From IMG/VR virus record IMGVR_UViG_3300022468_000627, positions 27,892 to 91,891 of that record: a stretch of 64,000 bases of DNA. The stretch is one strand, 5' to 3'. Under the pieces are notes generated by a model that worked only from the letters and a program-made list of their open reading frames with translations, was not told the origin of the DNA and ran no database searches. The translations under genes were made by a program, and so were the position numbers. This document shows positions 1-64,000 of this stretch, in pieces (positions within the stretch are counted from its first letter, which is position 1; each line of letters begins with the position of its first letter). This stretch comes from a virus.

Positions 1-192
1 TCATCGGACGACACGCTCAACCCGCTCAACCCCATGAGCCCGATCAGCCCCATGAACCCGGCGCGGTTCATCTACGACTCTCCCCCTTGCCGGGCGGCCG
101 CGCCCGAGTGGTCCTGCAGCCGCTCCGACGACAGCTGGTCGTCGTCAAGCGACAGTGGCAGCAGCGACAGCAGCAGCTCCTGCGGAGATTGA
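1..192 (+). CDS. 3' end of an unidentified CDS (last 63 codons, Ser/Asp-rich tail), truncated by the window edge
   Basis: Frame 1 is open from nt 1 to TGA 190-192 with strong G/C third-position bias (..NPLNPMSPISPMNPARFIYDSPP..SSSDSGSSDSSSSCGD*). It is absent from the ORF track because it has no start in the window. A hairpin terminator follows. Confidence 0.4.
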   Translation, partial: SSDDTLNPLNPMSPISPMNPARFIYDSPPCRAAAPEWSCSRSDDSWSSSSDSGSSDSSSSCGD

Positions 193-219
193 AAAAGGGC
201 GGCCACTGGCCGCCCTTTT
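192..219. terminator. Bidirectional intrinsic terminator between the convergent partial CDS and integrase
   Basis: AAAAA-GGGCGGCC-ACT-GGCCGCCC-TTTT: 8-bp GC stem flanked by an A-run and a T-run, immediately after both stop codons (190-192 plus strand, 223-225 minus strand). Confidence 0.65.
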
Positions 220-222
220 CGT

Positions 223-1494
223 TCAGCCCACCAGGGCCAGCGCCGGCTTGTCGTAGAGCACACCGCTCAGCCATGCGTTCCAGCTGTCCATGGCGGCGCG
301 CATCTGCTGGAAATAGTCGGCGCGGTCGTAGTTTTTCGACCCCGTGTCGTTCTTGGCGTGCTGCTGAATCAAATCCCGCGTGAACCGGTCCACGCCGGCA
401 TCGTGGGCGCGAGACTTCCACGTGCGCCTCAGGTCGCGCGGCTGCCACGGCTCCATCTCGTTGCCTTCCTGGGCCAGCCAGCGGCGCACGGCCTGGGACA
501 CGCTGGACAGCGAGATCAGCTCGCCACCAGACCCGGCCCGGGCCGCAAACAGCGGGCCGTCCCCAAACTGGTCTTTGAGGCTCAGCAGGGTCGGCACAAT
601 GACACGCGGCAGCGGGATCTTGTGCGCACGCTTGCGCCCCTTGGTCTTGTGCGCCGGCATGTTCCACACCAGCGCCTCCAGGTCGATCTCGCTGCCCTCA
701 ATCCGCAGCGTTTCGTGCACGCGCTGGCCGCAGGCGATGATCAGCTTGATGCACGCCTCGACCTGCTCGCCAGCGCCCGATCCGCCGCCCGAGAAGGCCT
801 CCCACACCAGCCGCAGCTCGGGCCCGGTCAGGTTGCGGTCGCGCACCGTGGTCGCCTCGGCGTCCTTCGCCACGTCCGCCACCGGGTTGTGCGCGATCCC
901 CCACTCCTGGCGCTCGGCCACCGTGTAGTCGTTTGCCGACTTGAGTGCCCAGGCGAATGCCGCCGACAGGTAGCCGCGCGCCTTGTCGGCGGCGCCACGG
1001 TGCCCGTCCTTGAAGTAGACCGACAGGAACCGGACGATGTCGTCCGGCGTGACGTCAGCCGGCGCCTTGGCGCGGCCGATGAAGTCGGCGGCGTTGTGCT
1101 TCGCCAGCAGCAGCACGCGTTCGACCTCGCCGGCATTGGTGCGCTCCTTGGCCCGCATGGCGGCCACACGCGCCTTGAACATGGCCTCCAGCGTCGGTCG
1201 CACCGCCGTGCTGGGCTTGCGCTCTGCCGCCGGGTCATTGCCGGCCGCCACCGACAAGAACACGTCACGCGCCAGCTGGCGGGCCCGGTCGGGCGGCGCG
1301 TCACTGCAGCGGCACAGCGTCATCTTGCGCTGGGTGCGCGCGGCGTCGCGGGTGCGGTAGCGCAGCACGTAGGTGCGCCGGCCCGAGGGCTGGATGCGCA
1401 CGCCGAAGCCCTCCAGCTCGGAGTCCCAAAGCCAGGTGTCGCCACTGGCGGGGGCGGGTGTGTTTTCTACAAGGGTCTTGTTCAGCTTGGGCAT
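223..1494 (-). CDS. int: Tyrosine recombinase / phage integrase (P4-like)
   Basis: 423-aa ORF. N-terminal arm-type region TWLWDSELEGFGVRIQPSGRRTYVLRYR. C-terminal catalytic-type blocks GQRVHETLRI, RRTWKSRAHDAGV..LIQQHA, SKNYDRADY. Lies next to a tRNA-derived att fragment. Confidence 0.9.
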   Translation of the reverse strand: MPKLNKTLVENTPAPASGDTWLWDSELEGFGVRIQPSGRRTYVLRYRTRDAARTQRKMTLCRCSDAPPDRARQLARDVFLSVAAGNDPAAERKPSTAVRPTLEAMFKARVAAMRAKERTNAGEVERVLLLAKHNAADFIGRAKAPADVTPDDIVRFLSVYFKDGHRGAADKARGYLSAAFAWALKSANDYTVAERQEWGIAHNPVADVAKDAEATTVRDRNLTGPELRLVWEAFSGGGSGAGEQVEACIKLIIACGQRVHETLRIEGSEIDLEALVWNMPAHKTKGRKRAHKIPLPRVIVPTLLSLKDQFGDGPLFAARAGSGGELISLSSVSQAVRRWLAQEGNEMEPWQPRDLRRTWKSRAHDAGVDRFTRDLIQQHAKNDTGSKNYDRADYFQQMRAAMDSWNAWLSGVLYDKPALALVG

Positions 1495-1667
1495 TTTGGG
1501 TCTCTTGGATGGGTGCCTGCCGTTGGCGGCCCGGGCCCATTTCGGGCGCGAACCAGGGTGAGAGGCAGTGAAATTTAAGGGGTGAACGGGATGGACGAAA
1601 TCAGGCTAAGCGGTTGTTATTATGCTCAAAAATGAGCAAGTGTGAACCGCCGTGAAGCCCCCGGATT

Positions 1668-1716
1668 CAGCTTCCCAAGCTGTATGTCGAGGGTTCGATT
1701 CCCTTCGCCCGCTCCA
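1668..1716 (+). other. att core: 3' 49 nt of a tRNA-Gly(CCC) gene (anticodon loop to CCA), not an intact tRNA
   Basis: CAGCTTCCCAAGCTGTATGTCGAGGGTTCGATTCCCTTCGCCCGCTCCA carries the anticodon loop TTCCCAA, T-arm GAGGG-TTCGATT-CCCTT, 3' acceptor strand CGCCCGC, discriminator T and CCA. The 27 nt upstream cannot form the 5' acceptor strand (GCGGGCG expected) or a D-arm. Confidence 0.75.
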
Positions 1717-1933
1717 ACCCACTCCCTAAAAAACGCTGCCGAACCAATGACTTGCACGGCGAAGCCCGGCACGTCAAGCCCAGGGCGCGCCCGGCAGGCG
1801 CCGCCCGGGCGCAGGTCGGACTTGGGCCCGGATCCAGCCCGGGCGCATGTCGCGCCCACGCAACGCTGCGCGGAGCATGATCTTTTTTGGTTATGATGTG
1901 GGTTCGGGGGCCGTCCCCGGATCAGGAGACCAC

Positions 1934-2206
1934 ATGCCAATTCAGATCGGCATCAAGTTCACCGGCAAGTACGCCGGCCACATGGACACGACTACGGGCA
2001 CCTACTGGGAGGTGCTGCCCAAGATCGAGGGCGACGCGCTCTACCTGCAGAGCCGCCTGCTGCAGCCTCGGGCGCAGGTCGGCCAGCGCACCACCGTTGG
2101 CGGGCTGTTGCGCCGCCTGCTGCCGGCCCCGATCGGCCTCGTGAACCTCACCGCTCAACCCATCCCCATCTCCGGTCCCTGGCAGGCGTCGGGACACCAG
2201 AATTGA
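1934..2206 (+). CDS. Hypothetical protein (90 aa)
   Basis: ATG 1934 preceded by CAGGAGACCAC (SD). The track ORF 1847.. has an unlikely N-terminal extension. Good GC3. Confidence 0.6.
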   Translation: MPIQIGIKFTGKYAGHMDTTTGTYWEVLPKIEGDALYLQSRLLQPRAQVGQRTTVGGLLRRLLPAPIGLVNLTAQPIPISGPWQASGHQN

Positions 2207-2209
2207 ACC

Positions 2210-2425
2210 ATGTCGATAGAAGATATTGCCCAAGAACAAGAGGCCCGGATGTGGGAGATCAACAACATGCACCGCAAGCCGCTGCCGCCCCTGGCGAAGC
2301 CCGGTGATGCCCGCTACGGGCCCGAGGAGTGCGACGAGTGCGGGGCCGAAATGCACCAGGTGCGCCGCAGCTACGGGTTCAGGCTGTGCACAGCCTGCCA
2401 GTCCGAGCGCGAGCAAAAGCGCTGA
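2210..2425 (+). CDS. TraR/DksA-family C4 zinc-finger protein
   Basis: 71 aa with CDECGAEM..(16 aa)..CTACQ (CxxC-N17-CxxC), the size and layout typical of phage TraR-like proteins. Confidence 0.75.
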   Translation: MSIEDIAQEQEARMWEINNMHRKPLPPLAKPGDARYGPEECDECGAEMHQVRRSYGFRLCTACQSEREQKR

Positions 2426-2704
2426 TCAGCGCGGCAGCGCGTCCACGAGCTTCTGCTGCCGGTCACGGCACTCGCGGTACATGCGCGCCGCGTTCACCCC
2501 CCAGCGCAGCACGGTGCCCGCCTCGCCGTCGCGCAGCTCAGCGAGCGGCGGGCACGGCTGGCGCAGGTTCGCCGGGATCAGGGGCGACTCCACGGATGGC
2601 GTCGTTGAGTGCCCGCAGGCCGTCATTATCAAGGCACACACTGCGATACACAGGCTTCTCGACAATGCGGTCCACGGTCTCGGTGATGGTCTGGTACACG
2701 ACAC
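2426..2704 (-). CDS. o-spanin (Rz1-like outer-membrane lipoprotein), overlapping the i-spanin gene out of frame
   Basis: Signal-like LCIAVCALIMTAC lipobox followed by a Pro-rich mature part. Overlaps the 3' part of 2538..2897 in another frame and extends past it. Start codon uncertain. Confidence 0.6.
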   Translation of the reverse strand: MSCTRPSPRPWTALSRSLCIAVCALIMTACGHSTTPSVESPLIPANLRQPCPPLAELRDGEAGTVLRWGVNAARMYRECRDRQQKLVDALPR

Positions 2705-2897
2705 GCTCGCGCTCCTTGAACTGTTCGTGGCCGACGGCGGCCGTGTCCGCCACCTTGGCGTCGTTGCGGCGCTTCTCGGCCTCGGCCTCGATCCGCTCCT
2801 TGTCGCGAGCGGCGTAGCGCCAGTCCTGGGTCTTCCAGGCGCCTCCAGCCGCCAGGGCGGCGGCGAGCAACGCGGCGGCGACGTGCGTCCAGATCAT
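2538..2897 (-). CDS. i-spanin (Rz-like)
   Basis: 119 aa with N-terminal TM segment (VAAALLAAALAAGGAW) then a charged coiled-coil-like region. ATGA overlap with the endolysin stop. Confidence 0.65.
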   Translation of the reverse strand: MIWTHVAAALLAAALAAGGAWKTQDWRYAARDKERIEAEAEKRRNDAKVADTAAVGHEQFKERERVVYQTITETVDRIVEKPVYRSVCLDNDGLRALNDAIRGVAPDPGEPAPAVPAAR

Positions 2898-3517
2898 GCC
2901 GCGATCGCCTTGGCGGCCCGGGAGGACAGCTTGGCTCGGTCATCGAGGCCGGCCGTGCCGCCGTTCACCAGCTTGGTGACACGAACCACGTCACCCATGG
3001 CCGAGTCGGGGATGCGGCGCTCCCACCAAGCCACGCTGGCTCGCAGCGCCACAGCGGGCCGCAGCAGCTGGTCGGGGTCGCGCACCAGATCCATGCCCAG
3101 GGCCTGCCCCACGGCGGCGTAGTTGTCGCGGCCCGTGACCTGCACGAGGCCACGGCCACGGAATTTCCAGCCATCGCCGGCATCGACGTTGCCCATGCGC
3201 CCGGCGTACACCCGGTTGGCCAACCCTTCGGGGTTGCGCACGTAGGGCGCCGCATCAGCCACGGTCGGGAAGCGCTTCGGCCAGACATCGCAGAGGCGCT
3301 GGGCCGTCGAATAGCTCAGCCCCTCCTCCAAGCGCTCCAGCATGCCGCTTTCGTGCAGCACCTGGCCCAAAAAGTCGTCCAGCTCGCTGTCCCCAGCCGA
3401 GAACGTGCCGGGCCCGACCTCGACGGCGAACACACCAGCCCAGCGCACCGCCGTGGCCGGCTTCACGCCGCAGGCAATCAGAATTTCAGCCCACTTCGGG
3501 GCTGTGCGGGTGATCAT
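2894..3517 (-). CDS. Endolysin, glycoside hydrolase family 19 (chitinase-like) type
   Basis: LGQVLHESG..LEE..YS, GNVDAGDGWKFRGRGLVQVTGRDNY, VTKLVNGG match the GH19 catalytic blocks. Sits between holin-like genes and spanins. Confidence 0.85.
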   Translation of the reverse strand: MITRTAPKWAEILIACGVKPATAVRWAGVFAVEVGPGTFSAGDSELDDFLGQVLHESGMLERLEEGLSYSTAQRLCDVWPKRFPTVADAAPYVRNPEGLANRVYAGRMGNVDAGDGWKFRGRGLVQVTGRDNYAAVGQALGMDLVRDPDQLLRPAVALRASVAWWERRIPDSAMGDVVRVTKLVNGGTAGLDDRAKLSSRAAKAIAA

Positions 3518-3791
3518 TTTGGAAGCTCCCTGGCACGCCCGACCGCCAATACCGGCTGGTCGCGGCTTGAACCGCTGTCACTGCGGCGAGTAGCCCGATG
3601 GTGTCCCAGGAGGGTTGCCAGCCGGGCAGAACGAGAGGTGCGAACAGGCAGAAAATCGAGGCGACGGTCAGCGCGTAGAACGCCATGATCACCGTCTTGC
3701 GGGTGTTGTGATCGGTCTTCACCGACCGGCAGAACTGGCTGTAGAGCAGGGCCAGCGACAGGATCAGGTGAAGGGCGGTGAGGCTGCTCAT
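3486..3791 (-). CDS. Small membrane protein (second holin or antiholin candidate)
   Basis: 101 aa with 2-3 hydrophobic helices (LTALHLILSLALLY, VIMAFYALTVASIFCLFAPLVL). ATG 3791 overlaps the upstream stop as ATGA. The 3' end overlaps the endolysin start by 32 nt. Confidence 0.5.
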   Translation of the reverse strand: MSSLTALHLILSLALLYSQFCRSVKTDHNTRKTVIMAFYALTVASIFCLFAPLVLPGWQPSWDTIGLLAAVTAVQAATSRYWRSGVPGSFQNDHPHSPEVG

Positions 3792-4177
3792 TGCGGCTCC
3801 TTGGGGGCGCCAGCACTGATGCCCCGGGCCATCGCCGCCAGCCCCTGGCGCAAAGCAGACAGCACCGGAGCCCAGCCATTGCCGAGCGCGCCGATGAAAA
3901 ACGCGACCACGGCCATGCCTTGGACTGCGGGGAACCCGTACTCTTTCTCCAGGTACCAGGCGGCCGAAGTCGTCAGAACGACAGCCGTGGACACGATGCG
4001 AGCGAGGAAGAAGGCCCCGGAGGCTCGGGTGGTGGTCGGCATCACCGACAGGGGCCACATCGCCCCGATCAGTGCGCACATGACGATAACCGCGTAGGGC
4101 CCGAAGAAGGGTCCAAGCAACGTGGTCAAGAAAATGGTGAGCGTGATCCCACCAGCGGTCGACGTTGGTTCAGCCAT
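3788..4177 (-). CDS. Holin-like membrane protein (about 4 TM)
   Basis: 129 aa and strongly hydrophobic (ITLTIFLTTLLGPFFGPYAVIVMCALIGAMW, FFLARIVSTAVVLTTSAAW, MAVVAFFIGALGNGW). First gene of the lysis cassette. Confidence 0.6.
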   Translation of the reverse strand: MAEPTSTAGGITLTIFLTTLLGPFFGPYAVIVMCALIGAMWPLSVMPTTTRASGAFFLARIVSTAVVLTTSAAWYLEKEYGFPAVQGMAVVAFFIGALGNGWAPVLSALRQGLAAMARGISAGAPKEPQ

Positions 4178-4183
4178 GGTGGG

Positions 4184-4199
4184 ATTCTGCGGTCACGAC
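4184..4199 (-). promoter_or_regulatory. Conserved late-promoter-like motif (copy a)
   Basis: Minus strand GTCGTGAC CG CAGAAT, then 6 nt (CCCACC), then ATG of the holin-like gene. Confidence 0.5.
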
Positions 4200-4209
4200 G
4201 CCGACGAAG

Positions 4210-4764
4210 TCAGGTCTTGATCAGGTAGTTCAACACCAGCGTGGGCTGGGTGTTGTTGTGCGCGCCGCCGCCGCCCTGGCTGGCCGTGGTGGGCGTCGCG
4301 CCGGCCGCCGAGCCCGAGCTGCGCAAGTCGTTGGAGCCCGACCCGGCCGAGGCCGTGGCGCCGCTGATGGCGTGGCTGTGCGCGGGCGTCTGGGCTAGGG
4401 TCAGCGTGTGGGTTTCCGCACCGCCGTTGGCGCCCAGCGTGGCCCCATCCACGCCGCTGCCCGCCGTGGTCAGCCGCGACGCAGCCGAGCCGCCCATGTT
4501 GTCCTTGCCGCCAGGCACGCGGCCGCGCAGGTCGGGCAGGTTGAAGGTGGTCGAGCCGTCGCCGGTGCCATAGGCCGTGCTGATGGCCGCGAACAGCGCC
4601 GCGTAGGTCGTGCGGCTCACCGCTTGGCCATAGCACAGCAGCCAGCCGGTGGGTGCAGTGGAGCCCGCATAGGGCAGAACGACGCCGGCCGGGGCGCCAC
4701 CGAAAGACGGGTTGATGGTGCCGGCGGCGCCGAACAGCGCCCCCAGCTTACTTGCCAGGCTCAT
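4210..4764 (-). CDS. Tail-collar-domain fibre protein
   Basis: VVLPYAGSTAPTGWLLCYGQAVSRTTYAALFAAISTAYGTGDGSTTFNLPDLRGRVP is the classic phage tail-collar signature. ATG 4764 overlaps the upstream stop (ATGA). The track ORF is 5'-extended. Confidence 0.8.
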   Translation of the reverse strand: MSLASKLGALFGAAGTINPSFGGAPAGVVLPYAGSTAPTGWLLCYGQAVSRTTYAALFAAISTAYGTGDGSTTFNLPDLRGRVPGGKDNMGGSAASRLTTAGSGVDGATLGANGGAETHTLTLAQTPAHSHAISGATASAGSGSNDLRSSGSAAGATPTTASQGGGGAHNNTQPTLVLNYLIKT

Positions 4765-5363
4765 ACACCTCCCTTGAAAGAGCGAAACGGATTGATGTGG
4801 GTCGAAATGCCGACGCGGGAGCCCATCACCTCGGCGTTGCCGAGCTTCCAGCCCAGGTACAGGCGGACGTAGCGCGTGCTGGTGAAAAACAGCTGCGCCC
4901 GCAGCATGAAGGCCGAGCCGCCGCCCTTGGCGGTGTCGATGCGCAGCTGCCAGTTGGTCGCGCCGCTGTCCCACGAGCCCGAGCCCCAGGACCGGGTCGA
5001 GAACCCGAACCCGCGCTCAAAGCCCAGGAGGTAGTAGCTCAGGCCATAGGCCGGGTTGCGGATGAGCCACCAGAAGCGCAGGCGGTACTGGGCCCAGCGC
5101 GAACCCGATCGGGCTTTGTCGGCCAGGCCTGCTGGCGTCTTGGCGTCGTACTGCCCCGTGAACCAGCCGGCATCGACGCCATCGTCCCAGGTGCTGAACA
5201 GCTGCAGCCAGCCCCAGAGGTACTGGCGCGGGCCCGGCGCCACGCACCACCGGCTGCTGTCGCGCGTGACCGCGCACAGCGCCAGCAACGGGCTCAGCAG
5301 CCAGGTGATGACGTTGAAAGCGAGCTGCAGGACGAACAGCAGCGGGTAGATCAGGAATCGCAC
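4761..5363 (-). CDS. Hypothetical membrane-anchored protein
   Basis: 200 aa with N-terminal hydrophobic segment MRFLIYPLLFVLQLAFNVITWLLSPLLALCAV. Trp/Gly-rich remainder. Tightly packed in the operon. Confidence 0.6.
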   Translation of the reverse strand: MRFLIYPLLFVLQLAFNVITWLLSPLLALCAVTRDSSRWCVAPGPRQYLWGWLQLFSTWDDGVDAGWFTGQYDAKTPAGLADKARSGSRWAQYRLRFWWLIRNPAYGLSYYLLGFERGFGFSTRSWGSGSWDSGATNWQLRIDTAKGGGSAFMLRAQLFFTSTRYVRLYLGWKLGNAEVMGSRVGISTHINPFRSFKGGV

Positions 5364-5367
5364 ATCG

Positions 5368-5808
5368 TCAGGCGGCCTGTTGCCAGGGCGCCCCCAGGAT
5401 GAATTGAACAGTGTCCGCCAGCGTGCGGGGGCTGTAGGTCGTGGGGTTGGGCAGGCCCAGGGCCGCCGCGCACCATTCCGAGCAAAAGGCCGCGCCGGGC
5501 TCGTCGTCGGCGGTGTTGAGCACCTGAGACCGCAGCAGGTCGAACCAGCCGTAAGCCTGTCCCTGCGTCAGGGCGAAGTGCTGCAGGACGCGCAGCACCA
5601 GGTGGTCCGGCAGGACGATGAAGTCCCAGTGCTCAGGGTCCAACTCGACCAGCTTGCGGCGCACGCCGCCGTCACGCAGAGACGACGAATGGCACCAGCC
5701 GTCCACCACCAGCTCGCAGTGGCTGTACTGCGAGCGCGTCCACCAACGGATGACGGCGTTGCCGACCAGACCCGGGGCCTTGTAGAGCGCGAGCTGTACG
5801 CGAGCCAT
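5368..5808 (-). CDS. Putative permuted papain-like (YiiX/C92-type) cysteine peptidase/amidase
   Basis: QYSHCELVVDG..DGGVR, GQAYGWFDLL and FCSEWCAAALG resemble the His, Tyr-Asp and Cys-Ser-Glu blocks of the permuted NlpC/P60-like fold (judged from memory). Confidence 0.5.
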   Translation of the reverse strand: MARVQLALYKAPGLVGNAVIRWWTRSQYSHCELVVDGWCHSSSLRDGGVRRKLVELDPEHWDFIVLPDHLVLRVLQHFALTQGQAYGWFDLLRSQVLNTADDEPGAAFCSEWCAAALGLPNPTTYSPRTLADTVQFILGAPWQQAA

Positions 5809-5814
5809 ACACCA

Positions 5815-6291
5815 TCAGCTGAAATACAGCCGGCGCAGCGCCAGGTTCTCGGTCTCGGCCACGGGAGTGGTCAGGATCGCAGCCTGTAGCTCGGCGGTGA
5901 CCGCCGACACCTTGGTGCCGACGTAGGCAACTGACTGCGCCACCTCGGGCAGTTGCAGGTCGATCCACTTGCGGATCTGAGCGTCCTTGATGATCGCCTG
6001 CACGCCAGCGTCGGCGCTCGTGAGCACGGCCATCTTCGCGGTGCCGAAGCGATCGAAAAACGGGCCGATGTCGATGTACCAAGCCCAGGCGGGTGCCGGT
6101 GCGGGCGCGGCGGGCTCAGGCTCGGGCACGGCCGGTGCCACGAACTGCGTGCCATCCCAGCCCCAGCCGATACCCACGCCAGGCGCGGCCGGCTCGACGC
6201 GGTCCCACTGCCCGGCGATGGCGGCCGCAAAAGCCGCGTCGGCCACGATGACGTTCTCGACCTTGCCGGCCTTGATCAGTGCGATGTCCAT
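5815..6291 (-). CDS. Hypothetical protein (fibre-assembly region)
   Basis: 158-aa ORF with good GC3 and a Pro/Ala linker in the middle. Placed by position only. Confidence 0.55.
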   Translation of the reverse strand: MDIALIKAGKVENVIVADAAFAAAIAGQWDRVEPAAPGVGIGWGWDGTQFVAPAVPEPEPAAPAPAPAWAWYIDIGPFFDRFGTAKMAVLTSADAGVQAIIKDAQIRKWIDLQLPEVAQSVAYVGTKVSAVTAELQAAILTTPVAETENLALRRLYFS

Positions 6292-6300
6292 GATGCTCCC

Positions 6301-7140
6301 TTACTCGTACCACCAGACGAGGCAGTAACCAGATCCGCCAGCGCCGCCGGCAGACGTGCCATTGGTGGTGCTCGACGCGCCTCCACCGCCGCCGCCGCCT
6401 TTGTTGGCGGCGCCTGCCATGCCGGCGGTGCTGCTGAAGCCGCTTGCGCCACCGCCAGCTGATGCGGGGACGCTGTACGTCGAGCCCTGTCCAGTTCCGC
6501 CTGCGCCGCCGCCGCAAAATCCGTCGATGCCAATGCCGGGGATGGACATTCGCGCCGTTTGATTGAATGCGTTGCCACCAGCGCCGCCACCGCCGCCGCC
6601 TACATAGGGATTGGCGATAGTATTGGTAGCGTCGGTGTAGAAGTTCGGAATTGCACCGGCGCCTCCGAGGGAGCCCGCCCCGCCGAGCTGGTTGAAGCCG
6701 GAAAATCCGCTCCCGCCTCCGCAAGCACCATTTCCACCCGTGGTCGCCATACCTCCGCCACCGTAGCCACCGCCAGGGGATGTCAGGAGCGAACCGAAAG
6801 TCGATGCGCCACCGGCAGTTCCGTTTGCACCGGCCGTAGTGCTATTGAATGCGCCTCCGCTTCCACCTGCGCCAATGGTCACTGCCACCGGCCCGGTCAC
6901 AGTGACTGGCTGCACCACAGGGAAACTGCCGCCCCCACCGCCGCCAGGACCGCCGTAGGTGCCAGTGCTTCCACCGCCACCACCACCGCAGCCGCCGCCG
7001 ACCAGCCGGACCCACACCTGCCCACCAGCCTTCAACAGCCCATCGCTCGGCACGAACGTGCCCGAGGCCAGGAACTCCTGGTAGCGCAGCTTGCCGCCGC
7101 CGCTACCGCCCACGTTGGGCACAAAAGGATTGTTGGCCAT
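6301..7140 (-). CDS. Glycine-rich fibre-like protein
   Basis: 279 aa with long GGxGG tracts and a C-terminal YCLVWWYE. ATG 7140 overlaps the upstream TAA (TAATG). Confidence 0.6.
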   Translation of the reverse strand: MANNPFVPNVGGSGGGKLRYQEFLASGTFVPSDGLLKAGGQVWVRLVGGGCGGGGGGSTGTYGGPGGGGGGSFPVVQPVTVTGPVAVTIGAGGSGGAFNSTTAGANGTAGGASTFGSLLTSPGGGYGGGGMATTGGNGACGGGSGFSGFNQLGGAGSLGGAGAIPNFYTDATNTIANPYVGGGGGGAGGNAFNQTARMSIPGIGIDGFCGGGAGGTGQGSTYSVPASAGGGASGFSSTAGMAGAANKGGGGGGGASSTTNGTSAGGAGGSGYCLVWWYE

Positions 7141-7631
7141 TACGCGAAGTCCCCCCCACCCAGCATGTTGACGGCCAGCGCGCAGTTGGTGCCGCCGACG
7201 GCCGTCGCCAGGCCGGCATAGATGCGGTAGCCAGCGGGCACCGACAGCAGGCCGAAATCGAAGTCAGCGGGCTGCGTCAGCGCGGCCACGGCAGACATAG
7301 TGGCGGAAGGCACACTCACCTCGCCCAGCAGGATGTTGTTGGCCGCCGTGGTGTTGACGCTGCCGTTGTTGGCCCAGATGCGGATCACGGTGGCGTTGGT
7401 CGCGCCGGATGGTGCCGCGCCGTTGGTGCCGGCGTAGCGCACGCGCAACTTGGGCAGCTGCGAGCCGGCAGCGCCGGCCGTGAAGATCAGCGCCATGGAC
7501 GTGCCAACCGCCTCGGTGCCGTCGTAGGCCTTGGTGCTGGTCATGGCCGTGGAAAGCAGCGCGTTGAGCGCTGCGCCCGCGTTCAGCTGCGTGGGCGCCG
7601 GGCCCTGGTTGAAAACGGTGATTGCTGCCAT
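7140..7631 (-). CDS. Hypothetical tail-fibre-associated protein
   Basis: 163-aa ORF immediately downstream of the fibre gene, with consistent GC3. Confidence 0.6.
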   Translation of the reverse strand: MAAITVFNQGPAPTQLNAGAALNALLSTAMTSTKAYDGTEAVGTSMALIFTAGAAGSQLPKLRVRYAGTNGAAPSGATNATVIRIWANNGSVNTTAANNILLGEVSVPSATMSAVAALTQPADFDFGLLSVPAGYRIYAGLATAVGGTNCALAVNMLGGGDFA

Positions 7632-7640
7632 CGTGGCTCC

Positions 7641-8732
7641 TTATGCGTTCAGCGAATTGATGCCGCCCCAGGCCGAGGCGAAGGCCCGGCCGTCGGCCCA
7701 GGCGGTGATGGTGGGCGGGCTGGCGGCGACCAGCGCCTGGCCGCTCGCCCGCATGTAGCTGGTGCACCGCCAGTTGCCCGAGCCCAGGCTCTCGAACACC
7801 GCCACGTCACCCGCCTGGGTGACGATGTTGGCGCCCGTGGGCAGGATCAGCGACGTGGCGTTGTGGGTCAGCGTCAGCGAGCCCGCGAACGTGACCGTGC
7901 GCGATCCGCCATCGGGCACCGTGGAGCCGAACGACGTGATCGTGGTCGTGCCGGTGACGGTGATCAGGTTGGAACTGGCCGACCCGAGGCTTACCGTGGC
8001 AGCGCTGGCGATCGATCCACGGGGCGACCAGTTGAGCGCGCCGGTCATGGTGTCGCCGGTCTTGTTCACAGCCTGCGCGGCCGGGATGTAGAACCACTTG
8101 CGCACCACGAACGTGTCGCTGGTGATCGCGTCGGTGGCGGTCAGCGTGAACGACGTGCCGTTGGTGGCCGTGTAGTCGTCCCCGTTGCCGATCAGCATGA
8201 CGCCGTTGCGCAGCACGTCGATCTGGCCGGGGTTGTAGCCGCCCGACACCGTGAACACGGTCTGGCCGTTGGAGGCCGGCGTGATCAGCACGTCGGCCCA
8301 GGCCGGCAGGCCGGACCCGCCGCCCGAGGACGCCACCGACAGCATGCCGTCCACGTCCACCACCAGGCCCGAGCCTACCTTGATGCCGCCCAGGCGGATC
8401 GCCGTGGCGGGCAGGTTGGACAGCTTGCCGGCCAGTGCGGTGGTCACGGTGGCTGCAAAGCTGGCGTCGTCGTTGATGGCGTCGGCCAGCTCCTTGAGCG
8501 TGTCCAGCGCGCCCGGGGCGCCGCCCACCAAGGAGGTGATGGCGGCGTTGACGGCGGCCGTCACGGCGGTGCTGTCAGCCTTGTTCGCCAGCGTGCCCTG
8601 CACGGTGTAGATCAGCGTGTCGATCAGCGCGAAGGCATCCCGGAACCGGCTGACGTCGGCGGTCTGGATGTTCGCTGCATTGGGCAGCGGGATGGAAAGA
8701 TGCGACGTGCGGTCGTCAATAACAGCGGTCAT
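7641..8732 (-). CDS. Tail fibre protein
   Basis: N-terminus HLSIPLPNAANIQTADVSRFRDAFALID and LDTLKELADAINDD are typical fibre N-terminal blocks. Ser/Thr/Gly-rich beta-type C-terminus. Confidence 0.75.
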   Translation of the reverse strand: MTAVIDDRTSHLSIPLPNAANIQTADVSRFRDAFALIDTLIYTVQGTLANKADSTAVTAAVNAAITSLVGGAPGALDTLKELADAINDDASFAATVTTALAGKLSNLPATAIRLGGIKVGSGLVVDVDGMLSVASSGGGSGLPAWADVLITPASNGQTVFTVSGGYNPGQIDVLRNGVMLIGNGDDYTATNGTSFTLTATDAITSDTFVVRKWFYIPAAQAVNKTGDTMTGALNWSPRGSIASAATVSLGSASSNLITVTGTTTITSFGSTVPDGGSRTVTFAGSLTLTHNATSLILPTGANIVTQAGDVAVFESLGSGNWRCTSYMRASGQALVAASPPTITAWADGRAFASAWGGINSLNA

Positions 8733-8740
8733 TCAATGCC

Positions 8741-9970
8741 TCACAGAGTAAGCAGTCGCAGATCCCGGACACGCGGGCGCACGGCCACGCCGCCCGTGGT
8801 CAGGTGCAGCTTGCAGCGCACGCGGGCCTCGGTGACGGCGGTCTTCTGGAACTGGTACTCGTAGAGGCCCAGATCGCCGTCGATGAGCTTGGGCGTGCCG
8901 ATCTGGGTCATGGTCAGGTCGCTGTCGCCAACATCCACGCCAGACACCGTGGGCACTACATTGGCGCCGCTCGGGATGATGGCCGAGAAAATCACCTTGG
9001 CCGTGCAGCCGGTCGCGTCGGCGTCGATGGCGGCCGAAATGTAGTCGTCGCTGGCGTGCACGACGCCCTGCACGATTTGGGTGCCAGGGTGCAGCGTGGC
9101 CGAGTTGTTGGCGTTGGAGCGCAGCCGGGCCTTGACGCCGACCGTGCCGGTGGTGGCGGCGCTGAACGCGATGCGCTGGTTGTCGCCGGCCTTCACCACG
9201 GTGCCGTCAGGCAGCGTGATCTCCAGCTCGCCGGTGGCGGCGCTGTGCGGCGACTCGATCATGGCGAGGGTCAGCAGCTCGGTCGCGCCGGTGATGCTGA
9301 CGGTGCCAAGGTCGATCAGGCGCTCGGACTCGGTGTACTGGCGGGCCACGAGGCGGAACGCCAGGTCGCGGTCCTGGTACGCGGTCCAGGTGCTGGCGTT
9401 GGACGAGGACAGCAGCACGCCCACGGTGTAGGGCTGGCTGGTGATCCACTGCTGGGCAGCGGCGTCGAACTTGCCCAGCTCGGCCACGGCCAGCTCGCTC
9501 ACGGCGTCGTTGCAGAGCACCACAATGGCGTATTCGGTGCCGGCCTCCAGGCGGGCTGGCGACGAGAACGCGAAGTTGGTCCACTGGTCGGCGGTGATGC
9601 TGCTGGCGGCCCGGCGGCTGTCGGCCACGATGGTCTGGGTCGGGTAGCCCACCTGGGTCTCGCGGATCTGCACCGACACGGCCGTGGAGCCCACGGCGGT
9701 GAACCACAGATCGACGCCCTCCAGCTGGATGGCCTCGGTGAGCGTGAAGGTCTGCGCGATAGGGTCCACGCTCTGCTGCCAGCGCGTGGTGGTGATCTGT
9801 TGCACCAGGGTGCGGATGTCTTCAATCAGCGTGCCCTGGCCAATGAAACTGGCCGTGGCCTGGCTGCCGCCCTGGCCGGTGAACGACACCTGCTTGGTGC
9901 CGGCCGGCACGTTGGCCGGGATCGTAAATTTCCCGAGAACGACACCGTTCGAGTCAGCGGTAACGGTCAT
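8741..9970 (-). CDS. Baseplate/fibre-associated structural protein
   Basis: 409-aa ORF between the DUF4815-like protein and the fibre. Placed by position only. Confidence 0.6.
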   Translation of the reverse strand: MTVTADSNGVVLGKFTIPANVPAGTKQVSFTGQGGSQATASFIGQGTLIEDIRTLVQQITTTRWQQSVDPIAQTFTLTEAIQLEGVDLWFTAVGSTAVSVQIRETQVGYPTQTIVADSRRAASSITADQWTNFAFSSPARLEAGTEYAIVVLCNDAVSELAVAELGKFDAAAQQWITSQPYTVGVLLSSSNASTWTAYQDRDLAFRLVARQYTESERLIDLGTVSITGATELLTLAMIESPHSAATGELEITLPDGTVVKAGDNQRIAFSAATTGTVGVKARLRSNANNSATLHPGTQIVQGVVHASDDYISAAIDADATGCTAKVIFSAIIPSGANVVPTVSGVDVGDSDLTMTQIGTPKLIDGDLGLYEYQFQKTAVTEARVRCKLHLTTGGVAVRPRVRDLRLLTL

Positions 9971-9984
9971 TGGTGCTCCAAAAA

Positions 9985-11913
9985 TCAGGGCGCGGTCGGC
10001 GTCACGGCCAGGCCGTCAAACGTCACCGAAGTCAGGTTTTCGCCAGGGCCGAAGCCTTCGAGGCGGAAATGCACCTCGATCTGGCGCAGGTACTCCAGCG
10101 TCTTGGTGAGCTGCACCGACTGGATGGACTGGGTCGTGTTCTCGACCGACATGTTCCCCCAGCCCTCGGTGAAGCGCAGCACGATGGGGCTGGTCCAGAT
10201 GACGTTGGTGTCGGTCCAGCGGTCGATGGCGGGCGTCAGCGTGGCCTTGGCGGGCAGCGGCGAAAACGCCAGGTAGGCGTTGATCTTCATGCTGCCCGTG
10301 CGGCGCTCCTGAGCCAGCGCCACGCGCGACGTGAAAGCGCAGGTCTCCGGGCTGGTTACGTCGGCGGTCGGCGTCTTGACCGTGGCGTCGATGCCCATGG
10401 TCAGCTCGCCGTGCGAGATGGCGGCGTACTGGGTCAGGCCCTGGTCGCGTAGGCCATCGGACAGGAACGGGTCGACAAACAGCCCCTTCTTGGCGGCGGC
10501 GTCGCGCTGGGATGCGTCGGCTTTCAGCTTCTGCTCGCTCACCATCAGGATGACGGTGTTCAGGCGGTTGTTGATCGCCTCGATGTCCTGCATGGGCACG
10601 ACGCGCACGCCGTCGTTGATGACGTAGCTGGAGGCCGTCCAGGTCTGCACCACCTGGGCCAGCGGCAGCAGGTTGTTGGGCACGCTGGGTCGCACCGGGT
10701 TGTAGTCGGTGCTGGTGCCCTCGACCCACACGAATTCGCCGTCCTCGTTCAGGCACAGGCGGTCGATGCGCGGCAGCTTGGTGTAGTAGCTGGTCTGGAT
10801 CAGGGTGCCCACCACGGCGCCGGTCACGATGAACCCGTTGTCGTCAACCGCAGTCGGAGTGACCGACATGATGTGATCGTAGGTGACGTCGTAGGACTGG
10901 CCGGGCGCCGGCTCGGCGCCGGTCAGCGACCAGTCCACCTTGCCGGCGGTCAGCTGGTAGTCGGTGCCCTGAACGTAGGTGGTCGCGCCCTGCACCACGG
11001 ACACGATTGCGACCACGGACGTGTCAGGCAGCGGATCCTGGGCGCCCGTGGTGGTGCCGTGGTTTAGCGTGGCCGTGGTGCGCTTGGTGATGCGCACCTG
11101 AGTGATGTTGGCGATCGGCGGCCGCGCCACATCCACACGGAAAGCGCCGGCAGAGCCCGAGTTTTTGGGCTCGCTGTCGATGAACCGGGTCACCGGCACG
11201 GCGTTGCGCGCCAGCCGGCGGCTGGTGGTCACGTCGATGCCGAACCCGTTCACGCGGGCACGGCCGTTGCCGACCGAGAACACCTGGTAGCCGTCCACGC
11301 GGTCAGCCAGGCGGGTGACGCCCAGGCCGCTCACAACGTAGCTGCCGCCGGCGCTGTCGCGGTCATAGCGCGCCAGGGCTTGGGTCACGCCGTCCAACTG
11401 GGGCGGGGCCTCCTTGGCGTTCACGATGCCGTCGGTGACGGTGTAGACCGGGAAGAACTCGCCGACCTGGTCGTCGCCACTCCAGGCCCACACGGGCACG
11501 ACTTTGTAGCGCTCGGCGCCCTGGCGGTTGTAGGCGCGCGACTCGACGGCAGGGTCGAGCAGCGTCGGGTCTTCCACCGAGGTGACGATGGTCGTCTGCA
11601 GGCGCAGGCCGACCGCGATGGTGCCGACGATCGGCACGGTGATGGTGGCCGGGGCCACGCCGCGCACGTTGCCGTTCAGGTAGACGGCGCCGGCCTCGCA
11701 GGTGGTCACGCCGGTGTCGGGGTCCACCACAATGCCGGCATCGCGGATGACACCGCCGTCCTTGAGCATGGCGTCGGCCACACCCTTGAGGGCGTAGGCG
11801 GCGCGCGATTGCATCTCGTCGAGCTCAGCAGACTGCAGCGGCCGGTTCGGAATGAACCGGTGCGACTCATAGTTCTTGGCCGGGTCGAACCGGTTGTAGG
11901 AATTGGTGGTCAT
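9985..11913 (-). CDS. Baseplate structural protein (DUF4815-like)
   Basis: 642 aa. N-terminus NRFDPAKNYESHRFIPNRPLQSAELDEMQS resembles the DUF4815 opening block (from memory). Confidence 0.65.
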   Translation of the reverse strand: MTTNSYNRFDPAKNYESHRFIPNRPLQSAELDEMQSRAAYALKGVADAMLKDGGVIRDAGIVVDPDTGVTTCEAGAVYLNGNVRGVAPATITVPIVGTIAVGLRLQTTIVTSVEDPTLLDPAVESRAYNRQGAERYKVVPVWAWSGDDQVGEFFPVYTVTDGIVNAKEAPPQLDGVTQALARYDRDSAGGSYVVSGLGVTRLADRVDGYQVFSVGNGRARVNGFGIDVTTSRRLARNAVPVTRFIDSEPKNSGSAGAFRVDVARPPIANITQVRITKRTTATLNHGTTTGAQDPLPDTSVVAIVSVVQGATTYVQGTDYQLTAGKVDWSLTGAEPAPGQSYDVTYDHIMSVTPTAVDDNGFIVTGAVVGTLIQTSYYTKLPRIDRLCLNEDGEFVWVEGTSTDYNPVRPSVPNNLLPLAQVVQTWTASSYVINDGVRVVPMQDIEAINNRLNTVILMVSEQKLKADASQRDAAAKKGLFVDPFLSDGLRDQGLTQYAAISHGELTMGIDATVKTPTADVTSPETCAFTSRVALAQERRTGSMKINAYLAFSPLPAKATLTPAIDRWTDTNVIWTSPIVLRFTEGWGNMSVENTTQSIQSVQLTKTLEYLRQIEVHFRLEGFGPGENLTSVTFDGLAVTPTAP

Positions 11914-11920
11914 GGTCGCC

Positions 11921-12406
11921 TTAGAAGCTGATGACGGCCTCGAAATTTTCTTGGATGGCCGGGCTGCGGAAGATCGGCGTGATGTGCTCGACGTAGAGCA
12001 TGATGCCGGGGTCCGTGACCTGGCCTGGCGTGAAATACTGCGTCCCAGGCGGCAGGCCGGTCTGCACCACGGTGTCCGAGAACACGGCGATCTCGCGGAT
12101 GACCGAGCTGGAGGCTTCGCCGAAGTCGAAATTGCCCTGCACCCAGATGTGCCGGGTCTTGGCGTTGCCCGGCGACAGGCTGAACTTGCCGGTCGCTACG
12201 TCGATGTCGCCGGCGTCGTCAGGAACCACGTAGGCCCATTGCGTGGCCGTGCGGCGGCCCAGCTCGTTCATGAGCGCGCTGGCTTCCGGGTCCTCGGCAG
12301 TCGGCGTGGTCCAGGCGCCGTCCCCGGTGCCCCACGCGAAATGCAGCGGCCGTTTCGTGATCGCGTTGGCGATCGCCTTGCGGCCAGAACTGGGAAGGAT
12401 TGCCAT
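11921..12406 (-). CDS. Hypothetical virion protein
   Basis: 161-aa ORF preceded by motif copy b and an AGAGG SD-like element. Confidence 0.6.
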   Translation of the reverse strand: MAILPSSGRKAIANAITKRPLHFAWGTGDGAWTTPTAEDPEASALMNELGRRTATQWAYVVPDDAGDIDVATGKFSLSPGNAKTRHIWVQGNFDFGEASSSVIREIAVFSDTVVQTGLPPGTQYFTPGQVTDPGIMLYVEHITPIFRSPAIQENFEAVISF

Positions 12407-12424
12407 GTTGTACCTCTGAAATTG

Positions 12425-12440
12425 ATTGTGCCGTCACGAC
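12425..12440 (-). promoter_or_regulatory. Conserved late-promoter-like motif (copy b)
   Basis: Minus strand GTCGTGAC GG CACAAT, then an 18-nt leader with AGAGG before ATG 12406. Confidence 0.45.
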
Positions 12441-13627
12441 GACGTGCGGGAATGGCGGGTGCCGATGAGCGTGCTGGTGGTCCAGGCCACGCCCTGCCAC
12501 GGCGTCTCAGACCACGGCTGGCCGGCGTACTCGACGCCCATCTTGAAAACGCGGTAGCTGCGCCAGTATTTGGTCGTCACCAGGTAGGTGAGCTGGCTCC
12601 AGGGCAGGCTCTGCCACGGGTGGGAAGGCCACGTGATCGTGCCCATGGCGGCGCCGCCGCGGTGTAGGACGCGCCGACGGTGCCGCATGGGGTAGTTGGG
12701 CACCGAGACTTCCTCGATGAGCGCGTTGTCGAGCAGCGCCAAGTCCTCGTTGCGGACGTTGGCCACGTGCCGCCGCTTGATCGCCATGCCGACCGTCGAG
12801 TCGTTGGGCACGACCAGGCCGCCGCTGTACTTGACCTGGGGCGGCAGCATGAGCACGCCGGCCGGCTTGTTGCGCAGCACGATCGGCAGCACGTCCGACC
12901 AGTCGATAGGGGTGCGCGAGAAGGGCTGGATGTAGAACGGCCCGACAAAGTCCTCGTCCTGCAGCTTGTCGGGCCCGTCGAGGTCGGATTGGTCCAGCGT
13001 GAACACATCCTGCCAAGGCTCCAGGATCTGCACGTCCTTGCCGGTGATGTCCTTGATCGCGGCCTCGATGGCGCGCGGGTTCACGCGGATGCGGAAGGCT
13101 TCTTTCGGGATGCGCAGGCGGTACGCGGGGTCCAGCTCGCCATCCAGGCGCGGCACCGAGTAGAGCGCACCCCACAGGTCCAGCCACTCACCCTCGGCGG
13201 TGGTGATGACCATCTGCAGCAGCGCCTGGCGCACCTCGTAGCTGGCGTGGTCGACCTCGCGGGTGAACGCTGAAATGAGCACCCACAGCAGGCTCGTGAA
13301 GGCCTTCACGTGGTCGCCGTTGCTGGTGTTCTGGTCGCCAGCGCCCTCCACCAGCACCAGAGCCGACTTGTGGTCGAACTGAGCCGACACATGCTGCACG
13401 TCGAAGCCGTCGGCGCGCAGCGCCCCGATCAACGCGGCCACCGTGTAGGCGGTCAGGTCGTAGGTGTGCTCGGCCGCGCCAGCCGTGGCGGTGAGCGCGC
13501 CCGACGCAATGGCCCAGGTGGCGCCATCGGCGTGCCGCAGGCGAAACACCAGCTCGGCCGCCGGGTCCTTGTCGAACACCGCGGCATGCGGGTACTTGAG
13601 CAGGCGCTGCAGGGTGGTCGCGGTCAT
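12434..13627 (-). CDS. Baseplate protein (follows the J-like protein)
   Basis: 397 aa from ATG 13627 (ATGA overlap with the J-like stop). The track ORF 12434..14119 has an Arg-rich off-frame-looking 5' extension. Confidence 0.65.
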   Translation of the reverse strand: MTATTLQRLLKYPHAAVFDKDPAAELVFRLRHADGATWAIASGALTATAGAAEHTYDLTAYTVAALIGALRADGFDVQHVSAQFDHKSALVLVEGAGDQNTSNGDHVKAFTSLLWVLISAFTREVDHASYEVRQALLQMVITTAEGEWLDLWGALYSVPRLDGELDPAYRLRIPKEAFRIRVNPRAIEAAIKDITGKDVQILEPWQDVFTLDQSDLDGPDKLQDEDFVGPFYIQPFSRTPIDWSDVLPIVLRNKPAGVLMLPPQVKYSGGLVVPNDSTVGMAIKRRHVANVRNEDLALLDNALIEEVSVPNYPMRHRRRVLHRGGAAMGTITWPSHPWQSLPWSQLTYLVTTKYWRSYRVFKMGVEYAGQPWSETPWQGVAWTTSTLIGTRHSRTSS

Positions 13628-14712
13628 AGGGCGGTGATGGTCAGCGCGCCAGGCACCAGGGCCTCGGACACGTCGCAGGCGATGTTCTCGTTGCTGTTGG
13701 GCACGATGACGCGCACGCCATCGACGGCGAGCATTTCCTCGACCAGCTCCTTGAGGTAGAGCGTGGTGCCGGGCTGCACCGCCCGGATGGCCGTGGCGAA
13801 GCGGTCGGCGATGCTCTGCTGCACCGCCGTGGTTAGCTCGTAGTCGGGGAACATGCCGACCTGCACAGCCAGCGGGATCGCGCGCTCGACCATGCCCAGC
13901 GCCTCGACACGCACGCCTGCCGGGCGGAAGCCTGGCACGATGGTGCCGCCGGCGTCGGTGTAGCCGTCCAGCGCCTGCTGGGCCCGGGCCACCAAGGCAT
14001 CCGTCGCGAGGCCCTTGCTGGAGTAGAGCCAGAACCGCACGTAGCCGCGCTCCTCCAGCACGCCCACGCGGGTGACGTACTCGTCGATGTTGCCGTCGGC
14101 GTCCGGCAGGCTGGTCCACTTCACCGCGTAGCGGCAGGCCTCCAGCGTTCCGCGCGACAGCGAGCGGACGAACTCAGCGAACCGGGCCTCGCGCTCGGCA
14201 TCGCTCTCCAGGTCGCGCCCGGAGGTGATCGCAGAGTTGCTGACCACGTAGCCGGCGCCCGGCAGCGCGGTGGTGTTGATTCCGCCAGCCGCCACGTTGC
14301 CGGCGGCGCCAACATCGGCGGCCTGCACCGGGATGCGGACCACGGGCACGCCGATGGCCCAGATCAGCGCCTCGGTGGAGTTGTAGACCCGCCCGTCAGA
14401 CGTGGCGAAGGCCGTGCCCAGCGGGATGGTGATCGCCTCGGTTGGCGCCGGCGTGAGGGAGATGCTGACGAAGCCATGGGCCCGGGCGGGCTGCAGGCGG
14501 TCGAAGCCGAAGGACTTGAAGGTGGCCACCGGGATCGCGTCGCGCAGCCCCAGCATCATCTGCAGGTACAGCTCCTCGATTTCGATGGCAGGCGCCTCCA
14601 TGAGCGTCCGCGCCACGCTGCCCGGCTGGTAGTCGGTGATCTTGTCAGTGACGCCCCGGGCGTGGTTGAGCAGCCCGGCGGTGATCGACACGAAGTCTTT
14701 GATCTGAAACAT
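13624..14712 (-). CDS. Baseplate J-like protein
   Basis: 362 aa from ATG 14712 (SD AAGGA). ITDYQPGSVARTLMEAPAIEIEELY and the overall layout resemble the Baseplate_J family. Confidence 0.75.
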   Translation of the reverse strand: MFQIKDFVSITAGLLNHARGVTDKITDYQPGSVARTLMEAPAIEIEELYLQMMLGLRDAIPVATFKSFGFDRLQPARAHGFVSISLTPAPTEAITIPLGTAFATSDGRVYNSTEALIWAIGVPVVRIPVQAADVGAAGNVAAGGINTTALPGAGYVVSNSAITSGRDLESDAEREARFAEFVRSLSRGTLEACRYAVKWTSLPDADGNIDEYVTRVGVLEERGYVRFWLYSSKGLATDALVARAQQALDGYTDAGGTIVPGFRPAGVRVEALGMVERAIPLAVQVGMFPDYELTTAVQQSIADRFATAIRAVQPGTTLYLKELVEEMLAVDGVRVIVPNSNENIACDVSEALVPGALTITAL

Positions 14713-14720
14713 GAGGGTCC

Positions 14721-15335
14721 TTATCCGGTGACGACGTCCACGACGCCGCCGGCGGCCGCCTGGGCCCGGGCGGTCACCTTGATCTTGTCGTTCTCGACGG
14801 TGGCGGCCACGGCATCGACGCTGCGCACCCGGTAGTCGGACAGGATGGTCGCCTTGGCGTACTCGGCCGCCAGCAGGCTCGCGGCTGGGCCGTTGATCTT
14901 GCCAATCAGGCGGTAGAACAGCGAACCGTAGTCGGGGTGGCGCATGGCCTGGCCGCGCGGCGTCACAACGCGGTGCTGCAGCTGCTGGCACAAGTTGGCC
15001 GATCCGCTGACCACCTCGAAGTCTCCGCTCTCGCTAGCGCGCAGCTGGCGGTCGGTCATCAGGCAGTCGCGCTCGAACACGCGGCCGGTGTCGGCCGAGC
15101 CCTCAAACACGCCGACAGGCGCCGGGATCTTGATGAAGTCGCCGGACTGCAGGACGCCATCGGCCACGCGCGCCGGGTCGTCGGTGATGAACGGCCACGA
15201 CAGGTTGTTGACCCACACCAGCTCAGGCCAGCGGTTGGCGTCACCCAGCTCGCGCGCCGCGATGCGCGGCATGTCGTCGCCGTACTCGGTGGCCGCCAGG
15301 CGAACCGGCGGCATCTCGCGGCTGAACACGGTCAT
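14721..15335 (-). CDS. Baseplate wedge protein: N-terminal LysM-like (gpX-like) module fused to a gp25/GpW-like module
   Basis: GDDMPRIAARELGDANRWPELVWVN (LysM-like), then TPRGQAMRHPDYGSLFYRLIG..ILSDYRVRSVDAV (gp25/W-like). Confidence 0.65.
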   Translation of the reverse strand: MTVFSREMPPVRLAATEYGDDMPRIAARELGDANRWPELVWVNNLSWPFITDDPARVADGVLQSGDFIKIPAPVGVFEGSADTGRVFERDCLMTDRQLRASESGDFEVVSGSANLCQQLQHRVVTPRGQAMRHPDYGSLFYRLIGKINGPAASLLAAEYAKATILSDYRVRSVDAVAATVENDKIKVTARAQAAAGGVVDVVTG

Positions 15336-16501
15336 GCGGAGACCCCCGAGACGATGGCGGACACGTTGCGCTCGACCTCGGCCAGCGGAAGCGGCGCCAG
15401 AACGGGGTCGGCGTTTTTCACGGCCTTGACCGAGAACAGCGCCGAGCTGGTGATGCTCACCGAATTCTGGGTCGGCAGCATGAGCTGAAAGACGTTCAGG
15501 CCAGCGTAGGGGCTTGGCGGCCGGCCGCCCGTGGTGCTGGAGCAGTTGGACGCGCCGTAGAGGTCGTCGTACTGCTCGTAAGGCGTGCGCGGCCGCAGCG
15601 CGTTCTGGAAGATGCAGACGACCTGGTTGTAGGCGGCTGCGATGCGGGCCGCCCGGACCTTGATGTCGAGCGGCAGGTTCAGCACCGACTGCACGGTGCG
15701 GAACAGGTTCAAGCCGACCTGAGCCATGTCGCGGGCGAGCTCGATGGCCTGATTGGCGATACCGGTCGCGAAGTTGGTGATGCCATTCACTACGGTCTGC
15801 ACCGCCGTGAACACGCGCGTGGACATGGCCAGGAAGTCTTTGACCAGCGAGCCGATGTTCGTGCTCACGCCCGGGGGCAGGACGGAGGCCGGAAGCCCGA
15901 AGCCGTCGCCCTGGTTGGCGATCTCGTCGGTGGCCGTGCCCAGCGCGGTCATGCCAGCGCCGGAATTGCCGTACTCAGGCACGGTGATGACAGGCACGTC
16001 GACCGTGGTCGCCAGGGCCTGCAGGGTGATGTTGTACTGGAACAACAGGGGGCGCGACTTGGAGCGCCGCAGCTGGAACTGCATGGGCACGACGGACCAT
16101 GCGAAGTTGTCCAGGGCGTCCACGAACAGCAGGCGCACGCCGGCCGGGTCGGCGCCCTGGTCGATCGCGAACTGCTTGGCGGCGTGGTAGTCCTTCTGCA
16201 CCAGCTGGTTCAGCGCCTCGAACGAGCCGAAGCCGTCCATGCCCAGGCCCTGAGCGTAGCGCCAGCCGGTGGTTCCCGCGATCACGCAGGACGGCAGCGC
16301 CTCGCCGAAGTTGTCCACCCAGCCGGTGATGTCGCGCCCCATGGTCTGGTGCACGGTCGCACGCGAGCTTTCCGTCCGAGTCAGGTCCTCGGGCCGGATC
16401 GGCAGGGTCACGGGCTGGCGGATCTGGCCCCGGTCATCGAGGATGAAGGTGATGGGTCGGACGCCAGCGCGCTGGTCCGTGGGCGCGGGTGCAGCGATCA
16501 T
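15332..16501 (-). CDS. Baseplate protein (hypothetical)
   Basis: 389-aa ORF. ATG 16501 lies 6 nt after motif copy c. Stop overlaps the next start. Confidence 0.65.
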   Translation of the reverse strand: MIAAPAPTDQRAGVRPITFILDDRGQIRQPVTLPIRPEDLTRTESSRATVHQTMGRDITGWVDNFGEALPSCVIAGTTGWRYAQGLGMDGFGSFEALNQLVQKDYHAAKQFAIDQGADPAGVRLLFVDALDNFAWSVVPMQFQLRRSKSRPLLFQYNITLQALATTVDVPVITVPEYGNSGAGMTALGTATDEIANQGDGFGLPASVLPPGVSTNIGSLVKDFLAMSTRVFTAVQTVVNGITNFATGIANQAIELARDMAQVGLNLFRTVQSVLNLPLDIKVRAARIAAAYNQVVCIFQNALRPRTPYEQYDDLYGASNCSSTTGGRPPSPYAGLNVFQLMLPTQNSVSITSSALFSVKAVKNADPVLAPLPLAEVERNVSAIVSGVSA

Positions 16502-16507
16502 GCGCCC

Positions 16508-16523
16508 ATTCTGGCGTCACGAC
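16508..16523 (-). promoter_or_regulatory. Conserved late-promoter-like motif (copy c)
   Basis: Minus strand GTCGTGAC GC CAGAAT, then GGGCGC, then ATG 16501. Confidence 0.5.
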
Positions 16524-16524
16524 A

Positions 16525-17571
16525 TCAGCCCTTGTTCTCGTTGCCCGGCAGCGGGTCGCCCGTGGGCACGGTCTGGGCAATCGTGGTGTCGGGGCTCTGC
16601 TGCAGCTGGCCGTTGGCGTCGATGTAGAGGCTGTTGTTGCCAGGCAGCACCACGGACGACAGCACGTTGCCGCTGGCGTCGGTGTAGAGCTTGTCGCCGT
16701 CGGGCACCACGGTGGTGACGGGGCCGTTCGGCGTGTCCACGGTGACCACGCGCTGGTTCTGCACGTAGTAGTTGCCGTTGCCGTCCCACTGCACCAGGTT
16801 GCCGTAGGCGTCGCGCTGGGGCACGAAGGTGTCGCCGCCGCCCGAGCCGCCCCCGGTCCCGCCGCCGTCGCCGCCACCATCGCCAGAGCTGGGCGCGTTC
16901 TTGAGCGAGCCAGCCACCGGCGGGCCGGACGTGTCGCCGCCCTTCTTGACGCCCGAGTGGGTATGGGTGGTCAGGCTCACGCCGCCGGCCACGACGTCGC
17001 CGCTGACCACGACCTTGCCCGTGATCGTGACCACGCCGCCCTTGATCTCGAACACCACGCCGCCCAGCGACATGCGCATGGCGACCTTCTTGTCCTTGTT
17101 GCGGTCGAGCTGCAGGGACTCGTCGAAATTCTTCTTCTCCAGGTCCTCGTGGGCCAGCTTGTCCTCCTCGGCGATGCGCACGAAGGCGCCGCTGGGGTGG
17201 TACAGCTCGACGTTCCCGTTGCCGTCGATGGTGGTGTAGACGTCGGACTGGTGGCGGCTGAAACGCCGCTGCTTGTCCTTGAACGTCATCTGGCTGATCT
17301 GGGGGTAGAGGAACCCGACCACGATCGGGTTGCCACGCCCCATGAAGCCCACCAGCACCTCCATGTCCTGGCCGTCGCGCTGGGTGATGTCCCACTTGTC
17401 GCCGGTCTTCTTGACCTCGGGCAGGTCCACGCTGCCGCTGCGGGCGCTGGCGCTCTGCGCCATGATGGGCACGCCAGTGAGGCGCGAGCCGTCATCGCAC
17501 ATCACCAGGTCGCAGCTGTGATCCTCGGGGTGGGTGGCGACCACGATCGCCTTGCGCAGCCCGGCCATCAT
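16525..17571 (-). CDS. Baseplate central spike (gpV / Mu gp45-like) with a Gly-rich linker and repeat-bearing C-terminal extension
   Basis: VVSGDVVAGGVSLTTHTHSGVKKGGDTSGPP is the spike HxH block, followed by GDGGGDGGGTGGGSGGG and Y.D..GN-type repeats. Confidence 0.7.
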   Translation of the reverse strand: MMAGLRKAIVVATHPEDHSCDLVMCDDGSRLTGVPIMAQSASARSGSVDLPEVKKTGDKWDITQRDGQDMEVLVGFMGRGNPIVVGFLYPQISQMTFKDKQRRFSRHQSDVYTTIDGNGNVELYHPSGAFVRIAEEDKLAHEDLEKKNFDESLQLDRNKDKKVAMRMSLGGVVFEIKGGVVTITGKVVVSGDVVAGGVSLTTHTHSGVKKGGDTSGPPVAGSLKNAPSSGDGGGDGGGTGGGSGGGDTFVPQRDAYGNLVQWDGNGNYYVQNQRVVTVDTPNGPVTTVVPDGDKLYTDASGNVLSSVVLPGNNSLYIDANGQLQQSPDTTIAQTVPTGDPLPGNENKG

Positions 17572-19091
17572 CAGAGCAGCCCCAGGTTGTCATCGGCCCG
17601 GCGCGACTGCTCGATCAGGTAGGGCGAGCCCTCCATCGAGGCGCGCGTGGCGAAGCCTTCGCCGCGGTCAAATTGCAGCGTGGTGGTGTAGGACTGGAGC
17701 GGCATGAATTCGTGGTCGATCTGGTGCACGTAGGCCATGTAGCGGATGTTGCCCTCGATGAAGACGCCATAGTCGCCGGCCTTCATGAGGTCGTTGACGC
17801 CGTCCACGCGCTCGGGCCCGCCCTTCACCACGGCGGCGCCCTGCTCGTAAATGACGTTGTCCTTGTTCATTTCGGACATGATGCGGCGGCGCTTCTCGAT
17901 CCAGCTTTGCTGGAGCGCGCTGCGTGCCTCATGCTCAGTTTTCGGTAGGCTCGGGCCCATGTTGGTGATGGTGTCCTCGCCCTGTTGGCTCTCGGCATTC
18001 ATGGGCCGAGCGCCGTAGTATTTTTTCGCGGCGTTCGGGTAGTCCTTGATCGAGACCGACCCCTCCTGCAGACCGAACAGGCGCCGCACTATGTCGTCAA
18101 TCAGGTCAAACTTGCTGTTGTTCACCCAAAAGTAGTTGGCCACGTTGGCGTCGGAGCGCGTGGCGTTCATCGACTTGATCATGTGGTCCTTGATCAGCGA
18201 AACGCCCGGAATGGGGGCGTCGTCCTGGATCTTGGCTGAGGCCCGGGTGGCGGGCGTGGACAGCAGGAACGCCGGGATGGGGCGGTACACCAGATGCACG
18301 CCATCCTCGCGGTCCTCGGTGTAGAGCTCGTTCCAGACGCCCACGTCGCCGTGAAAGCGCATGATGTCGTAGATCGAGCCCTGGCTGTTCTGGTAGCTGT
18401 TGTTGACCACGCCATGTGCCACGGTGACACCATCCCCTACGGTGATCTGCCGGGGCACAAGCGACCAATCGGGCATGAAGCCAGCCAGGTGAGGATTGAT
18501 GATCCTGTCGATCATGCGCCGCATGAATTCGTTCGCAGGCAAGGTATTGACGGCCTGCACCCCCAGGTCCTGCCACAGGCTGTAGTTGGTCAGCAGCGGG
18601 ACCCCATCGACGTAGTTCGTCATGTAGAGCACCTGGTAGGTCTGCCAGATTTTCCCGAAGTCCTGCCCGACCACCGCCACGGTGCGCTGCGGCCGCCCGT
18701 CGTCGCCCTGGATGCGCTGGCGCGTCACGTTCGACACGAAGCCCCGCATCACGATCGGCAATTGTGCAGGGCGCGGCCCCAGGCCGCCCCACATGCGGAT
18801 CTCAATCACGTCCATAGGCTCGATCAGGCCGTACACCGTCTCCAGCGTGCCATCGCTCCACGATGAGCTGGCAGCATCGGCGAACGAGATCGAGAACGCG
18901 CCGGCCGGCTGCCGCACCGACTTGGAGGTGCGCACCGATGAACCAAGGCTCAGGAATGGCGTCAGGTCGATGAACGGGTCTTTGCCCTGGTACCGGCCTG
19001 ACACGGCCCAGTTGCCGTCCAGGGACTCGCGGCTGATGGTTTTGAACAGCCGGACGGACAGGTCGGGCTTGGCTTCTTGTGCGTATGGCAT
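17571..19091 (-). CDS. Baseplate hub-region protein (hypothetical)
   Basis: 506-aa ORF between tape measure and spike. Placed by position only. Confidence 0.6.
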   Translation of the reverse strand: MPYAQEAKPDLSVRLFKTISRESLDGNWAVSGRYQGKDPFIDLTPFLSLGSSVRTSKSVRQPAGAFSISFADAASSSWSDGTLETVYGLIEPMDVIEIRMWGGLGPRPAQLPIVMRGFVSNVTRQRIQGDDGRPQRTVAVVGQDFGKIWQTYQVLYMTNYVDGVPLLTNYSLWQDLGVQAVNTLPANEFMRRMIDRIINPHLAGFMPDWSLVPRQITVGDGVTVAHGVVNNSYQNSQGSIYDIMRFHGDVGVWNELYTEDREDGVHLVYRPIPAFLLSTPATRASAKIQDDAPIPGVSLIKDHMIKSMNATRSDANVANYFWVNNSKFDLIDDIVRRLFGLQEGSVSIKDYPNAAKKYYGARPMNAESQQGEDTITNMGPSLPKTEHEARSALQQSWIEKRRRIMSEMNKDNVIYEQGAAVVKGGPERVDGVNDLMKAGDYGVFIEGNIRYMAYVHQIDHEFMPLQSYTTTLQFDRGEGFATRASMEGSPYLIEQSRRADDNLGLL

Positions 19092-19094
19092 GGC

Positions 19095-21950
19095 TTATCG
19101 GCGGTCGGAAACGTCGGGCTGGGGGGCGGTGACGCGGGTCTGCAGTTCCTGGCGCGGAGCCACCTCGCGCCCAGAGCTGTCCTTGTGGACGATGTCCACG
19201 CGCAAAGGGTCAAACGACACGGCCGAGCCACGGCCCCAATTTTGGCCATTCGGGACTTCGGGCAAAGGGGTGCCCGTGTAGTTTTTCTTCGCGGTCTCGA
19301 CCATCTTGCGGAAGGCATCCCAAGAGTGTTTCCCTTGGTTCGGGCTGCTGCCGGTCGGCAGAGATTGCCACTCGTTACCCATACCCGGCTTTCGCGCGGC
19401 CCCCTCAAAGTCACCGTTGAGCACCATGTCCAGGACGCCACGCTGACGAAGCGTCTCAATGAACGCCTTATCCTGAGACTCAGGCGAGAAATCCGTGAGC
19501 CCTAGCTTCGCGGCCAGGCCGCGCCATGTGCGGTTGACGAATTGGTACCGGCCGGCGGCCGTGCTCGGCCCATCGGCGGTGACGAGCCCCACTTTGTTCG
19601 GGTGCTGCCCCAGGTCGGTGATGGCCTTGTTGAATTTTCCCTGGCCCACGAGGGTGTTGTAGTTCGCCCCTTCGGACATGGCGACCACGTCCGAAAAGAT
19701 TTTCAGGTTCTTGCGTTTCTCGGGGTCAGCGATGTCGGACATGCTGGACGCCATAGGAACGGAGCTCCCAGCGCCATTCGGCGTCCCCGCCGCGGCCGCT
19801 GTCGTAGCTGACTGGCGCGCCGCGTTGATCCGCCCAGGCAGCGCCTGTTCCTCGGTCTTGATCCTGCTGTCGCGATCCGTCTTGGCGGCGTCCATCTCGC
19901 CGTCGATACCCTTGAGGCGTTCTTGGATCTCGCCCCGGCGCTTGTTGTATTCCTCCTCGCTGATCTGCCCCATGGCCCGCTTGCCACGCAGGCCGCGCTC
20001 CTCGTCGAGCAGGCCGGTGCGCTCGTCGCGCAGCTTCTTGCGGGTGCTCTCGTAGCCCGAGTGGATGCCGCTGATAGCGTCCTTGCTCTCAGCGCGGGCA
20101 ATGTCCTCCATGACCTGGGCGGGCGTCTTGTCGCCCTTGCCGGCCAGGTGCAGGATGCCCTTGCGAATGTCGAGCAGCGCCGGCACGGCGTAGTCGGCCA
20201 TCTTGGTTTTGATGTTGTCGAGGGCCGCCCGGCTGTCGCGGATCTCCTGGCCCTGCGTGCGCTCCTGCTCGTACTGGGCCGACAGCTTGGCAAGGACGCT
20301 TTTCTGGTCCTCGGCGCTGCCCTTCATCGCCTTTTCGAGCTCTTCCTTGTCCTTCTGGCTGACGTCGGAGCGGCCCCGGAACTGGTCGGCCAAGGCCTTG
20401 CGGTCGTCGTCGGTGCCGGTCACGGCCTTCGACAGGTTGAGCAGGCCCGACGCATTCATGCCCTTCATGTCCCCGGCGTACTTCTGCAGCTCGCCCATCT
20501 CGTTCGGCTTGAGCGACAGGGCCGCCATGGCCTGGTTCATGTTCAGGCCGGTGTGGTTCGCGAAGGCGTTGGCGCGCAGCAGCTTCTGGCTTTCGGAGTT
20601 GCCGGCGTACTTCTCCTCGATCAGCTTGCGGGTCTCGTCGTAGAAGGTGCTGGAGCCCGTCGGGCCGGTCTGGCCCATGTACGCCATGTAGGGGCTGGCC
20701 TTGCCGTTGCGGTCAAAGCCAAACATCTGGTCCTTGGTGGCGAACATGCCGCCCTCGCGCAGGACCTGCATCTGCAGGGGGTCGAGACCCATGCGGTTGG
20801 CCACCATGGAGGTGAAGAACTGCGAGGCCTCGCCCTTGGCGCCGCCGGCCGACAGCGCCGCGTTCATGCGGCCCAGCATGGAGGCTGCGCCCGTGGGGTC
20901 CATGCCGGCGCGGCCGCTGCCGACCATGGCCGAGAACATGCCGCCGTAGCCCTCGACGTTGGCCGCCGTCAGGCTCTGCCGGGTCTGGGCCGTGGCGAAG
21001 TTGCCGATAGCCTCCATCACCTCGTCGGCCTTGGCGAAGGCGTCGCTCTTGGCGATGGTCTCGCCGATCAGCAGCGCCATGCGGCGGCTGTCCTGGGTGT
21101 CGCGGGTGACGCCGACGCCGCGCATCTGCCCCAGGAACCCAACTCCCTGCGAAGGGTCCAGGCCGAAGGCTCGCGACATGCCCACGCCCAGGCCAAGCTC
21201 CTCGGGCAGCGACTTGTAGCCCTGGCCGCTCAGGTTGCCGGACTTGGCGAACTGCTGCGCAAGGCCAGCCGTCTCGTCGTAGGTGAGGCTCAGGCCTTCG
21301 CCGGTCTTCATGACCGCCGTCTTAAGGCCGATGAACGACGCCTGCACATCGCCCAGCGTCCGCTTGAGGCGGTCGTAGGCGATATTGTTGTTCTCGGCCT
21401 TCTCGATGTTGTCGGCGATGGCGCCCACCAGCTTGCCAGCGCCCAGGGCCAGCATGCCCCCCATGAGCCCGGCCATGCCCGCGCCGAAGCCGGACGACAT
21501 GCCGGTACCGATGGCATTGGCCGCCACGTTGCCGACCGGGCCAGCGGCCCGCAGCCCGGCCTGGGCGGTGGTGGCCGCCAGGCCCTTCGGGGTGTGGCGC
21601 CAGTTGCCCCCCTCCTCGGGCTCTGCCGACTGCCCACCGGTCTGCATGTACCGGTCGATCTGGGCCATCTTGCGCTTGTAGGCCCCGGGGTTCGGGTACA
21701 TGCGCTGGAAGTCGGTTTCCTCAAAGGACCGACCTTCCTGCTTGGTGTCCCGCTGCCGGCGGGCCATCTCGCGATCCAGTTTCAGCAGGGTCTGGAACAG
21801 CTCGTTGACGCGGCTCACCGACTCCTTGCCGACAGGGTCGATCTTGCGCTTCCCGACCCGTTCGAGCGTCTTCTCCAGCTGCTGGGCGGTCTGCTGCGCG
21901 CCCTGAGCATTCAGCTTGGCCTCGACGCCAATTTCCATCTTGTTCGACAT
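19095..21950 (-). CDS. Tail tape measure protein with C-terminal GH104-type lytic transglycosylase domain
   Basis: 951 aa, Gly/Ala/Met-rich and coiled-coil-like, located after the chaperone. C-terminus has AMSEGANYNTLVG..HPNK..STAAGRYQFVNRTW (AAGRYQF at 19540-19560). Confidence 0.85.
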   Translation of the reverse strand: MSNKMEIGVEAKLNAQGAQQTAQQLEKTLERVGKRKIDPVGKESVSRVNELFQTLLKLDREMARRQRDTKQEGRSFEETDFQRMYPNPGAYKRKMAQIDRYMQTGGQSAEPEEGGNWRHTPKGLAATTAQAGLRAAGPVGNVAANAIGTGMSSGFGAGMAGLMGGMLALGAGKLVGAIADNIEKAENNNIAYDRLKRTLGDVQASFIGLKTAVMKTGEGLSLTYDETAGLAQQFAKSGNLSGQGYKSLPEELGLGVGMSRAFGLDPSQGVGFLGQMRGVGVTRDTQDSRRMALLIGETIAKSDAFAKADEVMEAIGNFATAQTRQSLTAANVEGYGGMFSAMVGSGRAGMDPTGAASMLGRMNAALSAGGAKGEASQFFTSMVANRMGLDPLQMQVLREGGMFATKDQMFGFDRNGKASPYMAYMGQTGPTGSSTFYDETRKLIEEKYAGNSESQKLLRANAFANHTGLNMNQAMAALSLKPNEMGELQKYAGDMKGMNASGLLNLSKAVTGTDDDRKALADQFRGRSDVSQKDKEELEKAMKGSAEDQKSVLAKLSAQYEQERTQGQEIRDSRAALDNIKTKMADYAVPALLDIRKGILHLAGKGDKTPAQVMEDIARAESKDAISGIHSGYESTRKKLRDERTGLLDEERGLRGKRAMGQISEEEYNKRRGEIQERLKGIDGEMDAAKTDRDSRIKTEEQALPGRINAARQSATTAAAAGTPNGAGSSVPMASSMSDIADPEKRKNLKIFSDVVAMSEGANYNTLVGQGKFNKAITDLGQHPNKVGLVTADGPSTAAGRYQFVNRTWRGLAAKLGLTDFSPESQDKAFIETLRQRGVLDMVLNGDFEGAARKPGMGNEWQSLPTGSSPNQGKHSWDAFRKMVETAKKNYTGTPLPEVPNGQNWGRGSAVSFDPLRVDIVHKDSSGREVAPRQELQTRVTAPQPDVSDRR

Positions 21951-21958
21951 GGCAGTGG

Positions 21959-22250
21959 TCAGGTCAAAGGTTCAAAATCGTCCGGCATCGGCTGCCCGGG
22001 GCGGAAGCCAGCCAGCTCGGCGGCCACGTTGTTCTCGTCAAAGTCGGGGTCCTCAAACTCCTCCTTGGCCTTCGGATCGTCGTAGAACGTGTGCATCCAG
22101 AAGTCCTCAAGCATGTCCTCGATGGTGGCATCCAGGAATCGCGGGTCGGTTCGGGTGAGGTTGTACTTGCGGCGGAACCAGAATTCGACTGTCTCGGAAC
22201 CGTTACGCGCCGCTTGCTTGCACCGCCAGTCCCTTTGCTTGACGAAAAGA
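21959..22250 (-). CDS. +1-frame extension of the tail assembly chaperone (frameshift product, C-terminal part)
   Basis: Start-less ORF of about 94 codons with excellent GC3 (..VEFWFRRKYNLTRTDPRFLDATIEDMLEDFWMHTFYDDPKAKEEFEDPDFDENNVAAELAGFRPGQPMPDDFEPLT*). Open only from just upstream of TCTTTTCGT (22242-22250) and ends 8 nt before the tape-measure ATG. Confidence 0.55.
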
Positions 22251-22547
22251 GCGCTCCTTTGCTGTCAGCGCGTCGTAGACGGCGTTCAGCTTGGCGTAGG
22301 TCTCGGGGTCGAGCGGGTCCAGCTTGTCCAGGTCCCAGCCGTCCGGCGCCTCGACGGTGAGCACGCGCAGGGCCGACAGCCAGCCGCCCATGGTCATGAG
22401 CCACACAGTCGGCTCGACGCCCTGCAGGATCTTGGCGTACTCGCGCTGGATCGCGATCTCGTCGCCCATGGTGCGCTTGCCGAACACGAAGCAGCCGATG
22501 TTCTCGACCGGGATTTCAAAGTCAGAGGAGGCAGGGGTGCGGGACAT
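22203..22547 (-). CDS. Tail assembly chaperone (0-frame product)
   Basis: 114-aa ORF between tube and tape measure. SD AAGGAAC upstream. Confidence 0.7.
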   Translation of the reverse strand: MSRTPASSDFEIPVENIGCFVFGKRTMGDEIAIQREYAKILQGVEPTVWLMTMGGWLSALRVLTVEAPDGWDLDKLDPLDPETYAKLNAVYDALTAKERSFRQAKGLAVQASGA

Positions 22548-22568
22548 AGGGTGTTCCTTGGATGATGG

Positions 22569-22602
22569 AAAAAGGCCGCGCGACCCGAAGATCAGCGCGG
22601 CC
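22569..22602 (-). terminator. Intrinsic terminator after the tail tube gene
   Basis: Minus strand GGCCGCGCUGAUC-UUCG-GGUCGCGCGGCC followed by UUUUU. Confidence 0.65.
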
Positions 22603-22627
22603 TACATGATCGCCTCACGACTGCGCG

Positions 22628-23050
22628 TTAGGCGCCGGTGCCGGTCACATCAAGGGCCATGAACTGGGCCGAGCTCACCACGATCTGGTGGGCCTGGATG
22701 TCGATGTCGCCAGAGGCGAACGAGCAGCCCTTGTACTTGCGCAGGAGCTTGCCGTCGGTCTTGGCGTACACCTCAAAGTCGAACACCAGACCCTGCAGCA
22801 CGGCGTCGCCGTTCTCGGGGGTGATGCCGACCGCCTGCATGTTGTCCTTGATCAGGACCATGTTCTGCACGCTCAGCGAGTGGCGCGCCATGGTGGGCAC
22901 GTACTCCTGCACGTGGATGTCGCCGATCCCCGAGGCGGGATCCGGGCTGTAGTCGTCGCTGGCGCGCACCGAGCGGATCATGCCCACCTGGCGGCCATCC
23001 AGCAGCACGATCGTGGTGTTGCCACTGCGAACCTTCTGGTTTTGCTGCAT
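22628..23050 (-). CDS. Tail tube protein
   Basis: 140-aa ORF directly after the sheath gene. Called on position and size. Confidence 0.7.
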   Translation of the reverse strand: MQQNQKVRSGNTTIVLLDGRQVGMIRSVRASDDYSPDPASGIGDIHVQEYVPTMARHSLSVQNMVLIKDNMQAVGITPENGDAVLQGLVFDFEVYAKTDGKLLRKYKGCSFASGDIDIQAHQIVVSSAQFMALDVTGTGA

Positions 23051-23062
23051 TTAATGCCCCTT

Positions 23063-24778
23063 TTAGGAAGATGCGGTGCCGCTGTAGGGGACCGCGTAGA
23101 TGGTCGCGAGGATGTAGTTCACCGGGATGGCCGGCGAGCACTCGAACTGCACGCGCAGCACGTCACCCTCCAGGGCGGCCGTGATGTTGCGATAGGCCGG
23201 GCTCTGCGCGTCACCCACCAGCACGCCGGGGCCCTGGGGCTCGGCCTTCGCCAGCTCGCTCAAGGCGGACTCGGTGATGCTGATCGCGCGCTGCAGGCTG
23301 ATCGGGCCACCCTTGGCGCCGCGCAGCACGTCCAAGGCCTCGCGCACGCGGCGGGCGGTGTAGTCCAGCGCCCAGCCGGTGGATTGCTCGACCTTCGCGT
23401 AGTTGCGGTCGGACAGCCAGGTGGTGATGGACTTCACGACCTTGTAGCCGGTGTCCACCTTCTCGACGCAGAACACGCCGCCGTTGATCAGCACGTCGGT
23501 GTCGGTCGGGTTGCGCAGCTCGCGCTCCAGGCCGCGCACCTTGATCGCCTTGTTGGTCAGCGGGGTGCCGGGGTTCACGCCAGAGAACGCGCCAGCCACC
23601 AGGGCGGCGGTGATGTAGGGCGGGAACAGGGTCTGCTTGCCGGCCAGGTTGTAGTTGTAGTGGCCGATGTGGACCAGTGAGGTCCGCTTGCTGTTGAGCG
23701 ACTTGGCGGCGTCGATCGCCTGCAGGTCGGTCGTGTTGGCCACGGTGCCGCAGATGACGCGGCGCTCCTTAAGGGCAACATCGCTCATGTAGGTGGCGTG
23801 CGTGTCAGCCAGGGCGTGAATGGCGGCGTCACCGCTCACCGGCGAGACCCACTGCACGTCGGCGGTCTGCAGCACCTCGAAGGCGGCAGCCCAGTCGTTG
23901 AAAGTGGTCGTGCCGTCGCTGCCACCGGTCATGAACGTCCAGTCGGCCACAGCCGGGGGCTTGCCGGCGTTGTTCGCGCGGGTGGCGCGGACGAAGTCCT
24001 GGGTCGGGCCGTTCAGCCAGTCGATGACGGCCTGCAGGTCGCCCTTGACGGTGTAGGCGGCAGTCTTGACGTCCTGAGCGGTCACGAAGTCCAGGCCCTG
24101 CAGCGCAGGCGAGTTGTAGCTGGTGTCCAGCACGTTCGCCTCGAAGCCGGCCACCACGTTGATGCGGTCCACCAGGTCGATGATGACGGGGTACTGGGTC
24201 AGGTCCAGGGTCTCGACCACGGTGCCGGCGGGGGCGGACAAGATCACCTGAGTGCCGTTCACCGTGATGGTGGCCGAGGCCTGGCCGCCGGTGTAGTGCA
24301 CCGAGAACGCGCGACGCTCGATGTTGTCCTTGGTGTAGTAGTCATTGCCGCGCTTGGTGGTCACGCGCAGGCCCGAGATGCTGCCGGCCTCGACCTTGTA
24401 CTGCAGCTGGTTCTCGCGAACGCCGTAGTTGTTCGAGGTCAGGTTCACGACCGTGTTGTTGCTGGCGTCCTTGAGCACGCCCGTGGACTGCACGGCGTTG
24501 TCGACGCGGATGACGACGACGGTTTCAGGGCCGCCGGTCTCGGGCGACGGGTCGAAGGCGGCGCGCACGGCCTCCAGCAGCTCACCGGAGACCAGCTCGC
24601 GCTGCGCCTCCTGGGGGCTGCCGTAGCGAAGCACGGTCTTCGGCTTGCCGCCGGCGGCGCGGCCCACCAGGGCCACGATGTTGCCGACGGACGAGTTCTT
24701 GGGGTCCAGCGCGCTGTCGTTGATGACCGACGCCGTCGCCGGCGAAACAATCAGCCGGCCGTTGAAAAAAACACTCAT
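23063..24778 (-). CDS. Tail sheath protein
   Basis: 571-aa ORF. N-terminus SPATASVINDSAL..VGNIVALVGRAAGGKP is typical of sheath proteins. Followed by tube, chaperone and tape measure. Confidence 0.85.
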   Translation of the reverse strand: MSVFFNGRLIVSPATASVINDSALDPKNSSVGNIVALVGRAAGGKPKTVLRYGSPQEAQRELVSGELLEAVRAAFDPSPETGGPETVVVIRVDNAVQSTGVLKDASNNTVVNLTSNNYGVRENQLQYKVEAGSISGLRVTTKRGNDYYTKDNIERRAFSVHYTGGQASATITVNGTQVILSAPAGTVVETLDLTQYPVIIDLVDRINVVAGFEANVLDTSYNSPALQGLDFVTAQDVKTAAYTVKGDLQAVIDWLNGPTQDFVRATRANNAGKPPAVADWTFMTGGSDGTTTFNDWAAAFEVLQTADVQWVSPVSGDAAIHALADTHATYMSDVALKERRVICGTVANTTDLQAIDAAKSLNSKRTSLVHIGHYNYNLAGKQTLFPPYITAALVAGAFSGVNPGTPLTNKAIKVRGLERELRNPTDTDVLINGGVFCVEKVDTGYKVVKSITTWLSDRNYAKVEQSTGWALDYTARRVREALDVLRGAKGGPISLQRAISITESALSELAKAEPQGPGVLVGDAQSPAYRNITAALEGDVLRVQFECSPAIPVNYILATIYAVPYSGTASS

Positions 24779-24790
24779 GGAAAACCTCGC

Positions 24791-25000
24791 TTAAACGGGA
24801 GTGTTGACGAAGGCGTCGAACCGCTGGCGGAAAGCCGCAGCGGTGTCCTTGAGGCGGCCGGCCCGCTTTTCGACGTGCTCGAAGCCGCCGATCAGCTCAG
24901 GGCGGGTGATGGTTTCGGACAGCCGAGTGCAGAACTCGACCAGGGTGATCTTGGCCTCGGCCTGAACCTCGTCGGCCACGGCGGTATCGTTTTTAGGCAT
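24791..25000 (-). CDS. Hypothetical small protein
   Basis: 69 aa from ATG 25000 (8-nt overlap with the upstream stop). The track ORF is 5'-extended. Confidence 0.5.
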   Translation of the reverse strand: MPKNDTAVADEVQAEAKITLVEFCTRLSETITRPELIGGFEHVEKRAGRLKDTAAAFRQRFDAFVNTPV

Positions 25001-25829
25001 TCGCGCTCCTTGAAATGACTTGGGAAATGGCAGCCACCGGGCCGCCAACACGGACAGGCGCGACGCACGAAAAAGTGCCCACCGCCTGGTACAGCTGAGC
25101 CGGGTACTCGCCGTTGATGGCGTCGATGTCCTGCAGGGACAGGCTGACCTCGGCCCAGCCGAAGCCGTCGAACACGTCCAGATTGCCGATGATCAGACGA
25201 CGGATCGCCTTGCGCAGCTCGATGCGCTGGTCGCTGTTGAGACTCCAGCCCACGACGGTGACGCGCACGCGCGCCCACCAGCCCTGGGACTCGTTCCACT
25301 CGAAGCCTGGGGAATCGAAGGTGTCGCCCGAGATGCACTCACCAATGCCGCGCTCCTCGGGGTCTTCGCCCTCCAGGTGCAGCGTCACCAGCGGAAACCG
25401 CAGCTGCTGCTCCAGGGATGGCGGCGCCGTGTAGACCTCGATGTAGCCAGCGTCGGTCTGGAAGTTGCCTCGGTCGCATTCGACCTTGAGCCCGACCTCC
25501 AGCCGCTCGCGCAGGTGCGACATGACGTCGGTCGTGTGCTCCTCGTAGTCGGCCACGGCCGTGCCGCTCATCACCGGGCCCGGCGTCCACGTGACGCGGT
25601 CAGAGGTGAAAAACGGGCAGTAGAACTGCGGCACCTCGTTGGGCACGCTGTTCGAGTCGATGATGACGTCCTCGGTGCCCTGGTAGACCAGCAGCGCATC
25701 CGGGTCGTCGTGCCCGGTGAACGTGCCAGTCCCCTTGCGCAACACCTTCCACTCGCTGGCGCCCGCCGGCGGCGCGAAGAACAGCCGCAGCGCATTGCCA
25801 ACGTGGAGAGGTTGGATCGTGGTGATCAT
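24993..25829 (-). CDS. Hypothetical neck/tail-completion protein
   Basis: 278-aa ORF preceded by motif copy d. Placed by position upstream of the sheath. Confidence 0.65.
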   Translation of the reverse strand: MITTIQPLHVGNALRLFFAPPAGASEWKVLRKGTGTFTGHDDPDALLVYQGTEDVIIDSNSVPNEVPQFYCPFFTSDRVTWTPGPVMSGTAVADYEEHTTDVMSHLRERLEVGLKVECDRGNFQTDAGYIEVYTAPPSLEQQLRFPLVTLHLEGEDPEERGIGECISGDTFDSPGFEWNESQGWWARVRVTVVGWSLNSDQRIELRKAIRRLIIGNLDVFDGFGWAEVSLSLQDIDAINGEYPAQLYQAVGTFSCVAPVRVGGPVAAISQVISRSANA

Positions 25830-25838
25830 GACGGGCTC

Positions 25839-25854
25839 ATTCTCTTGTCACGAC
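25839..25854 (-). promoter_or_regulatory. Conserved late-promoter-like motif (copy d)
   Basis: Minus strand GTCGTGAC AA GAGAAT, then 9 nt, then ATG 25829. Confidence 0.45.
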
Positions 25855-25859
25855 GCCAT

Positions 25860-25875
25860 GGCGTGACGGCAGAAT
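25860..25875 (+). promoter_or_regulatory. Conserved late-promoter-like motif (copy e, plus strand)
   Basis: Plus strand GGCGTGAC GG CAGAAT, then GGCCGC, then ATG 25882. Back-to-back with copy d. Confidence 0.45.
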
Positions 25876-25881
25876 GGCCGC

Positions 25882-26652
25882 ATGCGCTACTCCATCAGCT
25901 TTGAACTGACCTCGCAGCTCGACCTGGCATCTGGCTTCAATGCCCGGGTCTTTCCGCTGATCAACCAGGCGGTGAACGCCGTCGCCCAGGCCACGGCGGC
26001 GAACTGGCGCGAGGCGGTGATGCGCGCCCGGTTGTGGAGCGGCGAAAAGGACGCCTACGCCGGCTCCATCGCCTACCGCATGACCGGCGATTTCAGCGCC
26101 GTGGTGTTCTCGGACTACAAGAACGCCCAGGAAATTGAGACCGGCCGGCCGCCGCGCGACCTCAAGAAGATGCTGCAGACCAGCATGAAGGTGCGCGTGA
26201 GCAAGAAGGGCCTGCGCTACCTGATCATCCCGTTCCGCCACGGCGCGCCGGGGTCGAACAGCAACCCCATGCCGGCCGACGTCTACCAGCAGGCCAAGAT
26301 GCTGACGGCCAGCAACATTGTCGGCCACGGCCGGCGCCTGTCTGGCACCGGGGCGTGGAGCCTCAAGACGCAGCAGCCGGCCACGGTGCGTCAGCGCAAG
26401 TACAAGTGGGGCGAACGGATGGATGGCCCGGACGTGCCGCGCCACCAACAAGGCATGGTGCGCATGGACACCAGCACCAAGAACCAGAAGCGCAGCACGT
26501 ACCTGACGTTCCGGGTGATGTCGGAGAAGTCGCGCGGCTGGATCGTGCCCGCCCAGCCCGGTCAGAACATCGTCCAGGGCGTCACCGACAACATGCGCCC
26601 GATCGCCGATCGCATCTTCAAGGAAGCCGGCAATCTCTCGATGAAAGGTTAG
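25882..26652 (+). CDS. Hypothetical virion-morphogenesis-region protein (inverted orientation)
   Basis: 256-aa ORF with good GC3. The only plus-strand gene inside the structural block. Its stop overlaps the convergent stop of 26649..27299. Confidence 0.65.
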   Translation: MRYSISFELTSQLDLASGFNARVFPLINQAVNAVAQATAANWREAVMRARLWSGEKDAYAGSIAYRMTGDFSAVVFSDYKNAQEIETGRPPRDLKKMLQTSMKVRVSKKGLRYLIIPFRHGAPGSNSNPMPADVYQQAKMLTASNIVGHGRRLSGTGAWSLKTQQPATVRQRKYKWGERMDGPDVPRHQQGMVRMDTSTKNQKRSTYLTFRVMSEKSRGWIVPAQPGQNIVQGVTDNMRPIADRIFKEAGNLSMKG

Positions 26653-27299
26653 CGCCCGAACAGGTCCCACTTGCGCGCGGTCACGCGCTTGGGAAGGCGC
26701 ATCCCGCTGTGCTCATTGCGGTCGCTGGGGAGCTCAAGGAAGATGAAATATTCGTCAAATTTGGTGCCCGTCAGCGAGTACGTGACGCCGGCCGGCGGCT
26801 CCAGCGCGCCGGGCGCCCAGGACAGGTTGCCGTTGGCGTCCACCGTCGGCAGATCGCCCTCGACGATGACCTCGCGGTTCTGCGGGTGCAGCCAGAAGCA
26901 GCGGGCGATCTTCTCGGGCTTGAACAGCAGCCGTTCCTTGAACGAGCCGCGCTTGAGCGGCATGCTGAACACGTCAGTGCTGTTGAGCATGAGGATGCGG
27001 TCGTACTGGCCGCCCAGCTCCCACACAGGGCTCGACTGCGGGATGGTGAGCACCATGTCGCCAGCCTCATACGAGCCCGAGTTTTGCCACTGCAGCTGCA
27101 CGGACTGGCTGGCAACGCCGACCACGGTGCTGACCGCCGGATCCCACAGCCGCCCCTTGCCCTGGCAGAGCGCATGCTTGGGGTCTGGCGCGCCCGAGTC
27201 CGGGCTGACGCACGCGCAGCCGTAGGAGTGCCGCCAGGTGACGGCCTGGCCGATGTTCTCCAGGAAGCGGTCGAAGGCCGCAGCGTTGAAGCGCATCAC
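26649..27299 (-). CDS. Hypothetical neck-region protein
   Basis: 216-aa ORF with a Cys cluster YGCACVSPDSGAPDPKHALCQGKG. Coupled to the upstream gene. Confidence 0.65.
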   Translation of the reverse strand: MMRFNAAAFDRFLENIGQAVTWRHSYGCACVSPDSGAPDPKHALCQGKGRLWDPAVSTVVGVASQSVQLQWQNSGSYEAGDMVLTIPQSSPVWELGGQYDRILMLNSTDVFSMPLKRGSFKERLLFKPEKIARCFWLHPQNREVIVEGDLPTVDANGNLSWAPGALEPPAGVTYSLTGTKFDEYFIFLELPSDRNEHSGMRLPKRVTARKWDLFGR

Positions 27300-28408
27300 A
27301 TCACCCCGATGCGAATGCCATGGATGGCCGACATCAGCCCGCCGTTCGAGCCTTTGCCGCCGTGCAGGATGCGGTCAATCGTGTCGGAGTGCTTCTCCAT
27401 GTCGTTGCTGATCGACTGGCTCAGGCCGTCCGCGCTGATCGAGCCGGACGCCGGCAGGAAAGCGTCCTCGATGATCTTGAGCGCGGCCTTCTTGTAGACC
27501 ACGTCCAGCAGCTCGGGGTAGTTCGCCGGCACGTCCTTGAGGCCCGCCACGTAGGTGATTTGGATCGCCAACGGGATGGTGCGCCCCTGGCCGATGGCCT
27601 GCATGACGAAGGCGTTGAGCGGCGCCGCGAACGAGGTTGCGGACGGCACAAACTGGATCTGGCCGTACTTGCGGTCGGCGCGAATCCAGTCCAGCGGCAG
27701 GTCATAGTGCGCCGTGGGGCCGCCCGGGTAGGCGAAGCGCACGCGGCTGACCGACTGCAGCGGCTTGTTGCGGAGCTTGATCATGCCCCACTTGTCGTTG
27801 AACTGAAAATCGCTGGGCTGGTAGTCGTAGCCCGGGTCCACGCCCCAAGGCTGGCCGTTGAGCGCGTCGATTTCGGCCTGGCTGGGCTCATCGGGGAAGA
27901 ACGCCGTGGGCGCCAGCGGCACGCGCAGCTCGTGCGCTATCTCGGCCTCGGCGGCGCGCAGCTTGTCCCAAAGGAAGTCGTCGCCCACGTCCACGGTCGG
28001 CATGGCGCCGGCGGCCGCCAGCATGAGGCGGTCGCGGCGCAGCTTGGCCACGGCCAGCATGCGGTTCGGGAACAGCGCCGAGCCGGCTGCATTGCTGTCG
28101 TCGACCAGGTAGAGGCGGATGGTGCGCTCGTCGCGCCGGCCCTGGGTGGAGACGACGGTGTTCGTCAGCACGTACCAGGTCCAGGCCTGGGCGTTTTGCG
28201 CCTGCACCCACACCGACGCGCTGGCGCCGCTCACGCCGGGGGTGTTCAGGGTGAGCGCGGCGTCAGCCGACCAGGTGCTGGTGTTGATCGTGTCGCCGGG
28301 GGCGAGCGCCAACCAATCGGACCAGTCGATGCGGTAGTCGAGGTAGGCGTCCTTGTCCTGCTGCGCCCACAGCCCCGTGCTGTCCTGGTTGAGTGTTGCC
28401 ATGGTCAA
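27296..28408 (-). CDS. Hypothetical head-tail connector-region protein
   Basis: 370-aa ORF (TTG 28408 overlapping the upstream TGA, or ATG 28402). N-terminal YLDYRIDWSDWLALAPGDTINTSTW block. Confidence 0.65.
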   Translation of the reverse strand: MTMATLNQDSTGLWAQQDKDAYLDYRIDWSDWLALAPGDTINTSTWSADAALTLNTPGVSGASASVWVQAQNAQAWTWYVLTNTVVSTQGRRDERTIRLYLVDDSNAAGSALFPNRMLAVAKLRRDRLMLAAAGAMPTVDVGDDFLWDKLRAAEAEIAHELRVPLAPTAFFPDEPSQAEIDALNGQPWGVDPGYDYQPSDFQFNDKWGMIKLRNKPLQSVSRVRFAYPGGPTAHYDLPLDWIRADRKYGQIQFVPSATSFAAPLNAFVMQAIGQGRTIPLAIQITYVAGLKDVPANYPELLDVVYKKAALKIIEDAFLPASGSISADGLSQSISNDMEKHSDTIDRILHGGKGSNGGLMSAIHGIRIGVM

Positions 28409-30639
28409 GCCTTGAATGAACGTCCAGCGACGATGGTAAATTCACGACCGCCAGCGCCCGCCCGGGCCCGGCGGGCCGGCGCGACGGTGGTGCGCGACAC
28501 CCGTGCGGCCGCCGTGACTCCAGCCGATCGGGCGGCTTCCATGGTGAGCGTCCGGTCGGCCGGGGTGGCGTTCGCGACGAAGTAGACAGCGCCCCCGCCT
28601 GAGCCCTGCCGCTGCAAAGCCAGCGTGCCGGTGATCTTGTGCACTTGGAACACGCGCGCGCTGGCGCTCAACGGCTCAGCCACACCGCCATCCCCGGCCA
28701 GCTCGTGCGCCTGCTCAATCCCCCCAGCCGCTGCAGCCGCGGCCTGGGCCATGGCAGCGGCCAGCAGCTTGTGCACTTGGGCCAGCGCAGCATCGAGGCT
28801 TGCCGCCGTCTGCAGGCAGTCTGCCGCAGCGACTTCCTGGTTGCGGGTGACCCGCCCGGCGGCCGCCGCAGCATCCTGGGATGTGGCCGAGGAAGCCAGC
28901 TGGTGCACACCCAGCACCACACCCGGCGCACAGGAAGCCGACTGGGCCGACCCGGCGCCGCGCAGGTTGTGGGCCAGCGCGATGACGCCGGCGCCAGAGG
29001 TCTGCGATTGGGTGGACGCCTGGCCGGCCATGCCCAGCGCCTGCGCCAGCGCGCCGGTCGACGAGATCGCCGCCGCCGACGAAGGAGCCCCGGCCAGGGG
29101 GTGCACCTGCCGGGCGACCCCGGCCCCGCTCGCGGCAGACTGCGCCGCAGGCGCGCCGGCCAGCACGTGAGCGACCACCACGGCTCCGGCAGCGGATGCG
29201 TGGGCTTCGGTCGCGGTGGCGCCAGCCAGGATGTTGACGGCGACCAGCGCGCCGGTGCCGGCTTGGTTTGCCTGGGAGACTCCGGCCCCGGCCAGCGCCT
29301 GCGCCTGGGTGATGGTGCCTGCACCAGCCGCGCCGGCCTGGGACGATGCGCCGCCGGCGAGCTGGTGCACCTGGGCCACCTGCCCGGGGCTGCACACCGG
29401 CTGCTGGGTGACGCTTGCGCCAGCGGTGGCCGTGGCGAGAACGACGACGCCGACCGACGAGGCAGCCGCCTGCTGGGCGCCCTGCCCGGCCAGGGCGTGC
29501 AGCTGCACGGCGGCGCTTGCCGATGACGCGCCGGCTTGGGAAGCCGACGCGGCGGCAAGCACCTGGGCCTGCCAAATGGCGCCGGCTGCAGCCGCGCCCG
29601 TCTGGGAGCAGGCCGCCGCCGCCAGCACGTGCGCCTGGGTTTCAGCACCGGTGCTGCTGGCGCTTGCCTGCTGGCACGCCGCGCCGGCCAGCAGCTGAAC
29701 CTGCACCACGGCCGCCGCGCCGCTGGAGGCGCCCTGCGAGGACGTGGCCCCAGCCAGCACAGCGGTCTGGCCGGCCGCGCCAGCCGTGGCCGACGCGGAT
29801 TGCAGCGCCCCGGCGGCGGCGAGGATGTGCACCAGGGAGGCCGCGCCCGCGCCGCTGGCGGCCAACTGCTGGGCAGACGCTGCCGCCAAAGCCTGAATCT
29901 GGGTCACGGCGCCCGCCGCCGAGCCGGCCGCTTGAGTGGATCCGGCGCCGGCGATCGCGTGCACCTGGGCCGCGCCGCCCGTGCCTGCCGTGCTGGCCTG
30001 CGAAGACGCAGCGCCGAGCAGGGCCAGGGCCTGCACCACGGTGCCGGTTCCCGATGCGTTGGCCTGGGTCGATCCGGCGCCAACCAGCGCCACGGCCAAG
30101 GCCACGGCGCCAGCGCTGGAGGCGTTCCCCTGAGAGCTTGCCGAGCCTGCGGTGGCGTGCACCTGGCCGGCAACGCCGGTCGCAGAGGATGCCGTCTGGC
30201 TGGCGCCCGCTGCGGCCAGAACCTGCACGCCGGTAACGGCGCCGGTTGCCGACGACTGCGCCTGGCTGGAGGCCGCCGCCTGCAGGGCCTGGGTGAGCAC
30301 GACGACGCCAGTGCTGGCCGTCTGAGCCTGAGAGGTGGCCGACACGGCCAGGGCGTGGACCTGGGTCTCGACGCCGGTGCCGGCAGCGTTGGCCTGGGTG
30401 CTGCCAGCCCCGGCCAGCAGCGCCACCTGGGAGGCCGTGCCGGTGCTGGTCGTGGCAGCCTGGGTGACGGACGTCCCGGTGAGGGAGATGGTCGACGGCG
30501 AGGCCGCCGCGTTCAGGAAGAAGGCCGCAGCCAGGTTCTTGACGAGCGGGCTTTTCGCCACCAGCCGGCTGGCGAGCCGGGAGGCGCCGCCGCGCCCGGT
30601 TCGGCCAGCCCCGGGGAAGCCTCGGCGCAGCCGGGCCAT
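28405..30639 (-). CDS. Ala/Gly/Ser/Gln-rich repeat protein (29 tandem 22-residue units), putative fibrous virion protein
   Basis: 744-aa ORF tightly coupled on both sides (3-nt gap upstream, TTGA/ATG overlap downstream). Basic N-terminus and a non-repetitive 57-aa C-terminus. Confidence 0.65.
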   Translation of the reverse strand: MARLRRGFPGAGRTGRGGASRLASRLVAKSPLVKNLAAAFFLNAAASPSTISLTGTSVTQAATTSTGTASQVALLAGAGSTQANAAGTGVETQVHALAVSATSQAQTASTGVVVLTQALQAAASSQAQSSATGAVTGVQVLAAAGASQTASSATGVAGQVHATAGSASSQGNASSAGAVALAVALVGAGSTQANASGTGTVVQALALLGAASSQASTAGTGGAAQVHAIAGAGSTQAAGSAAGAVTQIQALAAASAQQLAASGAGAASLVHILAAAGALQSASATAGAAGQTAVLAGATSSQGASSGAAAVVQVQLLAGAACQQASASSTGAETQAHVLAAAACSQTGAAAAGAIWQAQVLAAASASQAGASSASAAVQLHALAGQGAQQAAASSVGVVVLATATAGASVTQQPVCSPGQVAQVHQLAGGASSQAGAAGAGTITQAQALAGAGVSQANQAGTGALVAVNILAGATATEAHASAAGAVVVAHVLAGAPAAQSAASGAGVARQVHPLAGAPSSAAAISSTGALAQALGMAGQASTQSQTSGAGVIALAHNLRGAGSAQSASCAPGVVLGVHQLASSATSQDAAAAAGRVTRNQEVAAADCLQTAASLDAALAQVHKLLAAAMAQAAAAAAGGIEQAHELAGDGGVAEPLSASARVFQVHKITGTLALQRQGSGGGAVYFVANATPADRTLTMEAARSAGVTAAARVSRTTVAPARRARAGAGGREFTIVAGRSFKA
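28579..30489 (-). repeat. In-frame tandem repeat array, period about 66 nt (22 aa), 29 degenerate units
   Basis: Units such as QVHAIAGAGSTQAAGSAAGAVT / QVHQLAGGASSQAGAAGAGTIT / QAHVLAAAACSQTGAAAAGAIW. Manual segmentation sums exactly to residues 51-687. Confidence 0.8.
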
Positions 30640-30642
30640 GGC

Positions 30643-31455
30643 TTACCCGTTGACGACCAGCATGCGGCAGGTCGGCACGCCGGTGCTGGTGCTGTCGGCC
30701 TGCGCAACCAGCCACAGGCAGGACTCGGCCCACACCTGCGGCGCGCCGATCATGTCCCAGGCCTGGGCGTCTACGGCGTTCGCCACCCGCACGTCGAACT
30801 CGGCCAAGCGCCGGGCCAGGATGACGTTGAACGCGCCGGCCGTGGCAACCGTGCCGCCGACCGTCACGCTCTCGATCTTCTGCACGCCCTTGTCGCCAGC
30901 CTGCAGCGGCATGGCGATGACGCGCGGCGTGGTGAAGCCCGACAGGGACGCCGTGGCGCCGGTGGTGCGCCCGGTGGCGCCGGTCTCGTTGGTGTAGTTC
31001 ACCGACACGGTGGTGGCCGTGGCCGAGAACGTGGTGGTCAGCTCCAGCAGGATCTCGCAGTCAGCGAAGTCCGTGCCGCCCGGCACGCGGCCGGTGATCG
31101 ACGGCTGGCTGGCGAACGTGGTCGTGGCGAGGGCCGTGGCCGACACGGCGCCAGCGCCCCAGAGCCGGTCGTACAGGATGGCGCCGCCGGTCACGCTGTT
31201 GCGGAAGTTCGCCGCCGCCAGGTAGCCCGTGGCACTGGCGCCCAGTGCGTTGAGCAGAGGCGCGCCGGCCGTGGCGTCGGTGAACAGCACGCCGGCCGCT
31301 GTGTTGCCGACCGCCATCGTGCCGGCGCCAGGGTTGCCGGCCGTGCCCCACAGCGAGAACTGCTGCGCCGCCACCGAGGTGACGGCGGCGGTCTTGCGGA
31401 TGGAAGCCCATTGCCGGGCGGCCGCAAACCAGCCGTCGGCGGTAGTGATCGCCAT
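30643..31455 (-). CDS. Hypothetical virion protein
   Basis: 270-aa ORF, Ala/Thr/Gly-rich and beta-type. Confidence 0.65.
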   Translation of the reverse strand: MAITTADGWFAAARQWASIRKTAAVTSVAAQQFSLWGTAGNPGAGTMAVGNTAAGVLFTDATAGAPLLNALGASATGYLAAANFRNSVTGGAILYDRLWGAGAVSATALATTTFASQPSITGRVPGGTDFADCEILLELTTTFSATATTVSVNYTNETGATGRTTGATASLSGFTTPRVIAMPLQAGDKGVQKIESVTVGGTVATAGAFNVILARRLAEFDVRVANAVDAQAWDMIGAPQVWAESCLWLVAQADSTSTGVPTCRMLVVNG

Positions 31456-31461
31456 GGCCTA

Positions 31462-31845
31462 TCAGGTGGGCTGGTTGGACGTGTAGGTCAGCTGCGGGAA
31501 GTTGACCGTGTTGCCGGACGTGATGACCTGGTCGGTGGTTTCGTCCGTCACCCACAGCACCTTGGCCGAGCCGTCGGTGAACGCGATGTGCAGGTTCGGC
31601 GAGGCGCCAGACCCGGCCGAGGCCGTCGCACTCTTGCCGGCGGCCGTGGTCAGCACGCGATTGTTGCCGGACGAGGTGATCGTGTAGTCACCGGCCACCA
31701 TGGTGACATCGGCCAGCAGGTTGCTGACCACGGTCGCGTAGCTGTCGCCGGCCGTATAGGCCTTGATCAGCAGCATGTGCGTGGCCGCGTTCTTGATGGC
31801 GTTCAGGCCACCATCCAGCACATCGGAATGAACGAACTTCGCCAT
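31462..31845 (-). CDS. Hypothetical virion protein
   Basis: 127-aa ORF with SD AGGAG 7 nt upstream of the ATG. Confidence 0.65.
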   Translation of the reverse strand: MAKFVHSDVLDGGLNAIKNAATHMLLIKAYTAGDSYATVVSNLLADVTMVAGDYTITSSGNNRVLTTAAGKSATASAGSGASPNLHIAFTDGSAKVLWVTDETTDQVITSGNTVNFPQLTYTSNQPT

Positions 31846-31881
31846 TTCGGCTCCTAAATGAAACTTTTGGTAACAGTGATG

Positions 31882-31897
31882 ATTCTGGCGTCACGAC
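31882..31897 (-). promoter_or_regulatory. Conserved late-promoter-like motif (copy f)
   Basis: Minus strand GTCGTGAC GC CAGAAT directly after terminator 31899-31924. A 36-nt leader with AGGAG precedes ATG 31845. Confidence 0.5.
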
Positions 31898-31898
31898 G

Positions 31899-31924
31899 AA
31901 AAAAGGGCTGCCGTGAGGCAGCCC
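31899..31924 (-). terminator. Intrinsic terminator
   Basis: Minus strand GGGCUGCC-UCAC-GGCAGCCC followed by UUUUUU. Confidence 0.7.
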
Positions 31925-31949
31925 TTCGGGTCATCGCGCCGACCGTTCG

Positions 31950-32180
31950 TCAGAGCTTGCTGGGCAGCGTCAGCGCCAGCGAGGCGACGTTGGTCGTGCC
32001 GGCCGCCGTGGCGATGGCAGCCGACGAGGCGCCAGCCGCACCGATGGCGTCCAGCTTCGCCAGGATGGCGTTCTGGTTGGAGATGACGTTCTCCAGCATG
32101 TCACCCAGCTTGGCGTTGCCAGCGGCCGGGTTCATGCGGTTCAGGTCGTTCTTGAGATTGCCGGAGCCTTTGGTGCTCAT
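31950..32180 (-). CDS. Hypothetical small head-region protein
   Basis: 76-aa ORF between the capsid-proximal genes and a terminator. Confidence 0.55.
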   Translation of the reverse strand: MSTKGSGNLKNDLNRMNPAAGNAKLGDMLENVISNQNAILAKLDAIGAAGASSAAIATAAGTTNVASLALTLPSKL

Positions 32181-32214
32181 GATGGTCTTTCAAGTGTGGG
32201 CTCGCGCCCGGTTG

Positions 32215-32523
32215 TTACTGCTGCTCGCCAGCCTTGGCCTTCTCGGCGGCTTCGACTTCGGTGCGCAGGCGGTCAATGCCCCAGTTGCTCTTGACCTTGA
32301 GCTCGACGGCCTCGGCGCGGGCCAGCAGGGCGTCTTTCTCGGCGGTCGCGGCGGGGTCTTCGGCGGGCTTGGCGCCCACCAGCTCATAGCCGGGGATCTC
32401 GGCGAACGCGGCAGCCTGGTCGTCGGGGATGTCCTCGGAAAGCATGCCCTTGTCGTGGGCGTCGAACTTGACGCCGTTGATCAGCTCGCTGGCGTTGGGA
32501 AGGGTGCACAGAACTTTTGCCAT
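32215..32523 (-). CDS. Hypothetical head-region protein
   Basis: 102-aa ORF with SD AGGAGAAACCC before the ATG, directly downstream of the major capsid gene. Confidence 0.6.
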   Translation of the reverse strand: MAKVLCTLPNASELINGVKFDAHDKGMLSEDIPDDQAAAFAEIPGYELVGAKPAEDPAATAEKDALLARAEAVELKVKSNWGIDRLRTEVEAAEKAKAGEQQ

Positions 32524-32543
32524 GGGTTTCTCCTGGGTTGGGG

Positions 32544-32566
32544 AAAGGGCGCCCCGGAGGGCGCCC
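32544..32566 (-). terminator. Weak or partial terminator after the major capsid gene
   Basis: 8-bp GC hairpin GGGCGCCC-UCCG-GGGCGCCC followed by only UUU. Confidence 0.4.
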
Positions 32567-32582
32567 CTTACTGGTCAGCCGA

Positions 32583-34037
32583 TCAGTTGAAGGGCTTCCA
32601 CTTCGCGCCGCTGGGCAGGATGTTCTTGATCACGGCGTGGTGGCGACGCTTGGTGATGCGCAGGTAGCCGAACATCAGCTGGGCCCAGGGGATGACCGCG
32701 GCGTTGGTCGGGTACAGCGGGAACTTCATCATGGGCAGGAGCTGGCGCCAGTTGATGGCATGGTCGCCGGGGCTCATGTTCAGGATGTAGGACTTGGTGG
32801 TGCCCGGGATGTCGCGGTTCAGGTCCACGTAGGTGGTGGTCGCGCCGGCGCAGGCCACGCGAACCATCTGGCGGAAGTCGCTCGGCGTGTTGGTGCCGCT
32901 CAGGCGGCTGCGATAGATCGCGTAGCCGGTTTCCTGGGCGCCAGCGGAGCGGGTGATGGTCAGGGTCACCTTCTTGCCAGCGGCCACGGCCACCTGGGCG
33001 CTGATCACGCCGGTGGACTGGCCCTTGGAGTTGAGGCCGGTCACCAGGTAGTAGTAGTTGCCGGCGCGGCCAGCGGTGAAGTTGCTCGACGCATCGCTCA
33101 CGGTGGCGTCGGTGGCCAGCGTGGGCTTGAGGCCGTCGTTGGCTGCGGCCAGGGTCGGGTAGGTCACCTGGAAGGGCACGGTCTGGTCGCCGTCGTTGAT
33201 GAACACGTCGTTCATCGTCTTGACGTCACCCCAGGAGGTGCGGATGCCCACCACGGGGGAGCCCAGCGAGATACCGCCGTTCGGCACGTTGTTCAGGCTC
33301 ACGCGGAAAGCGGGGTCCAGACCGGTGTCGAAATCGGCCTGCACCAGCTGCGACATGAACAGGTGGGTCGGCGTGCCGAAGTTGTCGCGCTTGGAGACCT
33401 GGGCGGCAGCGGCGTTCACCAGGTTGATCGAGGCCAGGGAATTGGCGTCGGCGTCCAGGATGTTGCCGGTATCGACCTGGCCGGCGTTCACGCCAGCGAG
33501 GATCTGGGCGTAGATGCCGTCGAATTCGGTCGGCACCACAGCGCTGTCACCCTCGAAGCTCAGGTACTCGGCATCGGTCAGCAGCTGCTTGGCGCCGGCC
33601 TGCTGTTCGATGGCTTCCGAGTTGGCGATGTTGTTGCCCAGGGTGGACACCAGCGAGACCTGACGCTTGGTCATCAGGTACTTCACCAGGCCCACGCGGC
33701 GAGCGTAGGAACCGGTGCTCTCGTCGATGACGCCGGTTTCGGTGTTGGTCGAGCCGCCCAGGAAGCCGCCGACGCCGGACTGTTCAGTCCATTCGTCCAC
33801 GGTCGCGCCAGCGCCAGTCTTGGCCAGTTCGTTGAACAGCTTGAAGTGCTTGTTCTCCTGGATGGTGGCCTGCATCGTGCGATCCAGGGACTGGATGCGG
33901 AACGAGCTGCCACCGACCAGGGTGGAGGTGTCGGTGCCGTAACCAGCCGTCAGAGCCTTTTGCAGCTCGGCGATCGCGGTACCTTCCATGGAGCCAGTGG
34001 TGGATGCACCGGCCGCGAGTTCAGGCAAATTGAACAT
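32583..34037 (-). CDS. Major capsid protein
   Basis: 484-aa ORF directly after the scaffold. Strong SD GAGAGGAAATTCA. N-terminal ALTAGYGTD..L.GG..FRIQSLD block typical of HK97-fold capsid families. Confidence 0.8.
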   Translation of the reverse strand: MFNLPELAAGASTTGSMEGTAIAELQKALTAGYGTDTSTLVGGSSFRIQSLDRTMQATIQENKHFKLFNELAKTGAGATVDEWTEQSGVGGFLGGSTNTETGVIDESTGSYARRVGLVKYLMTKRQVSLVSTLGNNIANSEAIEQQAGAKQLLTDAEYLSFEGDSAVVPTEFDGIYAQILAGVNAGQVDTGNILDADANSLASINLVNAAAAQVSKRDNFGTPTHLFMSQLVQADFDTGLDPAFRVSLNNVPNGGISLGSPVVGIRTSWGDVKTMNDVFINDGDQTVPFQVTYPTLAAANDGLKPTLATDATVSDASSNFTAGRAGNYYYLVTGLNSKGQSTGVISAQVAVAAGKKVTLTITRSAGAQETGYAIYRSRLSGTNTPSDFRQMVRVACAGATTTYVDLNRDIPGTTKSYILNMSPGDHAINWRQLLPMMKFPLYPTNAAVIPWAQLMFGYLRITKRRHHAVIKNILPSGAKWKPFN

Positions 34038-34063
34038 TGAATTTCCTCTCTGAAAGGACGTGG

Positions 34064-34077
34064 TTACTGCATCACGC
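34064..34077 (-). promoter_or_regulatory. Possible degenerate copy of the promoter-like motif inside the scaffold gene 3' end
   Basis: Minus strand GCGTGATG CAGTAA (one nt shorter than consensus), 26 nt upstream of the capsid ATG. Confidence 0.25.
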
Positions 34078-34708
34078 GAGCGACGATGCTGGGGGGGATG
34101 GCCTGGCCCTTGTTCAGGCAGGTCTCAGCCATGGCGATGTCGATGCCCGAGATGCGGCCTTCTTTCTGAGCGTTCAGCGCCTTGGCGAAGAACACTTCGG
34201 GGGTCACGCCATCGGCGGCGCCAATGGACTTGGCCATGGTGTCGGTGTTGGCGGTGGCGGCGGGCTTCTCGACCACGGACAGCACGGCTTTGCGGCCACG
34301 GCCTTCGCCGGACAGCTTGGCGACGCGCTCGGTCAGAGACTTGATCAGCTCGCCCTGGCCCTTGATCAGCTCCACGGTCTGGCCGAGGGCCTTCGCCAGG
34401 TTGCTGTCGAGGCCTTCGACGCGCTCGCTCAGGGACTTGAGCATTTCGCTGCCGTCGAAAGCCTGCACCTTGGTGCCGTCGTCGAGGGTCAGCTCGAAGG
34501 ACTTGGCCATGGGGTCGCCATCGCCATCGGCGCCGTCGGCAGGCTTCTCGCCCTTGCCGTCGCCGCCTTCACCCGCCCCGCCTTCCTCGGCGGCAGCTTG
34601 GATTTTCTTTTCATCCTCGCCGTTGTCCGCCGGGAGGGCTTTGGCGAGCTCGGTTTGCTCAGTGGTGAGCGTTTGCAGCTCACCCATCAGCTTCTCGAAA
34701 TCACTCAT
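34064..34708 (-). CDS. Scaffolding protein
   Basis: 214 aa, acidic, low-complexity and coiled-coil-like (EEGGAGEGGDGKGEKPADGADGDGD), between protease and capsid. Confidence 0.7.
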   Translation of the reverse strand: MSDFEKLMGELQTLTTEQTELAKALPADNGEDEKKIQAAAEEGGAGEGGDGKGEKPADGADGDGDPMAKSFELTLDDGTKVQAFDGSEMLKSLSERVEGLDSNLAKALGQTVELIKGQGELIKSLTERVAKLSGEGRGRKAVLSVVEKPAATANTDTMAKSIGAADGVTPEVFFAKALNAQKEGRISGIDIAMAETCLNKGQAIPPSIVARVMQ

Positions 34709-35616
34709 TGCTTACTCCGTTTGTTGAGACCGATTTTCAAATCGCGCATGAAGCGCTCCACCCATTCAGCGGCCTGGTCCGGCGGGATGCTGAATTGATC
34801 GGCGGCGAACTTGACGAGCTCGCGAGCGCCAGGGTTCTGGCCGGCAGAGCCGGCTCGCATGCCTCCCGCGAGCTTGTCGCGGAAGTCGAAATAGGAATGG
34901 ATCTTGTGATCCAGGGACTGGCGGCGCATCGCGGCCCCACCAGACAGCACGGCCGAGTCGGTGCCGTAGCCGGCCTCCAGGGCCTTGGCGAAGTCCAGGC
35001 CGGCCGACGTCCACGACTTTGCGAACGCGCCCAGCGGGATCGTCGCGCAGGTGCCAACGTGCTGGTTCACCGGGGTCTTGCTCACGCCGATGTTGGTCCA
35101 ACGAACCTTGGACACGATGGCCTTGCGCAGCTTGGTCTTGGGGTCGATCTCGATCCCCTTCGCCAGCACGGCGCCGCCGACCGACGGATACCAGCGCTGC
35201 GGCGGGTTCAGGTCGGTGATGCTCGACCAAAAGTCGTTGGCACGCTCAGCCGCCGGGCCGCTGCCGGTGTAAATCTCAGCCTTCACGAACGTGGTCTTGC
35301 CGGTCTGGCGCACGTCGATGGGACGGCCAATCTCATAGAGCTCGCAGCCAGGAATCCCGGGGCGGCCCTTGGCCGGGTCCGGCTTGCCGATCAGCGTGTA
35401 ATGGTCGATGTCGATGTTGCCGTAGCGCTTGAAGTAGTCGGCCGACTCGGCGAGCGCCTTGGCGGCGATGACCTCGTCCTGCTGGTCGACGCCCTCATTG
35501 CTGGCCTCAAAGTAGACGACGCGCTGCCCGCCATCGGTGTGAGGCGTGGCCTTGAGCATGTTACCGATGCTCAAATAGTCGGGGATGCCCGCAAGCAGCT
35601 GGTCGTCGCTGAACAT
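34705..35616 (-). CDS. Prohead protease (HK97-type serine protease-like)
   Basis: 303 aa. GNIDIDHY and RWTNIGVSKTPVNQ resemble the His and Ser blocks. Sits before scaffold and capsid. The C-terminus repeats a capsid N-terminal motif. Confidence 0.65.
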   Translation of the reverse strand: MFSDDQLLAGIPDYLSIGNMLKATPHTDGGQRVVYFEASNEGVDQQDEVIAAKALAESADYFKRYGNIDIDHYTLIGKPDPAKGRPGIPGCELYEIGRPIDVRQTGKTTFVKAEIYTGSGPAAERANDFWSSITDLNPPQRWYPSVGGAVLAKGIEIDPKTKLRKAIVSKVRWTNIGVSKTPVNQHVGTCATIPLGAFAKSWTSAGLDFAKALEAGYGTDSAVLSGGAAMRRQSLDHKIHSYFDFRDKLAGGMRAGSAGQNPGARELVKFAADQFSIPPDQAAEWVERFMRDLKIGLNKRSKQ

Positions 35617-35623
35617 GCGGGTG

Positions 35624-35639
35624 ATTTTGTTGTCACGAC
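35624..35639 (-). promoter_or_regulatory. Conserved late-promoter-like motif (copy g)
   Basis: Minus strand GTCGTGAC AA CAAAAT, then 7 nt, then ATG 35616. Confidence 0.5.
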
Positions 35640-35663
35640 GCGACGCGCATTTTCCGCGCGCAC

Positions 35664-35687
35664 AAAAAAAGCCCGCCGAAGCGGGCT
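35664..35687 (-). terminator. Intrinsic terminator
   Basis: Minus strand AGCCCGC-UUCG-GCGGGCU followed by UUUUUUU. Confidence 0.7.
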
Positions 35688-35714
35688 AACTCTCTGTCTC
35701 TGTCGCGCTGCCGA

Positions 35715-35957
35715 TTATGCCAGTGCAGCCCGGGCTTGTGCGATGACCTGCTGCAGCCGACCGCGCTCCTCGACCATCTCCATGTAGGCATCGGGCTCGC
35801 TGGTGGACTTGGCCTGCGCGGCGGGCAGCTTGCCCTCGATGTCATCGAGCAGGTGCTGTGCGCGCTCCAAAATCTGGCGCTCCATCGCCTCGGTCTGCTG
35901 CGCCATGGCGCCCAGCTCGCCAAGCTGGCGGCGGGTGTTCTCGATGTGCTGCGTCAC
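35715..35957 (-). CDS. Hypothetical coiled-coil protein
   Basis: 80 aa from GTG 35957 (GTGA overlap with the upstream stop). The track ORF is 5'-extended. Confidence 0.5.
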   Translation of the reverse strand: MTQHIENTRRQLGELGAMAQQTEAMERQILERAQHLLDDIEGKLPAAQAKSTSEPDAYMEMVEERGRLQQVIAQARAALA

Positions 35958-36166
35958 TTGCTGACCTCGGACAGGCACCAAGCCCGCATGTCGGGCTGGC
36001 GGATGTTGTAGCACTGCGAGCGCTCACGGTGCACGCGCGCCAGGCAGTAGCTGCGGGCGTCGCCGTCCGCGATGTTGTAGCAGGCGCCCGAGTGGGGCTG
36101 CTGGGCGTTGGCGGGCACGGCAACCAGGGCGGAAAGCAGAAGGGCGAAAAGGGCAGGCTTGATCAT
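35954..36166 (-). CDS. Small secreted Cys-repeat protein
   Basis: 70 aa from ATG 36166. Signal peptide MIKPALFALLLSALVAVPANA, then two CYNI..D.R.(Y/W)CL repeats. Confidence 0.55.
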   Translation of the reverse strand: MIKPALFALLLSALVAVPANAQQPHSGACYNIADGDARSYCLARVHRERSQCYNIRQPDMRAWCLSEVSK

Positions 36167-36179
36167 GAATTGAGTGTAA

Positions 36180-39100
36180 TCAAAAAAGAGCATCCTGTGA
36201 ATCCTGCTGCAGCACCTGCCGGTGCTTGAGGAAGTGCGCGATCCCGGTGTCGTCCAGGCCTTCCATGGACGACGTCATGAGCTCACGCAGCCCGTACTTC
36301 TTGGACAGGCGTTCGCGCGCCTTGTGCACCTCAGGGTGGTCAGCCACGCCGTCGATCAGCTCGACGTCGTTCTTCTGCCCCGTGCGGAAAATCCGGCCCT
36401 GGCGCTGGGCGTGGGTCATGGCGGTCTGCGGCGTGTCGAACTGGTAGAGCCACTGGCCGCGCTGGATGTTCATGCCCGTGGCCCCGGCGTCGCTCGCCAC
36501 CAGGATGTCCGCCCCGGGCTCGCCGCCCTCTGGGTTGAACAGCAAGCGCTTGCGCTCCTTGTCCTTGCCGCTGTCGCTGCCGGTGATCGTCACCACGCGG
36601 TGCCCGGCCTTCTCCAGGCGCTCGGCCAGCATCTTCACGGCCTCGCGGTTGTGCGCGAACACCACGCCCGGCTTGCCCTTGCGCGCGGAGGCGTGATTGA
36701 GCACGTCGTCAACCAGCGGGTTGTCAGGATGCGTGTTGATGACCCGCTGCACCGCCGACGACTTCATGATGCCCAGGCTCTGCTGGAGCTGGCGGGCGAC
36801 GTCCTGGTGCTCGGCCTCGGGCACGCCCTCGAACGAGGCCGGGCTGATCGCCTTCATGGCGTCCACGTCCACCTTGCCCTCCATGCGGGCGATGCGGGCG
36901 CTGGTGAAATGCTTGTCTAACTCGGCAAGCGAATCCTGCTGCCCCTTAGACAAGGAAACCTTCGATTCCTTGCGGTCTGCGCGGACGTCGGGGTCGATCT
37001 TGCTTGGATAAACATGGCGTGCCATCTCGCGCCGTAGACTATCTTTCGAGGCCAGCGTGTCGGCGCCATACCGGCGCATGAAGGCGTCCCGGTCAGCGTA
37101 GCGGCCCGGGTCCATCTTGTGCATGAGGTCGAACACCTCGCTGGCGTCGTTCTTCACCGGATCGCCGCTGGCCGCGACGTAGTAGGGCGTGTGCTCGCTC
37201 AGGGCGTCGACGACGTTCGCCAGGCCGCTGTTCTCCTTGCCCGCACGGTTGAGCGTGTACTGGCTCTCATCGGTGGTCAGGTAGTCGAAGTCGATGCCCT
37301 CGCGGTCCATGATGCTGCGCATCCAGGCCTTGCGCTCGGCAGGCGCCATGGCCTGCAGGCGGTCGGACATTTCAGCCGGGCTGATCCCAGCGTGCTGGGC
37401 GCCGAGGTGCATCATGTCGTCGCGGAACGACTGGTGCGTCATGACGCAGAAATGGTGCTCGGGGTTCTTGTAGGCCTTGATGCGCTCCTCGCGGCTCGCG
37501 CCTGGCTCGCAGTGCCAATTGAACTTGCCCGGCTGCAGGTAGCGCAGGGCCTCGCCGCTGAACTGGCCCTGCACGATGCTGGGCACCAGGAACAGGCCGC
37601 GCTTCGCCTTGCCCTGGCCGTGCAGGTGCGTGAACGCCGCCATCTGCAGCAGGGACTTGCCAGAGCCGGTGCCGAACGCCGCCACGACGCGCTTGTTTGC
37701 CTCTACCAGCTTCACCAGGCGCTGGCGGGCGTAGTTCTTGCCGCCGCTCATCGTGGGGTTCCACAGCTTGACCTGCTGGCCCGGCTTAAAGTTCTTGCCG
37801 ACCTGGTTCATCATGCCGGCGATCTGCCGCTCGGCCACATGGCCCACGGTGTAGCGCTCGTCGCCAGCCAGCGCCGCCGGCGCGGCGTCCTCGCTGGGCG
37901 GGGCATCGTCGGCGCCAAAGAACCCCATCTGCGCCTGCTCGAATGCCTCCTGCTGCTGGCGCGCGGCGTCGAGCTTGTCTGAGACCGCGCCCGAGGCGTA
38001 GCGCCCCTGCACGCGCTCGCGCAGGCCGTCCACCAGCTCGCGTTCGCGGTTCATGCGCTCCTCGCGCGCGGCCGGGTCCACGGCGTCGAGGTGGTTGAGG
38101 TTGTTGCGGATGACCTGCCGGCCGATCTTGATGGGCCGGCCGGGGTTGAGCCGGTTGTGGTTGTCGGCGAAGGACCGCGCCACGTTGGACTTGATCATGT
38201 CCTGCAGCGCCTCGTAGGCCTTCTCGTGGCCGTGCATGACGTCGATGTAGCGGTTCCAGTCCAGCCCTGCCGCCGTCATCTTGCCGGCCACATCGTCACG
38301 CTGTGCCTTCCACTCCTGCCACTCGGGGTTGGCAGCAGTCTCGCCGAACATGTCCGTCGTCTCGCGCTCGGGCTCGCTGCCGTCCAGGCGCTCCAGCTCG
38401 GCGCGGTGCGCGGCCTGCTCGGGGTTCTCCTTCGCCACGTTGCGGTAGAAGAACTCGCGCAGCGCGCGCTGATCCTGGGGCGTGAGCTCACCCAGCTGCT
38501 TGAACGCGGCCACGCCCTCGGGGTGCTCGGAAAGCGCCCGGTGCAGGGCGTCCACCGACCGCTGGTCGACCTTGAACTGCTGGCTGTTGAGCGCCGACCG
38601 CTCGCCGCCGTAGCGCTGCTGCACGAAGGCGTCGGCCAGATCGTTGAAGTAGCCAGCCCGGGACTCGGCGCGCACCAGCTTGCCGCGCTCGTCGCGCGTG
38701 GGCGCGATGTGCTCCAGCACCTGCATGTACTCGTCGCGGCGGTCGCCCACCTTCTGCAGCATGTCGAACGACAGAAGGTCGGCGTAGATGTCGGCCGGCG
38801 TGTCGCCGTCGGCGGCGCGGCCGCCGATGTAGTCCTTGATGGCCTGGGCCATGGCCTCGCTGCCGGGTGCACCTGGCGGCTGGAACGGCTCAGCCAGGCG
38901 CGGCGCCACGCCTGGCTTCACGTCCATGCCCAGGTCGGGCCGGTTCGCCACCCCCAACGGCAGCCAGCCATCCTCATCGTGGTCGCCGCGGATGATCGCC
39001 AGGTTGCGCTTGACCTGCTCGACGTCGTCGCGGCTCACGGGCTTGGCCAGCCGGTCGAGGCCAGCGGCCTTGATGGTCAGGAAGGTGTCGCCGGCAACGG

Positions 39101-40748
39101 ACTCCAGCGTGTAGTCGCCGCGCTGCAGGCCGATGGCGCGGACGCGGCGGATGGCGTCCTCGATGCCGACCTTGCCGAGCGAGCCCTGCCACTGGTCCTT
39201 GGCGCCCTGCTTGAGCGCCACGGACAGGGCCGCGTTGGCCTCCATCTCGCCCAGGGCCTGGCCTAGGATCTTCTGCGCGTCGCCGACCGCTTTGCGCCGG
39301 CGGCCGTTCAGCTCCTGCGCCACCTGCAGGTCCGCGCCGGTGGCGGCCTCGCCCAGCTCGATTTCCTTGGCGGCCTCCATCAGCTCCCGGGCCTCGCCCA
39401 GCGCCTCCTGGCTGGTCGCCATGTAGTGGTGCAGGTGAAATTCCTGCACGCCCTCGGTGATGCGCTCAGCGTCCTCGGGCAGATCCTGGTGGATTCGTCG
39501 CGCCAGCACCTGCGCAGCGCCGGCGATGCCCAGCACGTCCACGACCGAGCGATCCACCAGTGCCTCGCCGCCCACGGCCAGCGCCAGGCTGTTGATGCTG
39601 TTGTAGGCGCCGATGCCGATGTGCTTGCCCAAGGTCTCCTCGGGCCGGTCGCCCGCCAGCCGCTTGAACTCGGACAGGAAGGCTTGGGTCTGCGCCGTGC
39701 GCAGGTCGTTGTTCAGCTCCTCGGCCAGCTTGGCGTCATCGTCGGGGCTGGCGGTGTACTCCAGCACGAACGCCTTGGGCTCGGCCGCTGTGCTGTTGAT
39801 CTTGGCGGCCTGCTCGCGGGCCTTCTGCTGCACCTGCTTGAGCCGCTTGGCGGCCTTGAGCATGTCCACCGCCTTGCGGGTGTCGGCCAAGGTCGCCCGG
39901 GCGTCCGGCGCCGCTGGCTCGCGGATGCCCTCCAGTTCGTGCTGCAGCAGCTTGGCGGTCTCGCCGCGCTGCACGGCAGCCCGGCGCTGTCCCTCGGTCA
40001 TCTGAGCCTGCTTGGCCGCTTTCACCTTGTCCGCCTCAGCCTTGAGGTCGGCGTCGGTCAGGCCGGCGTCCTCGGCACGGCCCTTGAAGTCGGAGCTGAA
40101 ACCCAGGCCGCCGGACTTCTCTGGGATCGGCGCCAGGTCCTGCACGGACAGGGTTTCGGGGTCCTTGGCGTCGAGCGGAACCTCGCCAATCCCGGCCTCC
40201 ATGCGGCTCGCGTGGTCGGCCACCAGGCGCTGGCGCTGCATGTCCACGGCCTGCATGGCGCGCGCCAGGACGGTGTTGTGGTGCTTGACCCGCAGCTTGG
40301 CCTGGGCAGCGTCGGACAGGTGCGCGTAGTCCTGCTCGGGGAATTCGAGGTCTTTGGCCTCCCAGCCAAGGGACTGAGCCACGGTCTGCACAAACTCGCG
40401 CTCATGCTGGCGCTGCTGGGCGCGCAGGTCTTCCTTGGCCTTGTTCTTGGCCGCGACCACGCCGGCCGCCTTGTCTCGCTCGCGCTGGGCCTTGGCTTCT
40501 TCCTTCTTGGCCGCGCGCCGTTCTTCGGCTTCCTTCTTGTACTCGGATTCCTTGCGGACGTGGCGCAGCTTGAGGTAGTTCAGCTTGCCGCCGGCGCCGC
40601 CGATGACGTGGGCGCTGCCGTCAGGGTTTGGCTGGATCAGGACCGGCTGGCCCGGGCCGCTGTCGCCGTTGGGGTGAACGGTGATCCACCGGGCGTTTGG
40701 TGGCAAAGCGGCTTTCAGAAAGAGGACGGGGCGGACTTTGGGCAGCAT
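36180..40748 (-). CDS. Giant (1522 aa) helicase-containing protein, candidate virion-packaged effector
   Basis: Walker A AAFGTGSGKS (about nt 37653-37673), DExx YLTTDESQ, helicase-C blocks ASDAGATGMNIQ..QFDTPQTAMTHAQRQGRIFRTGQ. About 1000 aa of non-enzymatic N-terminal region. Leaderless-type motif h upstream. Confidence 0.85.
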   Translation of the reverse strand: MLPKVRPVLFLKAALPPNARWITVHPNGDSGPGQPVLIQPNPDGSAHVIGGAGGKLNYLKLRHVRKESEYKKEAEERRAAKKEEAKAQRERDKAAGVVAAKNKAKEDLRAQQRQHEREFVQTVAQSLGWEAKDLEFPEQDYAHLSDAAQAKLRVKHHNTVLARAMQAVDMQRQRLVADHASRMEAGIGEVPLDAKDPETLSVQDLAPIPEKSGGLGFSSDFKGRAEDAGLTDADLKAEADKVKAAKQAQMTEGQRRAAVQRGETAKLLQHELEGIREPAAPDARATLADTRKAVDMLKAAKRLKQVQQKAREQAAKINSTAAEPKAFVLEYTASPDDDAKLAEELNNDLRTAQTQAFLSEFKRLAGDRPEETLGKHIGIGAYNSINSLALAVGGEALVDRSVVDVLGIAGAAQVLARRIHQDLPEDAERITEGVQEFHLHHYMATSQEALGEARELMEAAKEIELGEAATGADLQVAQELNGRRRKAVGDAQKILGQALGEMEANAALSVALKQGAKDQWQGSLGKVGIEDAIRRVRAIGLQRGDYTLESVAGDTFLTIKAAGLDRLAKPVSRDDVEQVKRNLAIIRGDHDEDGWLPLGVANRPDLGMDVKPGVAPRLAEPFQPPGAPGSEAMAQAIKDYIGGRAADGDTPADIYADLLSFDMLQKVGDRRDEYMQVLEHIAPTRDERGKLVRAESRAGYFNDLADAFVQQRYGGERSALNSQQFKVDQRSVDALHRALSEHPEGVAAFKQLGELTPQDQRALREFFYRNVAKENPEQAAHRAELERLDGSEPERETTDMFGETAANPEWQEWKAQRDDVAGKMTAAGLDWNRYIDVMHGHEKAYEALQDMIKSNVARSFADNHNRLNPGRPIKIGRQVIRNNLNHLDAVDPAAREERMNRERELVDGLRERVQGRYASGAVSDKLDAARQQQEAFEQAQMGFFGADDAPPSEDAAPAALAGDERYTVGHVAERQIAGMMNQVGKNFKPGQQVKLWNPTMSGGKNYARQRLVKLVEANKRVVAAFGTGSGKSLLQMAAFTHLHGQGKAKRGLFLVPSIVQGQFSGEALRYLQPGKFNWHCEPGASREERIKAYKNPEHHFCVMTHQSFRDDMMHLGAQHAGISPAEMSDRLQAMAPAERKAWMRSIMDREGIDFDYLTTDESQYTLNRAGKENSGLANVVDALSEHTPYYVAASGDPVKNDASEVFDLMHKMDPGRYADRDAFMRRYGADTLASKDSLRREMARHVYPSKIDPDVRADRKESKVSLSKGQQDSLAELDKHFTSARIARMEGKVDVDAMKAISPASFEGVPEAEHQDVARQLQQSLGIMKSSAVQRVINTHPDNPLVDDVLNHASARKGKPGVVFAHNREAVKMLAERLEKAGHRVVTITGSDSGKDKERKRLLFNPEGGEPGADILVASDAGATGMNIQRGQWLYQFDTPQTAMTHAQRQGRIFRTGQKNDVELIDGVADHPEVHKARERLSKKYGLRELMTSSMEGLDDTGIAHFLKHRQVLQQDSQDALF

Positions 40749-40754
40749 CCGCCC

Positions 40755-40770
40755 ATCGTAGGGTCACGAC
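40755..40770 (-). promoter_or_regulatory. Conserved late-promoter-like motif (copy h)
   Basis: Minus strand GTCGTGAC CC TACGAT, then GGGCGG, then ATG 40748. Confidence 0.5.
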
Positions 40771-40771
40771 C

Positions 40772-41101
40772 TCAAAGCCCGCCCGCGTCCGGGTCCACCA
40801 GCCGGAACGTGCCGCCGCCGGCCAGGTCTTCGACCTCGCTGCCGCCCAGGTTGAAACTGGCGTTCTTGCGGTACTCCTCGACGGCCGCCGCCAAGGCCTC
40901 CTGCAGGTCGGCGTGGTGCGGCATGCGGGCGGTCACGTCGGTGTCGATGTGGTCGCCCAGCAGGTGCAGGTTGTCGCGGGTGTAGAAGCGCAGCAGGGCG
41001 CGCTTGACAAGGTACCAGTAGACCCCGAAGGCGCGGTACCGGCGGGGGTCATCCTGGAGCAGCTGCAGCGTGCTGGCCGCGAAGGTTTTCGGGTCGATCA
41101 T
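40772..41101 (-). CDS. Hypothetical protein
   Basis: 109-aa ORF. ATGA overlap with the stop of the 2065-aa gene. Confidence 0.6.
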   Translation of the reverse strand: MIDPKTFAASTLQLLQDDPRRYRAFGVYWYLVKRALLRFYTRDNLHLLGDHIDTDVTARMPHHADLQEALAAAVEEYRKNASFNLGGSEVEDLAGGGTFRLVDPDAGGL

Positions 41102-44100
41102 GCGGCCTCCTTGGTGGATTCGCGGGCACTGGCGGCCTGCAGGTATTCGTCGATCACGTCACCCAGCTTACGGCCTGCACGGCGCTGTCCCTCGGGGTCG
41201 TAGCCGTAACCGCTGGGCGCCGAAAACGGACCACCCAGGTTGTACTGGCGAAGCTGACCAACGGTTTGATCAAGGATGCCCATGCGGCCGGCCACCTTCT
41301 TGATCAGGTTCAGCGTGCGCACGCTCTGGCTGTAGTGCCCGGCGATCGCCCGCAACGTGGCTTCATCGTTCTTGCTCAGGCCGTGGCGATCGCCGGACTC
41401 AGCAATGGCCTCGGCGAGGTCATTGTGGCCGCTGTTGCGCGCCATGCGGATCAGCGCGGCATGCTTGGTCTGGTTTTCGCCGCCAGTCGCGTAGCCGTCA
41501 TGGCCCACAGTGCCCACCTTGTCGTCCAGCTCGCCCAGGTGGCGCATCCGGGCCCAAGCCAGCGCCAGCGCCTCTTTCGGGTAGCTGGCCTTGAAGTCGC
41601 GCGCGTAGCCGCCCTCGGCCTTGCCGCCCAGCTTCGCCAGCGGGAACAGCGCATTCAGCACCTCGTGCCCAGCCTTGGCGCGTCGGATGGTTTGCATCTG
41701 CTCGTCCTGCAGCCGGGCCTTGGCCTCCTTCTCCAGCGCCGACGACACGCCGTACATCCGCTGGCCGCTTAGGCTGTCCAGTAGCCCCTTCATGGGATTG
41801 ATGTGCCGATCGCTGTAGCTTGCGCCCTGGTACTCGCGCGCCGCCAGCACGTCATAGCCACCGCTGCGCGGTCCACGCCCCTTGGACCGGTTGACCGACC
41901 GGCTGCTGATACGGGCGCCGCGCCGCGCGTCCATCCATGCCTGAATGGCTTTCTCTTTCGCCGCCTCGGTGGGAAGCAGGTAGTCGTGAGTCTCGTGCTT
42001 GTCCTTGGTCGAGTAGCTCGGCACCTTCTCGATCTTGCCCGTAGCCTTCTCAACCATGTAGGCGTCGCCCAGGTCGTGAAAGCCCTTGTACGAGGCCTTC
42101 GCATCCTTGATCTGCCGCTGAATCAGGTCGTTGTTTTTCTCCAACACAGCCGACGGCATGGCCTTCACATCCTCCCACTTGGTGAGGCTGTTCAGCTTCT
42201 CGTTGGCGGCGGACTCCATGGCCTTGCCCACCTCCTCGGCCTCGGCGTTCTTGTCGAAGTCGTAGGGCTTGGCGTCGCTCAGCTCGGACATGGGCAGCGT
42301 CACCTTGTGGCCGCCGCTCGTGTCGGCGTAGCGCCGCATGGTCACGGTGCCGGCCTTCATGTTGACGCCCGTCACCACCATCTTGCCGTCCTTGGCGAAG
42401 TCCAGGCCGACGTCGGCGGTCAGCACCGTGCCGGTCTGGGGGTGGATCAGCACGTCGGTCGCGCTGTCGAGCGCGGCCTTGGCCGACCAGTATTTGTTGT
42501 TGAACAGGCTGGTCTTGGTGGCCTCGATTTTTTGGCGCAGCCGCTGGGCGCTGGTCGTGTTCTTGTTCTTGAGCGAGCCGTAGCTGCGCGACATTTCGGT
42601 GAAGCGCACGAACTCGGCCTGGGCGTCGGAGCGCTTGCCGGCGTCATAGCGGGCGGTGGCCGATGCCTTGTCCTCCGCGTACTTCTTGCGGGCCTCCTCC
42701 GGGTCGGCCGCCAGCATGATGCGCATGTCCTCGTTCGAGAACGAGCCCTCGCGCGCCAGGTTCTCGACGCGGTCGCCGCCGTTCCACAACAGGTCCTGCC
42801 AATCCTTCTTGGCCGCCACGGCCTGGTAGCGGTAGCCGTCGAAGCTGCCCTTGGACAGGTAGGTGTGGATGCGCAGCGACTCGTTCATGTTGCCCTGGCG
42901 CAGGCCGCGCCCGTTGCGCTGCTGCAGCGTGGCGGGCTCCCACGGCACGTCCATGTGGTGGATGTCGGTCGTGGTCTTCTGCATGTTCAGGCCCTCGGCC
43001 ATCGTGGCGTTGCCCACCACGACCTTGAGCTTGCCGGCGTTGAAGGCGTTGGCGATGTTCTGCCGCTTCACCGCCGAGCCGGCGACCTGGGCGTTGATGA
43101 CGCCGATCTCCTCGCGCTTGAACCCGGCATCGACCAGGGCGGCCACGATCTTGTCGTGGCTGTCGATGTACTCGCTGAACACGATCTGGCCGCCGTCCTT
43201 GCCGCCCTCGACGCACTGCTTCGCCAGGTGCGCGTACTTCGGGCTGCTGGCGCCGCCGTACTTGGCCTTGTCCAGCAGGGACAGGTCCAGCGCCGCCTTG
43301 TTCATCTTGTCCATGATGGCGAAAATGTGCGCGTCGCCGGTGGCGTCCTTCTTGCCAGCCGACTCCTCGGCCAGCTCGCGCAGCTCGGCGTAGACGGCCT
43401 GCTGCGCCGGGCTCATGTCCACCAGGTGCAGCCGGTCGTCGCGCTCGGGCAGCTTGAGCCCCACCTGGTCGGCGGTGCGACGGTCGATGTAGCGCGCCAT
43501 GATCTCGCGCAGCTCGTCCAGGTTCTTGAACCCGGACACCACGGTGGCGTCCTCGATGTCGCCGCCGGTGCCCAGCACCTTGTCGGCCTTGAACTCGCAG
43601 AAGCGGTCCAGGAACTCCTCGCTGTTGCGGATCTTGATGCGCTCAAAGGCCTCGGGCGCGATGTGCGACAGCATGGAGTAAATCTCCAGCGGGCTGTTCT
43701 TGGTCGGCGTGGCCGTCAGGCCGTAGACGTTCTTCCCGCCGTTGTTGTCGCGCACCCACCGGGTCTTGAGGTTGAAGTCGAGCGCGCGGTTCGACAGCCC
43801 CTGTCCGCCCAGGAATTTCGGCTGCTCGCCGAACCGGGCCCGGGCGGCGTACAGGTTCTTCTGGTGGTGCATTTCGTCCTGGATCAGCATGTCCGCGCCG
43901 AGCTCGTTGAAGTAGATGGCGTCGGTGCGGTCGCTAAACTCGCGCTGGGCGATGTGCTGCTCGTAGCGCTCCTTGATGGCCTTGCGCCGCTTGTCGCCGG
44001 CGTTGCCCAAGGACTCGCCACGCTGCACCCAGAAGTCGTCGCTGTAGTAGCGCTCCTTGGTCTCGGGATCGAGGTCGACCTCCTCGAACGCCGGCTCGCT

Positions 44101-47100
44101 GATCAGGATGAAATCGTAGTCGTTCTGGCGCAGGTCGTGGTACTTGCGTTTTCGCTCGCTCGCCGAGTCGTCCTTGCCGATCAGCGAGCCGTCTTTGGCC
44201 CGGCTGAAATTCGCGCCGACGGTCAGCACGCGGGCGCCCGGGAACCAGGTCTCGGCCTCCTCAAACCAGTTGGCCAGCACCGACTTGGGCACCACGATGA
44301 TCGGGCGCTTGGCCTGGCCGTTGACCTTCGCCATGCGCGCCAGCAGCAGGCCGCCCAAGGTTTTTCCCAGGCCCACGTCGTCGGCCACGATGCCCTTGCC
44401 CAGCGCCAGGGACTTGCGCAGGCTCGACCAGCGCCAGTCGCGCACCGTGCGGTCGGCGGCCAGGCCGGGCACGTCGATGGGCGAATTGCTGAACTCGGGG
44501 GCCACGTAGCCCCGGAAGCTGCGGTTGTAGAGGTCTTCGACGCGGTCGCGGTGGGTGCTGCCGCACAGCCACTCCTTGAACTCCGCATTCATGGCCTCGA
44601 CGCGCGGCAGGTCCTCCTCCTTCCGAATGCCGGTGCGGTTGAGGTACTTGTCGATCAGCTTGGTGTCGCCGTACTGGTTGCCGCCAGCCACGTGGTACAG
44701 GCCGTCGGCGAACGTGATCTCGACGGGCGCTTGCTTCTTGGTCCAGTCATTGGCCTCCGGCCCATCGAACTGGCGCCAGTTGAGGTACGCGGCCAGGACG
44801 TCGGTGGGCACGAACGCGCTGTTCATCTGGAAATCGACGTCATCCAGCGACTTCGCGTCGATTGCCTTCTCCAGGCGCTCGACCTGCAGGCGGCGCTTGT
44901 CGGCCATGTCAGGCTCGGAGCCGGCCTCCAAGGCCGCCCGCGCAGCGTCCAGCTTGGGCCACAGCTCGCCGGTCAGGTAGGCGTCCATCGTGGTCCACTG
45001 GCCGCCGCCGGCGTAAGCGTAGCGCGGGTCGGCCGCCAGCTGGTCCAGCACCTCGTCGGCATTCTTGCCCAGGCGCTCGGACAGCTCGCCGGCCGTGAAC
45101 GTGCCGCTGTCGCGCTCCAGCGCCATGCTTTGGGCGGCGCTGTCGAACGTGCCCTCGGTCTTGCGCGTTCGCCCGGCCACCAGGTCGGACAGCTTGCCCT
45201 GGCGGTCCACGGCGCCGATCAGCGCGTACAGGCTCTTGTCGGCCATGGCGGCCGCCATCAGCTCGGGGTCGTCAGCCGGCACGCCGTGCTTCTCGACGTA
45301 GGCGCGAATGCGTGCCTCCAGCGCCGGGCGGTCAACGGCCTCCATGCCGGACGCCAGCCGGCCAATGTCGGCGGCCAGCTCCTGCGCCTGGCTGATCGAC
45401 TCGGTCTGCATGAACTCGTCGAGGCGGTGCCAGCGCGGCGGGTCGCCCTGCAGGATCAGGGTGACGCCATCCACCACCTTGGTGTCGCCCACCTTGGCGG
45501 CGTTGGCGTAGGGCCGGCGGAACGCTGCCGAGATGGCGCGCTCCTTGGCGGCCTCGTCGTCGCCCAGCGCCTCCAGCACCTGGTGCATGGACACGGGCGC
45601 TGTCTCGGCCGCCGGGCGGAACGCGGCGATCTCCTCGGGCACGCCCTGCATGGAGCCTTCGACCGTGATGTCGCTGCCCATGCCGGCCTTGGCGCGCCAG
45701 CCCTCGGTCATCGTGCCCAGCACGTTCTCGGCGCCGCGGCCCGTGAAGTAGCCGCCGGCCAGAAACTCCTCGTCCCAGACGCCCAGCTTCTGCAGCGTGG
45801 CCTGGTCAACCGTGCCCAGCGCGCCGGCCACGTCGTCTGGCCGCTTGCGGAAGTAGACGACGTCGGTCGTCACCTCGGTGTGCGAGTGCTCGAACGCCGT
45901 GTTGGGCATGCGCTGGGCGCCCAGGAATTCGCCCTTGCGCAGCAGGTTCTCGCGGAACGCCCGGGCCGACTTGCTGTCCATGATGCCGGTCGGCACCACC
46001 AGCGCCACCAGGCCGCCGGGCTTGCACTTGTCCAGCGCGGTGTCGGTGAAATACTGCTCGGCCGTGCTGATGTTGACCTTGTCGTCCTTCGCCAGGAAGC
46101 CGCGTGGGCCGTAAGGCGGGTTGCCGATGACCACGTCGAACTGGCGGTCATCGGTCGTGGCGAATCGCTCGAAGCCGGATGTGATGATCTCGTGTCGGTC
46201 GCCGTGCAGCGCGTGGGCCGCCTGGGCGCTGGTCGGGTCCAGCTCGACGCCGGTCACGCGCACGCCGGCCGGCGCCGTGTGCAGGAACACGCCGGTCGCG
46301 CAGCTCGGCTCCAGGGCTGTGCCGTGCTGGAAGCCCAGCGCCTGCAGCGCAGTCCACATGCCGCGCGCCACGTCGGGGTCGGTGTAGAACTCGTTCAGGC
46401 TGTCGCCACAGCCGCCGTTGCCGCTGTACTGGCGGAACTGCGCCAGATCGCCGGCGGTGAACGGGCCGCCCTCGGCCAGGCGCTCGACGACGGCGGCGTT
46501 GATGGCGCGGCGCTTGGCCTTGCTGGTGCCGGCGGCCACGCCGAACGGGGCCGCGGGCTCGTGGGCAACGGCTTGGGTCGGCGCGGGCTCGGGAGCCGGT
46601 GCCGGGGTAGGCTCAGGCGCTGCGGGCGCCCGGGCCTCGACGGGTTTGTTCTTGAGGTGCTTTTCCCGGATGAACCAGCCGCCCTGGTGGCGCATGGTGT
46701 ACGGGTCGATCTCCCGGGCCTGCGCTTCGGTCAGGTCGGTGCGCACGACGCCGCGCAGCACCTTGCCCTTCTTGGCGGTGCGGTACTCGACGAGCGGGAG
46801 GTCGGGCGCGGGCGCGGCCGCAGGAATCGGTTTTGCGCTGGGCTCGGGTTCCGCAACCGGTTTTGCGCTGGCGGAATCGGTTTTGGGCGCCTCGGGCGCC
46901 TGGCTGAACAGGTCGGCCTGCTTCTCGGCTGCGGGCTCGGCCTGGGCCGGCTTGGGCGCCGCGCCCAGCATCGCCCATACCGCCTCGGGCGTGGTCTTGC
47001 CCACCTCGGCCATCTTGGCGATCAGCTGCTGCTGTTGCCCCTCGGGTAGGCCAGCCAGGATCTTCGCCATGCCGGCCGGGCCGCCGTAGCGCCCCAGGAA

Positions 47101-47295
47101 CGTGTCGAGCTTGCTGCGCCGCTTTGCCGGCTCAGGCGCGGCGTGGTGGCCGCCGAACAGCGAATGCTGCTTGACCGCCAGCTTCTGGATGCGGACGTGG
47201 GGCTGCACGACAGTGCCGTCCTTGCGGACGTGGGCAGCCACGTGCACCGGGGCGTCGAACAGGGCGAGTTGGGATTTCGTGAAGAAAACGAGCAT
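41098..47295 (-). CDS. Giant (2065 aa) N6-adenine methyltransferase / SNF2-type helicase fusion (DarB-like), candidate virion-packaged anti-restriction protein
   Basis: SAM motif LEPSCATGVF, catalytic NPPY (nt 46111-46122), helicase motif I DDVGLGKT (GLGKT at 44359-44373), motif II QDEMHHQKN, motif III LTATPTKNSP, motif V/VI NATMAEGLN..EPATLQQRNGRGLRQGN. Confidence 0.9.
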   Translation of the reverse strand: MLVFFTKSQLALFDAPVHVAAHVRKDGTVVQPHVRIQKLAVKQHSLFGGHHAAPEPAKRRSKLDTFLGRYGGPAGMAKILAGLPEGQQQQLIAKMAEVGKTTPEAVWAMLGAAPKPAQAEPAAEKQADLFSQAPEAPKTDSASAKPVAEPEPSAKPIPAAAPAPDLPLVEYRTAKKGKVLRGVVRTDLTEAQAREIDPYTMRHQGGWFIREKHLKNKPVEARAPAAPEPTPAPAPEPAPTQAVAHEPAAPFGVAAGTSKAKRRAINAAVVERLAEGGPFTAGDLAQFRQYSGNGGCGDSLNEFYTDPDVARGMWTALQALGFQHGTALEPSCATGVFLHTAPAGVRVTGVELDPTSAQAAHALHGDRHEIITSGFERFATTDDRQFDVVIGNPPYGPRGFLAKDDKVNISTAEQYFTDTALDKCKPGGLVALVVPTGIMDSKSARAFRENLLRKGEFLGAQRMPNTAFEHSHTEVTTDVVYFRKRPDDVAGALGTVDQATLQKLGVWDEEFLAGGYFTGRGAENVLGTMTEGWRAKAGMGSDITVEGSMQGVPEEIAAFRPAAETAPVSMHQVLEALGDDEAAKERAISAAFRRPYANAAKVGDTKVVDGVTLILQGDPPRWHRLDEFMQTESISQAQELAADIGRLASGMEAVDRPALEARIRAYVEKHGVPADDPELMAAAMADKSLYALIGAVDRQGKLSDLVAGRTRKTEGTFDSAAQSMALERDSGTFTAGELSERLGKNADEVLDQLAADPRYAYAGGGQWTTMDAYLTGELWPKLDAARAALEAGSEPDMADKRRLQVERLEKAIDAKSLDDVDFQMNSAFVPTDVLAAYLNWRQFDGPEANDWTKKQAPVEITFADGLYHVAGGNQYGDTKLIDKYLNRTGIRKEEDLPRVEAMNAEFKEWLCGSTHRDRVEDLYNRSFRGYVAPEFSNSPIDVPGLAADRTVRDWRWSSLRKSLALGKGIVADDVGLGKTLGGLLLARMAKVNGQAKRPIIVVPKSVLANWFEEAETWFPGARVLTVGANFSRAKDGSLIGKDDSASERKRKYHDLRQNDYDFILISEPAFEEVDLDPETKERYYSDDFWVQRGESLGNAGDKRRKAIKERYEQHIAQREFSDRTDAIYFNELGADMLIQDEMHHQKNLYAARARFGEQPKFLGGQGLSNRALDFNLKTRWVRDNNGGKNVYGLTATPTKNSPLEIYSMLSHIAPEAFERIKIRNSEEFLDRFCEFKADKVLGTGGDIEDATVVSGFKNLDELREIMARYIDRRTADQVGLKLPERDDRLHLVDMSPAQQAVYAELRELAEESAGKKDATGDAHIFAIMDKMNKAALDLSLLDKAKYGGASSPKYAHLAKQCVEGGKDGGQIVFSEYIDSHDKIVAALVDAGFKREEIGVINAQVAGSAVKRQNIANAFNAGKLKVVVGNATMAEGLNMQKTTTDIHHMDVPWEPATLQQRNGRGLRQGNMNESLRIHTYLSKGSFDGYRYQAVAAKKDWQDLLWNGGDRVENLAREGSFSNEDMRIMLAADPEEARKKYAEDKASATARYDAGKRSDAQAEFVRFTEMSRSYGSLKNKNTTSAQRLRQKIEATKTSLFNNKYWSAKAALDSATDVLIHPQTGTVLTADVGLDFAKDGKMVVTGVNMKAGTVTMRRYADTSGGHKVTLPMSELSDAKPYDFDKNAEAEEVGKAMESAANEKLNSLTKWEDVKAMPSAVLEKNNDLIQRQIKDAKASYKGFHDLGDAYMVEKATGKIEKVPSYSTKDKHETHDYLLPTEAAKEKAIQAWMDARRGARISSRSVNRSKGRGPRSGGYDVLAAREYQGASYSDRHINPMKGLLDSLSGQRMYGVSSALEKEAKARLQDEQMQTIRRAKAGHEVLNALFPLAKLGGKAEGGYARDFKASYPKEALALAWARMRHLGELDDKVGTVGHDGYATGGENQTKHAALIRMARNSGHNDLAEAIAESGDRHGLSKNDEATLRAIAGHYSQSVRTLNLIKKVAGRMGILDQTVGQLRQYNLGGPFSAPSGYGYDPEGQRRAGRKLGDVIDEYLQAASARESTKEAA

Positions 47296-47300
47296 GCGGC

Positions 47301-47324
47301 GGCACCAGTGGCGGGACTGGTGCC
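47301..47324 (-). promoter_or_regulatory. 5'-leader hairpin just upstream of the methylase-helicase start codon
   Basis: Minus strand GGCACCAGU-CCCGCC-ACUGGUGCC (9-bp stem) ends 5 nt before ATG 47295. Confidence 0.4.
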
Positions 47325-47325
47325 G

Positions 47326-47341
47326 ATTGTGCTGTCACGAT
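47326..47341 (-). promoter_or_regulatory. Conserved late-promoter-like motif (copy i)
   Basis: Minus strand ATCGTGAC AG CACAAT. Overlaps the stop codon of 47335..48558. Confidence 0.4.
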
Positions 47342-48558
47342 GCCGGCGGCGCCGTAATGCTGGCTGCAATTGCCTGGAGCGCCTTCTTGGGTGCGACGAA
47401 TTCCTTTTTGGCCCCCATGTCGGTGTGGCCAACGCGGATCAGGTCGGCGATGTGCGGCCGCACTGCGCGCGAGCTGATGCCGAACACCTTTGCGGCCGCA
47501 GGGATGAACCACTCCAGCCCAGCCGAGCCATCGCGCAGACCGAGCAGCTTGAGGTCGGCGTCCGAGGCCTCGCCGCCAGACAGCAGGCGATCGCGCAGAT
47601 TGCTCACCGCCCCAGCGTGGTCAGCAGCCGCCTTATCGTGGGTTGCACGTGTCTGCAGCGACTGGCTGGCAGCGTTGACCGCATCCTCGGGCTTGGCGTG
47701 GTAGTTCCCCAGCACCTCGCCGTTGACCTCGACGCCGTAGTGCCCACTGATCAGCCCCTTGCCGCGTCGCCATTTCGCGCCCGGGATGTCAGCCAGCAGG
47801 TGGTCGTGCTCGCCGGGCGGCGCAGGGCCCGCGCTCTCGCCCCCGAACAGGTCACGAGTGTCCTTCACCGGGTCCTTGCCGGCATACGGGCTCGGCCCCA
47901 TCGGCTTGCCGCTGCTGGCACCGCCGAACAGGCTCATCTGCCCGGGACCGCCAGGCGTGCCGTGGGCCGCCCGCCCGTGGTAGCCGCGCGCGTTGACGAT
48001 CCGGCCGCCGCGCAGGTACGGGCCGACGTAGCCCTTGAAGAACAGCACGACGGCGGGCTGGGCCTTGATCATGGCCGGCGCGTTGCGCGTGGCGCGAACC
48101 TTGGCGATGAACTCGGCCACCGGCATAGCCGTGATGCCGCCGAAGAATCGCGGATCGTCGTAGTGCTCCAGGTAGGCGTCGCGGGCCTCGTCCATGCTGG
48201 CGAAGTTGATCATGCACTTCTGCTCGTCGGGCGTGTCCCACTGTTTGCGCTTCATCTGCTGCACGACGTAAACCTCGGGCGCGTCCGGGTAGCTGCCAAT
48301 GAACACGTCCACCGGGTCACCATCCACTCCAAGCGTGCCCAGGATCTCGCCGTAGGCGTAGCGAAACACCGTGCGCCAAGCCTTGCCGGTCTCGTCGACG
48401 CCCTCGCGCACCGTGCCCTCGGGATGCTCGATGGCAATGGTCAGGCCGTGCCAGTCCTGGCGCAGCTTGGGGTAGTCGCCGGACTTCGCCTGCTCGGGCG
48501 TCGGGTCGCCGCCGATCATGGTGCGGGTGGCCGGATGGGATTTCAGGAGGATGATCAT
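47335..48558 (-). CDS. Inorganic-pyrophosphatase-like domain protein with unknown C-terminal half
   Basis: 407 aa. IAIEHPEGTVREG..YAYGEILGTLGVDGDPVDVFIG..DEQKCM resembles family I PPase blocks (E.P.G.., YG.iP.T..DGDP.DV). ATGA overlap with the MuF stop. Confidence 0.7.
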   Translation of the reverse strand: MIILLKSHPATRTMIGGDPTPEQAKSGDYPKLRQDWHGLTIAIEHPEGTVREGVDETGKAWRTVFRYAYGEILGTLGVDGDPVDVFIGSYPDAPEVYVVQQMKRKQWDTPDEQKCMINFASMDEARDAYLEHYDDPRFFGGITAMPVAEFIAKVRATRNAPAMIKAQPAVVLFFKGYVGPYLRGGRIVNARGYHGRAAHGTPGGPGQMSLFGGASSGKPMGPSPYAGKDPVKDTRDLFGGESAGPAPPGEHDHLLADIPGAKWRRGKGLISGHYGVEVNGEVLGNYHAKPEDAVNAASQSLQTRATHDKAAADHAGAVSNLRDRLLSGGEASDADLKLLGLRDGSAGLEWFIPAAAKVFGISSRAVRPHIADLIRVGHTDMGAKKEFVAPKKALQAIAASITAPPAS

Positions 48559-49712
48559 TCGCGGTCTTTCTCGCCCTGGGCGAGCTGGGCGCGGATCCAG
48601 TCGCCGAACTCGGCGCTGTCACCTGGCCGGTCGGTGACGGTGGGCACCCAACGCCCCCGGCAATGCGGGTGCACCAGCCCGGCAGGCACGGTCCACATTT
48701 CGTCCGCCTCGCGCTCGACGAAGGCGTTGCCCACGCGCTTGCGCGGGCTGGCGCTGCGCCCGATGTTGTTCTTCCCCGCCCAAATTTGAGTGTCGGGGTC
48801 CTTGTGCACCATGCCCGGGTCCACCACGGTGACGACCATGCCGTCGATCTTGCGGCAGAACGCGCAGGCGTTCCGGTACTGCTCGACGCGCTTCACCTTG
48901 GTGCCGGCCGGCAGGCTGGAGATGTAGCCCTGGGTCTGGGCTTCGCCCGCTTCGGTGACGGCGATGCGCCGCCAATCGCGGTTGAGCGTGCCGAAGGCGT
49001 CGAGCAGCTTGGTCTCCAGCGACGAGCCAGGGCCCTGCACGCCCAGCGCGCGCTGGGTGACGTGCTCGGCGATGACGCCACGCATGGCGTGCCGCGCGCT
49101 CTCGGCCAGGTGACGCACGTTCTCGGCGCAGCGCTGGGCGGCAAAGTCCATCATCGCACGCTGGGCCTGGGTGGCGCCGAATGCGGCCGCGACCGCCTCG
49201 GTGGTGCCAGGCATCGCCATGATCATGGCGTCGGCCTGCTTGGCGTCAACCTCGCTCATGGCGGCCTGCACGCGACCCATGATGCTCGACCGCGCCGACA
49301 GCCATTCGGCCTCGGTGCGCATGTCCTCGGGCGGCAGGTAGCGCTGCGCCAGGTAGTCCACCGCCAGCATGTGGTCGTCGAGCGTCCACTCGGCCGGCGG
49401 CAGGTGCTCCAGGTACAGCTTGACCAGCGACTTCTCGGCCTCGTTCCAGCGCTCCATGACGCCAGCCGGTCGGGCGATGCGCTCACCGGCCGTGTGCCGG
49501 TGGCCTTCTGTCCACGCCAGCAGCTCAGTGCGGAACGCATCGAGGCGCGCCAGGCCGCGCTGGGTGAACAGCTCGACCAGGCGGGCGATCAGCGGGCTGT
49601 CCATCGGCGCCCAGATACCGTCGTCGTGGTCGTGCCCGGCCTTGCACAGGTACTCCAGCGCGGCGTTCGTGCGCGGCTCGTCGAGGTCGATGATGTCGAT
49701 GAATAGGCCCAT
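48555..49712 (-). CDS. MuF / SPP1 gp7-like head morphogenesis protein
   Basis: 385 aa. RRIAVTEAGEAQTQGY and C-terminal AGLVHPHCRGRWVP match the MuF family R..TE and HPNCRC-type blocks. Confidence 0.8.
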   Translation of the reverse strand: MGLFIDIIDLDEPRTNAALEYLCKAGHDHDDGIWAPMDSPLIARLVELFTQRGLARLDAFRTELLAWTEGHRHTAGERIARPAGVMERWNEAEKSLVKLYLEHLPPAEWTLDDHMLAVDYLAQRYLPPEDMRTEAEWLSARSSIMGRVQAAMSEVDAKQADAMIMAMPGTTEAVAAAFGATQAQRAMMDFAAQRCAENVRHLAESARHAMRGVIAEHVTQRALGVQGPGSSLETKLLDAFGTLNRDWRRIAVTEAGEAQTQGYISSLPAGTKVKRVEQYRNACAFCRKIDGMVVTVVDPGMVHKDPDTQIWAGKNNIGRSASPRKRVGNAFVEREADEMWTVPAGLVHPHCRGRWVPTVTDRPGDSAEFGDWIRAQLAQGEKDRE

Positions 49713-49718
49713 GCTCGC

Positions 49719-49734
49719 ATGGTGCCATCACGAC
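49719..49734 (-). promoter_or_regulatory. Conserved late-promoter-like motif (copy j)
   Basis: Minus strand GTCGTGAT GG CACCAT, then GCGAGC, then ATG 49712. Directly after terminator 49735-49763. Confidence 0.5.
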
Positions 49735-49763
49735 AAAAAGCCGGGGCGGTCTCCCACCCCGGC
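49735..49763 (-). terminator. Intrinsic terminator
   Basis: Minus strand GCCGGGG-(10-nt loop)-CCCCGGC followed by UUUUU. Confidence 0.65.
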
Positions 49764-49928
49764 CTTCGCCGCCTGACGCGCGGTATCGGTCTGGCCCCAG
49801 GCGAGCGGTGCCCGAAGACACCACCAGGAGACGCCGCCCACCCATGAAACGGCACGCCCGTACCAGACTGCGGCCCTTACATCCCGAGGATCCGCTGCGG
49901 TCGACACCCAACCATGCCCTTGCGGGCG
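49735..49928 (-). ncRNA. Predicted small RNA of about 195 nt (promoter motif k to terminator 49735-49763)
   Basis: Discrete unit bounded by motif copy k and an intrinsic terminator, with no credible ORF. Long-range pairing GCCGCCCGC / GUGGGCGGC. Confidence 0.4.
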
Positions 49929-49934
49929 GCCCCC

Positions 49935-49950
49935 AGTGTGGCGTCACGAC
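49935..49950 (-). promoter_or_regulatory. Conserved late-promoter-like motif (copy k), not followed by an ORF
   Basis: Minus strand GTCGTGAC GC CACACT directly after terminator 49951-49976. Confidence 0.45.
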
Positions 49951-49976
49951 AAAAAGAAACCCGCACGAGGCGGGTT
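49951..49976 (-). terminator. Intrinsic terminator
   Basis: Minus strand AACCCGC-CUCGU-GCGGGUU followed by UCUUUUU. Confidence 0.65.
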
Positions 49977-50740
49977 GAAAAGCGGCCGAAGCCACTCAGG
50001 GAGGAGGTTGATGGTGCAGCGCTCGAAGCCCAACGCAATGCGCCAGTGTCGATCCCGACGCCGCCAAAACAGGCCCAGGTTCAATCGACTTACCCCGAGG
50101 CCAACGGCTCTTGCACACCATCACATCAGCGGGCCGGGCTTGATACCGGCTCCACGCGGGGTAACAACGGGCCGCAGGCCGGACCAACCGCCCACTTTCC
50201 CCCGCCCGCTCACTCCTGGCCCTGGCCGCTGGTCGGCTGTACCTCTTGTGCTGGCCTAATGTTCAGGCGTTTCCTTCAGCGCCGCCGCTGATGTGATGGT
50301 CCTCGTCTTTCCGAGGCGTCTCCCGTGGGTGGGTCGACCTGTGGTTTGCATTTATCGGGGCAGACCCACACAAACTGCTACCCGTGCTCGTTGATAGCGG
50401 CCAGGAACCCCCGACCCAAACCATCAAGCGTGATGACTGGCTGGCGCCGACGTGCTTCCCGGGCAACCTAGTGGTCGGAGCTGAAACCGTCTCTCTGTGT
50501 GCCAATCATCACACTTGATGGCCCTGGTTTACAAAGCCAGGCATCAAGGCCGGTTGCCCATCCGGCGCACCCTGAATTCGCGCAAGGCGTATAGGGGCGG
50601 CTCCCATCGCTGGGTTCTGCTGATTTCCCCGCAGTCTCCTACGGTAAGGGGCTCAACTGGCCCAGCAGACGTGTTCCCGGTTTGATTCCCAGCCCGGCCT
50701 GCAAGCGTCGTCGGAATGGTTGAATTCTAACCCAAAACGA
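49951..50740 (-). ncRNA. Candidate large structured non-coding RNA (about 790 nt) downstream of the alarmone hydrolase gene
   Basis: No ORF with coding-type GC3, and visibly lower GC. A 16-bp helix (50117-50132 / 50285-50300). A 20-bp helix (50421-50440 / 50502-50521) whose two non-Watson-Crick positions are G.U on the minus strand but C.A on the plus strand. Ends at an intrinsic terminator. Confidence 0.4.
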
Positions 50741-51337
50741 TCAGAGCTTGTCCAGCCCCGTGAGGTACGTTGTAGAAAACAGACGTTCCAGCACCGGATG
50801 CTTGGCGCCCATGGACTGCACCACTTGGCGCGCGTCGTCGAAATACTTGCGCTTGCGGGCTGCGTCCCAATCCGGCGGCGACGCCACCAGGTCGCGCAGG
50901 TTCGCCGTCTTGTCGGCCATCTTCACAGCGGCCGCGCGCGGGCTCATCTTCGCCGCGTGGGCGGCCTGCCATGCGGCCTTGCCGCCAGGACCGAAGTCCG
51001 CCGGGTTGGTCAGCTCGGCCACCAGATCGGCGACGTCGTGCCCAAACTCCGCGACGAGGTTCGCGTGCGTGGCACCCGTGTCCTCCATCGTGTCATGCAG
51101 CAGGGCGGCCTGCAGGGTGACGTGATCGGTGATGCCGGCCTCGTCGTGCAGGATGCGGGCCACGGCGCGCGGGTGCTCGATGTAGGGGACCAGCGGGGCG
51201 CCGGGCTTGCCCTTGCGGTACTGGCCGGCGTGGGCCTTGTCGGCGTAGCGGTCGGCATTGCGGACGTGGGGCGAGACGTAGACGCCATCGCGGCGGGTGT
51301 GCCCCCGAACCTGGATCGACTTGAACAGGAGGATCAA
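50741..51337 (-). CDS. Small alarmone hydrolase (RelA/SpoT-type HD domain) with a 28-aa N-terminal shared motif
   Basis: AHAGQYRKG..PYIEHPRAVARIL and AALLHDTMEDT are the RSH hydrolase His and HD..ED blocks. The only usable start is TTG 51337 (TTGA overlap with the upstream stop, AGGGGG 6 nt upstream). The track's ATG 51511 extension is Arg-rich off-frame-type sequence. Confidence 0.8.
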   Translation of the reverse strand: MILLFKSIQVRGHTRRDGVYVSPHVRNADRYADKAHAGQYRKGKPGAPLVPYIEHPRAVARILHDEAGITDHVTLQAALLHDTMEDTGATHANLVAEFGHDVADLVAELTNPADFGPGGKAAWQAAHAAKMSPRAAAVKMADKTANLRDLVASPPDWDAARKRKYFDDARQVVQSMGAKHPVLERLFSTTYLTGLDKL

Positions 51338-51561
51338 GCGGCCCCCTGCTCGGCCGGTTGCTGGGCGGCGGGCTGCTGCTCGCCCTGAGGCCGCTGGCCC
51401 ATCAGGCGCTGCGCCTCGGTTTCGTCGATCTCGTCGCCCCAGTCGATGTCCTTCGGCACGGCGCCCTGGTACGACACGAACTCGCTGCCGTTCCAGACTT
51501 CCTTGGGCCACGCCCGGGCTGGGCCCCGAAACAGCGCTCCCTCGTTCTCAATGAAAATCAT
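51334..51561 (-). CDS. Small acidic protein (75 aa), candidate antitoxin or adaptor
   Basis: ATG 51561 shares its A with the upstream TGA. Strong GC3. Asp/Glu-rich (DIDWGDEIDETEAQ). Confidence 0.55.
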   Translation of the reverse strand: MIFIENEGALFRGPARAWPKEVWNGSEFVSYQGAVPKDIDWGDEIDETEAQRLMGQRPQGEQQPAAQQPAEQGAA

Positions 51562-53003
51562 CACGCAACCCTCCGAAACAACAATGCCATTGTAGCCGCT
51601 TGATCGGATTTGATCAAAGTCTTGTCCTGGCTGCCGTTGCTTTTCGACCACGCATCGTCGTAGATCGCCTTCTGGCGCTTCAAGGCCTCGTAGTACGACC
51701 GGTGGTCATCGTCCGACCAGCTGTCGCCAGGCTCGGGCTCGCCGTACTTGCCTTGCAGCGACCGCGTGATTTCGTAGTCCTTGTGGCCCTTCTCCTTCGC
51801 CAGGGTCATCGCCTTGGTGTGGATCTGCAGCTCGGCCACCATGCCGTTGGGCAGCTTCACGAACGCCATGAGGTCGCGGTAGCCCTCGGCGGTCGGCTTC
51901 GCAAACCGGTTCTTGGGCTTCTGGGCGATCTCCAGGCCGGCGGCTTTCATGTGCTCCAGCGCCTGCTTGACGTGGCCCATGGTGGGCACGCTGATCGTGC
52001 CGCGCACGATGTCGCGCAGCTGCGACCAGTCGCCCTTGTAGTCGGCGTCGACCTTCTCCTTGGCTCGCTTCTCGCCCTTGAGTGGCGCAATGAACAGGAA
52101 GCCGTCGCCGTTCTCCCACTGCTCGGGGGTGATCTGCTCGGGCTTCATCCCGGTCTTGAGGCCCATGGCCTGCTGCACCTTACCCAGCATGCCCCGGAAC
52201 TGCTCCAGGCCCTCGGTGCCCTTCTGCACCAGCTCGTCCCAGCTCTGGGCGGGCTGGTTGACCTTGTCCGGCAGCGCCTCGATCGTGGCCTTGTCGAACA
52301 GCGACGCGGCATCGACCGGCGCCGGCTGGGCCTGCTCCTGGGCGCCCTGCTCGGGCTGGGCGTCATGCGGGCTGGCGTCGGGTGCGCCGTCGCCCTGCCA
52401 GTGGTGCGTGATCTTGTCGTGGGGCACGCGGTGCTCGCCGCCCTTGGGGTCGCGCACTGTGACGCCGTGCTGGCCGGCAGACAGAACCTGGCCGTGGCCG
52501 CGATGCTCGCCGTTCTCGTAGCCGATGTGCTGGCCTGCCTGGGCCGGCGGGCCGCCGATGTCGGTGCTCACCCAGCGCGTGGTCTGCACGCCGTTCTTGT
52601 CGGTGACCTTCTTCTGCTGCAGGCCAGGGCCGGGCGCCGGGCCCGCCTTGAGAAACAACACCGGGCGCCGCCCGAATGCTTTTGCCACCATGGGGTCGTC
52701 CTTGGATTCGTTGGGGGTGGCCACGAAGCGACGACGGCCGCTGGCGTCCTGCACCAGCATGCCGTCCTCGCCGTGGTCGATGACGTCGTAGCGCTGCGGG
52801 ATCCGCTGCTTGTGGCCCAGCACCTTGTCCCAGCGGACTTTCTGGTGCTGGCCGTCGATCTTGACGGTGACGCCGTGGCGGCCGTGCGCGGTCACCTCGC
52901 CGGTGCACGGCTGGCCGCCATGGTGCACGTACAGGTGGTCACCCACCTCGACATCGCCGCGCGGCTCGGGCTCTTTCTGGGGCTTCGGGGGCTTGAAGGT
53001 CAT
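51561..53003 (-). CDS. RelA/SpoT-like nucleotidyltransferase (small alarmone synthetase / toxSAS-like) with N-terminal duplicated His-rich SH3-like modules
   Basis: 480 aa from ATG 53003 (ATGA overlap with the portal stop). The C-terminal half has PLKGEKRAKEKV, LRDIVRGTISV, AEGYRDLMAFV, VAELQIHTKAM, GHKDYE in the order of the RelA_SpoT synthetase blocks. Confidence 0.8.
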   Translation of the reverse strand: MTFKPPKPQKEPEPRGDVEVGDHLYVHHGGQPCTGEVTAHGRHGVTVKIDGQHQKVRWDKVLGHKQRIPQRYDVIDHGEDGMLVQDASGRRRFVATPNESKDDPMVAKAFGRRPVLFLKAGPAPGPGLQQKKVTDKNGVQTTRWVSTDIGGPPAQAGQHIGYENGEHRGHGQVLSAGQHGVTVRDPKGGEHRVPHDKITHHWQGDGAPDASPHDAQPEQGAQEQAQPAPVDAASLFDKATIEALPDKVNQPAQSWDELVQKGTEGLEQFRGMLGKVQQAMGLKTGMKPEQITPEQWENGDGFLFIAPLKGEKRAKEKVDADYKGDWSQLRDIVRGTISVPTMGHVKQALEHMKAAGLEIAQKPKNRFAKPTAEGYRDLMAFVKLPNGMVAELQIHTKAMTLAKEKGHKDYEITRSLQGKYGEPEPGDSWSDDDHRSYYEALKRQKAIYDDAWSKSNGSQDKTLIKSDQAATMALLFRRVA

Positions 53004-54748
53004 GGCTCGAATTTGAAGACGGGCAGGCCGAATGCCTTGGCCATGTCGGCCGGCTCGGACTCGGCGGGCCGGTCGGGCTGCTGGGCGCCAGCGTCGGGCC
53101 GCCCGAAGTCCTGACCGTCCTCGCCGCCGAAGTCCTGGCCGTCGCCGCCCTGCTCGTCCGGCCCGGGACCGCCGCTGGGCTGCTGGCCGGGCTGGCCGAA
53201 GTCTTCTTGCTGGGGCATGGCCTCCTGCTGCCAGACGCCGACCAGCGACGGGTTCAGCGGCGCGTCGCCCCACTTGCCATCGGCCTTTTCGAGCCCATCC
53301 TCGGCACGCATCTCGTTGACGGTCAGCGTCAGCTTCTTGCGCTCGAAAACCTGCTTCTCGTCTTCCTCGTCGAGGCCGGTCCACTGGAACTCGTACTTGT
53401 CGGAGAACTCGCCAATCACGTACTGGCTCATCGTGTCTTCGAGGTAGGCCAGCAGCGGGCGCAGGCCCTTGTCCTTGGAGAATGCCAGCTTCTCCTCGGT
53501 GTCGTTGCCGCTGAGCGAGCTGGTGCCCGACGTGAAGCTCTCGAAGTTGATTTCGTCAGGTGCGATGCCGTAGATCGCGCAAATGATCGACCCCAGGAAG
53601 GTCATCCATTTGCTGAACATAATTTCGCTGGCCTGCTCGCCGAAGCTCTCGAATTTGGCCGCCGACTCCTGGTCTTTCGACACCATCACCGGCAGCGTCC
53701 AGGCATTGTTGATGCCCTTGACCATGCCGTTCCAGTACCGCTTGAACGCCGAAATGTCCTCGTCGGCGTAGTTGCCGAACAGGTTCAGCACGCCACGCGG
53801 CATGGCGTTGCTGTCGAAGAACTTGGTGTTGTAGGTGAAGGCGTTCAGGAACCCCGTCACCACGCGGATCAGCAGCTCGGTCTCAGCCAGGCCGTAGCCG
53901 CCGGCGATCACGTCGGTGCGCGGGTTGCGCGGCACGTAGATCAGGTCGTCGTAGCTGTAGGCCGTGCGGATCTGGCCCTGCACCACCTGCAGCGCGAAAA
54001 TCTCGTCCTCGCCGCGGTAGCCCTCCTCCGAGCACAGCCGGATGGTGGCGCCGTCCACGGCGTAGACGCCATCCAGGCCCAGCGACTTGTCGCGCTTCCA
54101 CTCGGTCTCGATCGCCATGCTGTCCATGGTCAGGCTGTCGCGCACCAGCTTCTTCATCAGGTTCGGGAAGCTGTCGCGCTTGAGGCGCATGCGCTGGCGC
54201 GGCCGGGTCTCCCAGCCCGAGTTGAGCACGAACGACTCCAGCAGCTTCATGGTCTGCTGCTCGTTCTCGTCCACGTTCTCGGCCTGCTCCTTGCTGGCGA
54301 TCTTGAAGCCCAGGCCCTTGCCGCCCTTCTGCGGCCGGCAGAACCGCTCGACCTGGCGCTGTCGGGTCATGATGACGGCGTTCAGGATGGGGGTCTGCTC
54401 GACCATGGCGCGCATGGCGTCGAACGAGAACTGCCCGGGGCGCTCGAACCAGTCGCCGTTGACGTTGATCTGCAGGTCGTCGATCCACACCGACTGCATG
54501 CCGCGCTCGCCGGCTTTCTTCTCGCGCCCGCCTGGGAACGGGATGATGTTGCCGCGCTGGGCCTTGGCGAATGCCTGGTCCTGCAGGTCCTGGTTGATGT
54601 AGTCGATGATCGGCTGGATGTTCGACGCCGGGATCAGGTCGGACAAAGCGCGCGGCATCGCGGATTTTTGCAGTTCCGCCATGGCCTCCTGCCGCTCGTC
54701 GGCGGGGGCGCGCGGGTCAGCGAGTACAGAGCGGGCAGCGTCGGTCAT
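53000..54748 (-). CDS. Portal protein
   Basis: 582-aa ORF at the head of the head-morphogenesis operon, with the size and acidic C-terminus typical of portals. Motif l upstream. Confidence 0.8.
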   Translation of the reverse strand: MTDAARSVLADPRAPADERQEAMAELQKSAMPRALSDLIPASNIQPIIDYINQDLQDQAFAKAQRGNIIPFPGGREKKAGERGMQSVWIDDLQINVNGDWFERPGQFSFDAMRAMVEQTPILNAVIMTRQRQVERFCRPQKGGKGLGFKIASKEQAENVDENEQQTMKLLESFVLNSGWETRPRQRMRLKRDSFPNLMKKLVRDSLTMDSMAIETEWKRDKSLGLDGVYAVDGATIRLCSEEGYRGEDEIFALQVVQGQIRTAYSYDDLIYVPRNPRTDVIAGGYGLAETELLIRVVTGFLNAFTYNTKFFDSNAMPRGVLNLFGNYADEDISAFKRYWNGMVKGINNAWTLPVMVSKDQESAAKFESFGEQASEIMFSKWMTFLGSIICAIYGIAPDEINFESFTSGTSSLSGNDTEEKLAFSKDKGLRPLLAYLEDTMSQYVIGEFSDKYEFQWTGLDEEDEKQVFERKKLTLTVNEMRAEDGLEKADGKWGDAPLNPSLVGVWQQEAMPQQEDFGQPGQQPSGGPGPDEQGGDGQDFGGEDGQDFGRPDAGAQQPDRPAESEPADMAKAFGLPVFKFEP

Positions 54749-54754
54749 TCCGCA

Positions 54755-54770
54755 AGCGTAGCGTCACGAC
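54755..54770 (-). promoter_or_regulatory. Conserved late-promoter-like motif (copy l)
   Basis: Minus strand GTCGTGAC GC TACGCT, then TGCGGA, then ATG 54748. Confidence 0.5.
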
Positions 54771-54788
54771 AACAGCCGTCCGTGGCGC

Positions 54789-54818
54789 TTGCGCTTTTTT
54801 GATTATTTGCAGGATAAT
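54789..54818 (+). promoter_or_regulatory. Possible sigma70-type promoter for the plus-strand block
   Basis: TTGCGC, 18-nt spacer, GATAAT, in an AT-rich divergent intergenic region. Confidence 0.3.
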
Positions 54819-54890
54819 TACCCCATCGCAGCAGCGCAGTCAAGAAACTGATTTCGACTCTGTTTCTGGTTGCCAGCAAAGCAAGCATTC

Positions 54891-55127
54891 ATGCGGGTTT
54901 CGGTCCCGCCGCCAAAGTCCCGGGCGCACGTCGGGCGCAACACTTCATCACCTATGAACTTCAACCACAAGAGTGCTTGGCCGCTGCCTGCGCCGCCGGC
55001 CAAGCGCTGGCCGTTCGCTATCGCGCACCAACACGACCTGCACAAAACCTGCCTGAGCTGCGGCGCCCGCGTGCCCGTGAAGCCGGACGGAACGGTGCCC
55101 GATGGCGGGCTGCCCTGCGGGCATTGA
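54891..55127 (+). CDS. Small zinc-ribbon-like protein (start uncertain: TTG 54870, ATG 54891 or ATG 54954)
   Basis: C-terminal CLSCG..(19 aa)..PCGH. GC3 is good from about 54891. Confidence 0.45.
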   Translation: MRVSVPPPKSRAHVGRNTSSPMNFNHKSAWPLPAPPAKRWPFAIAHQHDLHKTCLSCGARVPVKPDGTVPDGGLPCGH

Positions 55128-55168
55128 TCAACCCAGCCCGGCCGCGCGCCGGGCGATGAAAGGAAGGT

Positions 55169-55444
55169 ATGAGCGACAAGACACAGGACCTGATCCGCGA
55201 GATGCAGGAGAACGTGGCCAAATACGGCCGCGAGAACACCACCACCTATCTGATGGTGCAGGCCATCAATGCGCTCACCAAGAACGCGGCCGACCTGGCC
55301 CAGGCCCGGGCCGAGCTGGAGGCCGTGGGGGCTGGTGGGGTGCAGCGGCTGAATGACTGCGACACTACCCGCTACTGCAACAGCGTGCAGCGCTGCACGG
55401 CACGCGACGAGGATCGCGCCAACGGCATCAAGGAGGGCGCGTGA
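55169..55444 (+). CDS. Hypothetical protein
   Basis: 91-aa ORF with SD GAAAGGAAGGT before the ATG. Confidence 0.6.
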   Translation: MSDKTQDLIREMQENVAKYGRENTTTYLMVQAINALTKNAADLAQARAELEAVGAGGVQRLNDCDTTRYCNSVQRCTARDEDRANGIKEGA

Positions 55445-55635
55445 TGGCCGCCCCGCTCACCCCCTGCGCCTGCCTGGGCGCCCGCAACGGCGAGCCGCAC
55501 TGCAACTGCGTGATGGAGCGCCTGAACCTGCCGCGCAGCCCAGAGCACGTAGCCGAGAGCGAGCGCATTGAGCGCGAGATGAAGGCGCTGCTGCCGCACC
55601 TGTTTGGCGGGCAGATGGAAGGCGGTGCCGCATGA
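55441..55635 (+). CDS. Hypothetical Cys-rich small protein
   Basis: 64 aa, CACLGARNGEPHCNC. GTGA/ATG overlap with the upstream stop. Confidence 0.5.
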   Translation: MMAAPLTPCACLGARNGEPHCNCVMERLNLPRSPEHVAESERIEREMKALLPHLFGGQMEGGAA

Positions 55636-55835
55636 CGCGCAGAATCAAGTTGCTGCTGACGTACTACTTGATCGCCGTCGTGCATGGGCTGCCGATCATG
55701 ATCGGATTTCTTGTCGGTCTGGTTTGGCATCGCATGACTCAGGGCGTGGCCCTTGCGCGCCCGTATTTGGATGATGTTGACGCGCGCGCAGAGGCTGCCC
55801 TGGACGAGACGAGGAAAAGAGGCGACACCCAATGA
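55632..55835 (+). CDS. Small membrane protein
   Basis: 67 aa, TM LLLTYYLIAVVHGLPIMIGFLVGLVW. ATGA overlap. Confidence 0.55.
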   Translation: MTRRIKLLLTYYLIAVVHGLPIMIGFLVGLVWHRMTQGVALARPYLDDVDARAEAALDETRKRGDTQ

Positions 55836-56092
55836 CCGCCCCCTACCACCCCCTCACCGGCACCTTCGACGCGCTCGACGCCAGCCGGCGCGAGTGGTGG
55901 GGCGACGGCGTGATGATCCGGGCCGTCAGCCTGTTTGAGATCACGGCGCCGCCGCAGGTCGGCCGGACACCCCACCCCGCCTGGGGCACCTACCCCGACC
56001 GACCGCGCTGCATCATGGTCGAGGCGCCGCCGTCGGCGCTGGCCGCCAAGCACCTGCCCAGCGACGACACCGAGGGAGGCGCCTGTGAGTGA
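55832..56092 (+). CDS. Hypothetical protein
   Basis: 86-aa ORF, ATGA overlap. Confidence 0.5.
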   Translation: MTAPYHPLTGTFDALDASRREWWGDGVMIRAVSLFEITAPPQVGRTPHPAWGTYPDRPRCIMVEAPPSALAAKHLPSDDTEGGACE

Positions 56093-56360
56093 ACCCATCC
56101 GTTCCGGCGACCACGCCATCATCATCGAGGGCGCCCTGGGCACCACCGGGCCCAACATCGGCAAGCGCGTGCGCGTCGGCCTGCTGAAGGGCGAGCACTC
56201 ACGCCACGGCCGGATCTGGCGCGTGCACGGCGAGGGTCTGATCACCGAGTACGGCGCCACCGGCAATGAGCTCGACTGCGCCCAGGCCTGGCTGCGCAAG
56301 ATCGAGCCGCCCACGCCGCCCGGCCAGGCCACCACCACCCGGCGCGAGGTCACGGCTTGA
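56085..56360 (+). CDS. Hypothetical protein (SH3/KOW-like small beta protein)
   Basis: 91 aa from GTG 56085 with GGAGG 7 nt upstream. GDHAIIIEG..GKRVRVGLL..GRIWRVHGEG. Confidence 0.5.
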   Translation: MSEPIRSGDHAIIIEGALGTTGPNIGKRVRVGLLKGEHSRHGRIWRVHGEGLITEYGATGNELDCAQAWLRKIEPPTPPGQATTTRREVTA

Positions 56361-56764
56361 GCCGGCCGCACCCGCCCGCCACGACGCGCGACGCCATTCT
56401 GGGCTTGCTGAGCACAGCCGACATGACCGCGCGCGACATCAGCGACGCCTTGGGCCGCGGCATCAAGGCCGTCGAGTCGTCGATCCGCAACATGCGCGTG
56501 CTGAGCCCCGGCCAGTTCCTGCACGTGGTCGGCTACCGGCGCCAGGTGAACCGGCCCGGGCGCGAGGCGCCGGTCTACCGCGCCGGCCCGGGCGAGGACG
56601 CACCGCGCCTTGACCTGCGCACGCCCGAGGTGCGCCGCGAGTACAAGCTGCGCGCCCGCAGCAAGGCACGAACCCGGCCGCCGGCCCCGAGCAAGCCACG
56701 CCCGGCCCGTCGCCGGCCCGCCATGCCGTTCGACCAGCTGGTGCGCCACCTGAGCGCGAACTGA
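56357..56764 (+). CDS. Putative winged-helix DNA-binding protein with a basic tail
   Basis: 135 aa from TTG 56357 (TTGA overlap). RDAILGLLSTADMTARDISDALGRGIKAVESSIRNM is HTH-like. Arg/Pro-rich C-terminus. Confidence 0.5.
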   Translation: MSRPHPPATTRDAILGLLSTADMTARDISDALGRGIKAVESSIRNMRVLSPGQFLHVVGYRRQVNRPGREAPVYRAGPGEDAPRLDLRTPEVRREYKLRARSKARTRPPAPSKPRPARRRPAMPFDQLVRHLSAN

Positions 56765-56883
56765 CTGCCAATCATTTTCGACGACGAAAAAACAACAGCG
56801 GCATCAACGTTTTGGGCTTTTTTGATTCATAATTGGCCCCGGGTCGGGCGCGGTGCCTGACCAGATTTCAAACAGGAGTTTCG

Positions 56884-57156
56884 ATGAACAAATCCGAATT
56901 GGTCGAGCTGATTTCCAAGGACGCCGACATCAGCAAGGCTGCCGCTGGCCGGGCGCTGCAATCCGTCGTGGATCGCACCACCGCCGCGCTGCGCAGAGGC
57001 GACACCGTCGCCATCACCAGCTTCGGCACCTTCGGCGTGACCAAGCGCGCCGCCCGCACCGGCAAGAACCCGCGCACCGGCGAGTCCCTGACCATCGCCG
57101 CCCGCAAGTCGCCGTCGTTCAAGCCCAGCAGTGTCCTCAAGGACTCGCTGAACTGA
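56884..57156 (+). CDS. HU/IHF-family DNA-binding protein (HU-like)
   Basis: 90 aa, MNKSELVELISK..ISKAAAGRAL..GFGTF-type FGTFGVTKRAARTGKNPRTGESLTIAARKSPSFKPS. SD CAGGAG upstream. Confidence 0.85.
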   Translation: MNKSELVELISKDADISKAAAGRALQSVVDRTTAALRRGDTVAITSFGTFGVTKRAARTGKNPRTGESLTIAARKSPSFKPSSVLKDSLN

Positions 57157-57197
57157 TCAACCAGCCGCTGGGCCTTCGCGGGCCCGGCCTGACAGCC

Positions 57198-57464
57198 ATG
57201 ACCACCAGAACCACCAAGCACGACTACACCAAGCTGGACGCCGCAATTCTGGCGGCGCTGCACCCGAGCAGAGGGAGTGTCACCTCCGCTGCCATTGACC
57301 GCGACAAGGATGTGAAGGCCGCGATTGAGCACCTGCGCCAAGCGCAGAGCGACAAGGCCCCATTCCGTTTCGTTGACGCGCGCCTGCAGGCCCTGCGCAA
57401 GGCCGGCAAGATCCGCCATGCCGGGAAAGGCTGGAGCCAGGTCGAGAAGGATGGTGCAGCATGA
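57198..57464 (+). CDS. Hypothetical protein
   Basis: 88 aa from ATG 57198. The track ORF 56853.. is an off-frame extension over the HU gene. Confidence 0.5.
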   Translation: MTTRTTKHDYTKLDAAILAALHPSRGSVTSAAIDRDKDVKAAIEHLRQAQSDKAPFRFVDARLQALRKAGKIRHAGKGWSQVEKDGAA

Positions 57465-57739
57465 AGCGCTCCGCACTCGCCCTGGTGCTCGCCGGGCTGG
57501 CCCTGGCCGGCTGTCTGGAGCGGCGTCCGCCCGAGGCCCGCGCCAATGCAGGCGTGGCTTTCCAAGTCGATCGCCTGTTCACCCACGACGGCTGCACGGT
57601 CTACCGCTTCGTGGACGAAGGATATTCCCGCTACTTCACGCGCTGCACAGGCGCCGCATCGGCTGGCGCAGCCTGGCGTGAGTCGTGCGGCAAGAACTGC
57701 ACGCGGTCTGTCGAGGTGCCGACTGGGGGTGCCCAATGA
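57461..57739 (+). CDS. Lipoprotein
   Basis: MKRSALALVLAGLALAGC signal peptide plus lipobox. ATGA overlap. Confidence 0.6.
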   Translation: MKRSALALVLAGLALAGCLERRPPEARANAGVAFQVDRLFTHDGCTVYRFVDEGYSRYFTRCTGAASAGAAWRESCGKNCTRSVEVPTGGAQ

Positions 57740-58023
57740 GCCACACCCCCGAGCAAGCCCGCCTGTTGTGGTGCCCGATGGTGCGGGCGTCCAACGGTAA
57801 CGATTACTCTGCCAACTGCGGCAACATCGAGCCCGACCGCACCCCAGGCTACGCCCGCTGCATCGCCGACAAGTGCGCCATGTGGCGGTGGGAGTACATG
57901 ACGGCCAGCGTACCGGTCGAGGTTCAAGGCGCCGGTCACGACATGGCCCGCACCTTTGAGACCCGCGTCGTTCGCACCCACGGCTACTGCGGCCTCGCCG
58001 GCCGCCCGGAGGTCTCCGCTTGA
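57736..58023 (+). CDS. Hypothetical Cys-rich protein
   Basis: 95 aa from ATG 57736 (ATGA overlap). LWCPMVR..CIADKCAMWRW. Confidence 0.55.
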   Translation: MSHTPEQARLLWCPMVRASNGNDYSANCGNIEPDRTPGYARCIADKCAMWRWEYMTASVPVEVQGAGHDMARTFETRVVRTHGYCGLAGRPEVSA

Positions 58024-58556
58024 GCTACAAGTTCCAGCCCGGCACCCTGCCCCACCGCGCCGCCCAGTACCTGCTGCGCCTGCAGCCCGGCGAGACCGTC
58101 AGCACGGCCGCGATGGCCGAGGCGCTGGAGGTCGATGGCACCATCCTGACGACCACCCTCATGACCGCCGTGAAGCACGGCGCCATTGCGAAGGACAAGA
58201 TCGACGGGCATCTGCGCTGGCGCATGGGTGACGGCACGCCGCTGCCCCTGCCCGACGACTACGAGCCCGACCAGCCTCTGCCGCCACGGCGGCCGCTGGC
58301 GTCTCGCGCCCTGATCGACGCCATCAAGTCGGCGCCCAACGCCTTCGCCCTGGCCCAGCGCGCCAGCGAGCCACCTGCCCCGGCACCCGCGCCGGCAGAA
58401 GCACCCCTCCCCACCCCGGCGCCCCAGGCGGGCGCCCTGCGCTTCGCCTACTACAGCGACGGCACCATGGAGCTGATCAAGGGCAGCCAGTGCCTGCAGC
58501 TCGACCAGGACGAAGCCGCCGACCTGCTGGGCTTCGGCGCGCGCGTCTGCGGTTGA
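58020..58556 (+). CDS. Hypothetical protein (N-terminal wHTH-like, Pro-rich middle)
   Basis: 178 aa from TTG 58020 (TTGA overlap). Confidence 0.55.
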   Translation: MSYKFQPGTLPHRAAQYLLRLQPGETVSTAAMAEALEVDGTILTTTLMTAVKHGAIAKDKIDGHLRWRMGDGTPLPLPDDYEPDQPLPPRRPLASRALIDAIKSAPNAFALAQRASEPPAPAPAPAEAPLPTPAPQAGALRFAYYSDGTMELIKGSQCLQLDQDEAADLLGFGARVCG

Positions 58557-58680
58557 CCCGCCCCACCTAGAACTTGAGCGCAATCCTTCCATGCGCTGGC
58601 GGAATCCGTCCTACCATGGGATGGACTCCAGATTGCCAAGCTGCAATGAGGCTCGAAGCAAAACGAAGCGGCTGGCAGGC

Positions 58681-59043
58681 ATGCCCCATCTCCTCACCAA
58701 AAAACGCCTAAGTCGAATCATCGAATTCATCGAGGCCAACCTTGGAAATGGTTTCGATCTAAACGATCTGTCCAACGCCGCTGCGCTCAGCCGCTTCCAT
58801 CTGTGCCGATCGTTCAAGTGCACTACTGGCATGACGCTTTCGCAGTACGTCATGAGCCGGAAGATCGAGGCCGCCAAAACCATGCTGGCCGACGAGGAGG
58901 CGTGCCTGGTGATGATCGCTGGCACCTGCGGATTTGCCAGCCAGAGCCACATGTGCACAGCCTTCAAGAAGGCCACGGGCATGACGCCGTCGGCCTACCG
59001 CGCCCAGCTCAAAACAGACCCCGTATCTGTTTTGAGCGCCTGA
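58681..59043 (+). CDS. Stand-alone AraC-family HTH domain protein (MarA/SoxS/Rob-size)
   Basis: 120 aa from ATG 58681. LSNAAALSRFHLCRSFKCTTGMTLSQYVMSRKIEAAKTML and IAGTCGFASQSHMCTAFKKATGMTPSAYR are the two AraC HTH units. Low GC (29 of the first 60 nt). Confidence 0.8.
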   Translation: MPHLLTKKRLSRIIEFIEANLGNGFDLNDLSNAAALSRFHLCRSFKCTTGMTLSQYVMSRKIEAAKTMLADEEACLVMIAGTCGFASQSHMCTAFKKATGMTPSAYRAQLKTDPVSVLSA

Positions 59044-59103
59044 ATTCCACAGGCCAGGCCTGCGTTTCCACGCAATCCACGCCAGCTCGGGCGCGCATCG
59101 GGC

Positions 59104-61236
59104 TCAGCGCGCCACGAACAGCACGCAACCCTGGTCCTTGGCCTGAACGAGGATGTCGCGGTCGGCGCAGCGGCCATCCTTGAACGCCGAGCACCGGCCG
59201 CACACCTGGCCGGGCGGCAGCTCCTCGATCATGGCCGTCACCGCCGTGGGCAGGCCGGGCATGTTCAGGCTCTCGGCCTTGGCGCGCATCTCGGCCTGGT
59301 GGGAGCCGCCCTCGGGGATCAGGAACGAGGCCGTGCCGTGCGAGCGGGCCCAGGCCACATCGCAGAGCATGTTGGCGTAGGAAAAGTGGGGGTCGATGCC
59401 GACCTTCTTCACGCTGCGCTTGTACTGGTTGGTCTCGTCGTCCTTCTCGGCCACCAGGGCGGTTTTCGTGAAGTGGTGGAACGCCCGGGGCAGGACCGGC
59501 AGCAGCTGGCGCTGGCCCTTCTCGATGACCTCCTGCACCAGGCCCTGCGGGTCGGGGAACACGCACATGGGGTCGGGCGCCGTGAAGCGGGCCATCGAGA
59601 CCTGCATGCACTTGTACTGGTCCATGCGCAGGGTCCAGCGGTCGCGGGCCTCCTCGCTGGTGCGCCGGTCGCTGGTGTTCAGCTTGGGGGCGTCGCCCCA
59701 GATGATCATGTCCTCCTTGAGCGAGCCGAACGAGTCGCAGATGAACACCCGGCCAGGGTGCCGGGCCGCGAACTTCTTAGCGTCGTTGTAGTTCGGGTTG
59801 ATCTCGACCACGCACACCGCGATGCCGAACTGCTCCATGAGCTCGGAGCTGCGCCCGAACGGGTCGGCGCTGTAGGTTTCCTCGACGTGCACCACAGCCT
59901 GGCGGCCGTCGGGCAGCCGCTTCTTGATGACGTGCACGTTGAAGTTGCCCATCTGGTCGATGCCCATGAAGTAGCCATGGCCGCGCGTCTCCCACTGCAC
60001 GCCCAGCTGCCGGCCCACCGCCGCGCAGCGCGCCAGGTGCTCCAGGGTCACGGGCACCTGCGACGGGTCAAGGTACGGCATGCCGAGCTTCCGGTTGTAG
60101 AAGTTCTTCATGTCCGTGGCCGTGTTGTAGGCCGAGATGATTTCCTCGGCGCTGATCGTCGGGCTCAGGAACTGGGGGAAGTGGATCGAGCGGATGCGCA
60201 GCTTGCGCTCGCGCCGCGGCACGTGGAGCTGCACGCCCGGGTCCTTCTCGGGGTGCTCTGCGATCCACTCGCCATGCTGGGGGTCCTCCAGCCAATGGCC
60301 GTTGGGGCACACGTAGCGGTAGGTGTCGCGCTCCTTGTCGAAGCGGATGCACTCGGGGAAGTAGCGCACCAGGGGCTTGGCCGCGCCGCAGGTGGGGCAG
60401 CGCGAGTGAAACTCGTGCTGGGTGCCCAGCTTGTACCAATGGTGGATGTCGGCGTCCGGCCAGTTCGCCGTCGAGCCCATGATGACCGACCGGATCCGGC
60501 TGGCCGAGACACGCTCCAGCGTCTTCTCGATCTGGGCGATCGTCATTTCCTGGACTTCGTCAAACGACAAAACGTCCATGGGCATAGACTCGGTGGTGGC
60601 CCGGCCCGAGGTCCACGCGAACAGGAACACGGCTTTCGCGATCTGGCGCAGGCCAACGTTGCCCTCGCCGGACTTGCGGCCGCTACCGTCGGTGGCCTCC
60701 TGGGTCATGAGCGCGTGCACCTCGGGCACGCTGCGCACGGCGTCGATGAAGCGGATCGACGACTTGATCTGCGCCAGGCGCTGGTCGGGCAGGAACATGC
60801 CGACCGTGCACCGGCCGATGTCCTCGCCGAACTTGAGGCCCATATAGATCGCCGCCAGCATCTCCATGACGGTGAACCCCACCTGGGCGCACTTCATGAG
60901 CACCAGCATGTAGCGGTAGGCCTCATCTTCGGTGCTGGGCACCTGGTCGTAGATCCACGCCATGGCCGGGCGGTCGTCCAGCGTGAACGGCTTGCCGTCC
61001 ACCTTGAGGCCGTCGCTGCCGTCCGGCTTGGTGCCGCGCGCCAGCTTCTCGCACCACTGGCGGAAGTTCATCCCCGCCGGGATCACCTCCTTCTCGTCGA
61101 CCCGGAAACCGGTCTTGATCTCCAGCTCGGTTATGGCCCGCTGCAGGCCCAGGTGAAAGTCGGGCATCACCCGCCGGTTACCGCTGCCGGTGCCCGTGCC
61201 CCGGTAATACAGGGCGTTCTTGGAGCGGCCGAACAC
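59104..61236 (-). CDS. Terminase large subunit (lambda GpA-like)
   Basis: 710 aa. Walker-A-like LMKCAQVGFT, DVLSFDEVQEM (Walker B-like), and a C-terminal Cys cluster CGRCSAFKDGRC. Confidence 0.85.
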   Translation of the reverse strand: MFGRSKNALYYRGTGTGSGNRRVMPDFHLGLQRAITELEIKTGFRVDEKEVIPAGMNFRQWCEKLARGTKPDGSDGLKVDGKPFTLDDRPAMAWIYDQVPSTEDEAYRYMLVLMKCAQVGFTVMEMLAAIYMGLKFGEDIGRCTVGMFLPDQRLAQIKSSIRFIDAVRSVPEVHALMTQEATDGSGRKSGEGNVGLRQIAKAVFLFAWTSGRATTESMPMDVLSFDEVQEMTIAQIEKTLERVSASRIRSVIMGSTANWPDADIHHWYKLGTQHEFHSRCPTCGAAKPLVRYFPECIRFDKERDTYRYVCPNGHWLEDPQHGEWIAEHPEKDPGVQLHVPRRERKLRIRSIHFPQFLSPTISAEEIISAYNTATDMKNFYNRKLGMPYLDPSQVPVTLEHLARCAAVGRQLGVQWETRGHGYFMGIDQMGNFNVHVIKKRLPDGRQAVVHVEETYSADPFGRSSELMEQFGIAVCVVEINPNYNDAKKFAARHPGRVFICDSFGSLKEDMIIWGDAPKLNTSDRRTSEEARDRWTLRMDQYKCMQVSMARFTAPDPMCVFPDPQGLVQEVIEKGQRQLLPVLPRAFHHFTKTALVAEKDDETNQYKRSVKKVGIDPHFSYANMLCDVAWARSHGTASFLIPEGGSHQAEMRAKAESLNMPGLPTAVTAMIEELPPGQVCGRCSAFKDGRCADRDILVQAKDQGCVLFVAR

Positions 61237-61237
61237 G

Positions 61238-61912
61238 TCAGACCTTCATCATGTCGAGGGTCATGCCGGTGCGCGCGTTGAGCGCCGCCAGGCGCTGCAT
61301 GATCCGCTGCTGGCACTCGGGGCTTTCCTTCCCGATCTCGTCGATGATGGTCTCGTAGAAGTTCTGCATCGTCCGCAGGTCCCACACCTCCTGCACCGCC
61401 TTGATGGCGGTCTCCAGCAGGTGCGCGCGCCGCACGATGGACTTGTCGAACGCCGCCGGGTTGTTGATCGCCTCGACGGGGTTGCCGTCCTTGTCGCGCT
61501 TCAAGGCGTAGGTGCGCAGCATCTGGGCGTCGCCATACAGGCGTTGGATTTCCGCAACAAAGTCGATCGTGCGCAGCCCTTCGTCGCCGTGCTTGGCGAT
61601 GTAGGCCGGGCTGGGCGCGGCCGGCAGGTGGTCGACGATCGGCTCAGCCTCGGGCGCCAGCTTCTCGCGCATCTTCGAGCCGTTGCGCGTGGTGGGGAAC
61701 TTCTTGACGCTGGCCGCCAGCCGGTCGCGGGCCCGGTTCAGGTCGGTCGGCCGGGGCGTCTCGTTGCGGGCCTGGCGCAGCCAACGCCACTTGGTCTGGT
61801 CGTGCACGTCCGGGAACTGGTCGAGCACGAGGCGCCAGTCTTTGGCGCCGTGGACGGCCATGTGCGCGTGCACGGCCTCGATGAATTTCGCTTTGCTGGG
61901 ATGGTCTGCCAT
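61238..61912 (-). CDS. Putative terminase small subunit
   Basis: 224-aa ORF abutting the large-subunit start. Called on position and size only. Confidence 0.5.
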   Translation of the reverse strand: MADHPSKAKFIEAVHAHMAVHGAKDWRLVLDQFPDVHDQTKWRWLRQARNETPRPTDLNRARDRLAASVKKFPTTRNGSKMREKLAPEAEPIVDHLPAAPSPAYIAKHGDEGLRTIDFVAEIQRLYGDAQMLRTYALKRDKDGNPVEAINNPAAFDKSIVRRAHLLETAIKAVQEVWDLRTMQNFYETIIDEIGKESPECQQRIMQRLAALNARTGMTLDMMKV

Positions 61913-61918
61913 GCCCCG

Positions 61919-61934
61919 ATAGTAGCGTCACGAA
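61919..61934 (-). promoter_or_regulatory. Conserved late-promoter-like motif (copy m)
   Basis: Minus strand TTCGTGAC GC TACTAT, then CGGGGC, then ATG 61912. Confidence 0.5.
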
Positions 61935-62055
61935 TTCGCGGCCACGCTATCAGGCATCGTCGCGCCCGAGCAGCGCCCGAACCATCAAGCGATGCTTGAC
62001 AGTTGAGCATTGGCGCGGGTTTCCGGGTGGTTCGCGACAGACTCAAAGTCTGTTT

Positions 62056-62267
62056 TCAGTCCGGCTTGCCCGCCCCGCAGACCGCGCACCACCAGGTGCC
62101 GTGGCCCGGGGCCTCGGGATCCTCGCGGAAGTTGGCGGGCCACTGGTCGCGCGGCAGCAGCAGGGTCTCGAACCGTGGCCCATGGGCGTGCGGGCGGCGC
62201 CGTAGTAGGGCACCAGCACGTAGCCGTCGGGGTCGGTGCAGGCGGGCAGGTCATGGGGCGGCTCCAA
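62056..62267 (-). pseudogene. Small Cys-containing gene whose coding signal switches frame (-1) midway
   Basis: High-GC3 frame from TTG 62267 (EPPHDLPACTDPDGYVLVPYYGAARTPMGH). A different high-GC3 frame follows from about 62170 to TGA 62056-62058 (RFETLLLPRDQWPANFREDPEAPGHGTWWCAVCGAGKPD*). Confidence 0.35.
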
Positions 62268-62460
62268 TGTCGGCCATCGCCAGCAGCACCTGGGCGAGCT
62301 TGCGTGCCGCCTCGGGCTCCAGCGGCACCGTGAACTGGCGATCCCTGTCGGCTGCCGTCAATTCGACGCGGGAGTTGGTGGCGTTCCACCCCACGGTGAT
62401 CTTGGGTGGCGGCGCAGGGCGCGGAGGTGCTGGAGGCGGCTGGCTGACGTTCCAGCTCAT
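62251..62460 (-). CDS. Hypothetical protein
   Basis: 69-aa ORF, ATGA overlap with the upstream stop. Confidence 0.5.
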   Translation of the reverse strand: MSWNVSQPPPAPPRPAPPPKITVGWNATNSRVELTAADRDRQFTVPLEPEAARKLAQVLLAMADIGAAP

Positions 62461-62828
62461 GGGGCACCTCGGTCGCGGATGGCCTTTTCAATATCAATGG
62501 CCGCCTGGTTGTAACCGTCATCGAATCCGGTCTTGCCGGCAGCGCATGTGCGACGGGCGATGGTTGCGCACGCCTCGCGCTCGGCGGCCATGGCTTCACG
62601 CACAGCGCGCCGCCGCTCGACGCCGGAGCGGACAAGTCGCTCCTTCAAATCGACCACCTCAGTCTGGGCAGCGATGCGAGCAGCACGCTCGGCGGCGGCC
62701 ACCAGGGCGGCGAAGCTCGCCAAGAAAGGCGTCAGGTCTGCGCCCCCCACGAGGGCGCAGGACCCCCGCGAGTCAACCAGCCCCGCCTCGCCCGCCATGC
62801 GCAGGATCTTGTCGCGGGGGGTGGTCAT
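62457..62828 (-). CDS. Hypothetical protein
   Basis: 123 aa from ATG 62828 (ATGA overlap). The track ORF is 5'-extended. Confidence 0.55.
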   Translation of the reverse strand: MTTPRDKILRMAGEAGLVDSRGSCALVGGADLTPFLASFAALVAAAERAARIAAQTEVVDLKERLVRSGVERRRAVREAMAAEREACATIARRTCAAGKTGFDDGYNQAAIDIEKAIRDRGAP

Positions 62829-63094
62829 GACCGCCCCCGCAGAAAGCGTCCCACCCGGCGAGGCCACGGCAGTGGCCCAGGGCGAAGCGACGGCAGTGGG
62901 CGGAGGCCCTCGGCCATGGCCATCAGACGCAGGGTTCGGGCGTCGGCAATGTTGGTGGCCGAGCGCGAAAGCGGGCGCGTGGTTCGGAAGTGAAGCTGCG
63001 CCATTCGGAACATGGCCGGGTTCGGGTGGCGCGGCGCGAGGCAGAAACGCACGCGGTACCGGCGGCCGTGGCGGGAGGCGTAGGGGGTGGTCAT
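62825..63094 (-). CDS. Hypothetical basic protein
   Basis: 89 aa from ATG 63094 (ATGA overlap at both ends) with good GC3. Corresponds to the 3' part of track ORF 62825..63391. Confidence 0.45.
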   Translation of the reverse strand: MTTPYASRHGRRYRVRFCLAPRHPNPAMFRMAQLHFRTTRPLSRSATNIADARTLRLMAMAEGLRPLPSLRPGPLPWPRRVGRFLRGRS

Positions 63095-63423
63095 GCCGCT
63101 CCCCCCGCCAGCATCGCCATGAACACCACCCATGCGATGGCCCAGATCGCCAGCAGCACCATGGTCAGCGACCAGCGCTTGGGCTCGGGCCCAGGCTGCC
63201 CGTTGTGGCCCTGGCACTCGGACCAGCAGCGGCCGCAGGGGGCCAGGCGGCCGGCCAGCGCCGGCCGGGTGTCCAGCGGCGCGGCCTGATGGGCGGGCCA
63301 CTCGATCTCGGGGAATGTGATGTGCGCGCCGGGCGGGCGCTGGGCGTTGCGCAGCTCGTCCACCACGCCGCGCGGGCTGTGTGTCTGGCATTGCGCACCG
63401 AGCTGGTGCTGTTCTTGTTTCAT
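63091..63423 (-). CDS. Hypothetical protein with C-terminal TM anchor
   Basis: 110 aa. C-terminal MVLLAIWAIAWVVFMAMLAGG. ATGA overlap with the upstream stop. Confidence 0.5.
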   Translation of the reverse strand: MKQEQHQLGAQCQTHSPRGVVDELRNAQRPPGAHITFPEIEWPAHQAAPLDTRPALAGRLAPCGRCWSECQGHNGQPGPEPKRWSLTMVLLAIWAIAWVVFMAMLAGGAA

Positions 63424-63857
63424 GGCAATCCTACGGTTTCGCGGATCGACTCCGCTGCATGGATGATGGCGGCCGGCGTGCCAGCCTCAATGATGGTGCG
63501 GGCCCGGTCGCAGGCCGCGCGGAACGCCTGGGCGTCAGCGGCTGTCAGCACGGCGCCGGACGCCGCGCACTGGGTCGCCGCGCTGATCGCGCCACGGATG
63601 ACGCGCAGCTCGGGCGTGTCGGCGCTCTTGACGTCGAACACGTGCACGAAGCCCGCGATGGTCAGCATGGTGACCATGCCCTCCAGCACCTCGGGCGCGT
63701 GCTCGCCCAGCGACATCCAGGCGCGCGTCTGGTCCACCAGCAGGGCATTGAGCCACTGCAGGCGGGTTTTGTTGATCGCACGGGCCTGTGCGGGCGTGTA
63801 GAGCGGCTTCGGCGGTGCCAGGGCAGCTCCACGGTTGAGGACGTCGAACAGGTTCAT
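63420..63857 (-). CDS. Hypothetical protein
   Basis: 145 aa from ATG 63857 (ATGA overlap with the partial upstream gene, GGTGAGG SD-like). The track start at 63950 is rejected. Confidence 0.55.
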   Translation of the reverse strand: MNLFDVLNRGAALAPPKPLYTPAQARAINKTRLQWLNALLVDQTRAWMSLGEHAPEVLEGMVTMLTIAGFVHVFDVKSADTPELRVIRGAISAATQCAASGAVLTAADAQAFRAACDRARTIIEAGTPAAIIHAAESIRETVGLP

Positions 63858-64000
63858 GACCTCACCATCGGGCAGCCGAACGTGCGGCTCTGCAGGCATG
63901 TCGGGCGGCGCACGGCTGTGCTCAGAAGCCCGCAGCCTTCGCAGAGCCACACTGGCGTTTTGTCAGCTGGGTGCCCTGGCAGCAGCGGGCCGCCGGCGGG
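63854..64000 (-). CDS. 3' end of a small zinc-ribbon-like gene (5' end outside the window)
   Basis: Open high-GC3 frame ..PVWLCEGCGLLSTAVRRPTCLQSRTFGCPMVRS* ending in an ATGA overlap with the next gene. Confidence 0.4.
   Translation of the reverse strand, partial: PAGGPLLPGHPADKTPVWLCEGCGLLSTAVRRPTCLQSRTFGCPMVRS

Follow-up and report, generated by a model that had tools for sequence, protein, structure and literature searches.

A short peptide recurs at the ends and domain joints of enzymes that this phage most likely carries inside its head. Sequence evidence suggests that it is a composite tag, combining an inferred head-docking strand, inferred maturation-protease cut sites, a small basic β-ribbon, and motifs that resemble host sliding-clamp-binding sequences. 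The window analysed is the whole 64,000-nucleotide stretch, positions 27,892 to 91,891 of IMG/VR record IMGVR_UViG_3300022468_000627. The strand (h-h-[LF]-F-h-K/R) is found at the N-termini of the HD hydrolase, the InPase, the DarB-like methylase-helicase and the helicase, at internal joints, in C-terminal tails, and at the portal C-terminus.

Occurrence and conservation of the peptide

The preliminary description reported one module at N-termini and domain boundaries of the cargo proteins. That observation is confirmed, and it extends well beyond the window. All of the instances listed there translate as written, on the minus strand, but some details require correction. The hydrolase starts at a TTG at 51337 that overlaps the TGA of the upstream small ORF, so its N-terminus is M-ILLFKS. 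The methylase and hydrolase cores share 10 of 17 identical residues, not the 12 claimed. The InPase internal copy (AVVLFFKG-YVGPYLRGGRIVNARGYHGR...GQMSLFGG) is not a decayed copy but a well-conserved variant found in 47 of 120 InPase homologues, and in 22 others the canonical hairpin occupies the same position. MALLFRRVA at the synthetase C-terminus and LPVFKFEP at the portal C-terminus belong to conserved tails, the portal consensus being DMAK[AS]FGLPVF[RK]IE[AP]-COOH in 120 portals.

The strand is more frequent than expected by chance. There are 6 distinct strand sites in the portal-to-protease block, and counting overlapping regular-expression matches gives 10 observed against about 0.5 expected from shuffles, although the expression was written post hoc. 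Independent support comes from orthologues at 50-85% identity, in which the N-terminal strand is present in 13/17 helicases, 8/13 methylases, 7/10 InPases and 5/5 HD hydrolases; most misses are miscalled starts. These counts over orthologues are not phylogenetically independent. The strand was found at none of the N-termini of scaffold (0/13), protease (0/13), capsid (0/15), portal (0/7), Ulx (0/11) and MuF-like (0/13) proteins, and in only 3/202 unassigned ORFs. A profile built from only the two window copies found 446 proteins at E<=1e-3 among 1.84 billion representatives, 32 of them at E<=1e-10, and about 30 of the top 150 carry the full module at residues 1-40. Codon usage differs between the copies, so the repeat is at the protein level and is not a DNA repeat.

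The genes lie in a block between the portal and maturation-protease genes. The block is absent from the related phages Dolphis, ST4 and L005, which have the order portal, MuF-like, protease. Its products are InPase (PF18823), a DarB-like methylase-SNF2 helicase with an Ulx-like neighbour, an HD hydrolase and a RelA/SpoT-like protein, which are the domains of virion-delivered polyvalent proteins (PMC5512222). InPase homologues in 460 phage records are often annotated as minor, internal head or virion proteins.

Four conserved elements

Features of the tag and related motifs in the window. All are on the minus strand. A slash within a sequence marks a predicted cut, and pLDDT values are from AF2 models.
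Coordinates	Protein	Feature	Observations
47272..47295	DarB-like methylase-helicase	N-terminal strand MLVFFTK/S; predicted cut after K7	Conserved in about 30 representative proteins as M-h-h-h-F-x-K-S; pLDDT below 50 for residues 1-5
47254..47271	Methylase-helicase	QLALFD; matches QLxLF and would be N-terminal after the predicted cut; overlaps the start of the ribbon's first strand	L12 and F13 invariant, Q9 at least 90% conserved
47176..47253	Methylase-helicase	Basic β-ribbon APVHVAAHVRKDGTVVQPHVRIQKLA	Predicted strands 12-19 and 33-40, pLDDT 87-95; profile hits
47149..47172	Methylase-helicase	KQHSLFGG, clamp-binding-like motif in a linker	pLDDT about 62
46900..46923	Methylase-helicase	KQADLFSQ, second linker LF motif	Orthologues carry [ST][LP]DLF[AS] here; region has pLDDT below 50
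51317..51337	HD (ppGpp-hydrolase-like)	N-terminal strand (M)ILLFK/S, TTG start at 51337	Present in 5/5 orthologues
51257..51316	HD hydrolase	β-ribbon IQVRGHTRRDGVYVSPHVRN	
48538..48558	InPase protein	N-terminal strand MIILLK/S	Strand expression matches 73/120 homologues against 3% of random windows; pLDDT below 50 for residues 1-10
48031..48078	InPase protein	Internal joint PAMIK/A-QP-AVVLFFK/G: cut motif, strand, second cut motif	P161, M163 and K165 at least 90% conserved; pLDDT below 50 for residues 169-175
47971..48030	InPase protein	Variant (type B) hairpin YVGPYLRGGRIVNARGYHGR	Positionally interchangeable with the canonical hairpin; small hairpin predicted at 181-188
47920..47943	InPase protein	GQMSLFGG, clamp-binding-like motif in the linker	Homologue consensus G-Q-[ML]-S-L-F-G; pLDDT about 60
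47839..47859	InPase protein	TRDLFGG, second linker LF motif	Low-pLDDT region
52641..52691	RelA/SpoT-like protein	Internal joint MVAK/AFG-R-RPVLFLK/AG	The PHB04 orthologue reads VTK/SLGADGRVLLFFK/AD
52566..52613	RelA/SpoT-like protein	Divergent hairpin-like KKVTDKNGVQTTRWVS	Conserved as RKQIVDRTGRKQTKWVR in PHB04
51564..51617	RelA/SpoT-like protein	C-terminal tail LIK/SDQAATMALLFRRVA-COOH	Tails of the same type in 4 orthologues
40707..40748	1522-aa helicase	N-terminal strand MLPKVRPVLFLK/AA	16/17 orthologues after correcting miscalled starts
40665..40694	Helicase	ARWITVHPNG, conserved element after the strand; a different motif from the hairpin	
37911..37937	Helicase	QAQMGFFGA, internal clamp-binding-like motif before the helicase core	Q-[AS]-Q-[MLI]-G-[FLM]-F in 21/21 aligned orthologues, next to a variable acidic linker
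36183..36206	Helicase	C-terminus QDSQDALF-COOH, clamp-binding-like	17/19 relatives end in x-[SGAD]-L-[FLI]-COOH
53003..53047	Portal	C-terminal tail DMAK/AFGLPVFKFEP-COOH	Follows a hypervariable acidic linker; kept in cargo-less phages and at the C-terminus of a portal-cargo fusion
49632..49712	MuF-like protein	N-terminus MGLFIDIIDL...EYLCK/AGH; possible propeptide, weaker evidence than the other parts	Conserved M-x-LF-h-D-h and h-x-K-[AS] in 13 orthologues
34175..34648	Scaffold protein	Seven h-x-K-[AS]-h motifs: LAKAL, MAKSF, MLKSL, LAKAL, LIKSL, MAKSI, FAKAL	7 observed against 0.20 expected, P<2e-4; sites conserved in 14 orthologues
33936..33971	Capsid protein	AELQK/ALTAGYG; predicted maturation cut between K27 and A28	Hypervariable N-terminus gives way to a conserved region exactly here in 16 orthologues
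34963..35130	Maturation protease	LRK/AI, FAK/SW and FAK/ALEAGYG; the third begins a segment that mimics the capsid-protein N-terminus in the alignment	3 observed against 0.21 expected, P=8e-4; weak hit to PHROG 752, major head protein

The first element, the strand, ends in K-[AS] in about 95% of cases, against a background of 16-22%. The same motif ends the portal and cargo C-termini: 64/120 have a hydrophobic run in the last 16 residues, against 9.6% of random windows.

The second element is an h-x-K-[AS]-h motif next to the strand, which is 35-fold enriched in the scaffold. PAMIK/[AS] is nearly invariant at the end of the InPase domain. The motif is read here as the maturation-protease cleavage site; however, it is short, and chance matches occur at about 0.09 per 100 residues, so individual sites in the cargo proteins may not be real. 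The protease has no Pfam hit, and its assignment as HK97-type rests on PHROG 1028 and on sequence motifs seen by eye.

The third element is the basic β-ribbon, V-x-V-x-x-[HY]-x-R-x-DG-x-x-V-x-x-[HY]-x-R. It has no match in Pfam, NCBIfam or PDB. It also occurs as tandem repeats in more than 100 small, apparently secreted proteins.

The fourth element comprises Q-[LM]-[SD]-L-F motifs in disordered linkers and at the helicase C-terminus. The sequence logo has Q at 57-58% (background 3-4%), then L/M, then S/D, then L-F, which equals QLxLF / QLSLF (PMC4549789) and agrees with the bacterial β-clamp-binding consensus at all five positions. Q.[SD]LF occurs 3 times in the cargo proteins against 0.06 expected, and 0 times in the other 55 ORFs. 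More broadly, the motif is restricted to cargo, with 38 matches in 58,000 residues against 0 in 28,000 residues of core proteins.

Natural fusions carry the same elements. P0017 and P0039 have the module at internal domain boundaries, and the L053 portal consists of the portal body, then FSK/A plus the hairpin, then a PBECR3 domain, then LAK/AIGLPPVLRIE-COOH.

Inferred packaging, processing and clamp docking

The preliminary description proposed three possible roles without choosing between them: a capsid- or portal-targeting signal, a prohead-protease site, or docking to the host clamp. This interpretation is partly supported, as the evidence suggests that the roles belong to different parts of the module. 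Packaging and protease processing fit the strand plus the adjacent h-x-K-[AS] motif, which recurs in the scaffold, in the protease, at the capsid-protein propeptide junction and in the portal tail; the likely cut site, however, is the K-[AS] dipeptide flanking the strand and not the HxRxDG core. Clamp docking fits only the Q-[LM]-[SD]-L-F elements. The HxRxDG...PHVR core is a separate, self-contained β-ribbon that also occurs in non-phage, apparently secreted repeat proteins; it cannot be capsid-specific and is unlikely to be a phage-specific targeting signal.

Precedents exist for such signals. The HK97 capsid protein is cut at K103/S104, with a scaffold strand (K92-G97) docked on the P-domain sheet just upstream (PMC10275583). 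The N-terminal 30 residues of P1 DarB are a capsid-targeting sequence, and T4 IPIII also has one (PMC9024508). However, a 6-7 residue N-terminal peptide may be too short to target a protein, since 9 residues were not enough in P1, and the P1 DarB N-terminus shows no clear similarity and has no QxxLF motif. In addition, QLALF overlaps a confidently predicted strand and may not be free to bind a clamp, and it is not obvious why a pyrophosphatase would need one. The motif itself is new, whereas the kinds of signal to which it is assigned are known.

Of the alternatives, the one that survives best, though it remains doubtful, is that the QxSLF motifs are further phage-internal interaction motifs, for example for the portal, scaffold or ejection machinery. 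They co-occur with the packaging tag in the same linkers, non-DNA enzymes also carry them (for example the C-terminal extension of the InPase protein), and the portal linker has its own conserved [ED]D[FY]G repeats. Against this are the agreement of the logo with the independent clamp consensus, the placement at the extreme C-terminus of a helicase, which is typical of clamp partners (PMC4549789), and the absence of the motifs from the core head proteins.

It is also possible, but unlikely, that the strand and its flanking K-[AS] are only protease recognition and cleavage elements, the substrate lying as an extended strand in the protease groove, and that cargo enters the head by another route, such as binding MuF, the portal or DNA. 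The K-[AS] motif is shared with the scaffold, capsid protein and protease, strands at internal joints are flanked by K-[AS] on both sides, and Iyer et al. predicted that polyvalent proteins are processed (PMC5512222). On the other hand, terminal half-sites would yield only peptides of 6-12 residues, yet they are strongly conserved; scaffold and capsid-protein sites lack the run of 4-5 hydrophobic residues; C-terminal tails place the strand after the K-[AS] and end in R-x-P-x-S rather than in another site; and the portal tail is retained at the extreme C-terminus even when a cargo domain is inserted upstream.

Less likely still is that strands of different proteins (portal tail, cargo C-tails, cargo N-termini) pair with one another, linking separate cargo proteins into a non-covalent chain that substitutes for a covalent polyvalent protein. 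Split and fused versions of the same joints exist (P0017 and P0039 compared with separate genes, and the L053 portal fusion), and the strands are predicted to be free. There is no direct evidence for such a chain, however; all these strands are basic, so pairing would bring like charges together, only the MuF-like N-terminus being acidic, and cleavage at the flanking K-[AS] would dissolve it. Similarly improbable is that all LF-containing elements, including the N-terminal strands, are β-clamp-docking motifs and that the module has nothing to do with the capsid. Q-[LM]-[SD]-L-F does match the clamp consensus, and other mobile elements, including IS transposases and phage Mu MuC, use the clamp; but the strands lack the Q and have a different consensus (h-h-F-h-K-[AS]), the same strand ends the portal, a structural protein that stays in the virion, also in cargo-less phages, and the enrichment of K-[AS] in the scaffold is unrelated to clamps.

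Pairing of the N- and C-terminal strands of each cargo unit as a β-clasp closing an insertable domain, or their being integral strands of the adjoining enzyme fold, is rejected as very unlikely: InPase and the RelA/SpoT-like unit each have a strand at both ends, but with a 120-sequence alignment AF2 leaves both InPase strands unstructured and unpaired (pLDDT below 50) while the domains score above 90, no intramolecular pairing is predicted for the methylase-helicase strand either, and the same strand occurs on four unrelated folds. An artefact of chance similarity, low-complexity composition or a DNA-level repeat at gene starts is refuted, despite the shortness of the motifs and the post hoc first expressions, by the conservation, profile and codon-usage results above and by composition-preserving shuffles, which do not reproduce the counts.

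The explanation preferred here, held with moderate confidence, is a T4-CTS-like and HK97-like packaging-and-processing tag on accessory 'polyvalent-type' cargo enzymes, plus clamp-docking motifs. The analysis establishes that the elements exist, are conserved and specific, and are predicted to be disordered, whereas docking, cleavage and clamp binding are inferred from sequence and predicted structure only. In this view the free strand, which the portal tail also carries, would dock the protein inside the assembling procapsid by β-strand addition, in the way the HK97 scaffold strand adds to the capsid P-domain sheet. The HK97-type maturation protease would cut at the flanking K/[AS], clipping the docking peptides and separating fused domains, with predicted new ends at capsid protein A28, portal K571, InPase S7 and K165/A166, methylase S8 and helicase A13. 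This is the logic of the T4 capsid-targeting sequence, with a different sequence and a different protease specificity. The basic β-ribbon would stay on the mature N-terminus, where binding to a polyanion or to DNA is possible. The Q-[LM]-[SD]-L-F motifs would bind the host β sliding clamp after ejection and so tether the enzymes to DNA.

Genomic context of the presumed cargo genes

The window is a phage or prophage sequence of 67% G+C that, on the minus strand, is syntenic with Bordetella phage vB_BbrM_PHB04 at about 75% nucleotide identity. It encodes a P4-type tyrosine integrase (Arm-DNA-bind_3 plus Phage_integrase), and this relative of PHB04 is therefore probably temperate or a prophage. 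Identical proteins occur on metagenomic contigs of about 92 kb. In the related phages Dolphis and ST4, and in the IMG/VR locus L005, the portal gene is followed directly by the gene for the MuF-like protein, a small protein and then the protease. The enzymes encoded between portal and protease in the window are therefore an accessory insertion in the head module.

Features of the window and of three other loci. Portal-to-capsid genes are in minus-strand order. L003, L026 and L053 are loci from the genomic comparisons, numbered on their own sequences.
Feature	Coordinates	Strand	Basis or remark
P4-type integrase	223-1494	minus	Left end of the window
Portal	53000-54748	minus	
Portal linker (residues about 517-567)	53048-53200		Hypervariable, acidic, Gly/Gln-rich; three conserved [ED]-D-[FY]-G repeats upstream of the terminal DMAKAFGLPVF motif
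RelA/SpoT-like protein (synthetase)	51561-53003	minus	Pfam 26.5 bits against a 27-bit cutoff
Conserved 75-aa ORF	51337-51561	minus	Begins MIFIENEGALFRGPARAWPKEVW...; no family match
HD_4 hydrolase	50745-51337	minus	TTG start overlapping the upstream TGA
ORF-free gap of about 1 kb	49727-50740		No convincing ORF; no Rfam hit
MuF/SPP1-gp7-like protein	48555-49712	minus	Weak hits only
InPase (PF18823) plus C-terminal domain	47335-48558	minus	PF18823, E=3e-39
C-terminal domain of the InPase protein (residues about 250-407)	47335-47808		Predicted alpha/beta, pLDDT about 95
DarB-like N6-methylase/SNF2 helicase, 2065 aa	41098-47295	minus	Pfam N6_Mtase/Eco57I plus SNF2/Helicase_C; tblastn match to P1 DarB
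Ulx-like protein	40772-41101	minus	PHROG 1629, E=8.6e-17
Helicase, 1522 aa	36180-40748	minus	PHROG 62
Two small ORFs	35715-36014, 35954-36193	minus	
Maturation protease	34705-35616	minus	PHROG 1028 (head maturation protease), E=1.6e-35
C-terminal part of the protease (residues about 198-303)	34705-35025		Resembles the N-terminal segment of the capsid protein
Scaffold	34064-34708	minus	
Capsid protein	32583-34037	minus	
GTCGTGA upstream of the helicase gene	40764-40770	minus	
GTCGTGA upstream of the MuF-like gene	49728-49734	minus	
GTCGTGA upstream of the portal gene	54764-54770	minus	
GTCGTGA upstream of the protease gene	35633-35639	minus	
L003, 122-aa protein	1272-1640		Strand and hairpin; encoded next to the terminase gene
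L026, protein	3845-6931		Strand and hairpin
L053, 988-residue portal	16478-19444		Contains a PBECR3 RNase-like domain

The domains encoded in this block are those of the polyvalent proteins that Iyer et al. predicted to be packaged and injected with the DNA (PMC5512222). InPase homologues in 460 cultured-phage records are often annotated as minor head, internal head or virion proteins. That the window's own proteins are packaged is inferred from this context, and no virion proteomics for PHB04 was found in the literature searched. The C-terminal domain fused to InPase is predicted with confidence but matched no family, and homologues swap it for other C-terminal domains, including ART-PolyVal PF18760 and GNAT. 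The 75-aa ORF, lying between a RelA/SpoT-like gene and an HD-hydrolase gene, could encode a regulator or an antitoxin-like partner. At the position equivalent to the ORF-free gap PHB04 encodes a NinI-like Ser/Thr phosphatase. The gap may hold a decayed gene; a search of the window against Rfam gave no hits anywhere. The GTCGTGA elements lie about 16-22 nt upstream of the ATG of their genes. These starts lack an obvious Shine-Dalgarno sequence, and the element may be a late-promoter element or a translation signal.

Four recurring sequence elements

The recurrence reported in the preliminary description was confirmed, and every instance listed there translates as written. Two minor corrections are needed. 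The methylase and hydrolase cores share 10 of 17 identities rather than the 12 claimed, and the hydrolase N-terminus, read from its TTG start, is M-ILLFKS. Codons differ between the copies, so the similarity is at the protein level, which rules out a DNA-level repeat or cassette boundary. There are six distinct strand sites in the block; counting overlapping regex matches gives 10 observed against about 0.5 expected by shuffling, although the regex was written post hoc. The independent test is conservation in IMG/VR and GenBank relatives. The N-terminal strand is present in 13/17 helicases, 8/13 methylases, 7/10 InPases and 5/5 HD hydrolases, and most misses are miscalled starts. It is absent from the N-termini of scaffold (0/13), protease (0/13), capsid protein (0/15), portal (0/7), Ulx (0/11) and MuF-like protein (0/13), and occurs in only 3/202 unassigned ORFs. 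Two of those three, in L003 and L026, are further proteins carrying both the strand and the hairpin described below. The L003 protein starts MKALALFFKSHIDTFTRKDGSVVGAHDDKRQ, which is the strand followed by the hairpin, and shows the tag on a gene outside the portal-to-protease block. A profile built from only the two window copies (methylase residues 1-41, hydrolase residues 1-32) was run against 1.84 billion representative proteins and found 446 hits at E≤1e-3 and 32 at E≤1e-10. A tblastn search of cultured phages with the methylase N-terminal peptide found only PHB04.

The first element is a strand of the form h-h-[LF]-F-h-[KR]. At N-termini it reads M-h-h-h-F-h-K-[AS], and at internal joints and C-termini it is preceded by [ML]-x-K-[AS]. 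In 120 InPase homologues the N-terminal strand regex (consensus M-I-h-F-x-K-[AS]-H-P) matches 73, against 3% of random windows, and the domain ends in a nearly invariant P-A-M-I-K-[AS] followed by the strand. In 64 of the 120 there is a hydrophobic run in the last 16 residues, against 9.6% of random windows, and typical tails end in M-T-K-S-I-V-F-L-R-x-P-x-S. The portal ends in D-M-A-K-[AS]-F-G-L-P-V-F-[RK]-I-E-[AP] in 120 homologues, following the hypervariable acidic linker, and this tail is also present in cargo-less phages. AlphaFold2 with a 120-sequence alignment models the InPase domain and the C-terminal domain mostly at pLDDT above 90, but leaves both strands (residues 1-10 and 169-175) below 50 and unpaired. 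The methylase N-terminus behaves the same way. The strands therefore behave as free linear motifs that are not part of a fold and do not form an intramolecular clasp. A signal peptide or N-degron was rejected by reasoning only, since the strand is too short for a signal peptide and the initiator Met is expected to be retained.

The second element, h-x-K-[AS]-h, was recognized while the joints were being aligned, because [ML]-x-K-[AS]-h recurs in the classical substrates of a maturation protease. The scaffold has seven copies in 214 residues, against 0.20 expected from composition-preserving shuffles (P<2e-4), and the protease has three against 0.21 expected (P=8e-4). All other window proteins pooled have 0.09 per 100 residues. 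The scaffold sites are conserved in 14 orthologues, including sites that sit in otherwise variable acidic linkers. In 16 capsid proteins a hypervariable N-terminus gives way to conserved sequence exactly at E-L-Q-K/A-L-T-A-G-Y-G, where the slash marks the inferred cleavage position. The protease carries F-A-K/A-L-E-A-G-Y-G followed by a segment that mimics the capsid-protein N-terminus: its C-terminal part (FAKALEAGYG-TD..GGAA..QSLD) resembles the conserved capsid segment (ELQKALTAGYGTD..GG..IQSLD), which suggests that the protease is tethered by capsid-protein mimicry. The HK97 capsid protein is cut at K103/S104 (PMC10275583). From these observations, which concern motif presence and conservation only, h-x-K/[AS] is inferred to be the cleavage site of this protease. 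The protease itself had no Pfam hit at E<0.01, and its conserved DIDH and PSVGG motifs were seen by eye; its assignment to the HK97 (S78/U35) family is likewise an inference. The same motif is found in P-A-M-I-K/A at the end of the InPase domain, in V-A-K/A-F before the synthetase strand, in L-I-K/S-D before the synthetase C-terminal tail, and in M-A-K/A-F in the portal tail. The predicted cut positions are K27/A28 in the capsid protein; K23, K69, K91, K106, K123, K160 and K176 in the scaffold; K165, K200 and K211 in the protease; K571/A572 in the portal; K6/S7 in the HD hydrolase; K6/S7, K165/A166 and K175/G176 in the InPase protein; K7/S8 in the methylase; K12/A13 in the helicase; and K108/A109, K119/A120 and K465/S466 in the synthetase. 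The N-terminal strands themselves end in K-[AS] in about 95% of cases, against a 16-22% background.

The third element is a hairpin. AlphaFold2 models methylase residues 12-40 as a two-stranded beta-ribbon (strands 12-19 and 33-40, pLDDT 87-95). In the profile search most of the top 150 hits match only the hairpin part, and more than 100 of them are small proteins of 80-600 residues, most with an N-terminal hydrophobic segment that looks like a signal peptide. They carry 2-6 tandem copies of v-x-V-x-G-[YH]-x-R-x-[DN]-G-T-x-V-x-P-[HY]-x-R, often followed by NNWSTxGNxNPYTG. This widespread family, with units of the form VxVxGYxRKDGTYVxPHxRSxPDGNxxNNWSTxGNxNPYTG, includes the proteins numbered P0004, P0009, P0016, P0020, P0021, P0029 and P0034, more than 100 others, and the loci L024, L025 and L028. 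Some hairpin arrays are fused to eukaryote-like protein kinases (P0012, P0018 and P0026). No curated domain or known structure covers the hairpin or the module. Pfam at permissive E-values, NCBIfam and PHROGs gave nothing for the module, the small hairpin proteins or the linker regions; a PDB sequence search with a 46-sequence hairpin profile gave nothing below E=0.29; a Foldseek search of the PDB with the methylase N-terminal model gave nothing at E≤0.001; a cluster look-up returned no names; and a literature search for the hairpin sequence returned no papers. In InPase homologues a variant (G-P-Y-L-R-G-G-K-x-V-N-x-x-G-Y-Q-G-R, 47 proteins) and the canonical form (G-Y-T-K-K-D-G-T-F-V-x-x-H-E-D-K-R, 22 proteins) occupy the same position. 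The hairpin is thus a general, self-contained unit, and its HxRxDG core was rejected as a phage-specific targeting signal. Because it is basic, binding to a polyanion or to DNA is possible, but this is speculation.

The fourth element comprises the Q-[LM]-[SD]-L-F motifs. Across 88 LF sites in module-bearing proteins and 115 in InPase homologues, Q occupies the first position in 57-58% (background 3-4%), L/M the second and S/D the third, and G/D/A follows. This equals the bacterial beta-clamp-binding consensus QLxLF, with full consensus QLSLF (PMC4549789). In the window QHSLF, QADLF, QMSLF and RDLF lie in regions with pLDDT from below 50 to 62. QAQMGFF is present as Q-[AS]-Q-[MLI]-G-[FLM]-F in 21/21 aligned helicase orthologues, beside a variable acidic linker. 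The helicase ends in QDALF-COOH, and 17/19 relatives end in x-[SGAD]-L-[FLI] at the C-terminus. QLALF would be near the new N-terminus of the methylase after the predicted K7/S8 cut, but it is an exception in that it overlaps a predicted strand. Q.[SD]LF occurs 3 times in the window's cargo proteins against 0.06 expected, and 0 times elsewhere. Across loci, cargo orthologues carry 38 Qx[SDGANT][LM]F in 58,000 residues, core head proteins carry 0 in 28,000 and other ORFs carry 5 in 42,700, although these counts are not phylogenetically independent.

The elements also occur in natural fusions. Proteins that carry the full module at residues 1-40 have varied downstream domains, namely methylase/SNF2, LPD1, LPD3, PBECR3 and InPase. 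The fusion protein P0017 is InPase, then MVK/A-LGLVLFIK/S-QLSLFD plus hairpin plus QPSLF, then a zincin-motif protein. P0039, of 1874 residues, has three strand-plus-hairpin joints between its domains and lies next to terminase and portal genes. The top 120 portal homologues are all about 580 residues and showed no fusions, but one was found by genomic context in the same contig as P0039 (locus L053). This portal consists of the portal body, the acidic linker, G-G-F-S-K/A-H-I-S-G-Y-T-K-R-S-G-A-F-V-A-P-H-E-D-K-R-P, a PBECR3 domain, and then Q-Q-P-L-A-K/A-I-G-L-P-P-V-L-R-I-E-L-P-E-V-E at the C-terminus. A cargo domain has therefore been inserted between two K-[AS] motifs, with the hairpin at its N-terminal side, and the portal tail motif is kept at the very C-terminus. 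This is what a joint serving processing, plus a terminal docking peptide, would look like. The downstream 173-aa gene encodes the same SH3-like domain that forms the N-terminus of the window's RelA/SpoT-like protein.

Inferred mechanism and comparison with known systems

The presence, conservation and predicted disorder of these elements come from the analysis itself, whereas packaging, docking, cleavage and clamp binding are inferred. In the proposed mechanism the free strand docks cargo, and the portal tail, to a core component of the procapsid by beta-strand addition. The maturation protease would then cut at h-x-K/[AS], clipping N- and C-terminal docking peptides, excising internal strands and separating fused domains. 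After ejection, the Q-[LM]-[SD]-L-F motifs would tether the methylase-helicase, the helicase and the InPase protein to the host sliding clamp. The elements are considered real and functional with high confidence. Confidence is moderate that K-[AS] is the protease site, and about even both for the strand as an encapsidation or docking signal and for clamp binding by the LF motifs. The interpretation in the preliminary description, which raised a packaging signal, a prohead-protease site or clamp docking as roles of the recurring module, is partly supported; these roles are inferred here for separate elements.

Other explanations were considered. That the strand and its K-[AS] serve only in protease recognition does not explain the conserved terminal half-sites or the extra hydrophobic run. 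An intermolecular chain of paired strands stays possible but unsupported. The proposal that everything is clamp-binding fails for the strand, which lacks the Q and also ends the portal. A clasp between N- and C-terminal strands, or the strand as part of the enzyme fold, is contradicted by the AlphaFold2 models, and chance or a DNA repeat is refuted.

The inferred logic is that of the T4 capsid-targeting sequence of the internal proteins IPI-III and Alt (the IPIII sequence is cited in PMC9024508). In both cases a short N-terminal peptide is found on otherwise unrelated proteins that are, or here are presumed to be, internal to the head. In T4 the peptide ends at the consensus site of the prohead protease and is presumably removed after incorporation. 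There is no sequence similarity between the two. The T4 protease cuts after [LI]-x-E, and no [LI]-x-E pattern is seen in the consensus h-h-F-h-K-[AS]. The tag described here also occurs at C-termini, at internal joints and on the portal.

The window's methylase-helicase is a homologue of P1 DarB (29% identity over about 1300 residues) with an Ulx-like neighbor. In P1 the first 30 residues of DarB direct packaging, and residues 6-10 (MGVFR, hydrophobic-F-basic) are needed (Gonzales et al. 2022, PMC9024508). The P1 N-terminus (MNKLSMGVFRCSSV...) has no clear alignment to MLVFFTKSQLALFD, and the resemblance of MGVFR to LVFFTK is only loose. The P1 study found no consensus among its Dar proteins, whereas here four cargo families share one. 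P1 DarB has no QxxLF motifs. No DarA or Hdf homologue was identified in the window, in the absence of a specific search.

The precedent for the proposed docking is HK97, where scaffold (delta) domain residues K92-G97 add a strand to the capsid P-domain sheet a few residues upstream of the K103/S104 site cut by the maturation protease (PMC10275583). The HK97 strand is part of the capsid protein's own scaffold domain, while the strand described here sits on separate cargo proteins and on the portal, with a docking site that remains hypothetical.

The clamp-binding motif QL[SD]LF / QLxLF is found in Pol II, Pol IV, UmuC, MutS, Hda and IS transposases (PMC4549789). The putative motifs described here share the five-residue consensus, the placement in disordered linkers and at an extreme C-terminus, and the use by a mobile genetic element. 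They differ in occurring in several copies per protein and in being present on a pyrophosphatase-domain protein.

The polyvalent proteins of phages and conjugative elements (Iyer et al. 2017, PMC5512222) have the same domain repertoire (InPase, methylase-helicase dyad, RelA/SpoT, LPD1/LPD3, PBECR3) and the same location near packaging genes, and the same delivery with the DNA and proteolytic processing were predicted for them. LPD1, LPD3 and PBECR3 are carried by module-bearing relatives, and the RelA_SpoT match in the window is borderline. That paper proposes zincin-like metallopeptidases as the processing enzymes and, in the text searched and read, describes no junction peptide, hairpin or clamp motif. 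Polyvalent proteins have two to fifteen disparate domains in one polypeptide. In the window the methylase-helicase and the InPase protein with its C-terminal domain fit this description, while the domains are otherwise mostly split into separate genes, each carrying the tag, and are fused in relatives such as P0017, P0039 and the L053 portal.

Capsid-targeting peptides, maturation-protease sites and clamp-binding motifs are all known kinds of signal. Three things appear not to have been described, namely this particular tag shared across cargo families and the portal, clamp motifs on presumably ejected phage proteins, and the hairpin repeat family. This judgement rests on the sections of PMC5512222 that were read and searched, on sequence-string and clamp-motif keyword searches of the literature that turned up no description, and on the absence of any curated family or solved structure.

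Implications for the packaging of polyvalent proteins

A more far-reaching reading, which is doubtful on present evidence, links two claims. The strand would be a portable, general encapsidation tag that docks by beta-augmentation on a core procapsid component, is shared by the portal tail and all cargo, and is clipped at h-x-K/[AS] by the maturation protease, so that phage polyvalent proteins would be true polyproteins processed inside the head. That trimming would expose canonical QL[SD]LF motifs, and the ejected methylase-helicase, helicase and associated enzymes would then load onto the host beta sliding clamp on or near the incoming DNA. This would be a clamp-tethered anti-restriction and take-over toolkit delivered with the genome.

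How large polyvalent effector proteins are recognized for packaging into phage heads, and how they are processed, is largely unknown, although packaging signals are known for T4 and for P1 DarB. The tag makes concrete predictions about new protein termini, packaging and DnaN binding. A shared, short tag with a paired protease site would give a testable rule for predicting virion cargo from sequence alone, offer a handle for loading foreign proteins into phages for delivery, and provide an alternative to the proposed metallopeptidase processing of polyvalent proteins. Clamp-binding motifs on ejected enzymes would add a new class of clamp clients, and would also suggest how DarB-like anti-restriction enzymes stay on DNA.

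Follow-up and report, generated by a model that had tools for sequence, protein, structure and literature searches.

A candidate modular RNA family associated with tRNA islands in phages of Comamonadaceae-type Betaproteobacteria

What does a phage genome carry where no protein gene can be found? The question is raised by a stretch of viral DNA of 64,000 nucleotides (hereafter the window), in which an ORF-free region lies between a hydrolase gene and a MuF gene. The preliminary description had placed this region at 49951-50740 (~790 nt) and presented it as a lower-GC stretch and the sole large gap of the genome. The gap was real; its extent had been drawn too short, the true gap spanning 49713-50740 (1028 nt) and holding a second terminator-ended segment at 49950-49737. 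Its GC content was lower only mildly (0.57-0.66 versus ~0.68-0.73 in the flanks). A GC3-based gene call identified it as the largest gap of the genome window, and 6292-7139 and 58557-59103 were likewise unassigned. No ORF in the gap had a coding-like GC3 (0.67-0.68 versus 0.8-0.95 in genes) or a Pfam or PHROG match, and blastn in 'distant' mode against 50,697 records of cultured phages gave zero matches to the gap. The gap is set in an integrated prophage. The reading that we favor, with little more than even confidence, is that it contains a gene, transcribed on its own, for a structured minus-strand RNA of ~770 nt, which belongs to an uncatalogued modular family and would act as a processed multi-module RNA.

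The earlier proposal that the minus strand encodes a large, structured non-coding RNA gained support, and comparative evidence has now been added in the form of compensatory helices and a conserved promoter box and terminator module. The minus-strand RNA folded at -350 kcal/mol (z = -2.7) and the plus strand at -319 kcal/mol (z = -1.2). A plus-strand orientation, first suggested by palindromic arms, was rejected after the interiors and downstream tails had been aligned. Directional evidence had been drawn from the two imperfect positions of the 20-bp helix, and these do form G.U pairs when the minus strand is read and C.A mismatches when the plus strand is; the argument was valid for this helix in the window and weak family-wide, where 27 G.U versus 21 A.C cells polarised the strand only weakly. 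The TAGAAT hexamer was present as described (Table 1) and the box is kept in relatives: in the related loci L003, L004, L061 and L002 the stop codon of the upstream gene is closely followed, on its 3' side, by TTAGAAT (TTATAGT in L002). The TAGAAT promoter went uncalled in a scan for consensus promoters. The intrinsic terminator on the minus strand was recovered by a terminator scan. We infer a transcript of ~770 nt, running on the minus strand from roughly 50717 to 49951, with predicted promoter, ends and processing. Along it follow the -10 box, module 0, two P1-type units, a 3' module and the terminator.

Table 1. Features of the gap, in the order in which they are read on the minus strand
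Feature	Position	Strand	Remark
Weak -35-like TGGACA	50749-50754	(-)	19-nt spacer to TAGAAT box
-10-like box TAGAAT	50724..50729	(-)	The RNA's own candidate promoter; just after hydrolase stop
Module 0	50654..50717	(-)	AUUCCGAC-N7, then hairpin GCAGGC...CUGGGAAUCAAACCGGG...GUCUGC
Module 0 stem	50702-50697 / 50670-50665	(-)	
Unit 1 (whole)	50548-50390	(-)	P1-type unit
CUUGAUG 5' of unit 1 P0	50548-50542	(-)	Alternative pairing with subsequent CAUCAAG possible
Unit 1 P0 hairpin CCUGG-CUUUGUAAA-CCAGG	50541-50523	(-)	Direct reading and MFE fold
Unit 1 long helix (P1-type)	50421..50522	(-)	Arms: 5' GCCAUCAAGUGUGAUGAUUGGC (50522-50501), 3' GCCAGUCAUCACGCUUGAUGG (50441-50421)
Unit 1 tail UUUGGGUCGGGGGUUCCUGGCCGCUAUCAAC	50390..50420	(-)	CYAUCAAC box at end
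Unit 2 (whole, 'type a')	50316-50008	(-)	P1-type unit; model R1 score 111.8 bits
Unit 2 P0 hairpin CCUCG-GAAAGA-CGAGG	50301..50316	(-)	Abuts P1 5' arm
Unit 2 P1, 16-bp helix	50300-50285 / 50132-50117	(-)	Within 50117..50300
Unit 2 P2 hairpin	50283-50266	(-)	GGAAGGA-like loop sequence; enclosed by P1
Unit 2 P3 hairpin GCCGG-UAUCAAGC-CCGGC	50150-50133	(-)	T-arm-like; enclosed by P1
Unit 2 tail box CACCAUCAAC	50008..50017	(-)	
CU-rich anti-Shine-Dalgarno-like CCUCCUCCC	49999..50007	(-)	Unpaired in MFE fold
Small hairpin GUGGC-UUCG-GCCGC	49995-49982	(-)	Then U-rich linker
Intrinsic terminator	49976-49951	(-)	Terminator scan
Unit B, second conserved non-coding segment	49737..49950	(-)	Contains repeat D1
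GTCGTGAC...CACACT late-promoter-like motif	49950-49934	(-)	Start of Unit B
Unit B own terminator	49766-49737	(-)	

Both long helices that had been described were found again in the window. The perfect 16-bp long-range helix (P1 of unit 2) was present, as was the GCCGG-N8-CCGGC hairpin (P3), with a variable insert between P2 and P3. When the gap was shuffled 200 times with its dinucleotides preserved, the longest perfect inverted repeat of a shuffle measured 8-13 bp; because all of these fell short of the 16 bp observed, the repeat is not a product of chance. The 20-bp helix of unit 1 was recovered as a 21-nt, 90%-complementary repeat (50421-50441 with 50501-50521), together with the competing hairpin CUUGAUG...CAUCAAG (50514-50548), and the arrangement of CUUGAUG and P0 also occurs in L003, L063 and L061. 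Compared with its homologue in L061 (CCUUCAGGUUUGAUGAUUGC / GCAGUCAUCAAGCCUGAAG), the unit 1 helix differs at three pairs, all compensatory, and more homologues were identified in L063 (two copies), L003, L004 and L040. The CUGGGGGUUCCCGG and GCCAUCAACC motifs of the unit 1 tail are common to L003 and L004. Module 0 was kept at 78-86% in at least 10 viral contigs, and its stem covaries (GCAGAC/GUCUGC, GCAUGC/GCAUGC, GCAUAC/GUAUGC). About half of the RNA (50153-50265, 50320-50500 and 50545-50655) had no detectable homologue. A supposed second copy in the window, GCACCATCAAC at 4711-4721, proved to be a chance match inside a protein-coding gene.

Scans with an exact 16-mer and with a 19-mer revealed paired P1 arms in 18 viral contigs, 3 bacterial genomes and ~25 metagenome contigs. 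The 16-bp P1 helix was present in ~45 distinct loci of viral, metagenomic and Comamonadaceae prophage origin, with the same flanking hairpins and with covarying pairs, and type-a units were located in three cultured or assembled Comamonadaceae genomes (Pseudorhodoferax, Hydrogenophaga and Variovorax). Gathering the type-a set by exact-match seeds biases it towards conservation. In a P1-type unit, a small P0 hairpin lies directly against a perfect helix of 16-22 bp, which surrounds a multi-branch insert; the base of the helix is a conserved box, (R)CCAUCA/UGAUGG(U), and a CCAUCAAC tail follows the helix. The family is defined by P0, a perfect helix of at least 15 bp, the box, the CCAUCAAC tail and a position on the same strand as neighboring tRNA genes, and two such units lie in the window. 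Of the 46 distinct sequences listed, 30 have a (C)CACCAUCAAC box (at most 2 mismatches) after the 3' arm of P1. The units are semi-independent and concatenated, and the number of modules differs between relatives.

Covariance model R1 produced sense-strand matches of 64-149 bits (E <= 1e-13). The covariation statistics refer to a model-fitted alignment of related sequences, in which 88% of cells were paired, double-change pairs numbered 11 versus 6.7 in shuffles, and the covariation score was 0.169 compared with 0.092 in shuffles (0/500 reached 0.169) and at most 0.048 in slid controls. Of the five measures of covariation, four beat 500/500 shuffles and the fifth 499/500, and every slid control was beaten as well. 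RNAalifold on a MAFFT alignment recovered P1 alone, owing to a one-column offset of the hairpins from member to member, and model-based realignment was needed. Among 13 units, P1 positions 7-15 displayed up to four Watson-Crick pair types and positions 1-6 were constant (CCAUCA); among paralogous units, too, the helix-base box CCAUCA/UGAUGG is retained and the inner pairs differ by compensatory changes. A hairpin occupied the position of unit 2 P0 in 22/22 aligned members, with 5/5 pairs changed on both sides. The covariation support in homologues that the preliminary description had called for was obtained, both long helices recurring with compensatory changes, and because they covary we regard the helices of the window as real RNA helices.

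These data bear on the suggestion that the gap holds no RNA gene and represents a decayed protein-coding gene or a DNA element (recombination site, MITE or origin). Bordetella phage PHB04 carries a 230-aa NinI-like phosphatase gene in the syntenic slot, and long inverted repeats are possible as DNA sites. However, tblastn revealed no trace of this phosphatase (best gap match E = 6.7), and its decay was rejected as an origin of the gap. Helices with compensatory changes and loops are conserved here, not codons; the P1 arms are 35-166 nt apart around a variable interior; the window contains no multiple identical copies of the element; and a fixed orientation relative to tRNA genes, a promoter box and terminators are present. 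We consider a decayed gene or DNA element extremely unlikely.

Comparison with catalogued RNAs was then made for the element read as an RNA. A cmscan of the whole window against Rfam 15 gave 0 matches at gathering score, in agreement with the earlier statement that RNase P, tmRNA and 6S could not be recognized. Within 49500-51000, with E up to 10, every match scored below half its family's gathering score, and all of these sub-threshold matches lay over two terminators except one to H19_2 (14.7 bits). Thirteen related loci yielded tRNAs only, and 5 further loci yielded nothing relevant at E up to 1. GOLLD, ROOL, OLE, raiA and HEARO were rejected, as no model was matched at gathering score. GOLLD and ROOL are large, phage- or prophage-borne RNAs, often found beside tRNA genes; the present family is likewise large, (pro)phage-borne and tRNA-adjacent, with no protein partner known and with plausible loop-loop contacts. 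In contrast to them, it resides in Comamonadaceae phages and is modular and of variable length, not one conserved fold.

An ornate RNA of the GOLLD/ROOL kind, with complementary boxes driving self-assembly into a multimeric RNA particle, would accord with the large size, the prophage location and the tRNA association of the family, with the CAUCA/UGAUG boxes repeated throughout, and with a loop-loop complementarity between P4 (GGCUGA) and P5 (AGAUCAGCA) that has one compensatory variant (L021) and one G.U variant (L048). The window itself lacks the P4/P5 pair, however, neither the window nor the 13 related loci match GOLLD or ROOL in Rfam, and a modular architecture of variable length has no fixed fold. 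We judge such a particle very unlikely, and the comparison of the locus with a single ornate RNA was not upheld, the modules being semi-independent and varying in number among relatives.

YrlA RNAs, which also occur in phages, have the order T, then AS, then D, with a bulged Ro-binding site (PMC4201824). The family shares with YrlA a conserved closing stem made of the 5' and 3' ends around T-arm-like and D-arm-like hairpins; the order in the family is D-like to T-like, as in a normal tRNA, and its stem is perfect, with no bulge. A YrlA/Y RNA identity was rejected on the absence of an Rfam match, the differing module order and the lack of a Ro60 gene, with no TROVE (Ro60) domain among the 56 window proteins scanned. 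Hammerhead, k-turn and C/D-box readings of CUGAUG/UGAUG were rejected by inspection only: the core consensus was missing and the helix is fully Watson-Crick.

The home of the family is tRNA islands and accessory ('moron') slots in phages and prophages of Comamonadaceae-type Betaproteobacteria. Wherever tRNA genes lie beside the element they are on the same strand (L015, L034, L061, L062, L063, L126, L127, L179, L187, L192 and L193). Relatives have their units interspersed among co-oriented tRNA genes, directly abutting tRNAs in L062, L063, L126/L187, L150 and L127, and a 2.1-kb array in L061 comprises two tRNAs and at least four units. In L061, L118, L119 and L122, module 0 comes immediately after the 3' CCA with which a tRNA gene ends. 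The HD hydrolase / gp030-like slot of L002, L003 and L004 holds a similar RNA, with or without tRNA. ARAGORN identified no tRNA or tmRNA gene in the window, which has lost its tRNAs yet kept the modules. The units were not scored by the Rfam tRNA model (E up to 1) or by ARAGORN, and their likeness to tRNA is anecdotal. Given that P3 of the window is T-arm-like, that L040 and L193 keep T-arm-like sequences and that L040 has a D-arm-like one, the modules may have descended from, or co-evolved with, tRNA operons.

The T4 species 1 and 2 RNAs are stable RNAs in a phage tRNA cluster, with no known function. Like them, the family consists of structured phage RNAs among co-oriented tRNA genes, presumably matured by the tRNA machinery. 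Unlike them, it has P0 and a long P1 with the CCAUCA/UGAUGG box, forms arrays and can stand alone without tRNA, and the two are unrelated by sequence or model.

From this setting arises the alternative that the modules are leftover spacer or processing scaffolds of tRNA operons, which merely aid the folding, maturation or stability of phage tRNAs in polycistronic transcripts, and that the window is a tRNA-deleted relic whose RNA is functionless alone. The units that abut tRNAs, the placement of module 0 directly 3' of tRNA CCA ends, the lack of any tRNA in the window and the very variable unit content among relatives are all consistent with scaffolds. On the other hand, the window and L003 keep an intact promoter box, perfect helices and a terminator module without tRNA, and neither the 16-bp P1 nor its box varies among phages of 48-67% GC, which argues for selection on the module itself. 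A functionless relic is possible, if unlikely, and an independently transcribed RNA gene remains our preferred reading.

The protein neighbors of the element were also compared. All-against-all BLAST of 155 flanking ORFs revealed no neighbor protein family in more than 3 of the 18 loci, and a Pfam summary listed heterogeneous neighbors, including HTH/CI/Cro-type regulators and NrdR-like, Tad2-like, tail and MuF proteins. The window RNA adjoins a RelA_SpoT-domain protein and an HD_4 hydrolase, and hairpin-ACCA arrangements are present at P0/P1 and P5/tail; both would suit an RNA decoy or antitoxin of the adjacent MuF-RelA/SpoT (toxSAS-like) protein, for example a tRNA 3'-end mimic, in line with the decoy or antitoxin raised in the preliminary description. 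However, such neighbors are missing from most family members. The L015 unit adjoins a gp030-like gene, and tblastn finds neither a RelA/SpoT protein nor the hydrolase there, while PHB04 has the toxin and hydrolase genes yet carries the phosphatase gene in the slot. The P1 ACCA is base-paired and internal, with no free 3' end, and the conserved neighbor and tandem direct repeats of a type III toxin-antitoxin or toxSAS RNA antitoxin are both absent. With modules in ~45 loci among heterogeneous neighbors, a decoy or antitoxin is unsupported and in our view hardly credible.

The 3' end of the RNA resembles, by analogy, the Burkholderiales sRNAs that occlude ribosome-binding sites. CCUCCUCCC in the window agrees letter for letter with the 'cuckoo' motif (PMC4615179) and is predicted to be unpaired. 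This exact motif is shared with the cuckoo/CcsR, Burkholderia anti-hemB (ncS04) and 'toxic' double-hairpin sRNAs (PMC4615179, PMC5688073), as are the hairpin, U-rich stretch and intrinsic terminator that follow it and the betaproteobacterial host clade. The likeness is limited to the last ~70 nt of the 770-nt RNA; the motif of the cuckoo and anti-hemB RNAs is in a hairpin loop, whereas that of the window is in a linker. The window RNA is not a short RNA of 2-4 adjacent hairpins with the motif in loops, and it has no model match at gathering score: anti-hemB (RF02837) scored 24.1 bits (E = 5e-4 over 131 nt) against a gathering score of 49.5, the toxic sRNA model 18 against 50, and CcsR1 9.6 against 65 bits. 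In the printed alignment CUCCUCCCUG is identical to the anti-hemB consensus and the next AG agrees too, with Infernal setting a gap before this CUCCUCCCUG portion. The anti-Shine-Dalgarno module was found in only 5 of the loci examined. CUCCCUG was invariant across L049, L027, L036 and L003, and the hairpin-terminator module was kept in four other loci, with an invariant GCUUUU after the hairpin.

For the preferred RNA gene, these features suggest a way of working. The primary transcript may be cut by host tRNA- and rRNA-processing RNases into stable pieces, with RNase III acting on the long helices of perfect pairing, and with cuts by RNase P or RNase E where units meet. The 3' fragment, made of unpaired CCUCCUCCC, hairpin, U-rich linker and terminator, would pair in trans with ribosome-binding sites, an action modelled on the CU-rich sRNAs of Burkholderiales. 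By way of the invariant box at the helix base, the P1 units would bind proteins and so serve as scaffolds or decoys.

A further-reaching reading, which we consider distinctly unlikely, is that the P1 units form a new tRNA-derived phage RNA device for RNA-based host takeover or anti-defence, with the invariant 6-bp box and the abutting P0 recognized by a dedicated RNA-binding or RNA-cutting factor. Such scaffolds could titrate a host factor that recognizes tRNA or dsRNA; the freed CCUCCUCCC 3' sRNA could dampen Shine-Dalgarno-dependent translation, and leaderless, SD-free phage mRNAs would escape the damping.

To our knowledge, few phage-encoded structured RNAs have been characterized, and GOLLD and ROOL are still without known function. 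The locus brings in a well-supported, uncatalogued RNA family with ~45 sequenced members and clear covariation. The family is unusual in that its long perfect helix has an invariant box at the base, and it is linked by evolution to phage tRNA islands. The locus offers a tractable entry point into the role of tRNA-island RNAs, because a tRNA-less copy with its own promoter box and terminator lies in a prophage and three Comamonadaceae genomes have type-a units. If the 3' anti-Shine-Dalgarno module is active, the element would be a phage RNA 'moron' that reprograms host translation.

The second segment of the gap, Unit B, was kept in L002, L003 and L004 and may be transcribed separately (~190 nt) or form a leader. 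Its late-promoter-like motif starts with GTCGTGAC. About ten phage genes, which belong mostly to the late/structural block, appear to have GTCGTGAC-NN-nAGAAT-N6-ATG promoters that give mRNAs with neither leader nor SD.

The window is a high-GC prophage whose protein inventory includes a contractile tail, a baseplate and a terminase, and the tyrosine integrase at its left end indicates that the phage is integrated. Its closest cultured relative, Bordetella phage vB_BbrM_PHB04, was in contrast isolated as a free myovirus; the head-proximal modules of the two are syntenic. A GC3-guided gene call identified the gap between the HD_4 phosphohydrolase and the gp030-like gene as the largest stretch without an assigned gene (1028 nt). 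ORFs in this gap displayed a GC3 of 0.67-0.68 compared with 0.8-0.95 in real genes, and no match to them was detected in Pfam or PHROG. Two further stretches lacked a gene assignment: 58557-59103 (547 nt) and 6292-7139, the latter containing a 279-aa ORF of atypically low GC3 (0.68) that is possibly a recently acquired gene.

Positions of features in the window
Feature	Position	Strand	Remark
Tyrosine integrase	223-1494	-	Arm-DNA-bind_3 and Phage_integrase domains
Portal	53000-54748	-	
gp034-like protein	51561-53384	-	weak RelA_SpoT domain
Small gp033-like gene	51397-51561	-	
HD_4 phosphohydrolase	50741 to ~51334	-	
Gap	49713-50740		
TAGAAT hexamer	50724-50729		
Module 0	50717-50654	-	hairpin element at predicted RNA 5' end
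21-nt repeat	50421-50441 / 50501-50521		
16-bp repeat (P1)	50117-50132 / 50285-50300		
First terminator	49976-49951		
Unit B	49737-49950	-	
Second terminator	49766-49737		
gp030-like protein	48555-49712	-	385 aa
(G)TCGTGAC-NN-nAGAAT	54770, 49734, 40770, 35639, 25854, 16523, 4199, ~61934	-	
(G)TCGTGAC-NN-nAGAAT	~25860, ~2188	+	
(G)TCGTGAC-NN-nAGAAT	49950, 31897, 28448, 12440		also listed

The preliminary description had proposed a large minus-strand non-coding RNA in this gap, and all of the sequence features it listed were found. The perfect 16-bp inverted repeat exceeded the longest obtained in 200 dinucleotide shuffles of the gap (13 bp), and both imperfections of the 21-nt repeat were G.U pairs on the minus strand only. 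The nested GCCGG-N8-CCGGC hairpin, the competing CUUGAUG hairpin, the terminator and the TAGAAT hexamer were likewise confirmed. The gap was longer than proposed and contained a second terminator downstream; the same TTTTTGTCGTGA motif follows both terminators. Folding favored the minus strand (-350 kcal/mol, z -2.7) over the plus strand (-319 kcal/mol, z -1.2). Inspection by eye had revealed no RNase P, tmRNA, 6S or group I/II intron core, and neither the window nor any of 13 related loci gave an Rfam 15 match that reached the gathering score, tRNAs excepted.

To identify relatives, IMG/VR was scanned for the exact 16-mer. This revealed 56 stretches, 18 of which carried both arms inverted and 35-166 nt apart. 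A 19-mer query combining the 3' strand of the P3 hairpin with the 3' arm of the long helix P1 was run on bacterial genomes and metagenomes, yielding three real copies in a one-genome-per-species bacterial set, each from a Comamonadaceae genus (Pseudorhodoferax, Hydrogenophaga, Variovorax), and approximately 25 more in metagenomes. The interiors and downstream sequence fix the orientation, so that the sense strand of the family is the minus strand of the window. The common architecture comprises, 5' to 3', a P0 hairpin abutting P1, the P1 5' arm ACCAUCACAUCAGCGG, the P2 hairpin GCGUG-GAAGGA-CACGC, a variable insert, the P3 hairpin GCCGG-UAUCAAGC-CCGGC abutting the nearly invariant P1 3' arm CCGCUGAUGUGAUGGU, a P4 hairpin that is often but not always present, a variable stretch, and a P5 hairpin followed by (C)CACCAUCAAC. 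Scored with a covariance model of this architecture, every sense copy reached 64-149 bits (window copy, 111.8 bits). In the model-fitted alignment of 22 members 88% of cells were paired, with changes on both sides in all five P0 pairs and in three P2 pairs. The covariation score was 0.169 compared with 0.092 ± 0.009 after shuffling (0 of 500 reached 0.169) and at most 0.048 with slid partners; these values carry the caveats of a model-fitted alignment and of exact-match seeds.

Units with the same layout and other P1 sequences were identified in eight related loci (L061, with three more; L063, with two; L052, L015, L040, L045, L003 and L004). When 13 P1-type helices were anchored at the helix base, positions 1-6 read CCAUCA/UGAUGG with few compensatory exceptions (e.g. 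CCUUCA/UGAAGG and CCAACA/UGUUGG), and positions 7-15 displayed up to four Watson-Crick pair types; ACCAUCACAUCAGCGG/CCGCUGAUGUGAUGGU and AUCAUCAUCGAAGCGG/CCGCUUCGAUGAUGGU differ by four compensated pairs in succession. On this comparison, P1 forms a helix whose base is conserved. The 21-nt helix belongs among these units, and its L061 homologue carries three compensatory pairs and retains the G.U pairs on the sense strand. At P1 position 10 (alignment column pair 38/276), U is repeatedly replaced by C in the 5' arm opposite an unchanged A, giving a C.A mismatch in five of the 22 aligned members (L040, L052, L063 and L093 among them) and also in L143. The 3' arm is much more conserved than the 5' arm, which hints at a constraint on the 3' arm beyond pairing. 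In L021, L048, L052, L063, L027, L158 and L180, a 5-6-nt complementarity links the P4 loop (GGCUGA) to the P5 loop (AGAUCAGCA), with a compensatory variant in L021 (GUCUGA/AGAUCAGAA) and a G.U variant in L048. The two loops may form a kissing-loop contact; this loop pair was absent from the window copy. Taken together, the evidence identifies the window locus as a real and conserved gene for a modular structured RNA, encoded on the minus strand and belonging to a new family.

Other identities were examined and rejected. YrlA differs in module order and requires Ro60, which is absent from the 56 window proteins scanned. PHB04 carries a NinI-like Ser/Thr phosphatase gene in the corresponding slot; tblastn with this gene found nothing in the window gap, unlike the flanking proteins, which all match PHB04 at 52-60% identity, and a decayed gene was thus rejected. 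The suggested role as decoy or antitoxin of an adjoining toxSAS-like gene also failed, as flanking genes vary among loci and no protein family recurs in more than 3 of 18 loci; at L015, where a unit is present, tblastn detected no RelA/SpoT gene and no hydrolase gene. Downstream of the portal gene, 50741-53384 (minus strand; listed with L001 8344-9036) encodes a 607-aa protein, a 55-aa ORF and the HD_4 hydrolase, a layout resembling a MuF-type polymorphic toxin and immunity arrangement. The C-terminal RelA_SpoT-like domain of the 607-aa protein scored 26 bits, slightly below the Pfam cut-off.

Relatives carry tRNAs along with RNA modules in the syntenic slot: tRNA-Glu in L002, tRNA-Pro and tRNA-Met in L015, and in L061 (9340-11454) a non-coding array of 2.1 kb, in which two tRNAs accompany four or more P1-type units of differing helix sequence. 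The contents of the L061 array, the richest example of the family, include a TAGAAT box, tRNA-Met, module 0 and an unusual tRNA, called as Cys, whose anticodon is ACA. Nearby tRNA genes were co-oriented with the units in every case. The P1 3' arm continues straight into the tRNA 5' end in L062, L126/L187 and L150, the tRNA follows the unit tail in L063 and L127, and module 0, whose stem covaries, directly follows the tRNA 3' CCA in L061, L118, L119 and L122. On the main rival reading, the modules would be only scaffolding of a tRNA operon, a view hard to reconcile with the intact promoter-to-terminator copies without tRNA in the window, where no tRNA was found, and in L003. P3 is T-arm-like, with GCAGGUUUGAGUCCUGC at its position in L040 and GCAGGUUUCGAGUCCUGC in L193, and L040 also has a D-arm-like start, UAGCUCAAUG. 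No tRNA model scored any unit, so a tRNA ancestry can only be inferred.

A TTAGAAT box immediately 3' of the stop codon of the upstream gene is retained in L003, L004 and L061, and reads TTATAGT in L002. The window RNA would be approximately 770 nt, with a predicted span from ~50717 to 49951 on the minus strand; L003 represents a minimal version, a one-unit RNA of approximately 300 nt with the same promoter box and terminator. The 3' module, conserved in L049, L027, L036 and L003, consists of CCAUCAACC, a CU-rich stretch with an invariant CUCCCUG, a small hairpin, GCUUUU and the terminator. The window module contains an exact CCUCCUCCC, the 'cuckoo' anti-Shine-Dalgarno motif (PMC4615179). It also contains CUCCUCCCUG, an exact match to the Burkholderia anti-hemB (RF02837) consensus; the next AG agrees, with an Infernal gap before them, and the match (24.1 bits, E = 5e-4 on 131 nt) lies under the gathering score. 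Faint matches to Betaproteobacteria toxic sRNA and CcsR1 were also observed. For CU-rich sRNAs of Burkholderia, pairing with ribosome-binding sites has been predicted, and growth is attenuated when one of them is overexpressed (PMC5688073). Our analysis points to the anti-Shine-Dalgarno 3' module as the sole concrete mechanistic lead, applicable to a subset of the family. The RNA may be processed into stable modules, with the 3' piece acting in trans as an anti-Shine-Dalgarno RNA and the invariant helix-base box of the putative tRNA-derived scaffolds serving as a recognition site.

Between the two terminators lies unit B, a second conserved non-coding segment of approximately 200 nt with a late-promoter-like motif at its start and its own terminator at its end. 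It gave no consistent ORF or Rfam match, and its strongly conserved block GACCGUCUGCGGUUCAUUCGGGAUAUAAAGGCCGCAG is common to L002, L003 and L004. The motif (G)TCGTGAC-NN-nAGAAT is fixed 22-25 nt ahead of the start codon of approximately ten genes, mostly minus-strand late or structural genes, and often lies directly after a terminator. Its -10-like hexamer ends 6-7 nt ahead of the ATG, and the motif-bearing genes lack a Shine-Dalgarno sequence, which 21 of 56 other gene calls (about a third) possess. These sequence features suggest a phage late-promoter class that yields leaderless mRNAs.
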